A stretch of DNA of 64,000 nucleotides from Nitrosomonas sp. (GTDB lineage: Bacteria > Pseudomonadota > Gammaproteobacteria > Burkholderiales > Nitrosomonadaceae): positions 1,413 through 65,412 of the forward strand of contig JADJBK010000007.1 in the NCBI GenBank assembly GCA_016703745.1. The letters run 5' to 3'. The notes under the pieces are model-generated. The model had not been told where the DNA came from, did no database searches, and worked only from the letters and a program-made list of their open reading frames with translations. Below, one piece after another: positions 1 through 64,000 of this stretch; the stretch's first letter is position 1; each line of letters starts with the position of its first letter. The position numbers and the translations under genes are program-made.

Positions 1-1367
1 ATGGATCAGATCAAACAGGACGCACTGGCCGACAGTACCCGCCAATACCTGGCTGTCCCTTATGTTGAAAAAGATCAGGCCAAAGCTGCCGGTGCGAGCT
101 GGGACAATCATGCCAAGTCCTGGTACGTCGGAGACAATGCTGATATTCGCGCACTAGAACGCTGGTTGCCGGAGAATGTAGCCAACCAACCGGAACCTGC
201 AATAGATCCTCAGGCGGAATTTACCGAATTATTACGTTCTCATGGCTGCATTGTAGACGGCCATCATCCGGTGATGGATGGCAGCAAACAAAGAATTAAA
301 GTCGAGCATGACGTTTCCGGCGAAAAATCGGGCTTTTATGTCGCGCATCTTGACGGTCATCCTGCCGGATACTTTATCAATAACCGCACCAAGTCCGAGA
401 CACGCTGGAAAGCCAAGGGGTATTCTTTAAATGACGAGCAAAAAGCAGTACTTTCGGCACAAGCTGTCATTCAGCAGCAAAACAGAAAAATCGAGCAACA
501 CGAGCAGCAATTGAAGGTGGCTGGGAAATCAAGGCATTGCTGGCAATCGCACCGCTAGCCAATGCCGAGCATCCCTATCTGTTGGACAAAAATGCCCGAC
601 CGGGTGATTTAAAGATCGTGCCACAGAATGCGGATGATTTACCAGACGACTCCATCATCAAAATCGGTCAGGATTGGCAAGCAGCCAAGATATTGCGTGA
701 GGAAAATCCTGGCAGTATTGTTCTAACCGCTGGTGATTTATTGTTACCGGTGCAAGACATCGATGGCCAGATCTGGAGTGTGCAAACCATACAGCCTGGC
801 GGAGGCAAGTTTTTTGTGACCGGCAGTAAAAAGGAAAGTAATTTCTACGTGGTTGATGGGCAGGGCAGAGGAGTGGGTGCCCTGGACGATGCACTGATGA
901 TCATCATCGCCGAAGGCTATGCGACCGCCGACACTTTATCCCAAAGCCTGGATTGCCCGGTGGTTGCCGCATTTGATTCAGGTAATCTGCCCAAGGTCGC
1001 TCAAGTCTTGCATGAAAGATACCCGCAGAAGCCGACTGTGATCGCCGGTGATGATGATTTCATACAGGAATCGGTCAATGGTACCAATCCTGGCCGGGAA
1101 AAAGCCATCGAAGCCGCAAAGCTGGTGAACGGCGAGGCAGTTTTTCCGATTTTTGCACCGGGTGAGCAAGTGTCAATGAAGCTCAGTGATTTTAATGATC
1201 TGGCGAATAAAAGCACTTTAGGGGTTGAGGGTGTTAAGCGCCAGGTTGGTTCTGTTGCTGCGAGCGCATTGGAACAAGCCAGGGATCAAGGCAGAGCTAG
1301 AAAATTGACAAACGGTCTTGAACAAAACCAGCAGGAGAATCAGCAAAAACGAGCACTGGCCAGGTAA
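1..1367 (+). CDS. traC: 3' part of TraC-like primase (copy 1), apparent frameshift near 524
   Basis: ORFs 1-558 and 537-1367 join into the C-terminal 455 aa of the 768-aa ORF at 55559-57865; GGG here versus GGGG at 57020-57023. Confidence 0.9.
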
Positions 1368-1434
1368 AAAATGATCAATCTCTTTGCCTTTCTCCAAACA
1401 AAGCAGCGTTCAATTAGGCGACAGGTTGAGCAGG

Positions 1435-1857
1435 ATGTGCGGCGGTATTGAATACCAAAATCAGAAGATTTATTTCCCGCAACCTGATGCGCGGCTGCCT
1501 GTGCGTTTACGAAATGGCAATGTCACCTGGGTAACGTGGGGCAGACGCAAGGACGAAGCCCTCGGTAAATTTCCAAATGGCGGTTGGGCACGCCTCAATT
1601 CCATCAAGAGTGGCAAATGGAAGCCATGGCATCCAAGGCCAGTCTTAATTGTCGCTGATCAGTTCATGGAAAAAGATCAGGAGAAACAATCCCACTGGGT
1701 ACCTTTAGGCACAAGCATGATGATTCAAGGGCTATTGGCAGAAAGGAATGATGAGCTGCGGGTTTATGTGGTAACAGTCAGCACACCGCCAGAGTATGCC
1801 TGGATACATGATCGTTGGCCGAGGTTGGTTCGGCTAGATCAATGCAATGGACCCTGA
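1435..1857 (+). CDS. Miniature SRAP/YedK/HMCES-like protein (140 aa)
   Basis: ATG at 1435 gives N-terminal MCGG; FMEK and IHDRWP match the SRAP Cys2, Glu and His motifs (MCGR, FYEW, IHDRMP). Confidence 0.7.
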   Translation: MCGGIEYQNQKIYFPQPDARLPVRLRNGNVTWVTWGRRKDEALGKFPNGGWARLNSIKSGKWKPWHPRPVLIVADQFMEKDQEKQSHWVPLGTSMMIQGLLAERNDELRVYVVTVSTPPEYAWIHDRWPRLVRLDQCNGP

Positions 1858-1985
1858 TGTGCATGGCGTGGTTTTGTTGGAATTTACAAAAACCAATATA
1901 GAATTATCAAAAAATATTTGTGACAGCTCAGCATGAAGCAGGCTGAAGTGGATTACCCATGAAGGCGTGACGAAGTAATTCTAAT

Positions 1986-2012
1986 GGGTTCTGTCGCAAA
2001 TATTCGTAAAGT
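1986..2012 (+). mobile_element. Orphan IS6-like terminal inverted repeat
   Basis: GGGTTCTGTCGCAAATATTCGTAAAGT; 23-bp core is the exact reverse complement of 39909-39931. Confidence 0.55.
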
Positions 2013-2020
2013 GTAAAGCC

Positions 2021-2224
2021 ATGATCCGCTGCCATCTCGCCCGCATGATGGGCGAACACAAGATGCGTATTGCCGACGTTGCCAGAGAAACGGGCTTGAG
2101 TCGCGCCACGGTGACGTTGCTCTATAAAGAAACGGCGCAGAAAGTGGATCTGGAAACCATTGAGAAGCTGTGCCTGCTGTTTGAATGCCAAGTAGGCGAT
2201 CTACTTGAGCTGACCCAACAATAA
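2021..2224 (+). CDS. XRE/Cro-family HTH regulator upstream of hsdM
   Basis: 67 aa, [19 protein letters not shown] helix-turn-helix. Confidence 0.85.
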   Translation: MIRCHLARMMGEHKMRIADVARETGLSRATVTLLYKETAQKVDLETIEKLCLLFECQVGDLLELTQQ

Positions 2225-2320
2225 ACAGGTTTGTCCGTTAAAAGATAAAGACCCTTTGATAAGGCATTTAACGACATCCAATAAACGACTAATACCAAAA
2301 AAAACAACAGGAACTACAGA

Positions 2321-3891
2321 ATGACAAGCATCCAACAACGTGCCGCCCTACAACGCCAGATCTGGGCCATTGCCAACGATGTGCGCGGCTCAGTAGACGG
2401 CTGGGATTTTAAACAATATGTCCTGGGCACCCTGTTTTATCGCTTCATCAGCGAAAACTTTGCTCTCTATATTGAGGCCGGTGACGACAGTATTCATTAC
2501 GCTGCGCTTAGCGATGAGGTGATCACGCCAGACATCAAAGACGATGCCATTAAAACCAAGGGTTACTTCATCTACCCAAGCCAGTTGTTTGCCACTGTGG
2601 CTAAAAACGCCAACAACAACGAAAGCCTGAACACCGATTTGGCCGCGATCTTTTCCGCTATCGAAGCCTCCGCTAATAGCTACCCCTCTGAGCCGGACAT
2701 CAAAGGGTTGTTTGCCGATTTCGATACCACCAGTAACCGACTCGGTAATACCGTTAAAGACAAAAATCTGCGTTTAGCGGCCGTTTTGAAAGGCGTGGCA
2801 GGCTTGGATTTTGGCCATGATTTTTATGAAAAGCCTGATGCCGCGCAAATTGACTTGTTCGGCGATGCCTACGAATTCCTCATCTCCAACTATGCCGCCA
2901 ATGCCGGTAAATCCGGTGGTGAATTTTTACCCCGCAGCACGTATCAAAGCTGATTGCCCAACTTGCCATGCACAAGCAAACCAGCGTTAACAAAATTTAT
3001 GATCCAGCGGCCGGTTCTGGCTCGCTGCTGCTGCAAGCCAAAAAACACTTTGATAATCACATTATTGAAGATGGCTTTTGGGGGCAGGAGATTAACCACA
3101 CCACCTACAACCTTGCCCGTATGAATATGTTTTTGCACAACATCAACTACGACAAGTTCAATATGCAGCTGGGCAACACCTTAACAGACCCGCACTTTCT
3201 GGATGATAAACCCTTTGATGCCATCGTCTCCAATCCGCCCTATTCGGTGAAGTGGATAGGTAGTGATGACCCAACCCTGATTAACGATGATCGCTTTGCG
3301 CCAGCAGGTGTGCTCGCACCTAAATCCAAAGCCGACTTTGCCTTTGTGCTGCATGCACTAAGTTACTTATCCAGCAAAGGCCGCGCGGCCATTGTTTGCT
3401 TTCCCGGTATTTTTTACCGTGGCGGTGCCGAGCAGAAAATTCGCAAATATCTGGTAGATAACAACTATGTGGAAACGGTTATTTCACTCGCACCCAACCT
3501 GTTTTTTGGAACCACCATTGCTGTGACCATTCTGGTGCTCTCCAAACACAAAGCCGACACCACCACCCAGTTTATTGATGCCAGTGGTTTATTTGAAAAA
3601 AACACCAATACCAACACGCTTACCCATGACCACATCGAACAGATCATGCAGGTGTTCGATAGCAAAGCAAATGTGGAACACTTCGCTCAATCCATACCGT
3701 TTGAGAAGGTGTCCGCTAACGACTACAACCTGTCGGTGAGCAGCTATGTAGAAGCCAAAGACACCCGCACAGTGACTAACATTGTTGAGCTAAATACTGA
3801 TCTAAAAATTACTGTCGCTAAGATCACCCAACTGCGTATTGATATTGATGCGATTGTTGCCGAGATTGAAGGCGATGAGGTTGAAGCATGA
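2321..3891 (+). CDS. hsdM: Type I RM methyltransferase (copy 1, apparent frameshift near 2926)
   Basis: [28 protein letters not shown] start as in EcoR124I HsdM; YDPAAGSG and NPPY motifs; T5 here versus T6 in copy 2. Confidence 0.93.
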
Positions 3892-5028
3892 GCAGCATGA
3901 GTTATATGGAAAAGCTGCTTGATGGCGTTGAGGTAGAGTGGAAGGCGTTAGGTGATGTTGTTGCGATTAATACCGGTCAAAAGCCATCTGAAATTCTTGA
4001 TAGTGCGACAGATTTTGATTATATCAATGCTGGTACATCTAGGTCAGGATATAGCGCAACTAGCAATTGCGAAGGTGACACGGTTACAACTCCATCCCGA
4101 GGGCAAGGAGGGATCGGTTATGTAGGATATCAAAAAGATCCGTTTTGGTTAGGTCCTTTGTGCTACAAGATGAAGTCACTTGATAATGCTTTTTTGATTA
4201 ATAAATATATCTTCTATTTTTTTCAATCAAAAAGCGCATTGTTATTAGGTTTAAAAAAAGAAGGTGGAGTTCCTGCTGTCAATAAGTCTGATTTGGCTAG
4301 ATTAGAAATTCCAATCCCCTGCCCAGACAACCCCAAAAAATCCCTAGAAATCCAAACCGAAATCGTCCGTATTCTGGACACCTTCACCGAGCTGACCACC
4401 GAGCTGACCACCGAGCTGACCACCGAGCTGACCGCCCGCAAAAAACAATACAACTACTACCGCGAGCAGTTATTGAGCTTTGAAGAAGGGGAAGTGGAGT
4501 GGAAGACGTTGGGGTCGGTAGTAAATATAAAAAATGGTAAAGACTGGAAGAAGTTAGGGGCTGGAAATATTCCTGTATACGGTTCTGGCGGTGTCATGCT
4601 GTATGTTGACACTTTTGCTTATGACAAGCCAACGGTGTTGATTCCAAGAAAAGGATCAATCACAAATATCTTTTTATGTTGAATCGCCATTTTGGAATGT
4701 CGATACGATTTACTACACCGAGATTGATACCGACCAAATTATTCCTAAGTTCTTCTATTACTTTATGAAGACGCTAGATTTAATGCAGTTGGATACTGGC
4801 TCTGGCAGGCCTAGTCTTACACAAGCAATATTGAATGAAATTAAAGTCCCCTTACCAATGCTGGCTGAGCAAGCTCGTATTGTTTCTATTCTCGATAAAT
4901 TCGATGCCCTAATCAACTCCATCAGCGATGGCTTACCCCGCGAAATTGAATTGCGCCAAAAGCAATACGAGTATTACCGCGATTTGCTGTTGAACTTCCC
5001 CAAGCCGGGTGCCGAGGTAGCGGCCTAA
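3888..5028 (+). CDS. hsdS: Type I RM specificity subunit (copy 1, apparent frameshift near 4670)
   Basis: Two TRDs with type IC conserved regions ([42 protein letters not shown]); ATGA overlap with hsdM. Confidence 0.92.
4386..4433 (+). repeat. Four perfect 12-bp tandem repeats (ACCGAGCTGACC) in the hsdS spacer
   Basis: Read directly; encodes (TELT)4 at the position of the EcoR124 TAEL repeats. Confidence 0.95.
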
Positions 5029-5090
5029 TGCATCATCTAAAACCCGTAGGGACAAACTGCTCCCAGCTACAGCCATAAGGAAGGAACCCT

Positions 5091-6123
5091 ATGACCAAGC
5101 AATTAAGCCTGCAAGACCAAAGCACGGAGTTCCTGCTTTACACCGCACCCAGTGGGGCGGTGAAAGTCGAGGTGCTGCTCAGTGGCGAAACTCTGTGGCT
5201 GACGCAAAAGCGTATGGCCGAGCTGTTTGGCGTGGGCGTACCGGCCATTTCCAAGCATTTAGAGAATATCTATTCAAGCGGTGAATTAGATCAAAAGGCA
5301 ACTATTTCCCTTTTGGAAACAGTTCAGCAAGAAGGGAGGCGCGAAGTTAAGCGTAAGCTCGAATACTACAACCTGGATGCTGTGATTTCTGTCGGTTACC
5401 GGGTCAATTCTACCCAAGCTACCCAATTCCGCATCTGGGCGACAGCACTCATCAAAGAGTACATTATCAAGGGCTTTGCCATGGATGATGAGCGCCTGAA
5501 AAATGGCCGCTTTTTTGGCAAGGACTACTTCCGCGAGTTGCTGGAGCGGGTACGCTCCATCCGCGCCAGCGAGCGGCGCATTTACCAGCAGATTACCGAT
5601 ATTTTCGCCGAGTGCAGTATTGATTACGATCCAAAATCAAAAACCACCCGGCTGTTTTACGCTCATGTGCAGGACAAGTTTCATTTTGCTATCACCGGCC
5701 ATACCGCCGCCGAAATCATTGCGCTGAAGGCCGATGCCAGCAAACCCCTGATGGGCATGAGCACCTATAAAAAATGCACCGGACGGGCGGGTATTAAAAT
5801 CGGACGCTTCAGCGGCCAAAAATTATTTAAGTGAAGATGAAATCAAAAAGCTGGAACGCAGCGTATCGGCTTTTTTTGACTACATCGAGGGCATCATAGA
5901 GCGGCGTAACACCTTCACCATGGAAGCGTTTACCGAGAGCGTGAACAAGTTCCTCGCCTTTAATGAATATCAAATTCTGGAAGGTTTCGGAAAAGTGTCG
6001 CGCCAGCTGGCAGAGCAAAAGGCCCATGCGGAATACGACAAATTCAACAAGCAACAACGCATCGAATCAGACTTTGATCGCGAAATAAAAAAGCTACTGA
6101 ACAGCAAGGATAAAGACGCATGA
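5091..6123 (+). CDS. rhuM: RhuM-family protein (copy 1, apparent frameshift near 5770)
   Basis: [38 protein letters not shown] motifs; intact 343-aa copy at 61588-62619. Confidence 0.88.
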
Positions 6124-6135
6124 CGGATTATAAAA
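6120..6135 (+). pseudogene. hsdR: hsdR stub (first 16 nt) cut by IS end
   Basis: ATGACGGATTATAAAA identical to 62616-62631, then IS TIR. Confidence 0.9.
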
Positions 6136-7226
6136 GGCGTTGTTGAATAAATCAAAATGAGCCAAATGGCTCCGTTCTGCCGTTAATTGTTAGAGTTTTA
6201 CGGACACCGGCATGCCTAGATTGGCCATTCTGTTGAGTGCAGACGCACTAATCCACGCTTCTGTTTTTTGCTGTGGGAGTGCACGCGCTTTCATGGCGTT
6301 GCCAAAAATACGCTTGTAGCGTTGCACGGCAAGCTCGGCATAGTTGCGCAAACCATATCCTGTCTTCTTTTGCCAAGCAATGCGGCCATGCTGTTCAATT
6401 ACCCTGATATGACCGTCCCGCTGACTGTCGCCTGTAGCGGAGCGGACGGCAGTCTTGTGCGGTGGAATGATCACTTGTGCATCAGGTTGATGATTCAAAA
6501 CCGCCTGGGAAATCGGTTCACCATCATAGGCGCCATCGGCGATGAAGGTATCAAAAGGCGTATCAATTTGGGCAAGCAAATCCGGGATTGCAGTGGGGTC
6601 GCCTATTTCAGGTGGGGTCAGTTCGCACGCCAGCAATTGATGGTTCTCATCGACCGCAAGATGCAATTTACGCCAAGTGCGCCGGGCCGCAACGTCATGC
6701 TTTTCCTGGTGCCAGTCGTCTTTGCCGTAAACCTTGAGACCGGTTGAATCAACAATAACAAGACTACCCGGTTCCATCGCTTTGGTTAGGGTATGCTGAG
6801 GTAACTTAATGCTGCGCCTGGACAGGCTACTGAAGTCAGGAATGGTGATGTCAACTTTCATGATACCGGCAAGCGAGTTCATGAAACCTTCGGTTTGACG
6901 TAAGGGCAGATGGAAGACCTGGCGGATAAATAGAGCTGTTTCTATGGCGAGATTAGAATATTCCTGCGGCCTGCCGCGAGCTCCCGTTCTGGTGGGGCGC
7001 CACTCAGCAATTGCCGCTTCCGTAAACCAAATCGTGATATCACCCCGTCGCCGCAATCCGTTGTTATACTCATGCCAGTTCATCACTTTATAACGAGATT
7101 TTTCGATCTTATGACGGCGACTTTCGTTGTGTTTATAAGGCATTGGCTTCTCTGCAGGTGAAATCCTGCAGAATTATGCCAGATGTGCCATCTTTTTACC
7201 GACAGTTCGATTTATTCAACAACGCC
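6136..7226 (-). mobile_element. IS5 family, IS903 group; transposase 6190-7143 (317 aa)
   Basis: Perfect 18-bp TIRs GGCGTTGTTGAATAAATC (IS903: GGCTTTGTTGAATAAATC); VDSTGLKVYG, WRKLHLAVD, ADGAYD motifs; no target duplication. Confidence 0.93.
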
Positions 7227-7327
7227 CCTCGCAACGGTGTGCCGAGTATTACGATAGCCAAATAATCATGAGGCTTTAAAAAGTTACCTGAGAGTCGGTT
7301 GGTTCTGTCGCATTAACGAAAGAAAGC

Positions 7328-8598
7328 TGAGGTATGCTGATTTTCATGGAGTCCGAAGTTTCATAAAATGAAGACATGAAATGGAGGATGGAGATGGAAT
7401 TACGCCGCGCACAATATAGCCAGGAATTTAGGGAGCAATCAGTTAAGTTTTTTAAAGAAAGTGGATTAACTTTGGTTGAGGCGGCAAAACGGCTATCTTT
7501 ACCGAAAGGAACATTAAAGAATTGGGTTTATGCTGACAAACGAGGAGAACTCGCATTGGTAGGTAAGCATCAGAAGCCGCTGACTGAAGTTGAATTAGAG
7601 CTATCCAGAGTTAAACGAGAATTAGCAGAAGTGAAGATGGAGCGTGACTTTATAAAAAAGTGTGCGACGTATTTCGCGAAGGGGTCGCGGTGAGATACGG
7701 TCTGATTGAATCGATGCGACAAAGATATCCGATTGCGCTCATGTGCCGGGCATTTGATGTTTCCGAGAGCGGCTTTCATGTCCAAAGGACTCGCCCAGTC
7801 TGTAAGCGTAAGCAGGAGAATGCAAGACTGGAAATAGAAATACTGGCCGCACACCAACGTACACGAGAGACCTACAGTGCCGAGCGCTTGCATCATGACT
7901 TGGCGGATCACGGAGTACAAACCACACCATACCGCGTTAGAACATTGCGCAAGAAATTGAACTTGCGTTGTAAGCAAAAACTGAAACTCAAGGCGACAAC
8001 CGATTCTAAACATCATTTACCGGTTGCGCCCAATATTCTGAACCGGGAATTTGCTGTTAACGCACCGGGTAAAGTGTGGGTCAGTGACATCACTTACATC
8101 CCTACAGACGAAGGTTGGTTGTATTTAGCTGGCGTAAAGGATCTGTTTAATGGAGAGCTGGTAGGCTATGCCATGAATGAGAGAATGACTAGGAGCCTGG
8201 TTATACAGGCATTATTTCGTGCAACTGCAAGTAAACATCCCGGTAAGGGACTGATTGCTCACTCAGATCGCGGCAGCCAATACTGTGCACATGATTACCA
8301 GAATTTATTGCAACAATTTGGCATGATCGCTTCCATGAGTCGCAAGGGTGATTGCTATGATAACGCGCCGATGGAAAGTTTCTGGGGAATACTTAAAACC
8401 GAGCTGGTGCATCATCGGAGATTCAAAACACGACAACAAGCCATTCAGGAGATTACCGAATATATAGAAATCTTCTATAACCGGCAGCGAAAACAGAAAA
8501 GGCTGGGCTACTTGTCACCAGCACAATTCACGCAGCAATACTATGCAAATCTGCTTGTTGCTTAAACCGATGGACTCCATTTTTGACAGCACATATCA
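7328..8598 (+). mobile_element. IS3-family element copy 1 (orfA 7376-7693, orfB to 8565)
   Basis: TGA..TCA ends with imperfect 27-bp TIRs; A6G -1 frameshift motif near 7654; WVSDITY, HSDRGSQY, ESFWGILKTE DDE motifs. Confidence 0.95.
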
Positions 8599-8845
8599 CT
8601 GTGCAGCGTGCCGAGTTTCGCTGGGTCAATACGCTTCCTGGCAATCTCAAGACTGCCTTCAGTGGAACATACCATGCATTCAATCACGCCAAGTATGCAC
8701 AGCGCTATCTTGCAGAATTCTCCTATCGCTTCAATCGCCGTTTTGATTTGGCTGCCATGGTGCCGCGATTGCTGCGCGCCGCCGCAACGACAGAACCTCT
8801 TCCGCTCGGTACATTGAGAATTTCTGAGACAAGTAACTAATCAGG
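8599..8845 (+). mobile_element. IS1595-family 3' remnant
   Basis: RWVNTLPGNLKT..YHAF..YLAEFSYRFNRR; ends CTAATCAGG like 23318-23955. Confidence 0.8.
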
Positions 8846-9636
8846 AAACCTTTTGCATCCGAATGCTATAATAAGCCAGTGGATGTGCTACGCAGTTGGT
8901 AGAGCACCTTCTCGCGCCTTACGAGCGCTGGGGTGAACCAATATTGGGGAACCCGTTGGTTTCTAGCGTTTTACACAAGACGGCGAAAGCTCGACGACTA
9001 TCTTGAGAGGTTCTACATTGATTTTTGGCGTGTCGAGTCTATCGACCCGAAACGCAGACACTGGACGGCTGCACGGAACTCCATTCGTGATGGCGCACGC
9101 GTAGTCGCGATCGCTCTGTGGCTGTCCATTCTTCTAGTAATCTTTTTACGTTTAGTCAAATAGAGAGACGCGACGAATGTTGTCAGTTCATTACCTCGCG
9201 AGTGGCTACCCATCATGCGGGCTTCGCCTGCTCGCTCCGCACCCTTCACCTGGCACGTGTCTGCTTTCAGAAAGTCTATCTGACTGCTGTGCGTCGAAAT
9301 CGGACAGTCGGCTTGTATTCAGAAGCTCGCTGCATTGCATTGCGTCTATTGTGGATGGTCTGGAGACAGACATTACATTTGCAATTATCGCGAGCCCACG
9401 ACCCTGGAATGCAAGCCGGCGCGGATAAATGCAAGCTCATTTGCAGATAATGTGAGCCCGCTGGTTATTTCAGTTGCAGTTAATCTGAGCCAGCAACGGC
9501 GTCAAATGCGAGCTTGGCCGGTTTCAAACGCGAGCCGTTACACCTAACAACTGAGTTCAGAGGCGAGCACTCTTGGGGGACAGGTCTATATTTTAAAATA
9601 TTAAATGTAGGACTGCCCCTTCTTACTCCTGAGTTA

Positions 9637-10512
9637 CTATTTTTCGTTCTTATAGAATGACCGTCTCACAAAAAAAACATGCCGTTCATCTCCCACGTCG
9701 ACTTCGATCTCAAATTCACCTTCGGTTTTATGAGTTAATCCCCTAGTATCGGTGACTATCAACCCCCCATGCCCTTCACCAGGTGCTATTGTTTGCGCTT
9801 TCATAACTAGTTGTTCCGCTAATTGTCTGCTGTTCTGGGCACTGGCTGCTATTGAGTCTAAGTTATTTCTAAAATTTTGACTATTCTGGTTCGCCAATAT
9901 TCGCGCTTTAGCTGGGTCATAAGTGGTTGTGGTAGAAATACCACTGTATGAACCAGAGTAGTTGCCAGATATACCAGCAGTATATGGTCTGTATCCGTAA
10001 CTTCCATAGCCACTATAGGATCCGTATGTTCTACCAGTATTATATGTAGTTGAAGTACTATAAGCCGCACTTGATGCACTTAGTGCGCCTGCAGCAGCAG
10101 CCCATGCCGCAGCTCTTTTACGTCTCCCTCCTTCTTCCTCTATTTCCATCATTATATCTGAGTAAGACAGTACGTTTATTGGTTGAGTATTAGAGGCAGG
10201 CTGACCAGCACTTTTTACCTTTAACGAAACACGAATATTGTCACTACTTATATTTATAAACTCTTTGCCTAAATTTTGTACATACAAAACATATGATGTA
10301 AATGAGGTTGCGTTATTCAGGTGGCTATAAGGGGCTAGCGTTACAAAGTGTGTTTTCTTAGATATGATCGTTTCCTTTCCATCATCATAAACAAACTCTT
10401 GTCCCTCAGTTTTGATAGGTGACATTTTCATATAATGCACTGAAGCACATCCTGTCATACTTAATATTAGGACAATTAACGCAGGAAAGTTAATTGACAT
10501 TTCCCTTTTCAT
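9637..10512 (-). CDS. Hypothetical lipoprotein (291 aa)
   Basis: Signal peptide with lipobox MTGC; Ala-rich helix and S/T/G/Y-rich segment; AGGAG upstream. Confidence 0.75.
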   Translation of the reverse strand: MKREMSINFPALIVLILSMTGCASVHYMKMSPIKTEGQEFVYDDGKETIISKKTHFVTLAPYSHLNNATSFTSYVLYVQNLGKEFINISSDNIRVSLKVKSAGQPASNTQPINVLSYSDIMMEIEEEGGRRKRAAAWAAAAGALSASSAAYSTSTTYNTGRTYGSYSGYGSYGYRPYTAGISGNYSGSYSGISTTTTYDPAKARILANQNSQNFRNNLDSIAASAQNSRQLAEQLVMKAQTIAPGEGHGGLIVTDTRGLTHKTEGEFEIEVDVGDERHVFFVRRSFYKNEK

Positions 10513-10547
10513 GTACCTTCTCCTTTACTCATGACGCCCCACTGCAA

Positions 10548-11126
10548 CTACTTGTTGTCCCCGACCGCTTGGTAGAACTTGGTATACGAATTTTGAGAAA
10601 TGCCTCTTAGGCGCTCTCTAAATTTGTCAGAAAAACTCGGCAGCCACTTGAAATAGATTTGATAAGCGGTCTCTTTCTTTAAATTAATTTGATCACTTGT
10701 TTTTTCTGTTAGCGCCAAATATTCTTTTATCTTGTCATGCGCATCGTCGTATTCCGTCTTAAATGGATCAAGACTTTTCTTTATTACGGCTATTTCTATT
10801 TCAAGTATGTTAGATACGTTTATTATTAGACACTTGAAATTCAGGGTCAAAATGTATCTTGTTATAATGGAGCGAACCTGCAGCCAATGAAACGATGTCC
10901 AGTTTTTTTCTATGTAGGATTTAACAATGCGAAATTTTCTTTTCTCATTGCCGTCGTAATGAGACTGACTGACATCAGGTAAATCTAGAGCCTTAGATGA
11001 CAACACGCTGGCGGCCGTTGAACATCCCGACCCAGTACGGCCAGTCAATCCGATAACGACAAAGTTACCCGCCTCTTTATAGATACGTTCCAAAGCGTGA
11101 GAAATAGCTGTTTTATTTTGTTCCAT
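10548..11126 (-). pseudogene. Truncated P-loop-kinase N-terminus of a probable anti-phage dCTP deaminase
   Basis: FVVIGLTGRTGSGCSTAA P-loop typical of kinase-deaminase fusions; ends after 192 aa with no HAE/PCxxC deaminase domain. Confidence 0.55.
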
Positions 11127-11501
11127 TCGTCCCCCAGTCTTATTGCCGAGTGACATGACCCTACGGCATGAGCATACTGGGCTGACGCAGGTTCGTTTGT
11201 CTTGCCGCCCAACACAATATATAAGACATTTTGTCCAAAAAATCGGAGTTGACACTATTAACTTTATTTAAATTCATTTATGTAAATAAATTAATAGTTA
11301 AGAAGACGATTTAATATACACTTTGTTAGTCAAATTTTTGCAGTTATATTATTTATTTGTCAATAAATACAAATGTTTGTTTCACATAGAAACCAAAATT
11401 TTGTGAGCAAGCAGTATAAATAGATAGGGCAATGCGATCATGTTTATTAAATGTCATTAACGACTATTTTCTCTCTTTCTTTAAACAGCACTTTCACCGG
11501 T

Positions 11502-12116
11502 CTACTGCCCGGTCACCAATTTTTTCCCATCTGGGCGCAGCTCACCTTTTGGTGAAAGATGTCTATACAGCGTTTGCCGCGTGATACCGAGTTCCTGGCA
11601 CAAATCACTCACCTTAGTTTCTGGCTGACCCATTGCCGCCATAGCCAATCGGAGTTTCGCAGTAGTCATCTTGAAAGGGCGACCGCCTTTTCTGCCACGT
11701 GCCCGGGCTGAAGCCAAGCCAGCTTTGGTACGTTCTGCAATCAGTTCCCGCTCGAATTCGGCCAAAGCTGCGAAAATACCGAAAACCAGTTTCCCGGCAG
11801 CGCTGGTTGTATCAATGGCCGCGCCATGCCCAGTGAGCACTTTGAGTCCAACTCCTTTCGAGGTAAGGTCATGCACGGTGTTGATCAAGTGCCGCAAGTT
11901 GCGCCCGAGGCGGTCCAGCTTCCACACCAGGAGCGTATCCCCTTTGCGTAGTGCTTTGAGGCACGCCGCGAGTCCTGGCCGGTCTTCGCGCTTACCGGAA
12001 GCTTGATCCTCATAGAGCTGGTAAGGATCAACACCCGCAGACAGCAGAGCATCTTTCTGTAAGTCCGTCGACTGTGATCCGTCCGCTTTTGAAACTCGCA
12101 TGTAGCCAATCAGCAC
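11502..12116 (-). CDS. Serine resolvase/invertase (204 aa)
   Basis: LIGYMRVS, LVWKLDRLGR, C-terminal HTH (ELGITRQTLYRH). Confidence 0.95.
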   Translation of the reverse strand: MLIGYMRVSKADGSQSTDLQKDALLSAGVDPYQLYEDQASGKREDRPGLAACLKALRKGDTLLVWKLDRLGRNLRHLINTVHDLTSKGVGLKVLTGHGAAIDTTSAAGKLVFGIFAALAEFERELIAERTKAGLASARARGRKGGRPFKMTTAKLRLAMAAMGQPETKVSDLCQELGITRQTLYRHLSPKGELRPDGKKLVTGQ

Positions 12117-12126
12117 CTATTCCTCC

Positions 12127-12154
12127 TGTCACATATACGTTCGATTATGTGACA
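12127..12154. promoter_or_regulatory. Resolvase-binding (res) subsite
   Basis: TGTCACATA-N10-TATGTGACA inverted repeat just upstream of the resolvase start. Confidence 0.6.
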
Positions 12155-12227
12155 GTGTGCACCGGAAAGTTTAGGCCGTCAAAATTTGTCACTTAACCCG
12201 TCATTTATTCTAAGGAATGCAAAAGGT

Positions 12228-12549
12228 TCATACGGCTTGTAGTTGGGCAATCCGGTTTCTACCGTTATTGGAAAATAGTTTCAGAAGAAAATATTCTCCA
12301 ATTTTGGTAAAAACCGGATCGACCAACGGCTCACTGTAGAATGATCTACAGATACACCATGCGCCTCCATCATTTCTTCCAGGTGCCGGCAACTTAACGG
12401 ATAGATAGGCTGCGTACCAGCGGATACAGACCAGAATTACCTCAATCTGGAATCGCATTCCTTTCATAACCAGCATGTAGCCTCACTATTTTTTCGATGT
12501 CAACAATCTACACGAAGGTATCGATGATCTCGCTTAATGCGGCAGAACT
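12228..12549 (-). mobile_element. IS6-family remnant (left end plus degenerate transposase 5' part)
   Basis: MKGMRFQIEVILVCIRWYAAY then frameshift; end GTTCTGCCGCATTAAGC. Confidence 0.75.
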
Positions 12550-12623
12550 CGAATTGATAAATATCATTGATACATACTAATTTATGATATATACTTTTGG
12601 TATCTATTTAATAGGAGATTAAT

Positions 12624-12866
12624 ATGCATGCTACTGCCAAGTTATTTACCACTGGCCGGAGCCAAGCACTACGGCTTCCGAAAGAATTCCGCTTTCCGGG
12701 AACGGAAGTATTTATTCGTCGCGATCCTGTAACTGGCGAAGTCATACTGTCGCCAAAACCGGCATCCTGGGCGGAGTTTTTCGAGCTTGCCGATCGCACA
12801 AAGATTCCTGCCGATTTCATGGCGAATCGTGAAGACCTGCCGAACCAAGAAAGAGATTTGTTTTGA
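12624..12866 (+). CDS. vapB: VapB/AbrB-type antitoxin
   Basis: [20 protein letters not shown]; overlaps PIN gene. Confidence 0.9.
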
Positions 12867-13276
12867 TGCGTTATATGCTGGATACAAATATGGCCAGTTA
12901 TATTATCAAAAGCCATCCCCCGGAGATTCGACACCGGCTGGCGGCGCTGCCGATGGGCAGTATTACCATATCCGCAGTCACACAAGGCGAGCTTTTATAT
13001 GGCTTAGCCCGCAAGGGACATCCGGCCACCCTTGCAAAACTTATCCGGGAATTTCTATTTCGTGTTGAGACATTGCCCTGGGAAGAGCAAGCTGCCACCG
13101 TTTATGGCGATTTACGCGCTTCTTGCATGTCGGTTGGCATTACACTTGGGGCACTCGACATGATGATCGCCGCGCATGCAATAGCCGCCAATACAATACT
13201 TGTCACCCATGATAAAGCATTCAGCCTAGTTCCCGATGGTATTTTGACTATCGAAGATTGGATGAATGAAGTTTAA
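12863..13276 (+). CDS. vapC: VapC PIN-domain toxin
   Basis: [28 protein letters not shown] motifs. Confidence 0.92.
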
Positions 13277-13324
13277 GTTATAAACGATGGCGAAAAAAAA
13301 CAAGCTGCTGACGGTACTATTCGA

Positions 13325-13413
13325 GGTTCTGTCGCATTAAGCATTTTTCATCCCAATCTCTCATTTATTTTATTGAATAAAAATTTCCAATAATTGCTTA
13401 ATGCGACAGAAGC
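13325..13413. mobile_element. 89-bp MITE with IS6-like TIRs
   Basis: GGTTCTGTCGCATTAAGC..GCTTAATGCGACAGAAGC; second 89-bp copy reconstructed at 36324-37609. Confidence 0.8.
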
Positions 13414-13455
13414 TTTTAAAACACTGCAATGCTTGTGGATCAATAACGGCTTTGC

Positions 13456-14019
13456 TCATAAAATACTTCTTCCCCCAGGCATATGCCGGTAGAGAGTAGA
13501 AGCTGCAATACCGAGACGCTCTGCAACTTGGGCTACTGTTATTTCTGGGTCTTTAAGCATCGCTTTAGCTGCTGCAATATCATTCTCATTCATAGACTTT
13601 GGTCTTCCTCCCAAGCGCCCACGCGCCCTGGCTGATTCAAGACCGGCTTTAGTGCGCTCACGAATAATCGAACGTTCAAATTCAGCAAGACCAGCAAAGA
13701 TGTGGAACACTAAACGACCGCTTGATGTAGTGGTATCAATAGATTCGGTCAAGGATTGAAAGCCCATGCCTTGTTTTTCTAATCCCTCGACCGTTTCGAT
13801 AAGCTGCTTGATGGAACGGGCAAGCCTATCGAGCTTCCACACCACCAGCGTATCTCCTGAGCGCATGTATTCTAATGCGGCTTTTAATTCATAGCGGTCG
13901 CGCTGCGCCCCTGATGCTTTTTCGATAAAAAGCTTAACGCATCCAACTTTATTTAGCGCATCAATCTGTAATTCTGGGTTTTGGTCTTGCGTTGAAACGC
14001 GAGCATAGCCAACAAGCAT
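13456..14019 (-). CDS. Serine resolvase (187 aa)
   Basis: LVGYARVSTQDQ, VVWKLDRLARS, C-terminal HTH. Confidence 0.95.
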   Translation of the reverse strand: MLVGYARVSTQDQNPELQIDALNKVGCVKLFIEKASGAQRDRYELKAALEYMRSGDTLVVWKLDRLARSIKQLIETVEGLEKQGMGFQSLTESIDTTTSSGRLVFHIFAGLAEFERSIIRERTKAGLESARARGRLGGRPKSMNENDIAAAKAMLKDPEITVAQVAERLGIAASTLYRHMPGGRSIL

Positions 14020-14134
14020 CTTAATTCCTCCTAAAACTCATTCCCATGTTAGCTTTTTAGATGCCATGTTTCAAGAGATAGTTTTAAGATATAAAAACGT
14101 CTATTTTTGGATATTTTTCAGTGAAGTATTGGCA

Positions 14135-14190
14135 TATCTCAAAAACCTTCGTTTTTGAGATAATATATTGTACGCTTTCAAGGCGTACAT
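14135..14190. promoter_or_regulatory. res subsite and probable TA operator
   Basis: TATCTCAAAAA-N6-TTTTTGAGATA and TGTACGC-N7-GCGTACA inverted repeats between divergent resolvase and TA genes. Confidence 0.55.
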
Positions 14191-14250
14191 ATTGCTTGCA
14201 GGATAATTTTAATGTACTATTTCAATGTGTACAACCATAAGGGCCTAACC

Positions 14251-15053
<803 letters not shown>

Positions 15054-15217
15054 TGGGATCGATCAAGCGTTCCGGCTTGCAGACATAATCTGGATCCGCA
15101 TGATTTGCAAACCGGGTCGTATAGTTCATCAACTAAAAATAGATAATGATAATTATTTGTATTAAAAAATAACGGAAGTGTAAACGGTCATTTAGCAGGA
15201 AGCTGCTTTTATAACTC

Positions 15218-15561
15218 CAGATGAACTGGGTGTTTCCCATTTAGGTAATGTGCCAGCAAATAGCGAAAGCCTAGAATCCATATTTTTCGGCACATTGATA
15301 AATATAACTAATTCTTTAGACGCTATAGAACTTAAAAGAATTATTGATTTTCCGCCACTTGATTTAAACAATCTTAATGATTTTATTGCGATAGTGGCTG
15401 ATGCTTTGAGTGATCCTGCCGCGACACCATATTCAGACGAATTCTTAGTAGACTTTACGGTACAAAATGCCGTGGATGAGATTGAAGAATATTGGGCTGG
15501 TGACTCTAGTCTTGTCGGTATTCTTGATAGTAGTCCTTTTTTAGGGTTAGTTATTTCTTAG
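15218..15561 (+). pseudogene. 3' fragment of a near-identical paralogue of 25146-25892
   Basis: PANSESLESIFFGT..SPFLGLVIS identical at protein level to the C-terminal 103 aa of that ORF. Confidence 0.85.
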
Positions 15562-15647
15562 CTTAACCGAGTTATAACTAAATCTGGTGTTTGAGCGGTT
15601 GAAAAATAGCGGTATACCTGAATGATAGTTGTCAGCAAACAATTAAA

Positions 15648-16270
15648 TCAGTCCTGAGTTATCAAACGTTTATGTTTGCCATGATCTGCTTTGACAATAT
15701 TGTTCAGGTATTTCACCTGTCGATGTACCGTATCCTTCGGGCATTTTCCTTCTTCCTTCAATTCAGCAATGGCGGGGCCGAAAGCCGGTGCGTTGTCTGT
15801 ATTGATCATCTTTGGATGTACCCATGGTTTTATGGGCTTGAGTGCTTTGCTGAGAAAACGCTTGGCCGCTTTAGAACTGCGAATAGAGGACAAATAAAAA
15901 TCAATTGTGTGACCAGACTTGTCGACAGCCCGGTATAAGTAAGCCCATTTCCCTTTTAACTTTTACATAAGTCTCATCTACTCGCCTGCTGCGAGCAATC
16001 CCCGCTTTATAGTGCCATCTCAAGCACTTCTCAATTTCTGACGCACATAATGTGCTTTACCCAGCGGTAAAGCGTTGTGTGATCAACTTCGAACCCTCGT
16101 TCCGACATCATCTCTTCCAGTTCACGGTAACTGATTCCATATTTTCAGTACCATCTAACGCAACCAAGAATCACGCCACGATGGTAATGCCGCCACTTGA
16201 AATCCGACATTGCGGTATATCCTTAAAATTTCAATATCGCACCAATTTAATTATTTTTTGCAACAGAGCC
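15648..16270 (-). mobile_element. IS6-family remnant with frameshifted transposase
   Basis: End GGCTCTGTTGCAAAAAA; MINTDNAPAFG..KYLNNIVKADHG motif. Confidence 0.8.
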
Positions 16271-16554
16271 CTCTCAAGAAATAGAGTCTCCTGTAAACCG
16301 GGGAGACTCAAGCAGCCTTCTCATGGAATCAATAGAGCTTTCAGTGAAATACGATTCTTCGATGTCATCGCGCCATATATCCCCTCGGTCAATTGATTCT
16401 CCAATCAATCTCAGTTCTTGATTGCTAAGGTGACGATCAATCAATCCTCGTAACCCAATAGATCCAACTTGCTTTATCAGTGGCCCTTATACGTAAAACT
16501 CAGTATTCATAAATTGGCTATCTACTTATAAGATGCGATTTTTAGAAACTAAAT

Positions 16555-17877
16555 TTGAATATTGTTTATAACATCTTAAATAAATGGATAAAAATGATGG
16601 GTCATAAAAAAATTTTCAATAGTTTTCTCTCAAAACTAGGGCCAGGGTTATTGTATGCTGGAGCGGCTGTTGGTGTATCGCATCTAGTGCAATCAACACG
16701 CGCTGGCGGAATGTTTGGGTTCGAACTGATTCTCGCTATCGTGATTATTCACCTCATCAAGTATCCATTCTTCGAATTCGGACCACGTTACACGGCAGCT
16801 ACCGGCGAGAACATTCTGCATGGCTACATGAAGCTAGGCAAGTGGGCAGTCTGGGCGTATCTATTGATGACACTATCAACCATGTTCATTATCCAGGCTA
16901 CAGTTACTGTTGTAACCGCAGGACTGTTTGCTCATATTTTTGAACTTGAAACATTAGGTGGATATGAGCCACAAATAATTGCCGCAATCATAAGTAGCTT
17001 GCTTCTACTTATCTGTTTCACGTTACTGTCAAGTGGGCACTATGTGTTGCTGGATAAATTGATGAAAGTCATTATTCTAATGCTATCAGTTACGACTATT
17101 GGTGCTGTGATAGCGCTGCTATTTGATAACCTCGGTCACTATGAATCCGGGACAATTCATTTTTCTTTAAGTGAAGCTACGCACTTATTATTTCTTATAA
17201 CACTATTGGGATGGATGCCAGCGCCACTTGAGCTCTCAATATGGCATTCAATATGGTCGCAAAGTAAGAATGAAAGTGATGGCAGGATTACCAGTGTGAA
17301 GGAAGCCATCTTTGATTTCAGGGTGGGATTTTTTGGAACTGCTTTTCTAGCAATATGTTTTCTAGCGCTCGGCGCTCTAGTGATGTATGGAAGCGGCAAA
17401 TCATTCGATTCTAATGCCGTTAAATTTGCAGAACAATTACTGGAAATGTATCAACAGGCGCTCGGTGACTGGGCCTATCCAATTGTTGCTCTTGCTGCGC
17501 TTACCACCATGTTTAGCACGACACTGACCTTACTGGATGCCTTTCCACGCAGCATCGGTGTGTCGCTGGAGCTATTGTTTCCGCAGCGCATCAATCATCG
17601 TAAAAATGGAACCATTTACCTTACCTGGTTAGTGATTACAATTGCTGGAACACTTCTGATACTTTTCTTTTTCTTGCCTTCCATGGCGGAGATGGTAAAG
17701 ATCGCTACGGTGGTTGCATTTGTCGCCGCGCCTGTACTGGCAATACTTAATACACTGGCGATGTTTGATAAAACCATTCCTCAGCAATATCGCCCTGGAA
17801 AACTTATGTTGCTCTGGTGTTTGCTTGGATTAACTGTATTAATCGGCTGTTCCGCCAGCTATTTAATTTTGTTTTGA
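16555..17877 (+). CDS. NRAMP-like divalent metal transporter (start may be slightly downstream)
   Basis: LGPGLLYAGAAVGVSHLVQSTRAG, about 11 hydrophobic segments, GWMPAP. Confidence 0.8.
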   Translation: MNIVYNILNKWIKMMGHKKIFNSFLSKLGPGLLYAGAAVGVSHLVQSTRAGGMFGFELILAIVIIHLIKYPFFEFGPRYTAATGENILHGYMKLGKWAVWAYLLMTLSTMFIIQATVTVVTAGLFAHIFELETLGGYEPQIIAAIISSLLLLICFTLLSSGHYVLLDKLMKVIILMLSVTTIGAVIALLFDNLGHYESGTIHFSLSEATHLLFLITLLGWMPAPLELSIWHSIWSQSKNESDGRITSVKEAIFDFRVGFFGTAFLAICFLALGALVMYGSGKSFDSNAVKFAEQLLEMYQQALGDWAYPIVALAALTTMFSTTLTLLDAFPRSIGVSLELLFPQRINHRKNGTIYLTWLVITIAGTLLILFFFLPSMAEMVKIATVVAFVAAPVLAILNTLAMFDKTIPQQYRPGKLMLLWCLLGLTVLIGCSASYLILF

Positions 17878-18077
17878 GAGCTAGTCAAATGGAATGGTCT
17901 TGTTACATTAATCACATCAATACAAAAAACAGCAAATAAGATCAAGCATACAACGCATTCACTTAGATCCTTTGTCTATACGGAAAAATAGTCAAGGTAC
18001 TTAATTTTACGTAGTTTAATTTCATTTAATATGCTTCATAATTTTGTTTCGAAACAATAATTGAAGAAGAGGGGTTA

Positions 18078-19430
18078 ATGAAATTACGAGACAAGGATTT
18101 ATTGGCAATTGGTCCGTTGGTTATGATTCTGACGATACTGGCTGTTGGCCTTGTCGTTTTTTACCAAGCGTACACATTGCCACAGCAAATGCGCGAGAAA
18201 ATAAAAGAAGACTATCTTGAAGCTAAAAAGAATGATCTCAGGGGGCATATCAAAATGGCGACAAAGGCCATCATGCATTTATATAAGCCAGGATCAATTC
18301 TAACAAATGATGAAGCAAAAGAAGAGGCTAAAAAGATTCTAACAAACTTAAGATATAGTGAGGAAGACGGCTATTTCTTTGGCTTTCAGCTTGATGGAAC
18401 TGCTGTTTTCCATCCCTTTTTAAGAGATTGGATTGGCCAAAATAAATGGGATTACCAGGATCAAAATGGGAAATTTGTAATACGAGACCTGATTAAGGCT
18501 GCTCGTGAAGGTGACGGATTTGAAGAGTATATTTTTCGGAAACCCTCTGTTGTTGATGATGAGGGAAGATCCAAGCTTGCTTACGTAGTTGTGTTGCCTG
18601 AATTGGATTTTGTTCTTGGAACGGGAACATATCAGGATGATATAGATAGCTTCCTTAATGGTATTGAGGTGGCGGTATCGAACTATATACGTAATTCAAT
18701 GGCATGGATTGCTTTGATTGCATTCCTGGGCCTGTTAATTCTGAGTTTTGCTCAAAGGCGCATTGGGGAGATTGTTGCGTTAAGCGATATAACCACGAAG
18801 CTGCATGATAATGTGAAACAGGAATCAGCTTTTATAATACGTGAAATAGGTAATAAATTAGAAAATTCTAACGAATTATCAGATGTTTCTGGTGATTTGT
18901 ATTTGCTTAAAAAAATAGATGCCTCTGCGCAACGTAGTTTGAAATGGATGCGTGCTTTTATTGCGGGAGAAGATCCCAATAACCTTGCATTAGTCGATAG
19001 ATTAAATGAAGTCATAGAGTGCTTTAAAGAGAGGGAAGAGAATATTGCTGTTAATTTCTCTCCATCAAATGAGCTAGGCACTCAATTGAATAATCTATCT
19101 GAAACTAAAAAATCAGTTTTGACTGAGATTGCTACAGAAGCGCTGAATAATATAGGTGCGCACGTAAAAGGTGTCACTCTAGTAGCCATACAGCTACAAG
19201 TGAATGTCTGTAATGTCATTCTGAGTATTCAAAATGATGGAGCTGGCTTTGAACCTGGTAATGCCCAGAGAGGAACAGGGTTGAATACCATGGAAAAGAA
19301 CATCAAAAAAATAGGCGGGACGTTTCATGTTGCATCATCGCCTTCAAAAGAAGGGGCAACCATAACAGTCACAGTCCCGTTAAGCCACAATATCGGGAGT
19401 TACCTGCTATGTCTGATGAAACGTCAATAA
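18078..19430 (+). CDS. Single-Cache sensor histidine kinase (NarX/UhpB-like)
   Basis: TM-Cache (YFFGFQLDG..HP..DQNGKFVIRDLI)-TM, LHD H-box, EALNN N-box, NDGAGF and GTGL G-boxes. Confidence 0.8.
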   Translation: MKLRDKDLLAIGPLVMILTILAVGLVVFYQAYTLPQQMREKIKEDYLEAKKNDLRGHIKMATKAIMHLYKPGSILTNDEAKEEAKKILTNLRYSEEDGYFFGFQLDGTAVFHPFLRDWIGQNKWDYQDQNGKFVIRDLIKAAREGDGFEEYIFRKPSVVDDEGRSKLAYVVVLPELDFVLGTGTYQDDIDSFLNGIEVAVSNYIRNSMAWIALIAFLGLLILSFAQRRIGEIVALSDITTKLHDNVKQESAFIIREIGNKLENSNELSDVSGDLYLLKKIDASAQRSLKWMRAFIAGEDPNNLALVDRLNEVIECFKEREENIAVNFSPSNELGTQLNNLSETKKSVLTEIATEALNNIGAHVKGVTLVAIQLQVNVCNVILSIQNDGAGFEPGNAQRGTGLNTMEKNIKKIGGTFHVASSPSKEGATITVTVPLSHNIGSYLLCLMKRQ

Positions 19431-20371
19431 GTATGATAGGCCCCATCAAGATTCTGTTGATAGAAGATAACCAGCGGATGCAAGAGAGTCTCAAAAATGG
19501 TTTTCAAGGGGTTGATTCAAATTATCAGTTTGTTGCAGAAACCGGCAATGGCAAGAAAGCACTGGAAATTTTACAAACCACGAAAATTGATCTGGTGATT
19601 ATGGATTATAGATTGGAGGAAAAAGACCTTTGGGGGGTGGAGCTTACCAAATATATTGTAAAACAATATCCAGATATAAAAATCATCTTCTGGAGCGTAA
19701 ATATTCGATCGGTAGATGTGAATAAGGCAAAAAATGCTGGTGCGCACGGCTATATGCCGAAGGAAAGCAGAAACATTGAAATTAAAGTCGCTATTGATAA
19801 AGTTATGCGTGGCGAAGAAGTCTGGCTTGATACAAACTCAAGTTCAAACCTGACCAAAACGGAAATAAAAGTGATGGAGCAGCTTGCTAAAGGAAAATCA
19901 AATCAGAAAATCGCAATTGCGCTTTTAAGAAAAAAATTCCTGAATAAAACCAAAAATGAAATGGGATTCGCAGACAAATATAAGACTATAGATGAATATA
20001 TGGATGAAGTGTGTGATAAGACTGGGACTATGCGCCTCGAATCTCAAACAACAACTGTGCAAACGCATCTCGTAAATATAAAAAGAAAATGTAATGGCCT
20101 GAGTCGGGGAGAGTTAATTAGGGAAGCCATTGATAAATATAGTGAACTTGAAGATAAACGAGATATTTCATCAGAAGATGTAGCTGTACTGGAATTACTA
20201 CATTACGCAGTAAAACCTGAATTGATTGCGAAAACCCTTGCAATTAGCGAACGTAATGTGGAAAAGATCCGGAACAAATTCAACCCGGAAGAAATTAAAA
20301 CATTCTTGGGCGCCTCGAAAAACCTCGACTCGCCCACTCTTGATAGACTTGGTAAAATTACGCTGTCCTGA
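19409..20371 (+). CDS. NarL/LuxR-type response regulator, last codon hit by IS5
   Basis: REC domain (ILLIED, VIMDY, GYMPK); LuxR-like HTH; removing the IS and one TCTT restores KTFL-TAA. Confidence 0.85.
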   Translation: MSDETSISMIGPIKILLIEDNQRMQESLKNGFQGVDSNYQFVAETGNGKKALEILQTTKIDLVIMDYRLEEKDLWGVELTKYIVKQYPDIKIIFWSVNIRSVDVNKAKNAGAHGYMPKESRNIEIKVAIDKVMRGEEVWLDTNSSSNLTKTEIKVMEQLAKGKSNQKIAIALLRKKFLNKTKNEMGFADKYKTIDEYMDEVCDKTGTMRLESQTTTVQTHLVNIKRKCNGLSRGELIREAIDKYSELEDKRDISSEDVAVLELLHYAVKPELIAKTLAISERNVEKIRNKFNPEEIKTFLGASKNLDSPTLDRLGKITLS

Positions 20372-21594
20372 GACCCGTTCTTCTCCTGCCGATGAAACCA
20401 CATAGCGCCATCAAGCTTGACCTGTTCGCCGACGAACACCACCGCAAGAAAATCGACTCGCTGGGTGATCCACTGGTTGAGATCGAGTCGCACATTGACT
20501 TTGCTGCCTTGGCGATGGAGGTTGATCGGGTGGCGCCCCGTCCGATGAGTCCGCAGGGCGGACGTCCGCCGTACCCGACCGAGACGATGGTTCGCATTCT
20601 TGTTCTGGAGCGTCTGTACAACCTCTCGGATGAACAGACGGAGTACCAGTTGCTCGACCGCATGAGCTACAAACGGTTCTGCGGACTGGCGAACGCGACG
20701 AACGTCCCCGACCGCACCACCGTGTGGACCTTCGAGAACCGGATCGGTGAAGCAGGGGCCAAGGCGCTGTTCGACGGCGTCTCCGCGCAGCTGCTCCAAC
20801 ATGGATGCATCGCGCGTGGCGGTCAGATCATCGACGCCACGCTGGTGCCGGCGCCCAGGCAGCACAACAGTCGAGGCGAGAAAGGACTCATCAAGCAAGG
20901 CGCGATGCCCGCCGACTGGAAGCCGGCGAAGCGGCGCCAGAAGGACACCGACGCGACCTGGACGAAGAAACACGGCAAGAGCCACTTCGGCTACAAGCTG
21001 TCAATCAGTGTCGACAAGAAGCACAAGATCATCCGCCGGATTGAGACCGATACCGCCTCCACGCACGATAGCCAGCACTTTGACAACGTCTTTGACACGA
21101 GCAACACGAGTCGTGATGTCTATGCCGATCGAGGCTACCCGTCGGAGGAGCGTGCAGCCTGGCTCAAGGAGAACGGTTTCCGAAACCAGATTCAGCGGAA
21201 AGGCAAGCGCAACAAGCTGCTGTCCGAGTGCCAGCAGCGACGCAACAAACGTATTGCCAAGACGCGCGCACGGGTCGAGCACGTGTTCGGCGCTATCGAG
21301 CAGATGGGCGGCAAGTTGCTGCGCACTATCGGTCAGGCGCGGGCCAACTTTGCGATGACGATGGTGGCGGCTTGCTACAACCTGAAGCGACTGGTCTACT
21401 TCGAAGAGACAGGAATCAGGGCCTTTTAACACCCGAAATGGGCTGAATCGCCAATGTCCAGGGCGATTCGAGGTAAAAACAGCGCGACATCGCCAGGAAA
21501 AGTGGCGATTTGTCGTGGAAATCAAACCTAATTCGGTCACGGTCATCATTTTGCGGCAGAATTTACTGAAAACCTCGGGTTATTCGAGGTGCCC
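20308..21594 (+). mobile_element. IS5-family element copy 1; transposase 20392-21429
   Basis: GGGCGCCTCGAA..TTCGAGGTGCCC ends, 4-bp TCTT target duplication, IIDATLV, YADRGY, RARVEHVFG. Confidence 0.95.
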
Positions 21595-22021
21595 TCTTGT
21601 AACTTTCTTATCTCATATCCTGCGATTTAGGAGTGTTATAAACATGAGAATAAATATTAAAAATAATTACTTAATGTTATTTAACTCGGTATTAGTTAAG
21701 GACTAAACCTTATGACAGCACCAAGTACCTCTGAAAAAATTATTTTTAGGCCATTAACCGGTAACAATCTGATAGATGCATTATTGTCGGGTACTCAATG
21801 GGCAAGCAATTTAATTACATATAGCTTTCCTACTAGAGATTCTTACTGGTCAACTGATCCAATAAAGGGTTATGGCCCAAATACTGATACTCAAAGCGAA
21901 CCCTGGAGTTTATTATTTGCACCTATTACCTTATCTGATCAGGATCGTTTTAATGATGCACTGCAACAGTGGGGAGATGTCGCAAATGTACAATTTAAAT
22001 TAATTATAGAATCTTCCTCTT

Positions 22022-23137
22022 CCGTGCTTATCCGGTTGTCTCCCAAGCCCACTACCGGTAGTATGTTGAGCATCTGCGCCAACCTGAGGTGGTCATGGTT
22101 ATCGACGTGCTTGAGCGAGACGATTTGCCGTTCCCTCGCTCGCTTCCTGATTTTCAGCGACTGTTCCCGAACGAAGCGGCCTGCGCGGCCTATCTTGAGC
22201 GCGCCCGATGGAGCGACGGATTCGTTTGTGACTACTGCGGCACACTCGGAGAGCCTTATCGCTTCGCCAATCACCCCAGCGTTTGTCGGTGCCGTCACTG
22301 CAACCGAGACACGAGCCTCACTGCGGGCACCGTCATGGAACGCACCCACAAACCTCTCTCCGTATGGTTCTGGGCAGCCTACTTGGTTGCCAGCCAAACA
22401 CCCGGTATGTCTGCTGCCCAATTCCAGCGGCAACTCGGGCTGTCGCGTTATGAGACTGCTTTCCAGATTCTCCACAAACTGCGGGTCGGCATGGTGCGTC
22501 CCGACCAAGATCGGATTGGTGGCAACCCCTTCGATGCCGTCGAGGCCGATGAAACCTACGTCGGAGGACGTACTCGCGGCAAGGGTCGAGGCGTTCACGA
22601 CATGGTTCTCGTCGCCGGTGCGGTCGAGGTTAAACAGCGCAAGCACGGTGGCAGCCTCAATAAGCGGAGGACTGGGCGTTACGCCGGACGTGTTCGGCTC
22701 GCTGTGGTGCCAGACCGCAGTGCCAAATCGTTGGGCGGTTTCATTGAGCGCGTCGTTACGCCAGGCGCCACCATCATTACCGATGACTGGAGCGGCTACG
22801 CGGCGCTTGAAAAGCGAGGGTATCTTCATACCGCCGTTGCGGAACGTGGCGACATGCAAGTTGCCGAAACTTTTCTGCCCATCATTCACCTCGTGTTCTC
22901 CAATCTCAAAACATGGTTACGTGGCATTCACCACGGCGTCAGCCCGCAACACCTGCAAGCCTATCTCAACGAATTCACGTTTCGATTCAACCGCCGTTTC
23001 TACCCTTTCAACGCATTCCGTTCCCTGCTTGGCATTGCTGGTGATGTCACTGCGCCGACCTATGCTGAACTTTATACAAAAAAATCACGGCCCACTACTA
23101 CATCTAGCTACCTTGGGAGTTAACCGGATAAGCACGG
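22022..23137 (+). mobile_element. IS1595-family element; transposase 22089-23123
   Basis: TIRs CCGTGCTTATCCGGTT/AACCGGATAAGCACGG; CxxC zinc ribbon, EADETYVGG, TDDW, YLNEFTFRFNRR; GAATCTTC recurs at both junctions. Confidence 0.93.
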
Positions 23138-23317
23138 AATCTTCTAATGATGTTGGTGATATTCGGGTGGCTTATACTTCGGTTGATGCAGGCGAACAAG
23201 CTCATACATACTTGCCCCAGAATGGGTATGCTTACTCTGGTGATATCTGGGTTGGTATAGATAGCACTAATGCATCTCAGGAGTGGATACCTGGTTCCTA
23301 CGAATATCAAACAATAA

Positions 23318-23955
23318 CCTGATTAGCAACGAACGTCAGCAAGGTTTGTCTGACGAGTTTGTTGCGACATAAAAATTATAGCTGTTAAATGATACAAGGA
23401 GTTATCGATCATGGCGATGAATCGAATTCATCCAGGTCGATGATGCTTATCTTGGTGGAGAGCGTGCGGGAGGAAAAGCGGGTAGAGGTTCAGAGAATAA
23501 GCTGCCCATTGTTGCCGCTGTGTCTCTGACTGAGGATGATCACCCTTTGCGCGTGAGGCTTACCCCAGTCTCGGGATTTACGCAAAAGGCAATTTCAGCC
23601 TGGGCAAATGATTGTCTGGCGCCCGGCAGCACGGTATTCTCGGATGCTTTGGTGCCGTTACTGAAATTGGCTGTAGCCACCATTTTACAGTTATCGCCGG
23701 ACGCAAACCAAAGGAGACTCCCGAGTTCCGGTGGATCAACACTATCCTCGGCAATCTCAAGACCAGCTTGTCGGGTTGTTACCATGCGTTCAACTTCCGC
23801 AAGTATGCCGCTCGCTATCTTGCTGCCTTCAGTTACCGATTCAACTGGCGTTTTGATCTTTGCGCACTGCACGAACGATTGCTGATCGCCGCTGCTTCGA
23901 CCACTCCGCAGCCCCTGCGCTCTATTCGAATGGCTGACGTTCGTTGCTAATCAGG
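23318..23955 (+). mobile_element. Internally deleted IS1595-family element (638 bp)
   Basis: Perfect 23-bp TIRs CCTGATTAGCAACGAACGTCAGC; perfect 8-bp target duplication AACAATAA; fragmented transposase. Confidence 0.92.
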
Positions 23956-24556
23956 AACAATAATGCATGAAATTGGCCATACGCTAGGACTTAAGCATCC
24001 TTTCGAAGGTTCACTGACGCTTCCAGTCTCTTGGGATTCACAATCTGAAACTATCATGAGTTATTCAGCCATTACAGGGAATAAAAACTCAATTTTTCCG
24101 TATTATCCCACGACCCCTATGCCATTAGATATTCAGGCTATCCAGTCTATATACGGCCCAAACAATACGTACCATAATGGAAATGATAATTATTTATTTA
24201 ATGACGCACAGACTTACCATGAGACCATCCGGGATAGTGGTGGAACTGACTGGGTTATATACACTGGCTTTCAAGATTACATCATTGACTTACGTGAAGG
24301 AAATGGATCGAGTATCGGTAAACCGGTATACGTAGAGTATGGCAATGCCACGAACGACACTCAAGTTTTTAATGTCTGGATTGCTTATCATGCGGTCATT
24401 GAAAACGCATCTGGTGGTTATGGGAACGATTTCATAAAATATGACCTGAATCTCTAGCAGTAAAGGCTTTATCAGGATGATTTTTTGTGGCGGATTGAGC
24501 GAATGGTTATGCCTTATATCGTAACCTAAAGTGACGTTCGCCTGGACGAATCAGCC

Positions 24557-25021
24557 TTACCGCGCAGCGCTGCACTTGCCAGGCGTCGCCATTTCGAGTT
24601 TGGTAATATCGGCTTTGCCTTGTTCTTCAGGGACTTGTTCCACTCCGGCACCACCAACAAATACCCCAATTTTGATGAACTGCCGAATGAAATAGTTCTT
24701 TCCGGCTTCTAGCACCAGCTCAAGGGTGTTTGGTGAAAACTCAGATTCGGTGTCGATTTTGTGAAGTTTTTCGCCCTCAACTTCTGTATAAAAGAATACA
24801 TCAGGCGCACTCTCACCGATGCACTTTCCATCAATCCATAAGTCCTTCTTGAGGGCCTTTCCAACGAAGCTATTACGATAGAGATAAACGCCGGCATTAC
24901 CTTGGCTTGGAGCGTTGAATTCCTTTGCTTTTGCTGACTCAGCCTTTGGGGCCATCTGTACTGATGCACACCCTGAGAAAAGAAGCGTGGCGGAAATTGT
25001 AAAGGCGACCATGATTTTCAT
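24557..25021 (-). CDS. DUF2846-like lipoprotein
   Basis: Lipobox FSGC; GVYLYRNSFVG..WIDGKCIG..GKNYFIRQ. Confidence 0.75.
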   Translation of the reverse strand: MKIMVAFTISATLLFSGCASVQMAPKAESAKAKEFNAPSQGNAGVYLYRNSFVGKALKKDLWIDGKCIGESAPDVFFYTEVEGEKLHKIDTESEFSPNTLELVLEAGKNYFIRQFIKIGVFVGGAGVEQVPEEQGKADITKLEMATPGKCSAAR

Positions 25022-25145
25022 TAAAATAGTTCCACGATATGGTTAGGAGTTCAAGCTGATTTCTGCTTGCACAGGGCATTTCTAGCATCAGCGCATTGAT
25101 GACTCATGATGAGGAAGCAGATCGGTTCTGTCGCATTATTTAAAG

Positions 25146-25892
25146 TTAAGAAATAACTAACCCTAAAAAAGGACTACTATCAAGAATACCGACAAGACTA
25201 GAGTCACCAGCCCAATATTCTTCAATCTCATCCACGGCATTTTGTACCGTAAAGTCTACTAAGAATTCGTCTGAATATGGTGTCGCGGCAGGATCACTCA
25301 AAGCATCGGCCACTATCGCAATAAAATCATTAAGATTGTTTAAATCGAGTGGCGGGAAATCAATAATTCTTTTAAGTTCTATAGCGTCTAAAGAATTAGT
25401 TATATTTATCAATGTGCCGAAAAATATGGATTCTAGGCTTTCGCTATTTGCTGGCACATTACCTAAATGAGAAACACCCAGTTCATCTGGTGTGTATACA
25501 TTATCCTTATTTTGATAAAAGAACACAGGTTCAAAAAAAGAGTCATAGTCACCAGGATTTTTTAATAATGCTTTAACTTGATCTCTCAAAGAGGCTGTGG
25601 ATAAAACACCAGTGTGATCGTTGAAGTCAATAAGATAAGACAGATCTCCTGGATCAGAATTGATTAATATTTTTACTTCGTCCAGTAATTTAGTATCCAA
25701 TCCAAAAGATGCAAGATAACCACTGATTACAGCAGATGAGTATCCTGTGATTTCGCTAAGCATTTCAGTGGTTATACCGAACTCTGCTGCTTTATTAAAA
25801 ATAATACCGGGTTGATCAACATTCGCGAAAATAAAATCACGCGCTTCTGAAATGCTAATTCCGGGAGGTAAAGCATCAATTGCTATTGCCAT
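25146..25892 (-). CDS. Acidic hypothetical protein (248 aa)
   Basis: Clean ORF with AGGA upstream; C-terminus duplicated at 15218-15561. Confidence 0.75.
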   Translation of the reverse strand: MAIAIDALPPGISISEARDFIFANVDQPGIIFNKAAEFGITTEMLSEITGYSSAVISGYLASFGLDTKLLDEVKILINSDPGDLSYLIDFNDHTGVLSTASLRDQVKALLKNPGDYDSFFEPVFFYQNKDNVYTPDELGVSHLGNVPANSESLESIFFGTLINITNSLDAIELKRIIDFPPLDLNNLNDFIAIVADALSDPAATPYSDEFLVDFTVQNAVDEIEEYWAGDSSLVGILDSSPFLGLVIS

Positions 25893-26198
25893 GATAAATT
25901 CCTATAAGTTAAATAAGTTATATTTCTAGTGTTTGTTCTACACTGGGCGGTCATCGCCTGACGAGACCAGTGCTGTTATTTTTAACATTCCAAGACACGC
26001 ACTGCCATACATAAAATTACGTACCTTTATGTTGATGGGATTTAACGGTTCCGTTGCCAATATTCATAAAATGCAAAGTTACATTTGGAGTGAAGCTGAC
26101 TACACGCAAATTCCTACCTACCGACTTAATTGATAGTCAGTTGGCTGATTACAGAAAACTAGAATAATTAACCGGTGAGAATCGTCTTCTCAAGCAAC

Positions 26199-27470
26199 TG
26201 AGGTATGCTGATTTTCATGGAGTCCGAAGTTTCATAAAATGAAGACATGAAATGGAGGATGGAGATGGAATTACGCCGCGCACAATATAGCCAGGAATTT
26301 AGGGAGCAATCAGTTAAGTTTTTTAAAGAAAGTGGATTAACTTTGGTTGAGGCGGCAAAACGGCTATCTTTACCGAAAGGAACATTAAAGAATTGGGTTT
26401 ATGCTGACAAACGAGGAGAACTCGCATTGGTAGGTAAGCATCAGAAGCCTCTGACTGAAGTTGAATTAGAGCTATCCAGAGTTAAACGAGAATTAGCAGA
26501 AGTGAAGATGGAGCGTGACTTTATAAAAAAAGTGTGCGACGTATTTCGCGAAGGGGTCGCGGTGAGATACGGTCTGATTGAATCGATGCGACAAAGATAT
26601 CCGATTGCGCTCATGTGCCGGGCATTTGATGTTTCCGAGAGCGGCTTTCATGTCCAAAGGACTCGCCCAGTCTGTAAGCGTAAGCAGGAGAATGCAAGAC
26701 TGGAAATAGAAATACTGGCCGCACACCAACGTACACGAGAGACCTACAGTGCCGAGCGCTTGCATCATGACTTGGCGGATCACGGAGTACAAACCACACC
26801 ATACCGCGTTAGAACATTGCGCAAGAAATTGAACTTGCGTTGTAAGCAAAAACTGAAACTCAAGGCGACAACCGATTCTAAACATCATTTACCGGTTGCG
26901 CCCAATATTCTGAACCGGGAATTTGCTGTTAACGCACCGGGTAAAGTGTGGGTCAGTGACATCACTTACATCCCTACAGACGAAGGTTGGTTGTATTTAG
27001 CTGGCGTAAAGGATCTGTTTAATGGAGAGCTGGTAGGCTATGCCATGAATGAGAGAATGACTAGGAGCCTGGTTATACAGGCATTATTTCGTGCAACTGC
27101 AAGTAAACATCCCGGTAAGGGACTGATTGCTCACTCAGATCGCGGCAGCCAATACTGTGCACATGATTACCAGAATTTATTGCAACAATTTGGCATGATC
27201 GCTTCCATGAGTCGCAAGGGTGATTGCTATGATAACGCGCCGATGGAAAGTTTCTGGGGAATACTTAAAACCGAGCTGGTGCATCATCGGAGATTCAAAA
27301 CACGACAACAAGCCATTCAGGAGATTACCGAATATATAGAAATCTTCTATAACCGGCAGCGAAAACAGAAAAGGCTGGGCTACTTGTCACCAGCACAATT
27401 TACGCAGCAATATTATGCAAATCTGCTTGTTGCTTAAACCGATGGACTCCATTTTTGACAGCTCATATCA
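26199..27470 (+). mobile_element. IS3-family element copy 2 with fused OrfAB (26247-27437)
   Basis: Near-identical to 7328-8598 but A7G at the slippery site. Confidence 0.95.
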
Positions 27471-28349
27471 TCGCTTCGCCAATCGCCCCAGCGTTTGTCG
27501 GTGCCGTCACTGCAACCGAGACACGAGCCTCACTGCGGGCACCGTCATGGAACGCACCCACAAACCTCTCTCCGTATGGTTCTGGGCAGCCTACTTGGTT
27601 GCCAGCCAAACACCCGGTATGTCTGCTGCCCAATTCCAGCGGCAACTCGGGCTGTCGCGTTATGAGACTGCTTTCCAGATTCTCCACAAACTGCGGGTCG
27701 GCATGGTGCGTCCCGACCAAGATCGGATTGGTGGCAACCCCTTCGATGCCGTCGAGGCCGATGAAACCTACGTCGGAGGACGTACTCGCGGCAAGGGTCG
27801 AGGCGTTCACGACATGGTTCTCGTCGCCGGTGCGGTCGAGGTTAAACAGCGCAAGCACGGTGGCAGCCTCAATAAGCGGAGGACTGGGCGTTACGCCGGA
27901 CGTGTTCGGCTCGCTGTGGTGCCAGACCGCAGTGCCAAATCGTTGGGCGGTTTCATTGAGCGCGTCGTTACGCCAGGCGCCACCATCATTACCGATGACT
28001 GGAGCGGCTACGCGGCGCTTGAAAAGCGAGGGTATCTTCATACCGCCGTTGCGGAACGTGGCGACATGCAAGTTGCCGAAACTTTTCTGCCCATCATTCA
28101 CCTCGTGTTCTCCAATCTCAAAACATGGTTACGTGGCATTCACCACGGCGTCAGCCCGCAACACCTGCAAGCCTATCTCAACGAATTCACGTTTCGATTC
28201 AACCGCCGTTTCTACCCTTTCAACGCATTCCGTTCCCTGCTTGGCATTGCTGGTGATGTCACTGCGCCGACCTATGCTGAACTTTATACAAAAAAATCAC
28301 GGCCCACTACTACATCTAGCTACCTTGGGAGTTAACCGGATAAGCACGG
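27471..28349 (+). mobile_element. 5'-truncated copy of the IS1595 element at 22022-23137
   Basis: Near-identical from about 22259 to the right TIR; left part replaced by IS3. Confidence 0.92.
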
Positions 28350-28729
28350 TTGGTTGAATGTGCCCTGCAAGCAGAAATAGCCAGGCACCCTTGTCACGAT
28401 AAGCACGAAACTGTAACAAATTCCACTGGCAATGCCAGAAATGATAAAAGTCGTAAGACCCTAAAAGGTGAATTCGGTGAATTGCCCATCGAGATTCCTC
28501 GTGACCGTTAAGTCAGTTTCGAGCCACAAATTATTCCCAAGCACCAAACTTGCAGAGTTGGCTTTGATGACAAGATCACCTCGCTTAATGCGACAGAGCC
28601 GTTTTTTTTCTGGCGTTTTTCACTTTGACATCTCATAAACTCTTTAAGCATATGTAAATATTTATTTATACTTTTCACGTATCTATACGCTTTTAATTGT
28701 CCCTGCTCTATAGCTTCCTTTAAGGAGGG

Positions 28730-29119
28730 TTATTTCCGTCCCCTGCCCCGGTGTTCTTTGATAAGTTTCACTTGTTCCTGCGAATTTTTTTCAGCAAAAA
28801 TATGCAAGGCGGCTCGGACAATATCTGATCCGGAAGGCTGTGAGAGTCCTTCGTCTGGATTATTCAGATAAGCCCTCAAAACATCATTGATAATGTTGCA
28901 TTCATCTTGAAATAAAGAAAATGTTTTTGTAATTATTTTCTTTTTTTTTGGTGCGGCTTGCCGACTTTGGAAATCATTTTGCTCGGCAACAGCCTTTATA
29001 GCTTCCTTATCTGGCTGTGGTTTTCTAAGAGACGTTTTTTTCTTCCCCTGTTCTGTCTTAAATCTATCAAGATCGATGCCCACAAAGGGATCTACAGGAT
29101 CATTTTTTGGGTTGCTCAT
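28730..29119 (-). CDS. ParA partner, probable small centromere-binding protein
   Basis: ATGA-coupled to parA; C-terminal TKTFSL..SDIVRAAL resembles a ribbon-helix-helix. Confidence 0.6.
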   Translation of the reverse strand: MSNPKNDPVDPFVGIDLDRFKTEQGKKKTSLRKPQPDKEAIKAVAEQNDFQSRQAAPKKKKIITKTFSLFQDECNIINDVLRAYLNNPDEGLSQPSGSDIVRAALHIFAEKNSQEQVKLIKEHRGRGRK

Positions 29120-29817
29120 GCCACACCTTTAAATATTTTAGTTTTTTTGGGTTGTAGACTGTCTAATTTTTGGATTGCCTCGGCTGCAAATTCAGCAGAA
29201 TTTTTACGGGCCTTGTCTAATCCACTGACTTGCGAATCTTCTAGTTGAGCTAATGTACATGTATGGTCAAAAACAGCTTTAAAAGCTTCGCGTTCGTTTA
29301 TTTCCACGATGAAAGATTCAACCTTGTTTGCCCCTAAACTCTCAAGCATTCGCTTTAATCCTTTGCTGCGAATGGCAAGGCTGGTTCGCGTCAAAAGTAA
29401 TGCTACGGGAATTTCACGCCGAGCTACACTGGATTGCCGCTTGACCAGGGAAAGGGCCTTTGCCGCTTCTCCTGCGTCCAGTGTCGAACGCTGTGAAGGC
29501 ACAATGACCAGATCAGCCCTTGAAATTGCATAAGCAACGGATAAATTTGCGGTTCCCTCAAGATCAACAATAACAAAATCACTTTCTCCTGCTGCTGTGT
29601 CGATATCATCAAGGATAGATTCCTCATTTTTGTTGACCATGATAGTAAGATTATTGGCCTTCCCTCCCCCTTTCCTCCAATTTTCAATCGGATGATTGGG
29701 GTCTGCATCAACGATGGTAATACTCATATTTCTGTTGGCAAGCTCTGTTGCCAATAGAAAAGCGGAAGTGGTTTTCCCCGCACCACCTTTTGGACTGGCA
29801 AATACAATAACAGGCAT
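29116..29817 (-). CDS. parA: Short (type Ib-like) ParA ATPase
   Basis: KGGAGKTT deviant Walker A, VDADPN, VIVDLEG. Confidence 0.92.
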   Translation of the reverse strand: MPVIVFASPKGGAGKTTSAFLLATELANRNMSITIVDADPNHPIENWRKGGGKANNLTIMVNKNEESILDDIDTAAGESDFVIVDLEGTANLSVAYAISRADLVIVPSQRSTLDAGEAAKALSLVKRQSSVARREIPVALLLTRTSLAIRSKGLKRMLESLGANKVESFIVEINEREAFKAVFDHTCTLAQLEDSQVSGLDKARKNSAEFAAEAIQKLDSLQPKKTKIFKGVA

Positions 29818-29829
29818 AGACTCTCCTTT

Positions 29830-30060
29830 TTAGTCATGAAGTTCATAGTTATTAACTATGAATAAAACAATTATTAAGTCGTGATGATCGTAATTAATAA
29901 CATAATAATTATTATGTTATTAAGAATCCCACATTGCACTACTTTTGTCCAGCGGTTATTAAGTTAATATAATAATAACTTCATAGTTATTAATTAATAA
30001 ATTATTAGTTATTAAATTAATAATTATGAAGTTAATAATTGTTATTTTAATAACACTTCT
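29830..30060. promoter_or_regulatory. Very AT-rich repeat tract upstream of parA (parS/operator candidate)
   Basis: TTCATAGTT-ATT-AACTATGAA palindrome near 29842, repeated TTCATAGTTATTAA and many TAATAA/TTATTA units. Confidence 0.5.
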
Positions 30061-30697
30061 TTACGTACAAATTTTATAAAGTTGTGAACTATAACCATGG
30101 TTTAATTTAGGCTCACCACATTAAATAGTGAACCCACAACCAGTGATCCTTGGCGCTGTCAAAGTGATGTCAGTATCAGAACGTCAGAAGGGTGAAATTA
30201 TGCAACGTGAATGGAGGAAACTCACAGGAGTGTTAGCAACGCTGACGTACGCGCAGGGCAGGGCAGGGCAGGGCACTGAAGGAAGAATTGGTTGCCGAGG
30301 ACGAGGGGGCAGCGGTGATCGAGGCGATCGAGATAAAGAGTAAGTCTGTGGCGTGCCCTTGCCGGCGTTTATCATATCCAGAACGCCAATGCCTACGACA
30401 GTCGTCTCAAGATACAGATGCACCGATTCCATGGCGTCTCCCCCAAGCACCTCGCTTCTTATCTTCCTTGGTTCCGCACCCTTGAACGGTCAACTCTGGC
30501 CAACGCATCGCCTGCGTCATTACTCGCCCTGACTCTCAGAGCTCGCTGTCATTACTTAACGCGAATTGAGCCTTAATTTAAGGAAAACAGCCTGCTGAAA
30601 ACACAATTATTTCAATAAAGGGTGAATTTAACAAACGACACTAAAGTCCCATAGGATTTCGAGTATCTTTTCTTTTTCGCCTGCTTCATAAAAACGC

Positions 30698-31195
30698 TCA
30701 CGGCAGATAAGGAATCCACCCACGCCTAAAGGCTTCCTCTTGGATCTCACGTGGCGCATGTCGGACATCAACAATAAGACCGTTCACCTGGATTAGCCAG
30801 ACTATTGGATTGTCTGCCATACGACTTGGGAGTGTCCAGTTTGGGTCAGCCTGTCCAGACTTCAACAACTTCATAATCGCTGTCGATTTCGCAGAACCTG
30901 TTTTCGGGCTGAGACCAAAGTGCTGGCACAACTCATCCGCCCGCATGTGCGGCGTTTGGCTCTTGTCGAACAGAAAGTTGACTCGGCCCACCGAGTAAAC
31001 AATGCCACAGGCCCACGTATTGGTTTTTCCAGTGACGACCGGTGATGAACGCTTGCAGCAAAGCTTGGCTGTCATGCGCCTACAAAGGTCCTGATACTCT
31101 TTGTTCAAATGCTGCTGGCAGAATTGATCTGTAAGCGCTGCAATTTCGTCGTATTTTCCCTGCAGCACAGCTGGCACCCGCTCTGTTTCACTCAT
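30698..31195 (-). CDS. Hypothetical protein, DUF6398-like
   Basis: FCQQHLNKEYQDLC..WACGIVYSVGRVNFLFDKSQTPH pattern recognised from memory. Confidence 0.65.
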   Translation of the reverse strand: MSETERVPAVLQGKYDEIAALTDQFCQQHLNKEYQDLCRRMTAKLCCKRSSPVVTGKTNTWACGIVYSVGRVNFLFDKSQTPHMRADELCQHFGLSPKTGSAKSTAIMKLLKSGQADPNWTLPSRMADNPIVWLIQVNGLIVDVRHAPREIQEEAFRRGWIPYLP

Positions 31196-31469
31196 AATGT
31201 ATCCTCTGATTCACAAAGGGATGCTGGCTTTGGCTGCCTTCAACCCGTTTTTCTTAAGCCAATTATGCAGATTTGCGTCAGTCTTATGATAGCGCTTGGC
31301 AATAAACTTCTGAGTCGAACCGTTCGCTAACGGGGTTTGAAGTTCTCCGGTACGGAAACGTACGTTAAGCAGTAACATTCTGATTTGTTGTCAGTTATAA
31401 GGTTAAGAAATATAGCGCTAAATATTATTATTTATGCCATTCAATGTTATTGAACCGGTATTAATACTT

Positions 31470-32756
31470 GGGCACCTCGAATAACCCGATGTTTTCAGTA
31501 AATCCTGCCGCAAAATGATGACCGCGACCGAATTCGATTCGATTTCCACGACAAATCGCCACTTTTCCTGGCGATGTCGCGCCGTTTTTACCCCGAATCG
31601 CCCTGGACATTGGCGATTCGGCCCATTTCGGGTGTTAAAAGGCCCTGATTCCTGTCTCTTCGAAGTAGACCAGTCGCTTCAGGTTGTAGCAGGCCGCCAC
31701 CATCGTCATCGCAAAGTTGGCCCGCGCCTGACCGATAGTGCGCAGCAACTTGCCGCCCATCTGCTCGATAGCGCCGAACACGTGCTCGACCCGTGCGCGC
31801 GTCTTGGCAATACGTTTGTTGCGTCGCTGCTGGCACTCGGACAGCAGCTTGTTGCGCTTGCCCTTCCGCTGAATCTGGTTTCGGAAACCGTTCTCCTTGA
31901 GCCAGGCTGCACGCTCCTCCGACGGGTAGCCTCGATCGGCATAGACATCACGACTCGTGTTGCTCGTGTCAAAGACGTTGTCAAAGTGCTGGCTATCGTG
32001 CGTGGAGGCGGTATCGGTCTCAATCCGGCGGATGATCTTGTGCTTCTTGTCGACACTGATTGACAGCTTGTAGCCGAAGTGGCTCTTGCCGTGTTTCTTC
32101 GTCCAGGTCGCGTCGGTGTCCTTCTGGCGCCGCTTCGCCGGCTTCCAGTCGGCGGGCATCGCGCCTTGCTTGATGAGTCCTTTCTCGCCTCGGCTGTTGT
32201 GCTGCCTGGGCGCCGGCACCAGCGTGGCGTCGATGATCTGACCGCCACGCGCGATGAATCCATGTTGGAGCAGCTGCGCGGAGACGCCGTCGAACAGCGC
32301 CTTGGCCCCTGCTTCACCGATCCGGTTCTCGAAGGTCCACACGGTGGTGCGGTCGGGGACGTTCGTCGCGTTCGCCAGGCCGCAGAACCGTTTGTAGCTC
32401 ATGCGGTCGAGCAACTGGTACTCCGTCTGTTCATCCGAGAGGTTGTACAGACGTTTCAGAACAAGAATGCGAACCATCGTCTCGGTCGGGTACGGCGGAC
32501 GTCCGCCCTGCGGACTCATCGGACGGGGTGCCACCCGATCAACCTCCATCGCCAAGGCAGCAAAGTCAATGTGCGACTCGATCTCAACCAGTGGGTCACC
32601 CAGCGAGTCGATTTTCTTGCGGTGGTGTTCGTCGGCGAACAGGTCGAGCTTGATGGCGCTATGTGGTTTCATCGGCAGGAGAAGAATGGGTTTCAGGATA
32701 GCGCAATTTTACCAAGTCTATCAAGAGTGGGCGAGTCGAGGTTTTTCGAGGCGCCC
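31470..32756 (-). mobile_element. IS5-family element copy 2; transposase 31635-32672
   Basis: Near-identical to 20308-21594; 4-bp ACTT target duplication. Confidence 0.95.
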
Positions 32757-32773
32757 ACTTATTAATCTATTTT

Positions 32774-32786
32774 TTTAGCCGCTAAA
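32774..32786. promoter_or_regulatory. Exact IncP-1 KorB operator consensus
   Basis: TTTAGCCGCTAAA matches OB TTTAGCSGCTAAA. Confidence 0.45.
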
Positions 32787-32990
32787 GCGGGTCTGGTTTC
32801 CCTTCGCGTACGTTTCCGTACCGGAGGACTTCAAACCCCAACACCAGTTTCACGCTTGCTTGAATCTATTCATATCGATTCACGATAGGTCCGGCGCACT
32901 AGCGTGCTATTTTTTCCGTTTTGTGAAGCATCCCCAGCCTGCTGAAAACACAATAATTTCAATAAAAGTTTTTTGACAAACAAATCTTTA

Positions 32991-33014
32991 TATAGTATCA
33001 ATAATGATACTATA
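32991..33014. promoter_or_regulatory. hicAB operator palindrome
   Basis: TATAGTATCA-ATAA-TGATACTATA downstream of TTGACA and overlapping TATAAT. Confidence 0.65.
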
Positions 33015-33030
33015 ATAGAAAGGTAGTCTT

Positions 33031-33288
33031 ATGACACAGACAGAAAAGCTATTAGAATCTATTAAGGCGAATCCTAAAAATGTCAGGTTTTCTGATCTGG
33101 TAAAAATATGCAACCAGTATTTTGGAAAACCAAGGCAGCAAGGAACAAGCCATATAATCTATAAAATTCCGTGGAAAGGCGATCCACGAATAAATATTCA
33201 AAAAGACAAGGACGGCAAAGCAAAGCCCTACCAAGTTATGCAGGTAATTGCAGCTATCAACAAATTAAAGGGGGGAAAAAAATGGTGA
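33031..33288 (+). CDS. hicA: HicA-like toxin
   Basis: NPKNVRFSDLVKIC..RQQGTSH..NIQ..GKAKPYQV. Confidence 0.8.
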   Translation: MTQTEKLLESIKANPKNVRFSDLVKICNQYFGKPRQQGTSHIIYKIPWKGDPRINIQKDKDGKAKPYQVMQVIAAINKLKGGKKW

Positions 33289-33608
33289 ACTATGAACATT
33301 ATACCTACCGCGTTCTTTGGTCAGAAGATGACAAAGAATATGTTGGCCTGTGTGCTGAATTTCCAAGTCTGTCTCATCTTGACAAAAACCATATAGATGC
33401 CATGCAAGGTATACTTAATCTTATAAAAGACGTAGTAACTGACATGCAAACCAACGGTGAAACCATACCAGTTCCTCTTTCTGAAAAGCATTTTAGTGGA
33501 AAATTTCAAGTCCGAATTCCACCGGAACAACATCGTAATCTTGCAGTGATTGCAAGCGAACAAGGAGTTAGTCTGAATCGTTATATAAGTGCCAAATTAT
33601 CTGAATAA
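33282..33608 (+). CDS. hicB: HicB antitoxin
   Basis: YTYRVLWSEDDKEYVGLCAEFPSLS, SGKFQVRIPPEQHRNL..SLNRYI RHH. Confidence 0.88.
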   Translation: MVNYEHYTYRVLWSEDDKEYVGLCAEFPSLSHLDKNHIDAMQGILNLIKDVVTDMQTNGETIPVPLSEKHFSGKFQVRIPPEQHRNLAVIASEQGVSLNRYISAKLSE

Positions 33609-33773
33609 TAAGGGGTGGGTTCAACTTTGAAGTGCAACTTTTATAAGGAAGTTCAGGAAGCGAGCTGCGGTAGTATCGGAGCTTCTTAAACGACCAAGTA
33701 TAAGGAGCAGTGATGAATCAGTAATGAGCTTGCGCAAAGTCAGCAAAAGCCGTGGATCGTTTCAAGTGTACTA

Positions 33774-34629
33774 GGGTCTGTTGACATTTCAATACAACTA
33801 TTTAATAAATAGAGACAAACTTGTAATATTGAGATTCCTATACCACCAATAAAACAAGTTTGCGATGCCCCGATTGATGCTCAGTGATGAGTTCTGGTCG
33901 AAGCTAGAGAAGATTCTGCTTCAGGAAGCCATTTATAACAAGCGTAATTTGCGCATGACGATAGAAGGCATGCTGTATCGAATGCGAGTTGGTTGTCCGT
34001 GGCGAGACTTGCCGAAGGCTTTTGGATGTTGGAATTCTGTCTACAAAAGATTCAATGCGTGGTCATTGAGTAACAAGTGGAGCAGGCTTTTCAAGGCGCT
34101 GATCATTGACCCGGATTGGGAGTGGGGATTTATTGATGGCAGCTACGTTAAAGCACATCAGCATAGTGCGGGAGCGGTTGGTAAGAAGCTGCAGGCCATC
34201 GGGAAAAGCCGTGCGGGGAATACCACGAAGATTCATCTGGTGGTTGATAGTTATGGTTTGCCAGTTGAGTTTGAGATCACCGGTGGAGAAGTCAATGATT
34301 GTTCTGCAGCACCCGATTTGATTGCCAGGTTACCTGACGCGGAAACGATAGTAGCGGACAAAGGCTATGACAGTGATTGTATACGGGAGCAGATAACAAA
34401 GAAGGGAGCTAGGCCTGTAATACCAAGAAAGCGCAATTCATTGAAAGGTAATGCAGACATGGATTGGGGATTATATAAATATCGGCATTTGGTGGAAAAC
34501 GCTTTTGCGCGATTAAAGCAGTATCGCGCAGTGGCAACACGATATGACAAGCTGAAGAGAAATTACGAAAGTATGGTTGCTATGGCTTGTGGATATCTGT
34601 GGCTATCTATGTGAAATGTCAACAGACCC
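33774..34629 (+). mobile_element. IS5-family element (IS427/IS1031-like); transposase 33865-34614
   Basis: TIRs GGGTCTGTTGACATTTC, CTAG target context; IDGSYVKAHQ, ADKGYDS, RHLVENAF. Confidence 0.92.
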
Positions 34630-34631
34630 TA

Positions 34632-34932
34632 GGGGTCGTCTCAGAAAACGGAAAATAAAGCACGTTAATGCGCCGGGAAACTGTGAAGGAGTAAAGGGTG
34701 AGAGTCCCCTACAACACAAGTACAAAAGTAGCTTAACTCATGAAATTTTATGCAAGACGAAGCTCTGACATGTGGGGAAACTACATGCCGTGCTTTGAGA
34801 TACGGCCAAATAATTTTGGCCGTAGATTACCTCTGGCGTAGCAGCGCCAAGGTTGGCGCGGGAAAGTTCAGGCCGTTGCGACCGCTGCTACCGGCTTTAA
34901 CGTGCTTTATTTTCCGTTTTCTGAGATGCCCC
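34632..34932. mobile_element. Tn21-like miniature element (~300 bp)
   Basis: GGGGTCGTCTCAGAAAACGGAAAATAAAGCACG matches the Tn21/Tn1721 IR; inverted copy ends at 34932; no transposase. Confidence 0.85.
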
Positions 34933-35052
34933 CTGAATGACATACTGGATAACCCGTCCAACAAAATTCTATGAAACTTTGGTGCCGTTTGTTTAAACGC
35001 ACCCATTGGTGATGCTCGCCAAAGATAGTGCCTCAATAATCTTCTGCCTCTA

Positions 35053-35649
35053 TCAGTGCAGCGCTTGGCTGTCATCGGTTACTCCGGCGATACGGCATAG
35101 AACACGGGCATCGAAACTCGTGTGGTCACCCAGTGTCCAGTCGACAAAGCTGGCACCTTCCAGCAAACTCAGAATCTGACGGGAGCACGCCTTTGTATCA
35201 GTGCCACGCTGTATCTGCTGACTAGTCAAGCCTTCATCAAGCAATTTTTGCAGCCACTGGAGTTGAAGTTGAAAGAAATATCTAGTCAGTTCCTGCAAAC
35301 GCTCGGGCAGCACCGCCATTTCTGCGGCCAGTGCACCGCATAGCGGCAACCGCCCTTCTTTCGCGCTTGCCATGAACCACTTGGCAAAAGCCACCAAGCG
35401 GTCACCCACGAATGAATGCACTCGTTCTATTTCATCGAAAGCCAGCGCAACCCGCTCGACATAAGCTTGCACGACAGCTACCCCAAGGTCTTCTTTGCTG
35501 GGGAAGTGATAGTGAATGCTAGCCTTGCGAATGCCGATGGTTTTTGCCAAATCTGCATAGCTAAAGGCAGAGTAGCCCTTGGAACGCAGCAGCGACTCAG
35601 CTGTCTGCATGAGGGATTCTCGTGTGCTAGAAGGCACGGGGTGGCTCAT
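35053..35649 (-). CDS. TetR/AcrR-family regulator (NemR-like)
   Basis: GYSAFSYADLAKTIGIRKASIHYHFPSKEDL. Confidence 0.92.
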   Translation of the reverse strand: MSHPVPSSTRESLMQTAESLLRSKGYSAFSYADLAKTIGIRKASIHYHFPSKEDLGVAVVQAYVERVALAFDEIERVHSFVGDRLVAFAKWFMASAKEGRLPLCGALAAEMAVLPERLQELTRYFFQLQLQWLQKLLDEGLTSQQIQRGTDTKACSRQILSLLEGASFVDWTLGDHTSFDARVLCRIAGVTDDSQALH

Positions 35650-35659
35650 GGTAGTAACT

Positions 35660-36214
35660 CTACTTCCCGTTCACGACCAGCTTAGGGACCATGCGGATGG
35701 CACGGGCGAAATTGGCGAAGTTTGGCGAGGTTCGCATGACTTCCTGATGGATTTTCTCCATTTGCTCGGCGGTGCCATCGGCATCGATATGCACGGTGTA
35801 CTGAATCTCGTCGTAGCCAGGATTGACCCCATTGTCCAAACCCAGGAAACCGCGCAGGTCGAGCGCGCCCGTCGTGTCGATCTCTAAAGAACGCACCGTA
35901 ACACCCATGCCGGCCGCGGTGGCCACATAGCCTACAGTCATGCACGCGTTGAGTGCTGCCATCAGCAACTCCTGTGGATTTGGCGCGGAATTTTCGCCCA
36001 GCAGTTCGGGAGGCTCATCGGCCACGATGGTGAAGTCACGTGCGTGACTCTGCCCGCGCAAGCCGTAGGACTTCACGGTCGCCACCGAGCGCGTCTGACC
36101 ATCCCAGCGAGTATGGACTTCAAATTTAGCCTCGGCATTGCTGGGGTTTTGACGGATACCTTCGGCAAACTGTGTGAGAGCAGCTACATTGATGCCATTG
36201 AGCGAAGAAGTCAT
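35660..36214 (-). CDS. OsmC/Ohr-family protein
   Basis: DEPPELLGENSAPNPQELLMAALNAC, GALDLRGFLG; second Cys position not evident (RTSP). Confidence 0.88.
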   Translation of the reverse strand: MTSSLNGINVAALTQFAEGIRQNPSNAEAKFEVHTRWDGQTRSVATVKSYGLRGQSHARDFTIVADEPPELLGENSAPNPQELLMAALNACMTVGYVATAAGMGVTVRSLEIDTTGALDLRGFLGLDNGVNPGYDEIQYTVHIDADGTAEQMEKIHQEVMRTSPNFANFARAIRMVPKLVVNGK

Positions 36215-36276
36215 GAGGTACCTTTAAATAGATTAATGGAAGAGAAGCATGCATTTCACTTATGCATGTCAGTATA

Positions 36277-36294
36277 CTACCTACTAGTAGGTAG
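36277..36294. promoter_or_regulatory. TetR-type operator
   Basis: Perfect 18-bp palindrome CTACCTACTAGTAGGTAG upstream of osmC-tetR. Confidence 0.7.
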
Positions 36295-36323
36295 GTAGTC
36301 AAGCGGCTGAATGCTTGATTGTT

Positions 36324-37609
36324 GGATCTGTCGCATTAAGCAATTCTTGGCAATTTTTCTTCAATGAAATCATTGAGAGATTTGGTCGAAAAACGCTTAA
36401 GGAACCTCTGATTAATTCCCCGCAAGTAATATAATTCTGCATCAAACTTTTTCGAGAAGCTATTCATGAAACCTTACCAACAGATGAGTTTTGCTGATGC
36501 CGAATACGCCAATAAGGGCAAAGTCACGCGCCGCGAGAAGTTTCTCGATCAACTTGACGGGTTATTGCCTTGGCAGGCTATGATTGATGTTATTGAACCA
36601 CACTATGCGCCAGGCAATGGGCGTGGCCGCAAACCATTTGCCTTGGAATTGATGCTGCGCGCGCATGTTGCGCAAATTATCTACAACTATTCCGATCCGG
36701 GCATGGAAGATGCGCTGTATGAGATTGAATCACTGCGCCGTTTTTGCGGCATTCGTCTGGAAGCCGTGCCGGATGAAAGCACCATTTTGCAATTTCGGCA
36801 TTTACTGGAAAAACACGGGTTAATGGATCAGATCTTCCAGGTCATCAACCAAACGCTGGGTGAGCGTGGGTTGTTCTTGAAAGCCGGCACCATCGTCGAT
36901 GCCAGCCTGATTGCCGCGCCGACTTCAACCAAAAATAAGAGCCGGTCGCGTGATCCAGAAATGCATTCCAGCAAAAAGGGCAATCAATGGTTTTTCGGCA
37001 GCAAGTTTCATATCGGCGTCGATCATGAAACCGGGTTGGTGCATACGCTCAAAGTAACCTCGGGGCATGTCAGCGACGTTGCCGAAGCCGCCGCCCTGCT
37101 GCATGGCGAGGAACAGTTTGTCCATGGCGATGCCGGATATCAGGGGCTGGATAAACGCCCGGAGATGCCGGCAGAAAACCCTCCAGTCTGCGTAATCACG
37201 ATGCGTCCGGGCAAACTGGCCAGGCTCACGAAAGACGATTCCGGCGCGGCTCAACTACTGCGCGGGGCCGCCCGCGAACTGGCGAAACGCCGCGCCAAAG
37301 TCGAACACGTGTTTCGGGATATCAAAATCCGCTTTGGGTATGCTAAAAATCGCTATCGCGGCCTGGCCAAAAATGCGGCCCGTTTGACCTTCCTGACAGC
37401 CATTGCCAACGTCATCCGTGGTGATGCTTATGAACGTCGATGTCTTGTTGCGTCTGAAATTTGAAAACAAGCCAGTAAATGAGCTTGTTTCCAGAGAGGA
37501 ACGGCTGTTTTCATAAAAATCAGCGTCACTATTTGAAGTAGTGGTCAGTTTTTGAGTGACTGCCGTTCAGAATGTTTGTTTTTCAGAGGTTCCTTAATGC
37601 GACAGAGCC
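36324..37609. mobile_element. Second 89-bp MITE, interrupted by IS5
   Basis: 36324-36400 plus 37598-37609 gives 89 bp, 76/89 identical by hand alignment to the reverse complement of 13325-13413. Confidence 0.8.
36401..37593 (+). mobile_element. IS5-group element; transposase 36466-37464
   Basis: GGAACCTCTGA/TCAGAGGTTCC ends, TTAA duplication; RDPEMHSSKKGNQWFFG, GDAGYQG, AKVEHVF. Confidence 0.94.
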
Positions 37610-38909
37610 CCGCTGGACGCTTATAGAGCGAATGGAACGTGCGATTGGAGCTTCCAAGCGTGACGGAAATATGTTTGCCATTCTGTTCATGGATCTCGAC
37701 GGATTCAAGGTCATCAATGATTCTCTTGGGCACTCAACTGGGGATGAAGTCCTGAAGGCGTTCGCGCTGAGATTGCTGCATTGCGTGCGTGGCCGCGACA
37801 CGGTCGCCCGGCTGGGAGGTGATGAATTCGTGGCATTGCTCGAAAATATAGCGACTACGGACGATGCAGCAGAAATGGCGGACAGCATACTCAGCCGCAT
37901 GCGCCAAGGCCTATGGGCCGAAGATCAGCCTCTACAGGTGATGCCGAGTATCGGAATTACACTGTTTCCACAAGACGGGGATACCGTTGAAGAACTGCTG
38001 AAGAATGCGGATGCCGCGATGTACGAAGCAAAACGGGGTGGACGTGGCACCTACCGATTTTTTGAGATAAGTATGAATGAAGCGGCCACTCGCACGCTGC
38101 AGATTCAGCGTGCCTTGCACGAAGCACTCAAAGCCGGTTACTTCTCACTGCATTTCCAGCCAAAATTCCGTGGTAGCAATAGCGAGCTAGTCGGTGCCGA
38201 GGCGCTACTCCGTCTGCACCATCCAGAACTTGGATTTTTGTCACCAATGGGGTTTATCCCGATCGCTGAACGTTCCGGACAAATCGTCCCAATAGGATAT
38301 TGGGTGGTACGTGAAACTTGTCAACAACTACGCCGCTGGAAGGAAGCCGGTTTGCCAGCAATCAAGGTGGCAATCAATTTATCTCCCCGACAACTAGAAC
38401 AGCCGGATCTGATCACGATGATGCTGGATATTGTCCAATCTGAGCAAATCCCATGTGAACAGATTATGTTTGAAATCACGGAAACCGCGGCGATGCAGGA
38501 TGCACTTAAAACAACTGATATGATCCGTAAGTTCCAGGAAAACAACTTCGAGATTGCCATCGACGATTTCGGGACAGGTTATTCGAGCCTTGCCTACTTA
38601 CAACGCTTCCGTGCCAAACAACTGAAAATAGATCGTTTTTTTATCAGTGGTATGGATAAGTGCGGGCCTGAAGGCAGTGTTATCGTTTCTGCAATAATTA
38701 AACTTGCCCATACACTCGGAATGGATGTGGTGGCTGAGGGTGTTGAGACCGATTCGCAACTCAAGAAATTAAAAAGCATGATGTGTGATGAAGTACAGGG
38801 ATTCCTACTGGGCAAGCCTGTAACAGCAGACAAATTTAGCGAATTGCTGCATCAGCATACAGCCCATAATTTAACCAGGTTCCGGGAAAGCCAGGTAAGC
38901 GCTCGATGA
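37572..38909 (+). CDS. 5'-truncated GGDEF-EAL protein
   Basis: MDLDGFK, RGRD I-site, GGDEF, EALLR, DDFGTGYSS, AEGVET; native sequence begins at the MITE junction 37610. Confidence 0.85.
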   Translation: MFVFQRFLNATEPRWTLIERMERAIGASKRDGNMFAILFMDLDGFKVINDSLGHSTGDEVLKAFALRLLHCVRGRDTVARLGGDEFVALLENIATTDDAAEMADSILSRMRQGLWAEDQPLQVMPSIGITLFPQDGDTVEELLKNADAAMYEAKRGGRGTYRFFEISMNEAATRTLQIQRALHEALKAGYFSLHFQPKFRGSNSELVGAEALLRLHHPELGFLSPMGFIPIAERSGQIVPIGYWVVRETCQQLRRWKEAGLPAIKVAINLSPRQLEQPDLITMMLDIVQSEQIPCEQIMFEITETAAMQDALKTTDMIRKFQENNFEIAIDDFGTGYSSLAYLQRFRAKQLKIDRFFISGMDKCGPEGSVIVSAIIKLAHTLGMDVVAEGVETDSQLKKLKSMMCDEVQGFLLGKPVTADKFSELLHQHTAHNLTRFRESQVSAR

Positions 38910-38929
38910 ATTCGGTACTATCAAAATAC

Positions 38930-39130
38930 ACATTTTTATCCCATGCACTTACTCAATGCTTCAGCAACCCCTTCGGTATTAACAGTCGTTGCGCGCACTA
39001 CGCCGAAGACAATCTACTTTTTTCATACATCCGTACCGCCTGCTCCCTGAATTCCAGCGCATACACTGCCCCCGACATTTATTCCATTTCTATCCCCTCT
39101 TCTCTTTCCGTATTTTGGCATCAAGCGTAA
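38930..39130 (-). mobile_element. Degenerate IS3 orfA remnant
   Basis: Minus-strand LEFREQAVRMYEKS..LIPKG with stops, similar to orfA at 7376. Confidence 0.45.
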
Positions 39131-39237
39131 GTGAAAGGATCTGCTGTTGATCGTGTTTGCTACTTCGTAGCTGATCATTATGGTAGCTAGCACCGCCTGA
39201 CTCATGGCCTACCTGAATCACCTGAAGTGACCCTTTC

Positions 39238-39546
39238 TTAGGCTGATGTTTTCGATTCATTCAGCATATGCAGACGTTTAACCTGAATACGATCTATTTG
39301 ATCGCGCATTTGTGCCACATCATAGGCCAGCTGCATTTTGAGCCAATGTTCCGGTGTTCCGCCAAAAGCCTTTGAAACACGAATAGCCATTTCTGGCGAT
39401 ACAGATGCTTTTTCGTTTATAACTCTGGAAAGGGTTGTTCGCACTACACCCAAAGCTTCTGCGGCATCGGTAACACTCAGCCCTAAAGCCTCTATACAAT
39501 CATGTTTAATAATTTTCCCCGGATGTATCGGATTCTTCATAACCAT
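39238..39546 (-). CDS. higA: HigA antitoxin
   Basis: NPIHPGKII..LGVVRTTLSRVIN..SPEMAIR..WLKMQLAYD. Confidence 0.92.
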   Translation of the reverse strand: MVMKNPIHPGKIIKHDCIEALGLSVTDAAEALGVVRTTLSRVINEKASVSPEMAIRVSKAFGGTPEHWLKMQLAYDVAQMRDQIDRIQVKRLHMLNESKTSA

Positions 39547-39558
39547 ATTTTTTACCTC

Positions 39559-39837
39559 CTAATGATAATCTACCAAATCAACATCATAGGACACGCCATC
39601 TTCAAATCTGAAAATAATCCTGTGGTTTCTAGACATGGTAACGCTATAGAAGCCGCGTTTATTTCCCGTCAAAGCATGCAGCCCATAACCGGGTATATCA
39701 ATATCTTCTAGACAACTCGCTTCATCCAAAACAGATAAGAAGCGTTCGGCTTTATCTGCAATATCGGGGCGTAATTTGCTTTTATCGCCTGCCTGATAAA
39801 GACGCTTCAAGCCACGATGCTTAAAATTGTCAATCAT
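39559..39837 (-). CDS. higB: HigB (RelE/ParE superfamily) toxin
   Basis: FKHRGLKRLY..LHALTGNKRGFYSVTMSRNHRIIFRF..VDYH; toxin precedes antitoxin. Confidence 0.92.
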   Translation of the reverse strand: MIDNFKHRGLKRLYQAGDKSKLRPDIADKAERFLSVLDEASCLEDIDIPGYGLHALTGNKRGFYSVTMSRNHRIIFRFEDGVSYDVDLVDYH

Positions 39838-39908
39838 ATCGTACCGTATCGCGTATCGCTTCGCGCGTCAAGCTCTTGTTGTATATATTTGCTACTTTCC
39901 TGATTTCT

Positions 39909-39935
39909 ACTTTACGAATATTTGCGACAGAGTCC
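39909..39935 (-). mobile_element. Orphan IS6-like terminal inverted repeat
   Basis: Reverse complement GGACTCTGTCGCAAATATTCGTAAAGT; partner of 1986-2012. Confidence 0.55.
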
Positions 39936-40225
39936 AATACAGATACTGCTCGTGGTTTGGTTCTTTTGTTTTTCTTTTGGCGTAAATTTTTTTGAATTTT
40001 TAAGCGTAAATTACTACTAAGAGTTGTCTTATTAATGATTTAAGTTTTTTTAGTGGAATATAAAATATTTCTAAAGTAGATAAGTTCTGTGCCGATATAG
40101 GTTATGGATTGTTTTTTGTAATTGTGAGCGTAGCGATCAATAAAATGTTTTTGGTTTGAATGAATTGGTATTTTCATACGAAGGTAAACATTTCTTCTTG
40201 TTATAAAAAACTATCTGATTAATGT

Positions 40226-40310
40226 CCGACACTTAATATTTGAGCTAACCGACACTTAATTTTAATTATGCAAAGTTATGCACAATGCGGCTATTTTTCA
40301 GCGGCTATTT
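40226..40310. promoter_or_regulatory. Candidate oriV downstream of rep
   Basis: CCGACACTTAAT x2 (40226, 40249), DnaA-like box TTATGCACA (40276-40284), GCGGCTATTT x2, adjoining AT-rich tract. Confidence 0.5.
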
Positions 40311-40436
40311 AAGCTAGAAAAGAGAGAGTTTTTCTTTTGGAAGGAATGAATGGCCTCATGAGGGGAGGTTAAGCCCATAAAAGGAGACCATTAGTACTAA
40401 TTGGTGTTGCTAGTAATTTTTAGGAAACGGGGTATC

Positions 40437-41258
40437 CTAAAGCAGCAGTTTTTCAGCCTCTTCGAAACATTTATCTCTGTCCCAGTCCATATTCTTTTCT
40501 TTCAGCTCGGCGGCTTTTAACTGTAGCCGCTTTCGATATTCTATGTCGGGTGGGGCAGTGGTTTTATTTTTGGTATGATTATTTTGTTTTTGACTGACCT
40601 TACTGGCCTTTTTATAGGCTGATTTTAAAGAGAGGGTATTTCTGGCTTGACTGGTTCGGGTAACTAACTTTTCTGCCCAGTCTTTTATTTTATCCTTTAG
40701 ACGTTTACTGGCTTTGCAGCGCTCTTTTTTCAGCATTTCAGCAAGACCGAGAAGTCCAAACAAATCTTTTGTAATTGTCTTAACAGCTGCCAATCCTTTC
40801 CATGACCCGTCGGGTTGTTGTTCGCGTGGCTGTGACACAGTGACAATGCAAGCGATCTTGAGATCATGAATCGCACGCTCTATTCGCCTGGCTTTCATCC
40901 CCGTATCAAGCGCAATGTACTCAAGCGTATAGTTTAAAAATCCATCCGGAGTAGGATTTCCGACTCTTAAACTAACCAAATCTACACGTTTTAACAGCGC
41001 TTTAAGCAAGAGTACGCAAGATTCGCGGCGTTCACTACGTTGTTTACGCGTGCTGCCATTTGCGAAGTTCAGGGAAGGAATTAATTTTGGTCGAATGAAA
41101 TATGCATCGAGGCGTTCCATACATAACGTGAGTATGCGGGGAATACCACCTTTACCTACCAGCGCAGGCTTAACAAGTGTTAATACCGGTTCTACTGGAT
41201 TATGGCCGCAGTAGTTGCCACCACCGTTAATTCTTTTTGTGAATTTTCTCGGTATCAA
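40437..41258 (-). CDS. repA: Plasmid replication initiator, winged-helix type (273 aa, TTG start)
   Basis: RSERRES..LLKALL..DLVSLRV..IALDTGM..RIERAIHDL..LF layout loosely like IncFII RepA; flanked by control elements and origin candidate. Confidence 0.6.
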   Translation of the reverse strand: MIPRKFTKRINGGGNYCGHNPVEPVLTLVKPALVGKGGIPRILTLCMERLDAYFIRPKLIPSLNFANGSTRKQRSERRESCVLLLKALLKRVDLVSLRVGNPTPDGFLNYTLEYIALDTGMKARRIERAIHDLKIACIVTVSQPREQQPDGSWKGLAAVKTITKDLFGLLGLAEMLKKERCKASKRLKDKIKDWAEKLVTRTSQARNTLSLKSAYKKASKVSQKQNNHTKNKTTAPPDIEYRKRLQLKAAELKEKNMDWDRDKCFEEAEKLLL

Positions 41259-41367
41259 AATTATTCCTAGTATCTTTTTTCACTAGGAATAATTGAGTTG
41301 TGATTAAACTTTTTTGTGATTTAGTAGAAAATCTTGTTGCTAAACCCAAAGTTTTGTTATAATGCAT
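41227..41367 (-). CDS. 46-aa leader peptide overlapping the rep start
   Basis: Hand-translated MHYNKTLG..EKIHKKN-TAA; AGGA upstream; out of frame with rep. Confidence 0.5.
   Translation of the reverse strand: MHYNKTLGLATRFSTKSQKSLITTQLFLVKKDTRNNFDTEKIHKKN
41259..41294. promoter_or_regulatory. 13-bp perfect hairpin sequestering the rep RBS
   Basis: AATTATTCCTAGT-N10-ACTAGGAATAATT; AGGA lies in the arm next to TTG. Confidence 0.7.
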
Positions 41368-41368
41368 C

Positions 41369-41452
41369 AACACACTGTTTCCTAGTTTCTAACTGCTTGG
41401 CGTGGAAAGAACTTAACTGTGTGACCCGGCCTCCCAGCCGGGTTTTTCTTTT
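41369..41452 (+). ncRNA. Putative antisense copy-control RNA (~80 nt)
   Basis: Extended -10 TGTTATAAT (41355-41363), intrinsic terminator at 41424-41452, antisense to the rep leader. Confidence 0.6.
41424..41452 (+). terminator. Rho-independent terminator
   Basis: ACCCGGC-CTCCCA-GCCGGGT followed by TTTTCTTTT. Confidence 0.8.
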
Positions 41453-41580
41453 CTGCTTCAGTTAAGTTCAAAAACAAGTGAATCTTCCTGACTTCACTTT
41501 TTATTTTTCTTTTTTAATTTAAAAATTAGAAATTAGAAAAATACTATCCCAACGTACTATACATTGTTTTTCCGCACTAC

Positions 41581-41931
41581 TTATAATTTAATTGCTTTAC
41601 TGAGCTTTTCTGATATCTCAGTCGTAGTAGCTTTATTATTTTCGTACTTGATATTCATCAACCGACCTGTTTCTGGCATTTTGTCAAAACAACTCAGAAT
41701 GTGCTTAATGTATTGTGATTCTTTTTTTTGGTAAAGCACATTATCTTTTTTATCAATATGAACGACTTCCCCAATATTATCTTTTGATGTATTGGCATCT
41801 ACTGCATTGTACAAATTATATATACCAGGGTTTATTCCATGAGCTTTCTTAACTTTTTCTGTTTTCCATTCTCCGCTCATGTCGTTCTGAACTAATTTCT
41901 GTCCATTCATGACGATTAATCGCTTTCTCAT
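41581..41931 (-). CDS. KfrB/TraO-like protein
   Basis: RLIVMNGQKLVQ..KVKKA..PGIYNLY as in IncP-1 KfrB domains. Confidence 0.7.
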   Translation of the reverse strand: MRKRLIVMNGQKLVQNDMSGEWKTEKVKKAHGINPGIYNLYNAVDANTSKDNIGEVVHIDKKDNVLYQKKESQYIKHILSCFDKMPETGRLMNIKYENNKATTTEISEKLSKAIKL

Positions 41932-42056
41932 ATTGAAACGTCACTTTTTAAATGTTTTAACTCAATAATTCTAGAGTTATTCATATTCGAAGGTCGATAT
42001 CAAGCAAAAACATACTATTTTTATTAAAAAGTTATATAAGCATAATATATCTATTT

Positions 42057-42944
42057 TTAAGGATCTGCAAAATTATTTATTTTATTCAGTAAAACTGATA
42101 AATTCATTTGTTCTTTCGTTGTCAGGTTACTAAGCGCTTCAACAGAAATATCTTTTCTTGAGTCAAAGTTTTCATAAAACCGGCTGAAAAGTGATACTAA
42201 TTTCTCGGTCTTTTCGGGGGAAGACCGGTCTTTCTCTATATTCTTAGTCTTATCAATAGTTTTAGAGAGTGGTTCATTTTTATTTCTTGTATTTTTTCTG
42301 TACTTTATTTTGATGAACTGACGTAAAAGATCGACTGATCCGCGTGTGATCTCTTGCTCTGGATTATTAATCCAGTCAATTACGATTTCGGGTGATTCTT
42401 TAAAGGCATAGACAAGTTTATTGATAATTATCGTATCTCGGACTCTGCCAGAATCTAATAATGCTGCAATTGGGTTTGGCAAATCTAACAACATGGAATG
42501 TTGTGAAACGAACGCAGTAGACTTACCGATCATCTTGGCAACGTCCCCGTTCTTAAACCCCTTGGAATATTGATAGCCTATAAAATTAGCGATTTCTCTT
42601 GGGGTTAAGTTGTCTCGCTGTAAATTTTCAATGACTTGGTCAACGTTGGAATAGTCTGTGTCAATAAATGCAGGGATTGTTCTCTTCTGGGCGAGTATGG
42701 ATGCTCGATACCGCCTCGCACCATGATTGATGATAAAGCGTCCTTCCGATTGCGGATTGGGATGTACTGATATCGGGGTTTTTACACCGCGAAGCCGGAT
42801 GGTATCTGCAAGTTCTCGTAAAGTAACAGGGTCAAACTCTGTGCGCGGCTGGTCAGGGTCTTCGTCAATCAGACTTAGATCAATTTCTAATGAGTCAGCT
42901 GTGACAAATTTATTTTTTTTTGTCTCTTTAGTAGCATTTTTCAT
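42057..42944 (-). CDS. korB: KorB/ParB-family protein
   Basis: IDEDPDQPRTEF, GVKTPISV, HGARRYRA, QVIENLQR, HTH. Confidence 0.88.
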   Translation of the reverse strand: MKNATKETKKNKFVTADSLEIDLSLIDEDPDQPRTEFDPVTLRELADTIRLRGVKTPISVHPNPQSEGRFIINHGARRYRASILAQKRTIPAFIDTDYSNVDQVIENLQRDNLTPREIANFIGYQYSKGFKNGDVAKMIGKSTAFVSQHSMLLDLPNPIAALLDSGRVRDTIIINKLVYAFKESPEIVIDWINNPEQEITRGSVDLLRQFIKIKYRKNTRNKNEPLSKTIDKTKNIEKDRSSPEKTEKLVSLFSRFYENFDSRKDISVEALSNLTTKEQMNLSVLLNKINNFADP

Positions 42945-43161
42945 TGCATAAGCTATTAATCTTTAATTAGATTACCTAAATCTATTTGGAATTTATAATG
43001 AACGCAGAGCGGTATATCAACTATCTTTAAGTATATATTAACTAAAGTTAAATGTAATACGGGCCACTTATTGCATCATGCTTCAAAAAATTAACACTTA
43101 AGCTGCTTAGAAAATACCAATACAGCCAATTGAAAAAAGCTGATCAAAGGAGGCAGTCGGC

Positions 43162-43545
43162 TTGTACAACCAAATATTCCTTACAAATATAGCTCGGATA
43201 CTGGATGAGCTAAAAATGACCAAACTAGAGTTAGCTGAAAAAGCTGGTATCTCGGTCACCTTTTTATCGGGCGTGACCCTGGACAGAGCAAATCCGTCAC
43301 TGAGGATCATGGAAGCGATTGCAAATGCCTTGCAAACGCCACTTCCTATTCTTTTGGAGCAAACGACGCTCTCCGAAGAAGATATGAATGAACTAAGGAA
43401 AAGCGAAGCTCCTCGCTCCAGCTTGCCCAAGGGATTAGTACACGCTTGTGGAGTGCTTACCGAGTATCAAGCCTACCAAGTCAGTCTCTGGAATGCCGAA
43501 AACCAAAAACGAGTCTCAAAGAACAGGAAATTAAAGATTAAATAA
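43162..43545 (+). CDS. trbA: TrbA HTH repressor
   Basis: YNQIFLTNI..ANPSLRIMEAIANALQTPLPILLE..FQAYQV-like tail. Confidence 0.85.
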   Translation: MYNQIFLTNIARILDELKMTKLELAEKAGISVTFLSGVTLDRANPSLRIMEAIANALQTPLPILLEQTTLSEEDMNELRKSEAPRSSLPKGLVHACGVLTEYQAYQVSLWNAENQKRVSKNRKLKIK

Positions 43546-43617
43546 AAGAAATATGTTGCTTATATTTTTTATTCATTATATTGTGATATTTATTCCGCAT
43601 AATGGTGAGCAAAAAAT

Positions 43618-44592
43618 ATGCAAGCGCAACTGTCAGATACAGATGTTAATGGTACAAATTTGAAAGAACGCGCCAGGGCAAAGCTGGCGCGGGACATGGG
43701 ATCATTATTAGTTGCTGCATTAGGTGATCCCAAAACAGTTGAGATCATGGTCAATGCTGATGGCCGAATCTGGCAAGAAAAGCTGGGTGAAGCGATGGCA
43801 TGTATCGGTAATCTACGACCTGCCCAAACTGAAGCAATTATCAAAACAGTGGCTGGCTATCACAGCAAAGAAATCACTCGATTAAAACCCATCATAGAAG
43901 GTGAGTTTCCACTCGATAACTCACGTTTCGCCGGTCAACTCCCGCCCATTGTCACCTCACCAACCTTTGCTATCCGTAAGAAAGCCATTGCGATATTCAC
44001 GTTAGAACAGTACGTGGAGCAGGGCATCGTGACGGAAAAGCAATATCAGAAAATTAAATCAGCCATTGCAGATCACCGCAATATCCTCGTCGTGGGTGGC
44101 ACGGGTTCGGGTAAAACCACCCTGGTTAATGCAATCATTAATGAGATGGTCATACAGGACCCATCAGAACGTATTTTCATCATTGAAGATACCGGCGAGA
44201 TTCAATGCGCCGCTGAAAACTGTGTGCAATATCACACCACATTGGATGTATCGATGACCCAGCTGCTTAAAACGACCTTGCGTATGCGTCCGGATCGAAT
44301 ATTGGTCGGGGAGGTGCGGGGAGAAGAAGCCCTGGATTTACTCGATGCCTGGAATACAGGGCATGAAGGCGGTGCAGCAACACTTCACGCCAACGACGCA
44401 TTATCTGGTTTAACCAGACTTGAATCCCTGATTACAAGACACAAGTCAGCACCAAAGGCTATTCAGCCGCTCATCGGAGATGCGGTGCATCTGGTTGTGC
44501 ATGTGTCGCGTACACCAACCGGTCGTCGCGTCCAGGAAGTTTTAGAAGTAAATGGTTACAAACGAGGCAGTTACCGCATCCAGAAAATTTAA
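43618..44592 (+). CDS. trbB: TrbB secretion ATPase
   Basis: [24 protein letters not shown]. Confidence 0.96.
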
Positions 44593-44613
44593 TCAGTATC
44601 AAAGGAATTTTAA

Positions 44614-45030
44614 ATGAACTATGCACTTTCACCAGTAAGCCTTAAATTATCGGTTCTTAACGCCTCACTGATTGCAATCGCTGCAATCCTCCTGCTTGTC
44701 CCTGACTTGGCGCTGGCCTCTGTTGGCAGCGGCGGTGGTTTGCCGTATGAGTCCTGGCTGGTCAATCTCAGAAACTCAGTGACCGGCCCGGTTGCATTCT
44801 CATTATCGATTGTCGGAATTGTCGTTGCCGGCGGCATCTTGATTTTTGGCGGCGAGTTGAATGCGTTTTTCAGATCGTTAATTTTCATTGTGCTGGTCAT
44901 GGCGTTATTGGTTGGCGCACAAAATATCATGACAAACCTGTTTGGCGGTGCTGTCATCACCCTGCCAGAACAAGCCGCATTTTCCGGTACTTCACAACCC
45001 ATGATTACGCCAAATAATAAGGCTGATTAA
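44614..45030 (+). CDS. trbC: TrbC pilin precursor
   Basis: [29 protein letters not shown]. Confidence 0.95.
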
Positions 45031-45341
45031 TGGCGCTGCGCACCACATTGATCCGCCAGTCCGCGAATCGCCCCAATCTCTTTATGGGCGGTGATCGTGA
45101 GCTGGTCATGTTCTCAGGATTGCTGGCATTCACCCTGATGTTCAGCGCCTTTGAATTCAAGGCATTTTTCTTTGGCGTTATTTTATGGAGCTTTGCCCTG
45201 TACGCCCTGCGCTTGATGGCAAAGAGTGACCCGCAATTGCGCCAGGTCTATTTGCGTCACCGCCTTTATCGGACGTATTACCCCGCACGAAGCACTCCGT
45301 TCTACACCAACACCAGAACGCAAGCGCGTCAATACCGATGA
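45030..45341 (+). CDS. trbD: TrbD
   Basis: NRPNLFMGGDRELVMFSG..AKSDPQLRQVYLRH. Confidence 0.95.
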   Translation: MALRTTLIRQSANRPNLFMGGDRELVMFSGLLAFTLMFSAFEFKAFFFGVILWSFALYALRLMAKSDPQLRQVYLRHRLYRTYYPARSTPFYTNTRTQARQYR

Positions 45342-47890
45342 TCGAGAGCATCATTTTCTTTTTCTCTGGCAGCGGAATCGTGCTTTTGTCTGTGCTATTC
45401 ATGCGAATCCGCTCGGTTGAGAGCCAATATAAATTAGACCGACACCGATCTCAAGAACCAGGCTTTGTCGATTTGCTTCTTTATGCTTCGGTTGTCGACG
45501 ATGGCGTGATTGTTGGTAAAAATGGAGCGCTGATGACAGCCTGGGTTTATCAGGGCGCTGACATGGCAAGCACTACGGATGAAGAGCGTAATCATGTCTC
45601 TCTACGCATGAATCAAGCGTTATCACGCCTGGGTTCCGGGTGGATGGTACACATAGATGCGGTGCGCAAACCCGCAGCGGGTTATTCAGACAAGGGGCTA
45701 TCCCATTTTCCCGATCCGGTTTCAGCGGCCATTGATGCCGAGCGGCGCAAGGCTTTCGAGCGTGTCGGTACTTTGTTCGAGAGTTACTTTGTTTTGACGT
45801 TGACTTACTTGCCTCCTTTGCTTGCTGAGCGCCAATTTGTGGATCTGATGTTTGATGATGACCAAAGCGCACCAGACAAAAAATCACAAACATTTAACTT
45901 AATTAATTACTTTACACGCGAGTGCTTGAATATTGAGTCGCGCTTGTCTGGTGTGATCGAATTGACACGATTGGCCAGTAAAAAGATAACCAATGAGGAC
46001 GACTCGACCACGACCCATGATGATTTTTTACGCTGGATACAGTTTTGTATAACCGGCCTGGATCATCCAATGGTTTTACCTGAAAATCGCGTCTATCTGG
46101 ATGGGGTGATTTCCGGCCAGGAATTCTTTGGAGGAACCATTCCCAAGATTGGCCGCCATTTCATTCAGGTGGTATCAATCGATGGCTACCCGCTCGAATC
46201 CTCGCCCGGCATGCTCACGGCCTTGTCGGAACTGCCTTGCGCATACCGCTGGTCAACACGTTTTATCTTCATGGACAATCATGAGTCTGTCGCGCATCTC
46301 CAGAAATTTGGCAGGAAATGGAAACAAAAAATCCGTGGGTTTTGGGATCAGGTTTTCCATTTGCAAAGCAACAACCTCGACGAAGATGCGCAAAACATGG
46401 CGCAGGATGCGCAATCCGCCATTTCAGAGACCAATAGTGGTCTTATCTCACAAGGCTACTATACGAGTGTCGTCGTGTTGATGGATGAGCACAGGGAAAC
46501 ACTGGAAGCCTCGGCAATGTACATTGCCAAAGCCGTTAATCATTTGGGGTTTACCGCGCGTATTGAGTCCATCAATACTATCGATGCGTATCTGGGCAGC
46601 CTGCCTGGTCATGGTGTCGAGAACGTTCGCCGCCCTTTGTTAAACACCATGAATCTGGCAGATTTAATGCCGCTCAACACGATTTGGACGGGCGCAATTG
46701 CCGCACCCTGCCCAATGTATCCACCGATGGCACCGCCGCTCATGCATTGCGTTACGCAAGGCGCGACACCTTTCCGATTGAATTTGCATGTCGGCGATAT
46801 TGGACATACTTTTATGTTTGGGCCAACGGGTGCAGGGAAATCAACTCATTTGGCACTCATCGCCGCGCAACTGCGTCGTTACCAGGGCATGTCGATCTAT
46901 TGCTTTGATAAGGGCATGTCAATGTATCCACTGACCAAAGCAGTGGGCGGTAAACATTTCACCGTAGCCTCAGATGATGAGGCGCTGGCGTTCTGCCCAT
47001 TACAGTTCCTGGATACCAAAGGGGATCGTGCCTGGGCGATGGAATGGATTTGTACCGTGATTGAACTCAATCACCTGGTCATTACACCGAACCAGCGCAA
47101 CGAAATAAGCAGCGCCCTGACCAGCATGCATCAAAGTGGTGCGCGCACCTTATCTGAATTTTCAGTGACGATTCAGGATGAGGCCATTCGTGAAGTGATC
47201 CTGCAATATACCGTCGATGGCATGATGGGACACTTACTCGATGCCGAAGAAGATGGCCTGGAACTAAGCGATTTCACGACCTTCGAGATTGAAGAATTAA
47301 TGAATCTCGGCGATAAATATGCGCTGCCGACGTTGCTCTACCTGTTTCGGCGCATTGAACGCAGTCTACATGGCCAACCGGCGGCAATCATTCTGGACGA
47401 AGCCTGGATGATGCTCGGTCATAAAGCATTCCGGGAAAAAATTCGTGAGTGGTTAAAAGTCATGAGAAAGGCCAATTGTCTGGTACTCATGGCGACACAA
47501 AACCTGTCGGACGCGGTCAACAGTGGCATTCTCGATATCATTGTTGAATCCACCGCCACCAAGATATTTCTACCGAATGTGCATGCCCGGGATGAAGATG
47601 CCAGCGCACTTTACCGGCGTATGGGGCTGAATAACCGTCAGGTTCAAATCCTGGCGACAGCCGTACCCAAACGTCAATATTACTCCGTATCAGAAAATGG
47701 TCGACGACTGTATGACCTGGCGTTAGGCCCCATCACCCTGGCCTTTGTCGGCGCATCCGACAAGGAATCCATTGCCACCATTAAACATTTAATCGCGAAG
47801 TATGGTGATGACTGGGTGCACCAATGGCTGGATATCAAGGGCCTGAATATCAGTGGACTGAAACTTAATGATGACAAGGCCGCCGCATGA
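45338..47890 (+). CDS. trbE: TrbE (VirB4-like ATPase)
   Basis: GPTGAGKS, DEAWMML, ATQN. Confidence 0.96.
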   Translation: MIESIIFFFSGSGIVLLSVLFMRIRSVESQYKLDRHRSQEPGFVDLLLYASVVDDGVIVGKNGALMTAWVYQGADMASTTDEERNHVSLRMNQALSRLGSGWMVHIDAVRKPAAGYSDKGLSHFPDPVSAAIDAERRKAFERVGTLFESYFVLTLTYLPPLLAERQFVDLMFDDDQSAPDKKSQTFNLINYFTRECLNIESRLSGVIELTRLASKKITNEDDSTTTHDDFLRWIQFCITGLDHPMVLPENRVYLDGVISGQEFFGGTIPKIGRHFIQVVSIDGYPLESSPGMLTALSELPCAYRWSTRFIFMDNHESVAHLQKFGRKWKQKIRGFWDQVFHLQSNNLDEDAQNMAQDAQSAISETNSGLISQGYYTSVVVLMDEHRETLEASAMYIAKAVNHLGFTARIESINTIDAYLGSLPGHGVENVRRPLLNTMNLADLMPLNTIWTGAIAAPCPMYPPMAPPLMHCVTQGATPFRLNLHVGDIGHTFMFGPTGAGKSTHLALIAAQLRRYQGMSIYCFDKGMSMYPLTKAVGGKHFTVASDDEALAFCPLQFLDTKGDRAWAMEWICTVIELNHLVITPNQRNEISSALTSMHQSGARTLSEFSVTIQDEAIREVILQYTVDGMMGHLLDAEEDGLELSDFTTFEIEELMNLGDKYALPTLLYLFRRIERSLHGQPAAIILDEAWMMLGHKAFREKIREWLKVMRKANCLVLMATQNLSDAVNSGILDIIVESTATKIFLPNVHARDEDASALYRRMGLNNRQVQILATAVPKRQYYSVSENGRRLYDLALGPITLAFVGASDKESIATIKHLIAKYGDDWVHQWLDIKGLNISGLKLNDDKAAA

Positions 47891-48645
47891 ATGCAATTAA
47901 AGCTTTCCTGACACGCAATTCAGGCACGAATGAACGCTTGAATGATGAACCAATCGACGGTGGCAGAAGGGAAGGGGAGAACACCAATCCTTATCTGAAT
48001 GCGCGTCGCACCTGGAATGATCACATGGCGGCAGTCACCGCATCGCGCAATATGTGGCAAATCCTGGCCATTCTCAGTCTGATGATCGTTTTAGCAGCCG
48101 TTGGCGGCATTATTTATATCGGCAGTCAATCCAGGTTTATCCCGTATGTGGTGCAAGTCGACAAACTTGGTGAAGCCGTCGCAGTCTCTCGCGCCGATGT
48201 GGCACAGACGGCTGATCCACGGGTGATTCATGCATCGGTTTCAGAGTTTATTAATAATTTACGCATGGTTACGCCGGACATTGCTTTGCAGCGTCGCGCC
48301 ATTTTCAGGGTATACGCGATGCTTTCACCGAATGACCCGGCCACGGCCAAAACCAACGAATGGCTAAATGGGACAGAGGACAGCAATCCTTTTAAACGGG
48401 CGACCACTGAAACAGTGAATGTCGAGATCATTTCAGTGATTCCACAAACCACAGAAACATGGCAGGTGGATTGGTTGGAAAAAGTCTATGACCGGCAAGG
48501 CAATCTGGCTGAGCCGCCATTTAAGATGCGCGCCTTGCTGCGTGTCTATAGTCGGCCACAAACAAAAAGTACGACTGAAGAGCAAATGAGAAACAACCCA
48601 TTAGGGATTTTTATCCAGGACTATTCCTGGTCAAAGCAGGTTTAA
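47887..48645 (+). CDS. trbF: TrbF (VirB8-like)
   Basis: NPYLNARRTWND, NPLGIFIQDYSWS. Confidence 0.95.
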   Translation: MNAIKAFLTRNSGTNERLNDEPIDGGRREGENTNPYLNARRTWNDHMAAVTASRNMWQILAILSLMIVLAAVGGIIYIGSQSRFIPYVVQVDKLGEAVAVSRADVAQTADPRVIHASVSEFINNLRMVTPDIALQRRAIFRVYAMLSPNDPATAKTNEWLNGTEDSNPFKRATTETVNVEIISVIPQTTETWQVDWLEKVYDRQGNLAEPPFKMRALLRVYSRPQTKSTTEEQMRNNPLGIFIQDYSWSKQV

Positions 48646-48673
48646 AGGCTCAATAGACTTAAAGGTACCGACA

Positions 48674-49585
48674 ATGCAACTCACTAAATCAATCCTGACT
48701 ACCCTTTGCATGAGCTTGTTTCCAACCTTCGTGCTGGCAGGCGCCGGAGGTAATTTTCCGGATGCTTATTTTGAAAAAGCCAACCCAACGCTTACGCCAC
48801 AAGAAAGCGCATCCATTGCAATCGCCAGGAAATGGCAATCAACCAGCGCGACAGGGGTTAAACCCGTTGCCGGGCCTGATGGATCGATCCGTTTTTTGTT
48901 TGGCGCACAACAACCCAGTGTCGTGTGTGCGGTATTGCAGATTTGTGATGTCCAGTTGCAGCCGGGAGAACAGGTCAATTCCATTCACCTGGGCGATCAG
49001 GTGCGTTGGCAGGTTGACCCAGCCATTACAGGCAGCGGCAGCTCTGAGATTCAGCATCTGATTATAAAACCCCTGGATGTGGGACTGGAAACGTCCCTGG
49101 TTGTCACAACCGACCGGCGCACTTATCACCTGCGGCTGAGATCACACCGCCATGAATTTATGCCACGGGTTGCCTTTATCTATCCCGAGGATGCCCAGGC
49201 AAAATGGGATTCCGTCAAAAAAAGAGAAAATCATGCGCTGGAAATCAAGCAATCCCAAACCATCCCGGCAACGGGAGAATATCTTGGCGATCTTGATTTC
49301 CTGTACACGGTATCGGGCTCGGCTGCATGGAAACCACTGCGCGTATACAACGATGGCAAGAAAACCATCATTCAGATGCCCACTACCTTCTCCCAAAACG
49401 AAGCGCCCATCCTGATGGTCGTGCGCAAGGACGGGGGGGTGTTCTCAAAAGCAGAAACGGTGCTGGTGAATTACCGCTTACAGGCAGATCGTTACATTGT
49501 GGACAATGTTTTCGACAAAGCAGTTTTAATCGCGGGTGTCGGCAACAGCCAGGACCGTGTAACCATTAGCAGGGGCGGGCAATGA
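48674..49585 (+). CDS. trbG: TrbG (VirB9-like)
   Basis: VCAVLQICDVQLQPGE, TTDRRTYHLRL, WKPLRVYNDG. Confidence 0.95.
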   Translation: MQLTKSILTTLCMSLFPTFVLAGAGGNFPDAYFEKANPTLTPQESASIAIARKWQSTSATGVKPVAGPDGSIRFLFGAQQPSVVCAVLQICDVQLQPGEQVNSIHLGDQVRWQVDPAITGSGSSEIQHLIIKPLDVGLETSLVVTTDRRTYHLRLRSHRHEFMPRVAFIYPEDAQAKWDSVKKRENHALEIKQSQTIPATGEYLGDLDFLYTVSGSAAWKPLRVYNDGKKTIIQMPTTFSQNEAPILMVVRKDGGVFSKAETVLVNYRLQADRYIVDNVFDKAVLIAGVGNSQDRVTISRGGQ

Positions 49586-50040
49586 TGTTGAATCAGCCAT
49601 CGCTGCTGGCATCGCTTTTGCTATTGCTTGTGGCAGGGTGTGCCACCCCGCCCTATGGCAATTATGTTGATGGTGATGCGCCCAGCCAGAACACAGCCGT
49701 GATCGCCAGTGATGCTGCATATCAACTCATGCAGCTTTATCCACCTGCCAGCACAAAAATCAATATGCAACATCCCACGACTGATCCATTTGGCGTTGCT
49801 TTTATGGAAAATCTGCGCAAGGGGGGGTATGCCATCCAGGAGCATGTTAAAACCAGTCTGGCACAGCCAGATCAGCAGGCTGTCAAGCCGTCTGACGGCA
49901 TCAGGCTGGCCTATATTTTTGATCAATCCAGTGGTCTGTATCGTCTCTCCGTCATGATTGATGAACAGATACTGACCCGCGCTTACGTGTCGCATCAAGA
50001 CACGATGCAACCTGCGGGTTCCTGGGTTATGAAGGAATAG
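49582..50040 (+). CDS. trbH: TrbH lipoprotein
   Basis: Lipobox VAGC; DPFGVAFMENLRKGGYAI; operon position. Confidence 0.88.
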   Translation: MMLNQPSLLASLLLLLVAGCATPPYGNYVDGDAPSQNTAVIASDAAYQLMQLYPPASTKINMQHPTTDPFGVAFMENLRKGGYAIQEHVKTSLAQPDQQAVKPSDGIRLAYIFDQSSGLYRLSVMIDEQILTRAYVSHQDTMQPAGSWVMKE

Positions 50041-50048
50041 GAGGGGCT

Positions 50049-51437
50049 ATGTCAGACACCATGTTGCCTGATGCCTCACCTGATACCGCCCCAAGGAGAG
50101 CGGGTGTGCGCCGCGTCAACAATTTGCCTGTCTACATTGTGGTCGGTATAGCCATGGTCTTTTTGCTCATCATGATGGTTGTGGCGATGAACCGTGCGGA
50201 ACAACAGAATGTGGCGCACGAAGAAGAAGCAGCTACCGAAACCGGAAATACCAATTTATTGGCGGCCATGATTACCGGTGATTTTAAAGAGGGCATCATC
50301 GAACCCAAAGCAGCACCGCCGGTTGTTCCCGATACGCAGTCAGAGATAATCATTGCGTACCCGGATCATGCTGAGAATCTGGATTTGCCACCATTGCCGC
50401 CTGGGGAGCAAATGCATGCCGGGAACCACCCTGATCTGAATCATATTCGCATGATGAAGATGCAGCAATTCGAAGATGCGGTTAAGGCGCGCACCAACGT
50501 CCCGATGACCGCACCAAGAAGCGCAGCATCCTCTCCTGGTTATGCGCCTTCAGCTTCAGGCGGCGCACCCGGCAGGGCTGAGCAGTTGGCACAATTGGCA
50601 GCGATCAGGCAACAGATCAATGCCCAGGCCAATGATGATCCCACGGCGGCTTACCAGGCACGGTTACAGCAAATTAAAGACAGTGGGCCTGGAGGTGCGG
50701 GTGATGGTACGGATACTGATGGATTAGCCCCGCATTTGCTTCATGCGGACACCAACCGCGCAAATAATGACTATGCAAACTTTGATGCAACGGGGCAGGA
50801 AGATCGCTGGAAGCTGGATAGCCAGCCAGTCGCACCCAGAACACCTTATAGCCTGCTTCCCGGGTTTGTGATACCGGCTGTTTTGATCTCCGGTATTAAT
50901 TCAGAACTACCCGGCCAGATTCTGGCGCAAGTCAGTCAGGATGTGTATGACACCGCTACTGGTAAACACCGTCTGATGCCTCAAGGGGCGCGTCTGGTCG
51001 GGGAGTATTCCAGTGAGGTTGCGTTTGGTCAGTCGCGTGTGCTGGTTGCCTGGCAACGAATCATTTTTCCTGATGGTAAAACAATGGATATCGGAGCCAT
51101 GCCGGGGACTGATGGAATTGGTCAGTCCGGATTCAATGACAAGACCAATAATCACTATCTTCGGATATTCGGATCAGCATTACTAATGTCTGCCGTGATC
51201 GCTGGCGCGACCTATAGTCAACGCGATGCAGGCGGCGGAGGGGGAGTATACGGACGACAAAACGCCGGTAGCGTATTGAGCCAGTCACTCGGTCAGCAGT
51301 TGGGGCAAGCCGCCACGCGCCTGATGATGAAAAATCTCAATATTGCGCCAACTTTAGAGATTCGCCCTGGCTTTAGATTCAATGTAGTGGTGACCAAAGA
51401 CATGGTTTTTTCTAAACCGTATCAGGCATTCAATTAA
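50049..51437 (+). CDS. trbI: TrbI (VirB10-like)
   Basis: IPAVLISGINSELPG, NIAPTLEIRPGFRFNVVV. Confidence 0.95.
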   Translation: MSDTMLPDASPDTAPRRAGVRRVNNLPVYIVVGIAMVFLLIMMVVAMNRAEQQNVAHEEEAATETGNTNLLAAMITGDFKEGIIEPKAAPPVVPDTQSEIIIAYPDHAENLDLPPLPPGEQMHAGNHPDLNHIRMMKMQQFEDAVKARTNVPMTAPRSAASSPGYAPSASGGAPGRAEQLAQLAAIRQQINAQANDDPTAAYQARLQQIKDSGPGGAGDGTDTDGLAPHLLHADTNRANNDYANFDATGQEDRWKLDSQPVAPRTPYSLLPGFVIPAVLISGINSELPGQILAQVSQDVYDTATGKHRLMPQGARLVGEYSSEVAFGQSRVLVAWQRIIFPDGKTMDIGAMPGTDGIGQSGFNDKTNNHYLRIFGSALLMSAVIAGATYSQRDAGGGGGVYGRQNAGSVLSQSLGQQLGQAATRLMMKNLNIAPTLEIRPGFRFNVVVTKDMVFSKPYQAFN

Positions 51438-51461
51438 TTGATACTACCAAGGAATGAACGC

Positions 51462-52250
51462 ATGAAATTCCATAAGAAATTAGTCGCTAAATGGGTAGGG
51501 GTGCTGTTTATGGCGGGGTTGGCGCAGCCAACCCATACCAGCGGCATTCCGGTTCTGGATGCGATGAATGTATCGCAAGCCACTATATCGGCAATGGAGA
51601 ATGTGGCTGCGGTCGTCAAGCAAATCCAGCAATATCAAACCCAATTGCAGCAGTATGAAAACATGATCAGAAACACCATTGCGCCAGCGGCTTATGTGTG
51701 GACGCAAGCGGAATATACGATGAACAGGCTGGTGCAGGCAACGAACACACTGAAATACTATAAGTCGCAAGGCGGTATAGACAACTATCTGAACCGGTAC
51801 AGAAACGCGGGTTACTACAGTAACTCGCCTTGCTTCAAGTTTGGCATTAAATGTACTACCGAAGATTGGCGGTTAATGCGGGAAGGGCAGACCAGGAGTA
51901 CCGATGTACAGAAAATTGCTAACGATGCGTCATTAAGGGGCCTGGAGGTGCATGAAAGCAGATTGCCCATGGATGCCGCCCATTTGCAAGTGCTGCAATC
52001 ACGGGCACAAACGGCGGAAGGGAAGATGGAAGCGATCCAGTATGCCAATCAGCTGGCGGCTTACCATTCCAACCAGTTATTACAGTTACGCTCCATGCTG
52101 GTTGCACAATTCAACGCGCAAAACGCCAGAGAACAAGTGCGTATCGATAAAGAAGCAATACAGCAGGCCTCACACGAGGCATCAACCAGACGGTTGAGTC
52201 CAGTTAATTTTCCACCGGCAAAAAAATGGAATGTTCGGGATATATTTTAA
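51462..52250 (+). CDS. trbJ: TrbJ (VirB5-like)
   Basis: GIPVLDAMN..QLQQYENMIRNT; AIQYANQLA. Confidence 0.9.
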   Translation: MKFHKKLVAKWVGVLFMAGLAQPTHTSGIPVLDAMNVSQATISAMENVAAVVKQIQQYQTQLQQYENMIRNTIAPAAYVWTQAEYTMNRLVQATNTLKYYKSQGGIDNYLNRYRNAGYYSNSPCFKFGIKCTTEDWRLMREGQTRSTDVQKIANDASLRGLEVHESRLPMDAAHLQVLQSRAQTAEGKMEAIQYANQLAAYHSNQLLQLRSMLVAQFNAQNAREQVRIDKEAIQQASHEASTRRLSPVNFPPAKKWNVRDIF

Positions 52251-52271
52251 TTTAAACCAAAGGAGTCAATC

Positions 52272-52466
52272 ATGAGAACCAAACAAACAACTATCTTTGC
52301 AGCTACTGCAGTATTACTTTTTACCCTGGTCGGATGTGAGGAACCAAAGGGTGGGTTAGAGCTTAAGGATCCTAAGCCAGAGCTAAAGGGAGACGCGTTG
52401 CACTGGACGATAAACGGCCCGGTTGATGCGTCCGGTAACCTTATTGCACCTGAAGAAGCAAAGTAG
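52272..52466 (+). CDS. TrbK-like entry-exclusion lipoprotein
   Basis: 64 aa, lipobox LVGC, lies between trbJ and trbL. Confidence 0.65.
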   Translation: MRTKQTTIFAATAVLLFTLVGCEEPKGGLELKDPKPELKGDALHWTINGPVDASGNLIAPEEAK

Positions 52467-52498
52467 TCATTAAATCTTGTTATTAGAGGATCAAACCG

Positions 52499-53641
52499 TT
52501 GAATAAACCGAGCCTAGCCCTTCTTTTGTGCGCCCTGACGCTGATGCTGTTCTCTACTGCTGCATTTGCAGAGTTGGCCTATATCGATCCAGCAACGAAC
52601 CAAGGTGTCCTCGACCAGGTGACTCAAAAGTTCCTCAGTTCAGCCAAAAACTGGCACATCATCTTGGAAGCAGCGGCGACACGCCTGTTCTGGTCACTGG
52701 TATTAATGTCAATGGTATGGACATTTGGCATGATGATTCTACGCAAGGCCGATATAGGGGACTTCTTTGCTGAATTTACCCGCTTCATCATCTTTACAGG
52801 GTTTTTTTTCTGGCTGCTAACCAATGCTGTATCAGGACACAACATTGGCGGCACCATTATTGAATCCATGCAGGTATTGGGTAGCCAAGCTTCAGGGCAG
52901 ACTGGTCTGGCTCACGGAAATATTGTGGAGATGGCTATAAAGCTATGGCACTCGCTCACTCAAAACTTATCTGTCTGGAATCCAGTTGATAGCTTTATTG
53001 CCGCTGTTCTCACCCTAATCATTATGATTGTTTTAACTGTTATTGCAGTCAACATGTTGTTCCTCATAATTTCTTCCTGGGTGCTGTTGTATGCCGGTAT
53101 CTTTTTCCTGGGTTTTGGTGGTGCGCGGTGGACATCGGACATCGCCATTAACTATTTCAGGACGGTATTAAGCGTCGGCATTGAATTGCTTGCGATGACA
53201 TTGATCATTGGCATTGGCGGTTCCTTTCTGAGTAATTATTACGCAAAAATGAACCAGAACATCCTGAACTTTGAAGAGCTGGGGGTCATGTTAATTTCTG
53301 CGATTGCATTTTTAATATTGACTTCAAAAATACCCTCAATGCTGTCAAGCATTGTGACTGGCGGTGGTTTCAATAGTAGCGGGGTAACTAATTATACGGG
53401 GGGTCAGGTAATGGGCGCAGCAGCCACATCGCTGGCCATTGCGAGTATGGGGATGACCAAGGCAGCAAGTGCATTGGGATCAATCGCTTCAGCAGCGAAA
53501 GGCGCCATGGGCAGCAGTAGTGGAATGGATGCGGTTAAGTCAGCAGATTTTGGATCGATAGGGGGAGAATTTGGCCCGCCCAGGCAGAGTAAGGGCGTAT
53601 CAAACTATCCTTTTGGAACTCCTCCTGAAAGACCCAAATAA
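52499..53641 (+). CDS. trbL: TrbL (VirB6-like)
   Basis: ADIGDFFAEFTRFIIFTGFFFWLL, FLGFGGARWTSDIAINYFR. Confidence 0.95.
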   Translation: MNKPSLALLLCALTLMLFSTAAFAELAYIDPATNQGVLDQVTQKFLSSAKNWHIILEAAATRLFWSLVLMSMVWTFGMMILRKADIGDFFAEFTRFIIFTGFFFWLLTNAVSGHNIGGTIIESMQVLGSQASGQTGLAHGNIVEMAIKLWHSLTQNLSVWNPVDSFIAAVLTLIIMIVLTVIAVNMLFLIISSWVLLYAGIFFLGFGGARWTSDIAINYFRTVLSVGIELLAMTLIIGIGGSFLSNYYAKMNQNILNFEELGVMLISAIAFLILTSKIPSMLSSIVTGGGFNSSGVTNYTGGQVMGAAATSLAIASMGMTKAASALGSIASAAKGAMGSSSGMDAVKSADFGSIGGEFGPPRQSKGVSNYPFGTPPERPK

Positions 53642-53665
53642 TATGACCAGGCAAAAGTATCGCTG

Positions 53666-53950
53666 ATGAAAACATTAACGGTCATTATTTATCTGATGCT
53701 ACTCGCAAACCCAGCTCACGCCAAAGACGCTTGCGCGACAGTCTTGTGCATGGCAGGCATGTTGCAAGGGTCGGGTGTGGTGAGCAATTGCAGTCAACCA
53801 GTCGAAGACTATTTCAGCATTGTTAAATTTCTACATGGTGGAATTAGTTGGAGCAGGACATTTAAAGCGCGTGGAAAATTCCTCAATCAGTGCTCGGCCA
53901 ACAATGGATGGGGAGACAAAATTAACAAGGCATATGGACGTGTCCTGTAA
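53666..53950 (+). CDS. trbM: TrbM
   Basis: DACATVLCMAG..YFSI..RGKFLNQC. Confidence 0.85.
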   Translation: MKTLTVIIYLMLLANPAHAKDACATVLCMAGMLQGSGVVSNCSQPVEDYFSIVKFLHGGISWSRTFKARGKFLNQCSANNGWGDKINKAYGRVL

Positions 53951-53977
53951 CAAAACACTATTCACAATGGAGTCGCC

Positions 53978-54709
53978 ATGCATAGCAAATTAATGATGAT
54001 CGTCGTGTTAGCACTATTACTTGGCGGGTGTGCCAGCATGAATGAGAGCCAGAAAAACACCGCACAAGGCACTGGACTAGGTGCAGGCGCAGGTGCCGCC
54101 GTTGGCGCAATCATTGGTGCGCTTGCAGGTGATCCCGCCCTTGGTGCAGGGATTGGCGCCGGTGTAGGTGCAGCCGGTGGCTATATCTGGTCGTCACACA
54201 TGGAGAACCAGAAAAAACGTATGGAACAGGCGACTGCCGGTACCAATATCCAGGTCACGCAAACCGAAAACAATCAATTGAAGATGAACATCCCAGGGGA
54301 TTTTTCATTCGATAGCGGGAGTGCAACCATCAGACCGGATATGTACCCGATTTTAAATAGCCTGGCTGATGGATTGCGAAGTAATCCGCAGTCACAAGCC
54401 ATGATTATCGGGCATACCGATAATACCGGTAGCGATGAGATCAATAATCCGCTCTCGATTAATCGCGCAGGCAATACACGCGCCTATTTAGTCAGTCAGG
54501 GCATCGCATCGAATCGGATTGCCATTGATGGCCGCAGTTCTTACGAGCCGATAGCGCCCAATGACAGCCCCGTTAATCGTGCGAAAAACCGCCGGATAGA
54601 AGTTTTTATGTTCGAGCCGCAACAACAGCAGCAGCAAATACAACAACCATACCAACAACAACAGCAAATGCAGCAACAATACCAACAGCCAATCCAGCCG
54701 GTATATTAA
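53978..54709 (+). CDS. OmpA-domain lipoprotein with glycine zipper and Gln-rich tail
   Basis: Lipobox LGGC, GAGAGAAVGA zipper, GHTDNTG..NNPLSINRA..NRRIE. Confidence 0.9.
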   Translation: MHSKLMMIVVLALLLGGCASMNESQKNTAQGTGLGAGAGAAVGAIIGALAGDPALGAGIGAGVGAAGGYIWSSHMENQKKRMEQATAGTNIQVTQTENNQLKMNIPGDFSFDSGSATIRPDMYPILNSLADGLRSNPQSQAMIIGHTDNTGSDEINNPLSINRAGNTRAYLVSQGIASNRIAIDGRSSYEPIAPNDSPVNRAKNRRIEVFMFEPQQQQQQIQQPYQQQQQMQQQYQQPIQPVY

Positions 54710-54712
54710 CAA

Positions 54713-55144
54713 ATGATGGACTTGCCGCCAGACATGCAGGAACGGATTGTGTGCTCAGTGACTGCAGCGATCAAATATGAAATACCGGCCAATATTTTAC
54801 TGGCCATCGCTGAGAAAGAGGGTGGCAAGCCGGGTCAATGGGTAAGCAACCGTAATGGCACTCACGATGTGGGCACCATGCAATTCAATACGGCCTATCT
54901 ACCACATGGGATCACAGCGGACGATGTGGCGCAACCAGGTTGTTATCCGTTTGATTTAGCAGCCTGGCGGGTGCGACAACATCTTAAACATGACCAGGGC
55001 GATATCTGGACAAAGGCGGCTAACTATCATTCCCGGACGCCAGAATATAACGCCAGGTACCGCGATGATTTAATTGCCAAAGCCGCAAAATGGGCAGTCT
55101 GGCTCGAAAATTACCTGATTACAGCAAATCGTCAAGAAAAGTAA
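54713..55144 (+). CDS. trbN: TrbN lytic transglycosylase
   Basis: LAIAEKEGG, DVGTMQFNT, ANYHSRTP. Confidence 0.92.
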   Translation: MMDLPPDMQERIVCSVTAAIKYEIPANILLAIAEKEGGKPGQWVSNRNGTHDVGTMQFNTAYLPHGITADDVAQPGCYPFDLAAWRVRQHLKHDQGDIWTKAANYHSRTPEYNARYRDDLIAKAAKWAVWLENYLITANRQEK

Positions 55145-55180
55145 TGCGAGGTTTTATTCCGATTCGCTGTTTGTAATGGA

Positions 55181-55213
55181 CAGGGTTATCCACAAAATAC
55201 GGGGATAACCCTG
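55181..55213. promoter_or_regulatory. 11-bp hairpin carrying a perfect DnaA box
   Basis: CAGGGTTATCC..GGATAACCCTG; TTATCCACA at 55186-55194. Confidence 0.5.
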
Positions 55214-55329
55214 TGTGTAACCAGTGGGCAACCATCCTAAGTACGAGGGTACACGATGGACATTGCCGCTGCCTTATTCAGGGCAAAAACCCGATGGCAC
55301 ATTTGTGTTTTGTAAAAGGAGTGCGTGTA

Positions 55330-55536
55330 ATGAAAAAGTCAGAAAATGAAAGTCAGGAACCAGACCTGAAAACCATGGATGAAGTGATTGACGAGAAGCT
55401 CATCGACATGGAAACACCGGGCTTTGCGGCTGAATTCAATCCGCTGGAAGCGGACAGGATCGGTGCATTTGAAGAAGATGCGCTGAGCGAACAAGATGCC
55501 TGGGAAAGCGCCATTGATGTAATCGAGCACACCTAA
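55330..55536 (+). CDS. traD: IncP TraD-like small acidic protein (68 aa)
   Basis: [24 protein letters not shown] motif; directly upstream of traC as in IncP-1. Confidence 0.65.
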
Positions 55537-55558
55537 TCATAATAGCTAAGGTAATCCG

Positions 55559-57865
55559 ATGAAACCCAATCGTAACGATGCTACCAAGCCAAAAAAATCA
55601 TTTCACGAAACCGTCGCTGAGAACCTCATTAAACAGCTCAGGCAGGGCACTGCACCCTGGCAAAAGCCGTGGAAACCCGGTGATCCACTTTTAACATTAC
55701 CCCACAATCCAACAACTGGTAAACGCTACCGTGGAATTAATATCCTCCATCTGATGAGTCAGGGGCGTACTGATCCGCGCTGGATGACGTATAGACAGGC
55801 AGCAAGTCTGGGCGCGCAAGTGCGCAAGGGTGAGAAAAGCATCCTGATTCAATACTGGAAGTTCAATGATGAGCGCATTAAAAAAGATGAGCATGGTCAG
55901 CCCATTCTGAACAGCGAAGGCAAGCCTGTTAAAGAACAATTCAAGCTCGAACGTCCAAAAGCGTTTTACGCCACGGTGTTTAATGCTGAACAGATTGATA
56001 ATCTACCCAGACTTGAGATTACATCCCCTGACTGGGAACCGATAGAGCGTGCTGAGCAAATATTACAGGCATCCAAAGCCGTCATCCATCATGGGCAAAA
56101 TGACCGGGCATTTTACCGATCATCATCTGACGAGATTCACCTGCCGCACAAAGAGCAATTTCAAAGGCCGGATCAATATTACGCAACCGCATTGCATGAA
56201 CTGGGTCATTGGACTGGGCATGAGTCACGTCTTAATCGTGATCTGGGTAATCCTTTTGGTAGTGAAGCATACGCAAAAGAAGAATTACGCGCTGAAATTG
56301 CCAGCATGATTTTAGGTGGTGAACTGGGTATTGGTCATGATCCAGAACAACATGCTGCTTATGTGGGTTCATGGATTAAGGTGTTGGAAGACGATCCGAA
56401 AGAAATATTTCGTGCGGCTGCCGATGCTGAGAAAATTCAGGATTATGTGCTTTCATTCTCACAGCAACAAAAAGTTGTTGAACAGGAGGAAATCAGGATG
56501 GATCAGATCAAACAGGACGCACTGGCCGACAGTACCCGCCAATACCTGGCTGTCCCTTATGTTGAAAAAGATCAGGCCAAAGCTGCCGGTGCGAGCTGGG
56601 ACAATCATGCCAAGTCCTGGTACGTCGGAGACAATGCTGATATTCGCGCACTAGAACGCTGGTTGCCGGAGAATGTAGCCAACCAACCGGAACCTGCAAT
56701 AGATCCTCAGGCGGAATTTACCGAATTATTACGTTCTCATGGCTGCATTGTAGACGGCCATCATCCGGTGATGGATGGCAGCAAACAAAGAATTAAAGTC
56801 GAGCATGACGTTTCCGGCGAAAAATCGGGCTTTTATGTCGCGCATCTTGACGGTCATCCTGCCGGATACTTTATCAATAACCGCACCAAGTCCGAGACAC
56901 GCTGGAAAGCCAAGGGGTATTCTTTAAATGACGAGCAAAAAGCAGTACTTTCGGCACAAGCTGTCATTCAGCAGCAAAACAGAAAAATCGAGCAACACGA
57001 GCAGCAATTGAAGGTGGCTGGGGAAATCAAGGCATTGCTGGCAATCGCACCGCTAGCCAATGCCGAGCATCCCTATCTGTTGGACAAAAATGCCCGACCG
57101 GGTGATTTAAAGATCGTGCCACAGAATGCGGATGATTTACCAGACGACTCCATCATCAAAATCGGTCAGGATTGGCAAGCAGCCAAGATATTGCGTGAGG
57201 AAAATCCTGGCAGTATTGTTCTAACCGCTGGTGATTTATTGTTACCGGTGCAAGACATCGATGGCCAGATCTGGAGTGTGCAAACCATACAGCCTGGCGG
57301 AGGCAAGTTTTTTGTGACCGGCAGTAAAAAGGAAAGTAATTTCTACGTGGTTGATGGGCAGGGCAGAGGAGTGGGTGCCCTGGACGATGCACTGATGATC
57401 ATCATCGCCGAAGGCTATGCGACCGCCGACACTTTATCCCAAAGCCTGGATTGCCCGGTGGTTGCCGCATTTGATTCAGGTAATCTGCCCAAGGTCGCTC
57501 AAGTCTTGCATGAAAGATACCCGCAGAAGCCGACTGTGATCGCCGGTGATGATGATTTCATACAGGAATCGGTCAATGGTACCAATCCTGGCCGGGAAAA
57601 AGCCATCGAAGCCGCAAAGCTGGTGAACGGCGAGGCAGTTTTTCCGATTTTTGCACCGGGTGAGCAAGTGTCAATGAAGCTCAGTGATTTTAATGATCTG
57701 GCGAATAAAAGCACTTTAGGGGTTGAGGGTGTTAAGCGCCAGGTTGGTTCTGTTGCTGCGAGCGCATTGGAACAAGCCAGGGATCAAGGCAGAGCTAGAA
57801 AATTGACAAACGGTCTTGAACAAAACCAGCAGGAGAATCAGCAAAAACGAGCACTGGCCAGGTAA
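55559..57865 (+). CDS. traC: TraC-like multi-domain protein: ArdC-N, zincin metallopeptidase, Toprim primase (768 aa)
   Basis: APWQKPW..YRGIN, HELGHW..YAKEELRAE, YLAVPY..AGASWD, IAEGYATA, IAGDDD. Confidence 0.9.
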   Translation: MKPNRNDATKPKKSFHETVAENLIKQLRQGTAPWQKPWKPGDPLLTLPHNPTTGKRYRGINILHLMSQGRTDPRWMTYRQAASLGAQVRKGEKSILIQYWKFNDERIKKDEHGQPILNSEGKPVKEQFKLERPKAFYATVFNAEQIDNLPRLEITSPDWEPIERAEQILQASKAVIHHGQNDRAFYRSSSDEIHLPHKEQFQRPDQYYATALHELGHWTGHESRLNRDLGNPFGSEAYAKEELRAEIASMILGGELGIGHDPEQHAAYVGSWIKVLEDDPKEIFRAAADAEKIQDYVLSFSQQQKVVEQEEIRMDQIKQDALADSTRQYLAVPYVEKDQAKAAGASWDNHAKSWYVGDNADIRALERWLPENVANQPEPAIDPQAEFTELLRSHGCIVDGHHPVMDGSKQRIKVEHDVSGEKSGFYVAHLDGHPAGYFINNRTKSETRWKAKGYSLNDEQKAVLSAQAVIQQQNRKIEQHEQQLKVAGEIKALLAIAPLANAEHPYLLDKNARPGDLKIVPQNADDLPDDSIIKIGQDWQAAKILREENPGSIVLTAGDLLLPVQDIDGQIWSVQTIQPGGGKFFVTGSKKESNFYVVDGQGRGVGALDDALMIIIAEGYATADTLSQSLDCPVVAAFDSGNLPKVAQVLHERYPQKPTVIAGDDDFIQESVNGTNPGREKAIEAAKLVNGEAVFPIFAPGEQVSMKLSDFNDLANKSTLGVEGVKRQVGSVAASALEQARDQGRARKLTNGLEQNQQENQQKRALAR

Positions 57866-57932
57866 AAAATGATCAATCTCTTTGCCTTTCTCCAAACAAA
57901 GCAGCGTTCAATTAGGCGACAGGTTGAGCAGG

Positions 57933-58355
57933 ATGTGCGGCGGTATTGAATACCAAAATCAGAAGATTTATTTCCCGCAACCTGATGCGCGGCTGCCTGT
58001 GCGTTTACGAAATGGCAATGTCACCTGGGTAACGTGGGGCAGACGCAAGGACGAAGCCCTCGGTAAATTTCCAAATGGCGGTTGGGCACGCCTCAATTCC
58101 ATCAAGAGTGGCAAATGGAAGCCATGGCATCCAAGGCCAGTCTTAATTGTCGCTGATCAGTTCATGGAAAAAGATCAGGAGAAACAATCCCACTGGGTAC
58201 CTTTAGGCACAAGCATGATGATTCAAGGGCTATTGGCAGAAAGGAATGATGAGCTGCGGGTTTATGTGGTAACAGTCAGCACACCGCCAGAGTATGCCTG
58301 GATACATGATCGTTGGCCGAGGTTGGTTCGGCTAGATCAATGCAATGGACCCTGA
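57933..58355 (+). CDS. Miniature SRAP-like protein (copy 2)
   Basis: Same protein as 1435-1857. Confidence 0.7.
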   Translation: MCGGIEYQNQKIYFPQPDARLPVRLRNGNVTWVTWGRRKDEALGKFPNGGWARLNSIKSGKWKPWHPRPVLIVADQFMEKDQEKQSHWVPLGTSMMIQGLLAERNDELRVYVVTVSTPPEYAWIHDRWPRLVRLDQCNGP

Positions 58356-58518
58356 TGTGCATGGCGTGGTTTTGTTGGAATTTACAAAAACCAATATAGA
58401 ATTATCAAAAAATATTTGTGACAGCTCAGCATGAAGCAGGCTGAAGTGGATTACCCATGAAGGCGTGACGAAGTAATTCTAATGGGTTCTGTCGCAAATA
58501 TTCGTAAAGTGTAAAGCC

Positions 58519-58722
58519 ATGATCCGCTGCCATCTCGCCCGCATGATGGGCGAACACAAGATGCGTATTGCCGACGTTGCCAGAGAAACGGGCTTGAGTC
58601 GCGCCACGGTGACGTTGCTCTATAAAGAAACGGCGCAGAAAGTGGATCTGGAAACCATTGAGAAGCTGTGCCTGCTGTTTGAATGCCAAGTAGGCGATCT
58701 ACTTGAGCTGACCCAACAATAA
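58519..58722 (+). CDS. XRE-family regulator (copy 2)
   Basis: Same protein as 2021-2224. Confidence 0.85.
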
Positions 58723-58819
58723 ACAGGTTTGTCCGTTAAAAGATAAAGACCCTTTGATAAGGCATTTAACGACATCCAATAAACGACTAATACCAAAAAA
58801 AAACAACAGGAACTACAGA

Positions 58820-60391
58820 ATGACAAGCATCCAACAACGTGCCGCCCTACAACGCCAGATCTGGGCCATTGCCAACGATGTGCGCGGCTCAGTAGACGGC
58901 TGGGATTTTAAACAATATGTCCTGGGCACCCTGTTTTATCGCTTCATCAGCGAAAACTTTGCTCTCTATATTGAGGCCGGTGACGACAGTATTCATTACG
59001 CTGCGCTTAGCGATGAGGTGATCACGCCAGACATCAAAGACGATGCCATTAAAACCAAGGGTTACTTCATCTACCCAAGCCAGTTGTTTGCCACTGTGGC
59101 TAAAAACGCCAACAACAACGAAAGCCTGAACACCGATTTGGCCGCGATCTTTTCCGCTATCGAAGCCTCCGCTAATAGCTACCCCTCTGAGCCGGACATC
59201 AAAGGGTTGTTTGCCGATTTCGATACCACCAGTAACCGACTCGGTAATACCGTTAAAGACAAAAATCTGCGTTTAGCGGCCGTTTTGAAAGGCGTGGCAG
59301 GCTTGGATTTTGGCCATGATTTTTATGAAAAGCCTGATGCCGCGCAAATTGACTTGTTCGGCGATGCCTACGAATTCCTCATCTCCAACTATGCCGCCAA
59401 TGCCGGTAAATCCGGTGGTGAATTTTTTACCCCGCAGCACGTATCAAAGCTGATTGCCCAACTTGCCATGCACAAGCAAACCAGCGTTAACAAAATTTAT
59501 GATCCAGCGGCCGGTTCTGGCTCGCTGCTGCTGCAAGCCAAAAAACACTTTGATAATCACATTATTGAAGATGGCTTTTGGGGGCAGGAGATTAACCACA
59601 CCACCTACAACCTTGCCCGTATGAATATGTTTTTGCACAACATCAACTACGACAAGTTCAATATGCAGCTGGGCAACACCTTAACAGACCCGCACTTTCT
59701 GGATGATAAACCCTTTGATGCCATCGTCTCCAATCCGCCCTATTCGGTGAAGTGGATAGGTAGTGATGACCCAACCCTGATTAACGATGATCGCTTTGCG
59801 CCAGCAGGTGTGCTCGCACCTAAATCCAAAGCCGACTTTGCCTTTGTGCTGCATGCACTAAGTTACTTATCCAGCAAAGGCCGCGCGGCCATTGTTTGCT
59901 TTCCCGGTATTTTTTACCGTGGCGGTGCCGAGCAGAAAATTCGCAAATATCTGGTAGATAACAACTATGTGGAAACGGTTATTTCACTCGCACCCAACCT
60001 GTTTTTTGGAACCACCATTGCTGTGACCATTCTGGTGCTCTCCAAACACAAAGCCGACACCACCACCCAGTTTATTGATGCCAGTGGTTTATTTGAAAAA
60101 AACACCAATACCAACACGCTTACCCATGACCACATCGAACAGATCATGCAGGTGTTCGATAGCAAAGCAAATGTGGAACACTTCGCTCAATCCATACCGT
60201 TTGAGAAGGTGTCCGCTAACGACTACAACCTGTCGGTGAGCAGCTATGTAGAAGCCAAAGACACCCGCACAGTGACTAACATTGTTGAGCTAAATACTGA
60301 TCTAAAAATTACTGTCGCTAAGATCACCCAACTGCGTATTGATATTGATGCGATTGTTGCCGAGATTGAAGGCGATGAGGTTGAAGCATGA
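58820..60391 (+). CDS. hsdM: Type I RM methyltransferase, intact (523 aa)
   Basis: [22 protein letters not shown]. Confidence 0.96.
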
Positions 60392-61525
60392 GCAGCATGA
60401 GTTATATGGAAAAGCTGCTTGATGGCGTTGAGGTAGAGTGGAAGGCGTTAGGTGATGTTGTTGCGATTAATACCGGTCAAAAGCCATCTGAAATTCTTGA
60501 TAGTGCGACAGATTTTGATTATATCAATGCTGGTACATCTAGGTCAGGATATAGCGCAACTAGCAATTGCGAAGGTGACACGGTTACAACTCCATCCCGA
60601 GGGCAAGGAGGGATCGGTTATGTAGGATATCAAAAAGATCCGTTTTGGTTAGGTCCTTTGTGCTACAAGATGAAGTCACTTGATAATGCTTTTTTGATTA
60701 ATAAATATATCTTCTATTTTTTCAATCAAAAAGCGCATTGTTATTAGGTTTAAAAAAAGAAGGTGGAGTTCCTGCTGTCAATAAGTCTGATTTGGCTAGA
60801 TTAGAAATTCCAATCCCCTGCCCAGACAACCCCAAAAAATCCCTAGAAATCCAAACCGAAATCGTCCGTATTCTGGACACCTTCACCGAGCTGACCACCG
60901 AGCTGACCACCGAGCTGACCACCGAGCTGACCGCCCGCAAAAAACAATACAACTACTACCGCGAGCAGTTATTGAGCTTTGAAGAAGGGGAAGTGGAGTG
61001 GAAGACGTTGGGGTCGGTAGTAAATATAAAAAATGGTAAAGACTGGAAGAAGTTAGGGGCTGGAAATATTCCTGTATACGGTTCTGGCGGTGTCATGCTG
61101 TATGTTGACACTTTTGCTTATGACAAGCCAACGGTGTTGATTCCAAGAAAAGGATCAATCACAAATATCTTTTATGTTGAATCGCCATTTTGGAATGTCG
61201 ATACGATTTACTACACCGAGATTGATACCGACCAAATTATTCCTAAGTTCTTCTATTACTTTATGAAGACGCTAGATTTAATGCAGTTGGATACTGGCTC
61301 TGGCAGGCCTAGTCTTACACAAGCAATATTGAATGAAATTAAAGTCCCCTTACCAATGCTGGCTGAGCAAGCTCGTATTGTTTCTATTCTCGATAAATTC
61401 GATGCCCTAATCAACTCCATCAGCGATGGCTTACCCCGCGAAATTGAATTGCGCCAAAAGCAATACGAGTATTACCGCGATTTGTTGTTGAACTTCCCAA
61501 GCCGGGTGCCGAGGTAGCGGCCTAA
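60388..61525 (+). CDS. hsdS: Type I RM specificity subunit (copy 2, apparent deletions near 60720 and 61497)
   Basis: Indels complementary to copy 1; same four 12-bp repeats at 60885-60932; consensus 379 aa. Confidence 0.92.
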
Positions 61526-61587
61526 TGCATCATCTAAAACCCGTAGGGACAAACTGCTCCCAGCTACAGCCATAAGGAAGGAACCCT

Positions 61588-62619
61588 ATGACCAAGCAAT
61601 TAAGCCTGCAAGACCAAAGCACGGAGTTCCTGCTTTACACCGCACCCAGTGGGGCGGTGAAAGTCGAGGTGCTGCTCAGTGGCGAAACTCTGTGGCTGAC
61701 GCAAAAGCGTATGGCCGAGCTGTTTGGCGTGGGCGTACCGGCCATTTCCAAGCATTTAGAGAATATCTATTCAAGCGGTGAATTAGATCAAAAGGCAACT
61801 ATTTCCCTTTTGGAAACAGTTCAGCAAGAAGGGAGGCGCGAAGTTAAGCGTAAGCTCGAATACTACAACCTGGATGCTGTGATTTCTGTCGGTTACCGGG
61901 TCAATTCTACCCAAGCTACCCAATTCCGCATCTGGGCGACAGCACTCATCAAAGAGTACATTATCAAGGGCTTTGCCATGGATGATGAGCGCCTGAAAAA
62001 TGGCCGCTTTTTTGGCAAGGACTACTTCCGCGAGTTGCTGGAGCGGGTACGCTCCATCCGCGCCAGCGAGCGGCGCATTTACCAGCAGATTACCGATATT
62101 TTCGCCGAGTGCAGTATTGATTACGATCCAAAATCAAAAACCACCCGGCTGTTTTACGCTCATGTGCAGGACAAGTTTCATTTTGCTATCACCGGCCATA
62201 CCGCCGCCGAAATCATTGCGCTGAAGGCCGATGCCAGCAAACCCCTGATGGGCATGAGCACCTATAAAAATGCACCGGACGGGCGGGTATTAAAATCGGA
62301 CGCTTCAGTGGCCAAAAATTATTTAAGTGAAGATGAAATCAAAAAGCTGGAACGCAGCGTATCGGCTTTTTTTGACTACATCGAGGGCATCATAGAGCGG
62401 CGTAACACCTTCACCATGGAAGCGTTTACCGAGAGCGTGAACAAGTTCCTCGCCTTTAATGAATATCAAATTCTGGAAGGTTTCGGAAAAGTGTCGCGCC
62501 AGCTGGCAGAGCAAAAGGCCCATGCGGAATACGACAAATTCAACAAGCAACAACGCATCGAATCAGACTTTGATCGCGAAATAAAAAAGCTACTGAACAG
62601 CAAGGATAAAGACGCATGA
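61588..62619 (+). CDS. rhuM: RhuM-family protein, intact (343 aa)
   Basis: RhuM motifs; ATGA overlap with hsdR. Confidence 0.9.
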
Positions 62620-64000
62620 CGGATTATAAAACCATAGCCGAATCCAATAACTTTATCGTACTGGATAAATACAACAAAGACTGGAAAGTGGCCGAGAGCT
62701 ACCAGAGTGAAGACGCCTTAGAGCGCGAGCTGATTCAGGATTTGCAAAACCAGGGCTATGAGTACCTGTCTGGCCTGAATAACCCGCAGGCCATGCTGGC
62801 TAACGTGCGTGTGCAATTGCAGTCCCTCAATAACGTGGAGTTTGCCGAGGGTGAGTGGCGGCGTTTTGTGGAAACCTATCTGGATAAGCCCAGTGACACT
62901 ATCGTTGATAAAACCCGCAAGATCCATGATGACTATATTCACGACTTTGTGTTTGACGATGGCCGCATTAAAAATATTTATCTGCTGGATAAAAACAACA
63001 TCACCCGCAACAAGGTGCAGGTGATCAAGCAGTTTGAGCAAACTGGCAGCCATGCCAACCGTTATGATGTGACTATTCTGGTGAACGGCTTACCGCTGGT
63101 ACAAATCGAGCTGAAAAAGCGTGGTGTAGCCATTCGTGAAGCCTTTAACCAGGTGCATCGTTACAGCAAAGAGAGTTTCAACGGCGAGGATTCGCTGTAT
63201 AAGTACTTGCAGTTGTTTGTCATCTCTAACGGAACCGATAGCCGCTATTTTGCTAATACCACCCAGCGCAACAAAAACAGCTACGACTTCAGCATGAACT
63301 GGGCGAAGGCAGATAACAGCCTGATTAAGGATTTAAAAGACTTTACCGCTACCTTCTTCCAAAAAAACACCCTGCTCAATGTGTTGCTGCATTATTCGGT
63401 GTTTGATGTAAGTGATACATTACTGGTGATGCGCCCCTACCAGATCGCGGCCACCGAGCGTATTTTGTGGAAGGTGAAAAGTTCCCATGAGGCAAAAAAC
63501 TGGAGCAACCCGGAAAGTGGCGGTTTTATCTGGCATACCACAGGCTCTGGTAAAACCTTAACCAGCTTTAAGGCCGCGCGTTTGGCCACAGAACTAGAGT
63601 TTGTAGACAAGGTGTTTTTTGTGGTCGACAGAAAAGACCTCGACTACCAGACTATGAAAGAATACCAACGCTTTTCACCCGACAGTGTGAATGGCTCTGA
63701 CAGTACCGCAGGTTTAAAGCGCAATCTGGATAAAGACGATAACAAGATCATCGTCACCACCATCCAGAAGCTCAACAACCTGATGAAAAACGAAGGCGAT
63801 CTACCCATCTACAACAAGCAGGTGGTGTTTATTTTTGATGAATGCCACCGCAGCCAATTTGGTGAAGCTCAAAAAAACCTGAACAAGAAATTCAAACGCT
63901 TCTATCAGTTTGGCTTTACCGGCACGCCCATCTTCCCGCTAAATGCTTTAGGTGCAGAAACCACTGCCAGCGTATTTGGTCGGGAGTTGCATTCTTATGT
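62616..64000 (+). CDS. hsdR: Type I RM restriction subunit, runs off the window
   Basis: [19 protein letters not shown] start like EcoR124I Hsd[19 protein letters not shown] nuclease, [17 protein letters not shown]. Confidence 0.96.

Follow-up and report, generated by a model that had tools for sequence, protein, structure and literature searches.

A 56.5-kb restriction-minus, modification-plus plasmid unit joined within hsdR to an IS903-group element, and its probable origin by adjacent deletion

The window analysed here, a stretch of 64,000 nucleotides, holds a 56.5-kb plasmid unit (6136-62631) in which the restriction gene hsdR of a type I system is cut down to a stump by the end of an insertion sequence (IS). 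This unit is a restriction-minus, modification-plus derivative—D in the following—and exists alone in wastewater metagenomes. Probably, D co-circulates with a larger parent form, P, from which it arose by an adjacent deletion of the IS903 type, and the duplication seen in the window is an overhang left by the assembler.

A repeat that stops on an IS end

A BLAST search of the window against itself returns positions 1-6135 again at 56498-62631, with 99.853% identity over 6138 columns, two mismatches and seven one-base gaps, all seven of which fall in homopolymers. Both copies lie on the plus strand and represent the tail of the plasmid backbone: the 3′ part of an ArdC gene, a 157-aa ORF, an HTH gene, hsdM, hsdS, rhuM, and nucleotides 1-16 of hsdR. 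The hsdR start codon is located at 6120 in copy 1 and at 62616 in copy 2. Copy 1 departs from hsdR after nucleotide 16 and leaves a stump (6120-6135, plus strand) truncated by the IS; the 18-bp terminal inverted repeat (TIR) GGCGTTGTTGAATAAATC begins at base 6136, and this D-type junction—hsdR16|IS—sits at 6135|6136. The first-pass annotation had described the repeat as well as its stop exactly on an IS903-type TIR, and both descriptions are borne out. Copy 2 runs on as the parent-type continuation into the 5′ 1385 nt of hsdR (62616-64000, plus strand), with a frame open for 461 codons up to the window end. The intact hsdR ascribed to this copy thus holds over the visible 1385 nt, the full gene of 1038 aa being found on the public contigs L001 (52.8 kb) and L003.

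The 9-mers beside the IS, ATTATAAAA (left) and CCTCGCAAC (right), show no target duplication, and the right flank consists of a 101-bp spacer and an IS3-family element, with hsdR absent there, as had been noted before. The earlier conclusion that this is no simple insertion into hsdR stands as well: it follows from the right flank, the absent duplication and the missing hsdR interior in samples where the junction dominates or D occurs alone. A wrap-around of a circular 56.5-kb record was likewise discarded, since the two copies differ and diverge past 6135.

The derivative in independent metagenomes

The hsdR16|IS junction is real. It is crossed by a 1182-nt contig from run X2 (over 5307-6489, at a depth of 90), by contigs from X3 (1078 nt) and X1 (59 nt), and by the ENA contig L002, which matches window positions 1-7467; contigs over the right IS junction are also found in short-read runs. 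Words spanning the junction occur in 8 runs of three studies on independent wastewater metagenomes (2015-2025), and the exact junction pattern had no match in JGI metagenome contigs, in GTDB genome contigs or in IMG/VR contigs. A chimeric misassembly—a junction found in no real molecule—might come to mind, as the long-read assembly behind the window contains errors and a repeat ends right at the junction. However, Logan contigs and independent short-read assemblies cross it at full depth, the junction words recur between studies, and samples dominated by the junction lack the hsdR interior; these independent assemblies refute the chimera, whose probability we consider negligible.

For X2, the whole unit is covered at ~80-100x, with values of ~52-126x along its length, and the hsdR interior at 0-5x, which corresponds to 0-5% of the rhuM depth, and the IS bears a single left flank (hsdR16) and a single right flank (spacer). 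As the unit is present at full depth with hardly any hsdR interior, D exists on its own. In X8, X25, X20 and X10, hsdR depth equals rhuM depth, which marks these runs as P-only; X1 contains both forms. The accessory load of the unit (8599-39837) has the same depth as the backbone in four runs. HsdM, HsdS and RhuM are intact on the junction-bearing contig L002, and the restriction-minus, modification-plus state proposed earlier for 6136-62631 is supported by these proteins together with the loss of the hsdR interior. D persists in wastewater communities across the three studies and ten years, and is dominant in some samples.

The IS903-group element

The IS measures 1091 bp (6136-7226, minus strand), with TIRs at 6136-6153 and 7209-7226 that both read GGCGTTGTTGAATAAATC and a single transposase ORF on the minus strand (6190-7143, 317 aa). 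In a profile search, the combination of PF13737 and PF01609 identifies the product as an IS5-family DDE transposase, which scores 272 bits against the IS5-family model NF033579 (cut-off 140). Size and ends are those of the IS903 group—~1.05-1.1 kb with 18-bp TIRs of the GGCTTTGTTGAATAAATC type: the TIR matches that of IS903B at 17 of 18 positions, and the IS903B copy in NZ_CP064012.1 has 1057 bp and the ends GGCTTTGTTGAATAAATC and GGTTTTGTTGAATAAATC. The element shares with IS903 the DDE transposase of the IS5 family, the length of ~1.1 kb, the single ORF and a 9-bp duplication on simple insertion. In contrast to IS903B, to whose transposases its own is only 38-39% identical over 96% of the length, it resides on an environmental plasmid, probably of Nitrosomonas type. 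PLSDB held no usable match to the IS at the DNA level.

At another copy of the IS, the 9-bp duplication AGGTTCCGG can be pieced together from two flanks of different samples, the left from L027 and the right from L118, X1, X8 and X25. Since the element makes such duplications elsewhere, the missing one at hsdR argues that the IS did not simply insert there. With a copy on a chromosome and several further contexts, the IS exists in multiple copies in these communities and is active. For IS903, adjacent deletions are common and cointegrates are formed, and duplications are known to go missing when IS copies recombine with each other (PMC11708052). That the present element is likewise capable of adjacent deletion or cointegrate formation is suggested by the product only.

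Backbone and accessory genes

The 101-bp spacer (7227-7327) borders the IS on the right in D and the parent-type contig alike, and contains a solo terminal repeat of another IS5-family element (7300-7318). It is followed by an IS3-family element with orfA/orfB (7328-8598, plus strand; second copy at 26200-27470) and by an IS-rich accessory load (8599-39837) carrying resolvases, VapBC, a TacAT-like pair, Nramp, a sensor kinase/regulator pair, two IS5 elements, two IS1595 elements, HicB, TetR/OsmC, an IS5-family element at 36325-37608, a GGDEF-EAL protein, HigBA and ParA (29116-29817). Beyond an AT-rich non-coding stretch (39950-40436) lies the gene of a putative RepA-like replication initiator of 273 aa (40437-41258, minus strand). 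Homologues of this protein are found at position 1 of several plasmid records, one of them named RepA by NCBI; it has no Pfam match, and a PDB sequence search was without match. Central control genes occupy 41581-43545, namely kfrB (41581-41931, minus strand), korB/parB (42057-42944, minus strand) and an HTH regulator (43162-43545, plus strand). The IncP-1-like mating-pair-formation operon trbB-trbM (43618-53950, plus strand) encodes a TrbE that shares 74% identity with its counterpart on a Nitrosomonas plasmid, and is followed by a traD-like gene (55213-55536) and an ardC-like gene of 768 aa (55559-57865), both on the plus strand.

Of the genes the first-pass annotation had assigned to the unit—rep, par, korB and trb—ParA, KorB/KfrB and trbB-trbM are present, and rep can be upheld only as the putative RepA-like gene. 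Two features by which IncP-1 plasmids are recognised, the Trb operon and the KorB/KfrB region, are found; the Tra1 block (TraI relaxase, TraG coupling protein, TraJ/K/L/M) and the TrfA replicon are absent, the rep candidate being unrelated to TrfA. Pfam scans of the larger ORFs of the unit revealed no relaxase or T4CP domain, hence keeping trb does not mean that the unit is conjugative. A close comparison is the IncP-1-type plasmid NZ_CP133084.1 of Nitrosomonas sp. sh817, which has the same kfrB-korB-HTH-trbB...trbL order and Trb proteins of 64-76% identity. In contrast to this plasmid, the unit bears the RepA-like gene instead of a trfA-type rep and lacks the traF/G/I/J/K/L/M block; in tblastn, traF-traM and the rep region of NZ_CP133084.1 had no match among the window ORFs.

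The type I genes are arranged on the plus strand as hsdM (58820-60391), hsdS (60388-~61525, broken in the window by two assembly errors) and rhuM (61588-62619). A full set of type I restriction-modification genes, hsdM, hsdS and hsdR, is present in L001, where HsdM carries PF12161 and PF02384, HsdR carries PF04313, ResIII and PF12008 (EcoR124_C), and RhuM (PF13310) is encoded between the S and R genes; the ORF at the HsdS position had no Pfam match. D resembles the r-minus m-plus (hsdR-null) derivatives of type I systems, which likewise retain hsdM and hsdS and have lost hsdR. Unlike in these, the null allele here lies on a plasmid, as a 16-nt stump left when 25.9 kb next to an IS was deleted, and it persists for years in the environment. 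To our knowledge, loss of hsdR with hsdM and hsdS kept is the sole viable order of loss, because continued methylation protects the host.

A candidate parent form

A parent-type arrangement around the IS exists independently of the window. The contig CAWKWC010000010.1 of GCA_963853275.1 (82,351 bp) is 100.000% identical to window positions 6135-20512 and shares the IS together with its right flank. The genes to the left of the IS are TauE, MerR, CzcD, RND and CzcB; as this side differs, the window cannot be part of that contig. From the IS to the contig end it measures 56,484 bp, compared with 56,496 bp in the window unit, and the same arrangement of IS and flanks recurs in L026 and L030. We regard this contig as a candidate parent, with P amounting to D plus ~25.9 kb. 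By length arithmetic, its end would fall inside the first ~16 nt of hsdR and its start would lie in hsdR as well; that it contains hsdR would follow from this arithmetic and from other samples.

The flanks of the IS in the parent-type contig, ACCCAGCTA and CCTCGCAAC, do not form a duplication either, which argues that this site had already been rearranged earlier. The P-only runs X8 and X25 are without the spacer, hence several parent variants exist, and the direct parent is represented only by CAWKWC010000010.1, L026 and L030. PLSDB yielded only matches of 75-82% to the hsd genes and no close relative; a search for related loci with HsdR returned only relatives of at most 96% identity from many phyla, the parent contig not among them. 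A third left flank, Dcm-Vsr|IS|spacer, is seen in L031 and L117. These are short-read contigs over a 1.1-kb repeat that may be chimeric, and were set aside as evidence for nested deletions.

Origin of the derivative

P would be a plasmid of ~82 kb, probably from a Nitrosomonas-like host as for D, with an intact type I system (hsdM-hsdS-rhuM-hsdR). Behind hsdR, it would carry ~22.8 kb of accessory DNA, the last ~10 kb being a czc-type metal-efflux cluster, and then the IS903-group element, the spacer, the IS3 element and the remaining plasmid sequence. D corresponds to window 6136-62631 with its two ends joined, so that the resident IS abuts hsdR nucleotide 16 with its left end. Most likely, a one-ended IS-mediated adjacent deletion—an intramolecular transposition of the IS903 type—produced it in one step, with hsdR nucleotides 8-16 (ATTATAAAA) as target 9-mer. 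This would have removed hsdR from nucleotide 17 onward together with the accessory block, ~25.9 kb altogether, without leaving a target duplication. The restriction loss claimed in the first-pass annotation is correct as to hsdR, and the deletion reaches well beyond this gene. An adjacent deletion of IS903 likewise starts exactly at an intact IS end, leaves the other flank unchanged and makes no duplication. Here, P and D share IS and spacer, the IS end is intact, the left flank is czc in P and hsdR nucleotide 16 in D, a duplication is absent, and the intervening hsdR interior is missing in the D-only run X2.

The same product might be reached in two steps, with a second IS copy inserting after hsdR nucleotide 16 and duplicating ATTATAAAA, and homologous recombination between the direct copies then deleting the DNA between them. 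Given an active, multi-copy IS with a chromosomal copy and other contexts, and recombination between IS copies as a recognised source of missing duplications (PMC11708052), such a route is conceivable, and from sequence alone the two would look the same. However, the intermediate it predicts, an IS right end joined to hsdR nucleotide 8 onward (ATTATAAAACCATAGCC / ATTATAAAACC), occurs in no contig or loose end of X1, X2, X3 and X8 and in none of four JGI right-flank contexts (0/4). As this intermediate may be rare or have been lost, its absence weighs little; overall, we hold the two-step route to be rather unlikely.

The one-step deletion is an event of a known, ordinary kind for IS903, and these results leave the knowledge of IS903-type elements and of type I systems unchanged. 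It would offer a clean natural case of an IS trimming a plasmid: along with the restriction subunit, a single event takes ~23 kb of accessory DNA with the metal-efflux cluster, and leaves methylation, the RepA-like replication gene, partition and control genes, and trb. For IS26 and IS1, trimming of adjacent DNA yields nested families of plasmid variants that co-exist in populations. The deletion variants of resistance plasmids made by these elements are alike in that a resident IS removes adjacent accessory DNA; in contrast, another IS family is involved here, and restriction and metal efflux are lost instead of antibiotic resistance.

Physical tandem or assembly overhang

The first-pass annotation had left open whether D is tandemly joined to the parent plasmid or was merged with it by the assembler; the error pattern favours the merging. 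Private single-base errors number five in copy 1 (522, 2923, 4671, 5769, 5813) and four in copy 2 (58795, 60716, 61485, 61495). The duplicated sequence, 12.3 kb in total, contains all nine of these private differences, and the 20.7 kb of unique sequence that was checked is free of them (P = 1.4e-4). A duplication of the whole unit would predict 10.5 errors in 6136-20512 and 3.6 errors in 51577-56497, where none are observed—provided that the errors arose in polishing, through reads that mapped to either copy. With errors confined to the two 6.1-kb copies, only ~6 kb seems duplicated in the source assembly, and an assembler overhang from a mixture of P and D is hence favoured. Most likely, the 6.1-kb duplication has another cause than a physical tandem: it looks like a terminal overhang, built from D-type reads onto a P-type contig when a sample containing both forms was assembled from long reads.

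In a physical tandem, D would be joined head-to-tail to P, as a heterodimer made by RecA or as a cointegrate from replicative transposition of the IS into hsdR of another P. Two complete replicon copies would define such a multimer; the window spans 1.1 units. Either molecule would produce precisely the order seen in the window (unit tail, IS, full unit, intact hsdR), IS903-type elements do form cointegrates (PMC11708052), and P and D occur together in X1. Window base 1 is, moreover, an in-frame ATG of ardC, which could hint that a circular contig was opened at a predicted gene start and that this base is no contig end. However, two full units would be expected in the assembly, yet errors occur solely in the final 6.1 kb of the unit. 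Furthermore, D alone and P alone are found in separate samples, for which a mixture is sufficient, and two resolvases and partition functions on the plasmid would resolve multimers. We therefore judge a tandem improbable. Slightly less probable still is that the contig faithfully records a physical D::P (or PxP) cointegrate, normally transient and captured in an environmental population, with D arising by resolution; if true, it would be a natural record of the cointegrate route to adjacent deletion. The public Nanopore runs listed included none holding this region.

For the scanning of genomes, a repeat in a long-read contig that stops at an IS end can reflect two structural variants merged by the assembler, and the distribution of residual consensus errors can reveal how far a duplication within an assembly really extends. 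Untrimmed overlaps and concatemer contigs of circular plasmids similarly repeat the contig start one unit on, with stochastic homopolymer errors. Unlike in these, the overlap here stops before the contig end, because D and P, as structural variants, would each have contributed one of the copies.

The repeat and the IS junction

Comparison of the window with itself finds positions 1–6135 (copy 1) again at 56498–62631 (copy 2), with 99.853% identity, two mismatches and seven one-base gaps—all gaps lying within homopolymers and both substitutions being C/T. In copy 1, hsdR starts at 6120 and breaks off past nucleotide 16; in copy 2, it starts at 62616 and its frame stays open up to the window end. 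At 6136 begins the terminal inverted repeat GGCGTTGTTGAATAAATC of an IS of 1091 bp (6136–7226), whose partner repeat ends at 7226 and whose sole gene, on the minus strand, encodes an IS5-family transposase of 317 aa. The 9-mers flanking this IS are unequal (ATTATAAAA versus CCTCGCAAC), and on its right follow a 101-bp spacer (7227–7327) and an IS3-family element (7328–8598). The first-pass annotation had described this repeat and junction accurately in every particular.

The transposase is only 38–39% identical to IS903B transposases, yet 17 of the 18 terminal-repeat positions agree with an annotated IS903B copy; by sequence, the IS belongs to the IS903 group as a new and divergent member. Another copy, located between enolase/ftsB-type genes and a two-component system with fap genes, bears a 9-bp duplication (left flank ending in AGGTTCCGG, right flank starting with AGGTTCCGG). 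Hence, the IS makes 9-bp duplications, and the missing duplication at hsdR is meaningful. Adjacent deletions and cointegrates are described as common for IS903 (PMC11708052).

The derivative in independent metagenomes

The junction between hsdR nucleotide 16 and the IS (6135|6136) is biological. Assembled reads support it: in wastewater metagenomes sequenced independently with short reads, Logan contigs span it in runs X2 (1182 nt, 5307–6489, depth 90), X3 (1078 nt) and X1 (59 nt), and Logan contigs also span the IS–spacer–IS3 side. The ENA contig L002 (MEGAHIT, 26.5 kb) is collinear with window 1–7467, and junction-specific words occur in eight runs from three studies (2015, 2020, 2025), all of wastewater.

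The unit closed on itself at this junction (6136–62631, 56.5 kb; hereafter derivative D) occurs alone. In X2, positions 7001–62000 are covered at roughly 52–126x when multi-copy IS elements are left out, the hsdR interior (62723–64000) is covered at 0–5x, and the IS shows one left flank (hsdR nucleotide 16) and one right flank (the spacer); X3 displays the same pattern at low depth. In X8, X25, X20 and X10, hsdR depth equals rhuM depth and the junction is absent, and X1 holds both forms. Since HsdM (523 aa), HsdS (375 aa) and RhuM (343 aa) are all intact in the junction-bearing L002, D is restriction-minus and modification-plus by gene content, as the first-pass annotation had proposed.

The hsdS gene bears four tandem CACCGAGCTGAC units, encoding (TELT)4, in both copies (4385–4432 and 60884–60931), and three units in L001 and L002. 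In EcoR124-type systems, the repeat number in the central part of HsdS sets the spacer of the recognition site; by analogy, the plasmid variants may differ in specificity.

A candidate parent plasmid

Looking up a unit protein led to CAWKWC010000010.1 (GCA_963853275.1, NCBI; 82,351 bp), which matches window 6135–20512 at 100.000% identity over 14,378 bp without gaps and carries the identical IS and spacer on the right. On the left, its IS is flanked by a 53-aa ORF, TauE, MerR, CzcD, a 1473-aa RND/OEP protein, CzcB and a second cation-diffusion gene; this left junction (...CCCACCCAGCTA|IS) is also found in X8, X25, L026 and L030. The part that starts with the IS and runs to the contig end measures 56,484 bp, and the unit in the window 56,496 bp; the contig therefore ends inside the first ~16 nt of hsdR, an end point blurred by single-base errors and by a 12-bp repeat polymorphism in hsdS. 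We infer a circular parent (P) that was linearised at or near the branch point of D and P, whose layout would be ~25.9 kb (hsdR plus ~22.8 kb), then the IS, then the unit. This is supported by a short-read MAG (GCA_049290155.1) with intact hsdR (L003), czc–IS–spacer (L026) and the accessory region (L013) on separate contigs, and by the ENA contig L001, which leaves the unit, passes through intact hsdR and continues for another 24.6 kb.

The 6.9 kb past hsdR in L001 hold a 355-bp direct copy of 57986–58340, a HEPN/nucleotidyltransferase pair and IS debris. In hsdR-intact contigs, this copy (L001 14194–14548, 98.3% identity) lies 48 bp past hsdR, and the sequence it repeats lies just upstream of the hsd cassette; as these direct repeats bracket the whole cassette, it could be lost by recombination. 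D has lost the second copy.

The parent contig's IS also lacks a target duplication, the 101-bp spacer is missing from the P-only runs X8 and X25, and other variants (public contigs L015 and L018) carry IS1595 intact at the site (~8599) that in the window is taken by IS3 and a truncated IS1595. Hence, the region has gone through repeated rearrangements, and the parents form a heterogeneous population; IS3 probably made an adjacent deletion here too. A third left flank of the IS (...CATTAGAAG; L031, L117, L028, L029) is a Dcm methylase–Vsr region, which two short-read contigs link via the IS to the same spacer; it has plasmid-like depth in X25, is absent from X2, and could represent another nested deletion, a junction of plasmid and chromosome, or a path through the repeat that is chimeric.

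Origin of the derivative and of the repeat

D and the parent-type contig have the IS and its right flank in common and differ in the left flank alone, with the IS end preserved whole where it is fused. Such a pattern is the hallmark of one-ended adjacent deletion through intramolecular transposition, on balance the likely origin of D. The left IS end would attack hsdR at nucleotides 8–16, the ~25.9 kb in between would exit as a non-replicating circle, and each product would keep one copy of the target 9-mer. Insertion of a second IS copy in hsdR followed by IS–IS recombination would give an identical product and is possible, but the insertion intermediate was not seen in four runs or four JGI right-flank contexts, which weighs slightly against it. 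The earlier view that this is no simple insertion is supported. IS-mediated adjacent deletion to a restriction-minus, modification-plus variant is a well-known kind of event.

The first-pass annotation had left it at D either tandemly joined to its parent or merged with it by the assembler, and the error distribution favours the latter. Against short-read references, copy 1 bears five private single-base differences (522, 2923, 4671, 5769, 5813) and copy 2 four (58795, 60716, 61485, 61495), with none in 6136–7467, 51577–56497 and 62632–64000, nor in 6136–20512 against CAWKWC010000010.1; the only window-specific indel in 7001–56497 against short-read contigs, at 44612, falls in a SNP-differing stretch. 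All nine differences fall within 12.3 kb of duplicated sequence (P = 1.4e-4), and since the copies differ in them, they are stochastic errors and not systematic ones. Had the assembly held the whole unit twice, 10.5 errors would be expected in 6136–20512 (P of none = 2.6e-5) and 3.6 in 51577–56497 (P = 0.027). The simplest reading is that reads were not uniquely placeable on these 6.1 kb during polishing; on this reading, only about 6 kb would be duplicated in the source assembly, and window base 1 would lie near the end of the contig. A physical dimer of D and P or a replicative cointegrate would show identical local order and appears improbable. The favoured assembler origin resembles a terminal overhang, whereby D-type reads running back into the unit tail would have lengthened a P contig where it ends at the IS—an assembly artefact of a well-known kind. 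The first three bases of the window form an in-frame ATG, ardC codon 314 (frame of 55559–57865), which may be chance or may reflect rotation of the source contig to a predicted gene start; rotation, if true, would bear on base 1 being a true contig end.

Backbone, host and mobile elements

The kfrB–korB–HTH–trbB...trbM part is IncP-1-like, and directly past the trb operon lie a traD-like gene and ardC (53950–57865). The plasmid is absent from PLSDB, where a Nitrosomonas sp. plasmid comes closest (74% identity in TrbE). The Nitrosomonas sp. sh817 relative NZ_CP133084.1, compared at 51–63 kb, has a relaxase, a coupling protein and traJ/K/L/M, whereas none of these was found in the unit; the retained trb operon, noted at first, is thus not to be read as a sign of conjugation, and the gene content suggests that the backbone is a transfer-defective remnant. 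The rep candidate (273 aa) has no match in Pfam or PDB; several plasmid records have a homologue of it at position 1, and one homologue is named RepA. Judging by the plasmid relative, the names on linked-gene homologues and the sample types, the host is probably Nitrosomonas-like.

In the hsdR-intact X8, the rep–kfrB–korB–HTH stretch is diverged (27 mismatches and 13 gaps at 40476–41604) and depth is zero at 41675–44342; X1–X3 have SNPs against the window in common across 43767–47857. The variants appear to exchange backbone segments.

An IS5-family element at 36325–37608 (terminal repeats GG[ACT]TCTGTCGCATTAAG) is extremely abundant across the metagenomes, with a depth of ~1500–1900 versus ~85 for the plasmid in X2. 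Its solo ends (7300–7318 inside the 101-bp spacer, 13326–13412, 25125, 28599, 12548, and 1988/58486) and an ~87-bp miniature pair are dispersed over module boundaries. A 304-bp miniature element (34631–34934) between 41-nt Tn3/Tn21-type inverted repeats (GGGGTCGTCTCAGAAAACGGAAAATAAAGCACG...) likewise lies far above plasmid depth (~988 in X2, ~254 in X3). An inverted IS5-family pair (20307–21594 and 31470–32757, 98%) encloses 9.9 kb with parA, and a second inverted pair of 351 bp lies at 15214–15564 and 25143–25493; the accessory region likely has inversion isomers.

Follow-up and report, generated by a model that had tools for sequence, protein, structure and literature searches.

We analysed the replication module of a plasmid from wastewater, represented by the Nitrosomonas sp. 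contig JADJBK010000007.1; by the window we mean the whole stretch of 64,000 nucleotides of this contig. A rep gene is preceded on its own strand by a short leader ORF and an RNA hairpin, faced by the elements of a small antisense RNA and followed by repeats and a putative DnaA box (Table 1). All features that a preliminary description of this DNA had listed are present at their assigned positions, and most are conserved in relatives. The IncP-like neighbouring backbone that it had recognized is there as well, with genes for KorB, a KfrB-domain protein and TrbB/E/F/G/I/L-type proteins. A search for KorB operators found no site near rep and a single perfect site at 32774. The 130 nt that separate the KfrB-domain gene (end at 41581) from the antisense terminator contain no ORF and thus no CopB-type repressor gene, and a consensus scan for a rep mRNA promoter on the - strand between 41454 and 41581 revealed nothing convincing. 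Megablast of the region against PLSDB gave zero matches. Metatranscriptome contigs contain the region; they are unstranded and broken at the variable loop.

Table 1. Features of the replication module, in window coordinates.
Feature	Position	Strand	Remarks
21-nt element, two copies	39988..40132		rep-strand sequence TACGCT.A..AAT..AAAAAA; copies at a distance of 124 bp, in an AT-rich tract beyond the iterons
Two iterons	40226..40260	-	ATTAAGTGTCGG in rep-strand orientation, at a distance of 23 bp; probably bound by Rep at the origin
DnaA box TTATGCACA	40276..40284	+	about 16 bp from the iterons
rep gene	40437..41258	-	273 aa, TTG start; RepA-RA2 (pRA2) family initiator, central winged-helix domain
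Leader ORF	41227..41373	-	48 codons from GTG 41373, 46 from ATG 41367; crosses the hairpin
RNA hairpin, 13-14 bp	41259..41294	-	rep Shine-Dalgarno AGGA (41268-41265) within the 3' arm, which abuts TTG 41258
Antisense promoter	41334..41363	+	TTGTTG, 18 nt, then extended -10 TGTTATAAT (41355-41363)
Predicted antisense RNA, ~80 nt	41370..41452	+	predicted 5' end; stem-loop 41371-41423 plus terminator
Leader Shine-Dalgarno AGGA	41380..41383	-	within the antisense-complementary region; invariant in 8 close relatives
Hypervariable apical loop of the antisense/target stem-loop	41394..41404	+	CUUGGCG in the antisense RNA, CGCCAAG in the mRNA
Antisense terminator	41423..41454	+	intrinsic; GACCCGGC-loop-GCCGGGTT, then T run

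Rep matches no Pfam or NCBIfam model (in Pfam, none at E <= 0.1). Its best match is an unannotated ORF on a Spongiibacter plasmid (52.5% identity over 95% of the query), and a tblastn comparison with pRA2 (NC_005909) aligned residues 4-180 at 54.2% identity (E = 8e-47), the match falling on a 276-aa ORF that begins MALEKRPYVPRVNGGGNYCGH. Homologues from plasmids and metagenomes number in the hundreds: a Rep homologue is found in 325 plasmid records, and 151 matching proteins were retrieved from a large database. The N-terminal motif R.N.GGN[YF]CGH is invariant, and start codons in the family are commonly non-ATG. An AlphaFold2 model of Rep (pLDDT 82) retrieved generic winged-helix folds only in Foldseek, and a Rep profile search of PDB sequences gave no match. 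pRA2 and some other plasmids with a rep homologue start their numbering at that gene, and PMC5304414 cites Kwong 1998 for a test of the pRA2 minimal replicon. PGAP labels the Reps of this family 'hypothetical', often truncated, and no replicon type has been assigned to at least one of the carriers, a clinical P. aeruginosa plasmid of about 50 kb.

The two repeats previously noted downstream of rep (CCGACACTTAAT at 40226 and 40249) turned out to be a trait of the family. At least two copies of TTAAGTGTCGG (<= 2 mismatches) follow rep in 46 of the 57 clusters, as they do in pRA2 and Drgb7, whereas none of the 57 upstream control regions contains two copies. The copies are located 177 and 200 nt past the rep stop here and 150 and 172 nt past it in pRA2; across the family, the pair is typically 22-23 bp apart (42-63 bp in a distant clade) and mostly found 110-220 nt after the rep stop, with the iterons on one strand and at a fixed spacing. 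In the window, CCGACACTTAAT has six matches (<= 1 mismatch) compared with 0.9 expected. The region downstream of rep is essential in pRA2, according to Kwong 1998 as cited in PMC5304414. A DnaA-like box had also been reported at this place; it is present, but taken alone such boxes are not above chance (four in the window versus 2.65 expected). The aligned site carries a DnaA-box-like sequence in two of three close relatives, with the consensus TTATCCACA in L153, and in 10 of the 57 clusters an exact DnaA box is found in the 450 nt that follow rep. In L070 and L153, which are diverged relatives, the 21-nt element beyond the iterons stands out as a conserved island, and the pair may possibly be part of the origin.

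We next considered the leader region of rep. The arms of the hairpin over the rep ribosome site (41294-41282 and 41271-41259) are perfectly complementary, with a calculated stability of -15 kcal/mol (z = -5.5) that none of 200 shuffled sequences equalled. Among 11 relatives, 90% of cells are paired, compared with 42-57% when the partner is slid, and compensatory double changes are found in 6 of 10 pairs. These covariation figures come from a smaller, checked alignment; RNAalifold on cross-clade MAFFT alignments, of the hairpin as well as of the terminator plus stem-loop, was unusable because the arms were misregistered by 1-2 columns.

On the opposite strand, the TATAAT and TG of the promoter are conserved in 8/8 close relatives, the base between them varying (T, G or A), and 17 of 31 clusters have a -10-like hexamer at the corresponding distance, versus 2 of 31 on the sense strand. 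The terminator stem (41423-41444, + strand), followed by TTTTCTTTTCT, is the sole + strand terminator-like site within 39800-42100. An antisense-oriented terminator occupies the matching position in 28 of 61 clusters; sense-oriented ones occur in six, five of which are the same palindromic stems. The terminator helix is 81% paired, with four compensatory pairs. Both elements that had been proposed to define an RNA of about 80 nt antisense to the rep leader are in the sequence and conserved in relatives. The predicted RNA folds into a long stem-loop and the terminator (-26.5 kcal/mol, z = -2.7), and the stem-loop adjoining the terminator is conserved in relatives as judged by per-sequence folds; a covariance model aligned the terminator well and the second helix poorly (52% paired). 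Rfam contains no match at gathering score in the window, and a permissive scan (E <= 10) of 41150-41600 returned chance-level matches to unrelated families only. Of the seven other close-relative sequences, six have a different apical loop while keeping the stems. Between the window and L155, a sequence encoding an identical Rep, there are 18 differences in ~1650 nt: five map to the apical loop, six to the terminator loop, two to the 822-nt coding sequence and none to the region downstream. Variation confined almost to the apical and terminator loops beside an identical Rep is as would be expected of an incompatibility determinant.

The leader ORF overlaps rep by 32 nt in a different frame, its TAA stop (41229-41227) beginning 29 nt past the first base of the rep TTG. 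It had been described as having 46 codons; the ORF is there, but the ATG at 41367 on which this count depends is not conserved in close relatives, whereas GTG 41373 or TTG 41370 is, at 6 to 9 nt from the AGGA, and the leader thus more likely starts at GTG/TTG. A comparable ORF is found in 29 of 34 family clusters, compared with 12.9 expected from shuffles, and in Pseudomonas relatives its stop is located 1-4 nt after the rep start, as that of tap in R1/R100. The leader is nevertheless the least secure element, because an ORF across the hairpin arises by chance at a rate of 0.2-0.45 per locus under a loose criterion.

Antisense control could be real and the leader ORF incidental, with the antisense RNA acting directly, as ColE2 RNAI does on the rep leader, or through refolding of the mRNA; translation of the leader would then be unnecessary. 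Frequent chance ORFs would agree with this reading, as would the lack of conservation of frame and stop position in close relatives, where the stop ranges from +17 to +56 nt and one leader is fused in frame to rep. The RepJ replicon was unaffected by deletion of repI, and pRA2-type cassettes are leaderless according to Bardaji et al. (PMC5304414). For a folding switch in the mRNA, GAACTTAACTG (41469-41459) can pair with CAGTTAAGTTC (41419-41409), a conserved 11-nt complement that flanks the terminator. The antisense RNA, however, ends ~75 nt upstream of the hairpin (41370 versus 41294) and ~110 nt upstream of the rep start. As the hairpin over the rep Shine-Dalgarno is out of its direct reach, the signal must cross this gap, and a translated ORF does so. 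In addition, the leader Shine-Dalgarno is correctly spaced to GTG/TTG, invariant in the clade and located within the antisense target, and the frame is open in relatives with 74-81% Rep identity, AT-rich ones included, despite loop indels, in line with the enrichment seen family-wide. We therefore regard an incidental leader as unlikely.

A single gene comprising both leader and rep, either interrupted by a sequencing indel or read across the two frames by programmed frameshifting, with the leader forming the N terminus of a longer Rep, appears extremely improbable. It is true that in one 81% relative (L152/P0003) the leader is in frame with rep and the whole is called as a 308-aa protein starting with the leader sequence, and there are A-runs in the hairpin loop. 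Yet 23 contigs (28 index blocks) show an identical Rep alongside a separate leader ORF, and 7/7 independent assemblies that we fetched encode the identical Rep, the 46-aa ORF being called separately in five of them. The split is thus not an assembly indel, and the earlier account of two separate ORFs holds. Two frames are also kept in relatives with other loop lengths; family homology begins at the TTG-equivalent codon, with protein lengths of typically 266-284 aa, and a Shine-Dalgarno at 6 nt and the start codon are conserved there. A further possibility is that control is not translational: the inverted repeat might work as DNA, as an operator through which a repressor acts or Rep regulates its own gene (at rep promoters, inverted repeats commonly serve autoregulation), or the antisense RNA might attenuate transcription, as happens in pT181 and pIP501. 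The hairpin is followed by UUUUG. Nearly all one-sided stem changes among the 11 relatives are, however, U-G wobbles on the sense strand, which keep the RNA helix and break the DNA symmetry, and the arm sequences are wholly different between clades while always containing the Shine-Dalgarno. The stem is AT-rich here, and there is no U run in GC-rich relatives, which would make for a poor terminator. We consider control at the level of DNA or transcription very unlikely.

In the reading that we prefer, an antisense RNA controls Rep synthesis by way of leader translation. Transcription of rep would begin at a promoter located upstream of 41454 and may represent read-through from the kfrB-like gene. 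Translation of rep would not be able to start alone, with its Shine-Dalgarno locked in the hairpin and a weak TTG start; ribosomes on the leader would run through the hairpin and melt it, exposing the rep site. Since the leader stop position varies among close relatives, hairpin melting fits better here than stop-start reinitiation. The antisense RNA, made constitutively from the extended -10 promoter, would pair with the mRNA stem-loop, probably beginning loop to loop, the loop having a UUGG U-turn-like motif, and the resulting duplex would cover the leader Shine-Dalgarno and the GTG/TTG start. With the leader untranslated the hairpin would stay shut, so that Rep synthesis should fall as the concentration of plasmid and antisense RNA rises. 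The loop sequence would set specificity and with it incompatibility, which would explain the loop variation among otherwise near-identical plasmids. Rep would then bind the two TTAAGTGTCGG iterons ~180 nt downstream of its gene, beside the DnaA box and the AT-rich tract, and replication would start there. Pseudomonas replicons with such a cassette (RepJ and RepA-PFP) no longer replicated once the stem-loops were deleted, and a few changes in the antisense stem-loop were enough to overcome their incompatibility (PMC5304414).

These sequence comparisons make it likely that the module constitutes a complete theta-type replicon belonging to the pRA2 (RepA-RA2) family and that an antisense RNA sets its copy number. 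Conservation and covariation in over 100 related loci support the logic of antisense RNA, leader, hairpin and downstream origin put forward in the preliminary description. Its suggestion of a possibly undescribed replicon went too far: Rep belongs to the RepA-RA2 family, and a REx-C cassette in front of that family has been published (PMC5304414). This kind of replicon is already described in Pseudomonas, and the plasmid adds another well-conserved example. What appears to be new is the cassette outside Pseudomonas, the leader ORF in the RepA-RA2 family and the family-wide iteron. The limits drawn by Bardaji et al., who confine the cassette to Pseudomonas and describe pRA2-type modules without a leader (PMC5304414), look too narrow. 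We are evenly divided over a wider proposal, namely that the cassette is ancestral and co-inherited across Gammaproteobacterial pRA2-type replicons together with an almost invariant TTAAGTGTCGG iteron, rather than a Pseudomonas-specific exchangeable module, and that the recognition loop is actively swapped among near-identical wastewater plasmids. If this is true, loop swapping would represent incompatibility escape caught in natural populations. The loop variants beside an identical Rep form a natural series for asking how few loop changes make a new incompatibility group. The Rep motif, a non-ATG start behind a Shine-Dalgarno hairpin, the antisense terminator and the TTAAGTGTCGG pair could together serve as a typing signature, and at ~1.7 kb the module, which comes from a plasmid whose transfer backbone is IncP-like, is a compact mini-replicon candidate.

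We compared the module with other antisense-controlled replicons. The control had been called IncFII-style, and as an analogy of order and logic this is apt: in R1/R100 (CopA-tap-repA-oriR), too, an antisense RNA covers the leader ribosome site, the leader overlaps the rep start, Rep translation requires the leader, and the origin, which has a DnaA box, is located ~150-200 bp downstream of rep, as we predict here. The analogy does not extend to homology, since neither relatedness to IncFII RepA nor a CopA match in Rfam was detectable. PF02387 (IncFII_repA) was absent among the 25 families listed for 33 family members scanned (E <= 10), and hhalign of Rep against R100 RepA gave a collinear, non-significant alignment (probability 3.1%). 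A search for R100 RepA homologues for an IncFII profile listed 120 proteins, all with >= 83% identity, and did not improve the comparison. The module further differs in that no CopB-like repressor gene was found, the leader has 46-48 codons rather than the 24 of tap and stops 29 nt into rep rather than 5-8 nt (R100 tap is annotated as overlapping repA by 8 nt), and the rep Shine-Dalgarno is located in a strong local hairpin.

With the IncI-alpha/IncB/IncK/IncL/M replicons (ColIb-P9, pMU720; Inc RNA-repY-repZ) the module shares a single antisense RNA and a UUGGCG/CGCCAA loop pair. In these replicons the rep ribosome site is hidden by a hairpin that reportedly opens only when the leader is translated (Asano and Mizobuchi), as we propose here. 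These systems differ from ours by an activating pseudoknot and by a Rep unrelated in sequence; by inspection, we found no loop complement near the rep site that could act as pseudoknot partner, and nothing that covaries with the variable loop in eight close relatives. ColE2-type replicons resemble the module in that a small antisense RNA (RNAI) represses Rep translation, as would be the case here. They are without a leader peptide, their primase-type Rep is unrelated to Rep here, and their origin is a short single site rather than an iteron pair with a DnaA box. pPT23A-family plasmids pair a ColE2-like Rep with a REx-C cassette (PMC5304414).

A REx-C control module and a rep module have been described for Pseudomonas replicons (Bardaji 2017, PMC5304414). 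Compared with REx-C and pRA2-type modules, the control region here is AT-rich (32% GC), and the plasmid is probably not from Pseudomonas; the leader is long, with its 32-nt rep overlap, and no repB-like small gene and no upstream iterons were seen. The stem-loop is longer than in REx-C (53 nt versus 32-42 nt), and the UUGGCG-type motif is found in the antisense loop here and in the mRNA loop in most other clades. A covariance model of Pseudomonas and marine cassettes (R1) detected 31 loci at E <= 1e-5 and the clade of the window at E 0.003-0.09, probably via the terminator alone, with the window itself unmatched. The likeness to the Pseudomonas type that can be shown is one of architecture. 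That architecture comprises a homologous Rep with the TTAAGTGTCGG pair downstream of its gene and the same upstream order of antisense terminator, variable-loop stem-loop, antisense -10, structure at the rep ribosome site and rep. The size is similar as well, with ~194 nt from terminator to rep start here and a core of 175-194 nt in REx-C. SaL1 of REx-C, an antisense-RNA terminator flanked by A/T runs upstream of rep, has its equivalent at 41423-41454 in the window, and SaL2, whose variable loop determines incompatibility, has a candidate counterpart in the stem-loop and its hypervariable loop.

The rep locus is a real, coherent replicon of a kind already known, and every feature listed for it in the preliminary description was found in the sequence (see table). 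Its Rep ORF matches no Pfam or NCBIfam model. Using tblastn, we identified Rep homologues in 325 plasmid records, including those from Pseudomonas, Burkholderia, Aeromonas, Legionella, and others; the match to pRA2 of Pseudomonas alcaligenes shows 54% identity over residues 4-180, and the numbering of pLM8P2 starts at the rep gene. The pRA2 group is named the RepA-RA2 family in Bardaji et al. 2017 (PMC5304414), where the experimentally defined pRA2 replicon is credited to Kwong et al. 1998. An AlphaFold2 model of Rep (pLDDT 82) has a winged-helix domain in its centre, and a Foldseek search of the PDB with this model returned generic winged-helix matches only. Clinical P. aeruginosa plasmids (locus L003, NZ_MN433456, and ~90 others, ~30-110 kb) carry a Rep of this family under the label 'hypothetical protein'. 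The ORF called in L003 begins well inside the rep gene, and MOB-suite gives this record no replicon type. We regard these clinical plasmids as a gap in replicon typing.

Genomes and metagenomes supplied 145 homologous loci, which reduce to 61 non-redundant upstream clusters; as these are phylogenetically non-independent, the family-wide ratios reported here are descriptive. Besides the window, seven distinct control regions, on plasmids whose Rep is 74-100% identical, make up the close relatives, and each of them retains every element.

Features of the rep locus (window positions)
Feature	Position	Strand	Basis or remark
Antisense promoter -10, TGTTATAAT	41355-41363	+	sequence
Terminator stem, then T run	41423-41444	+	terminator scan
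Leader Shine-Dalgarno, AGGA	41383-41380	-	sequence
Leader ORF	GTG 41373 (or ATG 41367) to TAA 41229-41227	-	sequence
rep hairpin, perfect 13-14 bp	arms 41294-41282 with 41271-41259	-	sequence and fold
rep Shine-Dalgarno, AGGA, in hairpin 3' arm	41268-41265	-	sequence
Two repeats, CCGACACTTAAT, downstream of rep	40226 and 40249, 23 bp apart		sequence
DnaA box, TTATGCACA	40276		alone not above chance

No other + strand site in 39800-42100 resembles a terminator. The predicted antisense RNA (~41370 to ~41450, roughly 80 nt) folds into the terminator and a single long stem-loop (-26.5 kcal/mol, z = -2.7). Among the seven close relatives, the TG and TATAAT of its promoter are invariant with a variable intervening base, the long stem-loop keeps its stems, and the apical loop (41394-41404) is changed in six. 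An antisense-oriented terminator is located 90-300 nt upstream of rep in 28 of 61 clusters versus 6 with a sense-oriented one, and five of these 6 are the same palindromic stems as the antisense ones. A -10-like hexamer at matching distance is found on the antisense strand in 17/31 clusters and on the sense strand in 2/31. In most terminator-bearing clusters, a stem-loop follows 3-13 nt after the terminator; its stem sequences vary from clade to clade, and its loop is commonly UUGGCG-like. Such UUGGCG-type motifs are known from the antisense loops of IncI, IncB, and IncFII. In most other clades, the motif upstream of rep is in the mRNA (sense) loop: 13/31 clusters (including loci L004, L005, L006, L008, and L014-L025) have it there, versus 2/31 with an antisense-side motif. 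The window belongs to these two, and the U-turn-like motif has thus flipped its orientation within the family. In a large metagenome clade (L073-L148), the antisense terminator lies ~135-175 nt upstream of rep and is itself a long 13-14-bp stem whose arms covary and whose loop is hypervariable; a separate second stem-loop is not evident, and the single hairpin may serve as recognition loop and terminator in one.

We compared the window to L155, a locus encoding an identical Rep. The two differ at 18 positions over about 1650 nt, 11 of which map to the terminator loop and the apical loop, with 2 in the 822-nt rep gene and 0 in the 620 nt downstream. Such loop-focused variation is expected for the specificity determinant of an antisense regulator. 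In Bardaji et al. 2017 (PMC5304414), a few changes in this stem-loop overcame incompatibility in related Pseudomonas replicons. Contigs from two sludge metatranscriptome runs (X1, X2) end exactly at the variable loop (41390-41404). Their loose ends read CTCGCAAC, the loop type of locus L069, and the samples thus carry this variant rather than that of the window; these contigs are unstranded and show the presence of the region only.

The rep mRNA segment GAACTTAACTG (41459-41469, - strand), just upstream of the terminator hairpin, perfectly complements CAGTTAAGTTC (41409-41419, - strand), the 5' half of the antisense-target stem-loop, and the core of this complement (CTTAACTG, [CT][AG]GTTAAG) is retained by all close relatives. 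The leader RNA may switch between two folds, because in the minimum-energy fold of the sense RNA the GAACTTAACTG/CAGTTAAGTTC pairing replaces the target stem-loop. An inverted repeat, GTGAA-N10-TTCAC (GTGAAGTCAGGAAGATTCAC, 41478-41497), located ~25 nt upstream of the terminator and conserved in 6/7 close relatives, is a candidate for an operator or a promoter element of the rep mRNA promoter.

The leader ORF traverses the rep hairpin, which abuts the TTG of the 273-amino acid ORF (40437-41258). This hairpin has a folding energy of -15 kcal/mol (z = -5.5), with 0/200 shuffles as stable. In a checked alignment of 11 relatives, its positions are 90% paired versus 42-57% with the partner slid, and compensatory double changes occur at 6/10 pairs. 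Nearly all one-sided changes yield U-G wobbles on the sense strand, which favours a helix formed by the rep mRNA over a palindrome in the DNA. The seven close relatives keep the leader Shine-Dalgarno with a GTG or TTG 6-9 nt downstream, and the ATG is unconserved. Family-wide, an ORF crosses the hairpin and ends near the rep start in 29/34 clusters versus 12.9 expected from shuffles, and rep frequently starts with TTG or GTG. An assembly indel fusing leader and rep, considered in the preliminary description, is excluded: the identical Rep and a separate leader are recorded together in 23 contigs (28 index blocks), and 7/7 independent assemblies fetched (NCBI, ENA, Logan) encode the identical Rep, the 46-amino acid ORF being called separately in five.

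Rep translation would depend on translation of the leader, because the hairpin conceals the Shine-Dalgarno of a weak TTG start. The antisense RNA would pair with the mRNA stem-loop and mask the leader ribosome site and start; with the leader untranslated, Rep synthesis would drop as copy number rises. Rep itself would act downstream, at the iterons, the DnaA box, and an AT-rich tract. We infer this mechanism, from leader to origin, as the most likely one. In Pseudomonas relatives, the short ORF ends 1-4 nt after the rep start, the leader of R100 likewise stops near the rep start, and pRA2 itself has a similar 22-codon ORF; PMC5304414 nevertheless describes pRA2-type modules as leaderless. Among close relatives, the leader stop is variable. 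In one 81% relative (Logan contig L152, protein P0003, positions 228-1154), the hairpin loop is 1 nt shorter, which puts the leader in frame with rep; the called protein has 308 amino acids, and either a Rep with an N-terminal extension is tolerated or the contig contains an error. The variable stop and this in-frame relative together fit melting of the hairpin by ribosome transit better than stop-start reinitiation.

Downstream of rep, at least two copies of TTAAGTGTCGG (≤2 mismatches) are present on the rep strand in 46/57 clusters, and also in pRA2 and Drgb7, at a typical spacing of 22-23 bp and, in most cases, 110-220 nt past the rep stop; none of the 57 upstream control regions contains two copies. 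The two repeats are the strongest signature of the RepA-RA2 family. Together with a further 21-nt element, they form conserved islands among diverged close relatives, two of three of which have a DnaA-box-like sequence at the aligned site (the consensus TTATCCACA in locus L153). Between the rep stop and the DnaA box, GCGGCTATTT occurs twice (40287-40296 and 40301-40310, 14 bp apart), a pair shared by near-identical plasmids and missing in 74-80% relatives. The origin region is adjoined by a HigB-like toxin and HTH antitoxin pair (39238-39837, - strand), likely a plasmid addiction module. Beyond it lie a GGDEF-EAL gene (37572-38909) and several IS transposases. The antisense terminator is missing from a distant clade (loci L028-L068, from Methylococcales, Competibacter, and others), which probably relies on another form of control. 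This clade has no more than the N-terminal two thirds of Rep in common with the other homologues; its TTAAGTGTCGG repeats are spaced 42-63 bp apart and often number three, and many of its loci lie on long contigs. It may represent a differently regulated or integrated branch.

The 'IncFII-style' logic proposed initially holds as a working resemblance; by its Rep family, its tap geometry, and the lack of a CopA or CopB match, the replicon falls outside IncFII. For 33 members, the listed Pfam matches do not include PF02387; no homology to IncFII RepA is detectable, and hhalign of Rep against R100 RepA gives a probability of 3% with a collinear alignment. A pseudoknot of the IncI/IncB type was likewise not found in the window's replicon. 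Rep and origin make the plasmid a member of the pRA2 family. With a covariance model built on the Pseudomonas and marine cassette, 31 loci were found and the window's clade was hardly detected; the cassette here is thus a divergent form. Modestly new are the occurrence of the cassette beyond Pseudomonas, here on a wastewater plasmid that is AT-rich and has a Trb/KorB/KfrB backbone, and the almost invariant Rep iteron family-wide; a third new point is a leader ORF that appears general in the RepA-RA2 family. The replicon would work in the same way as IncFII CopA-tap-repA-oriR, and among known systems it comes closest to Pseudomonas replicons organised as REx-C plus a rep module.
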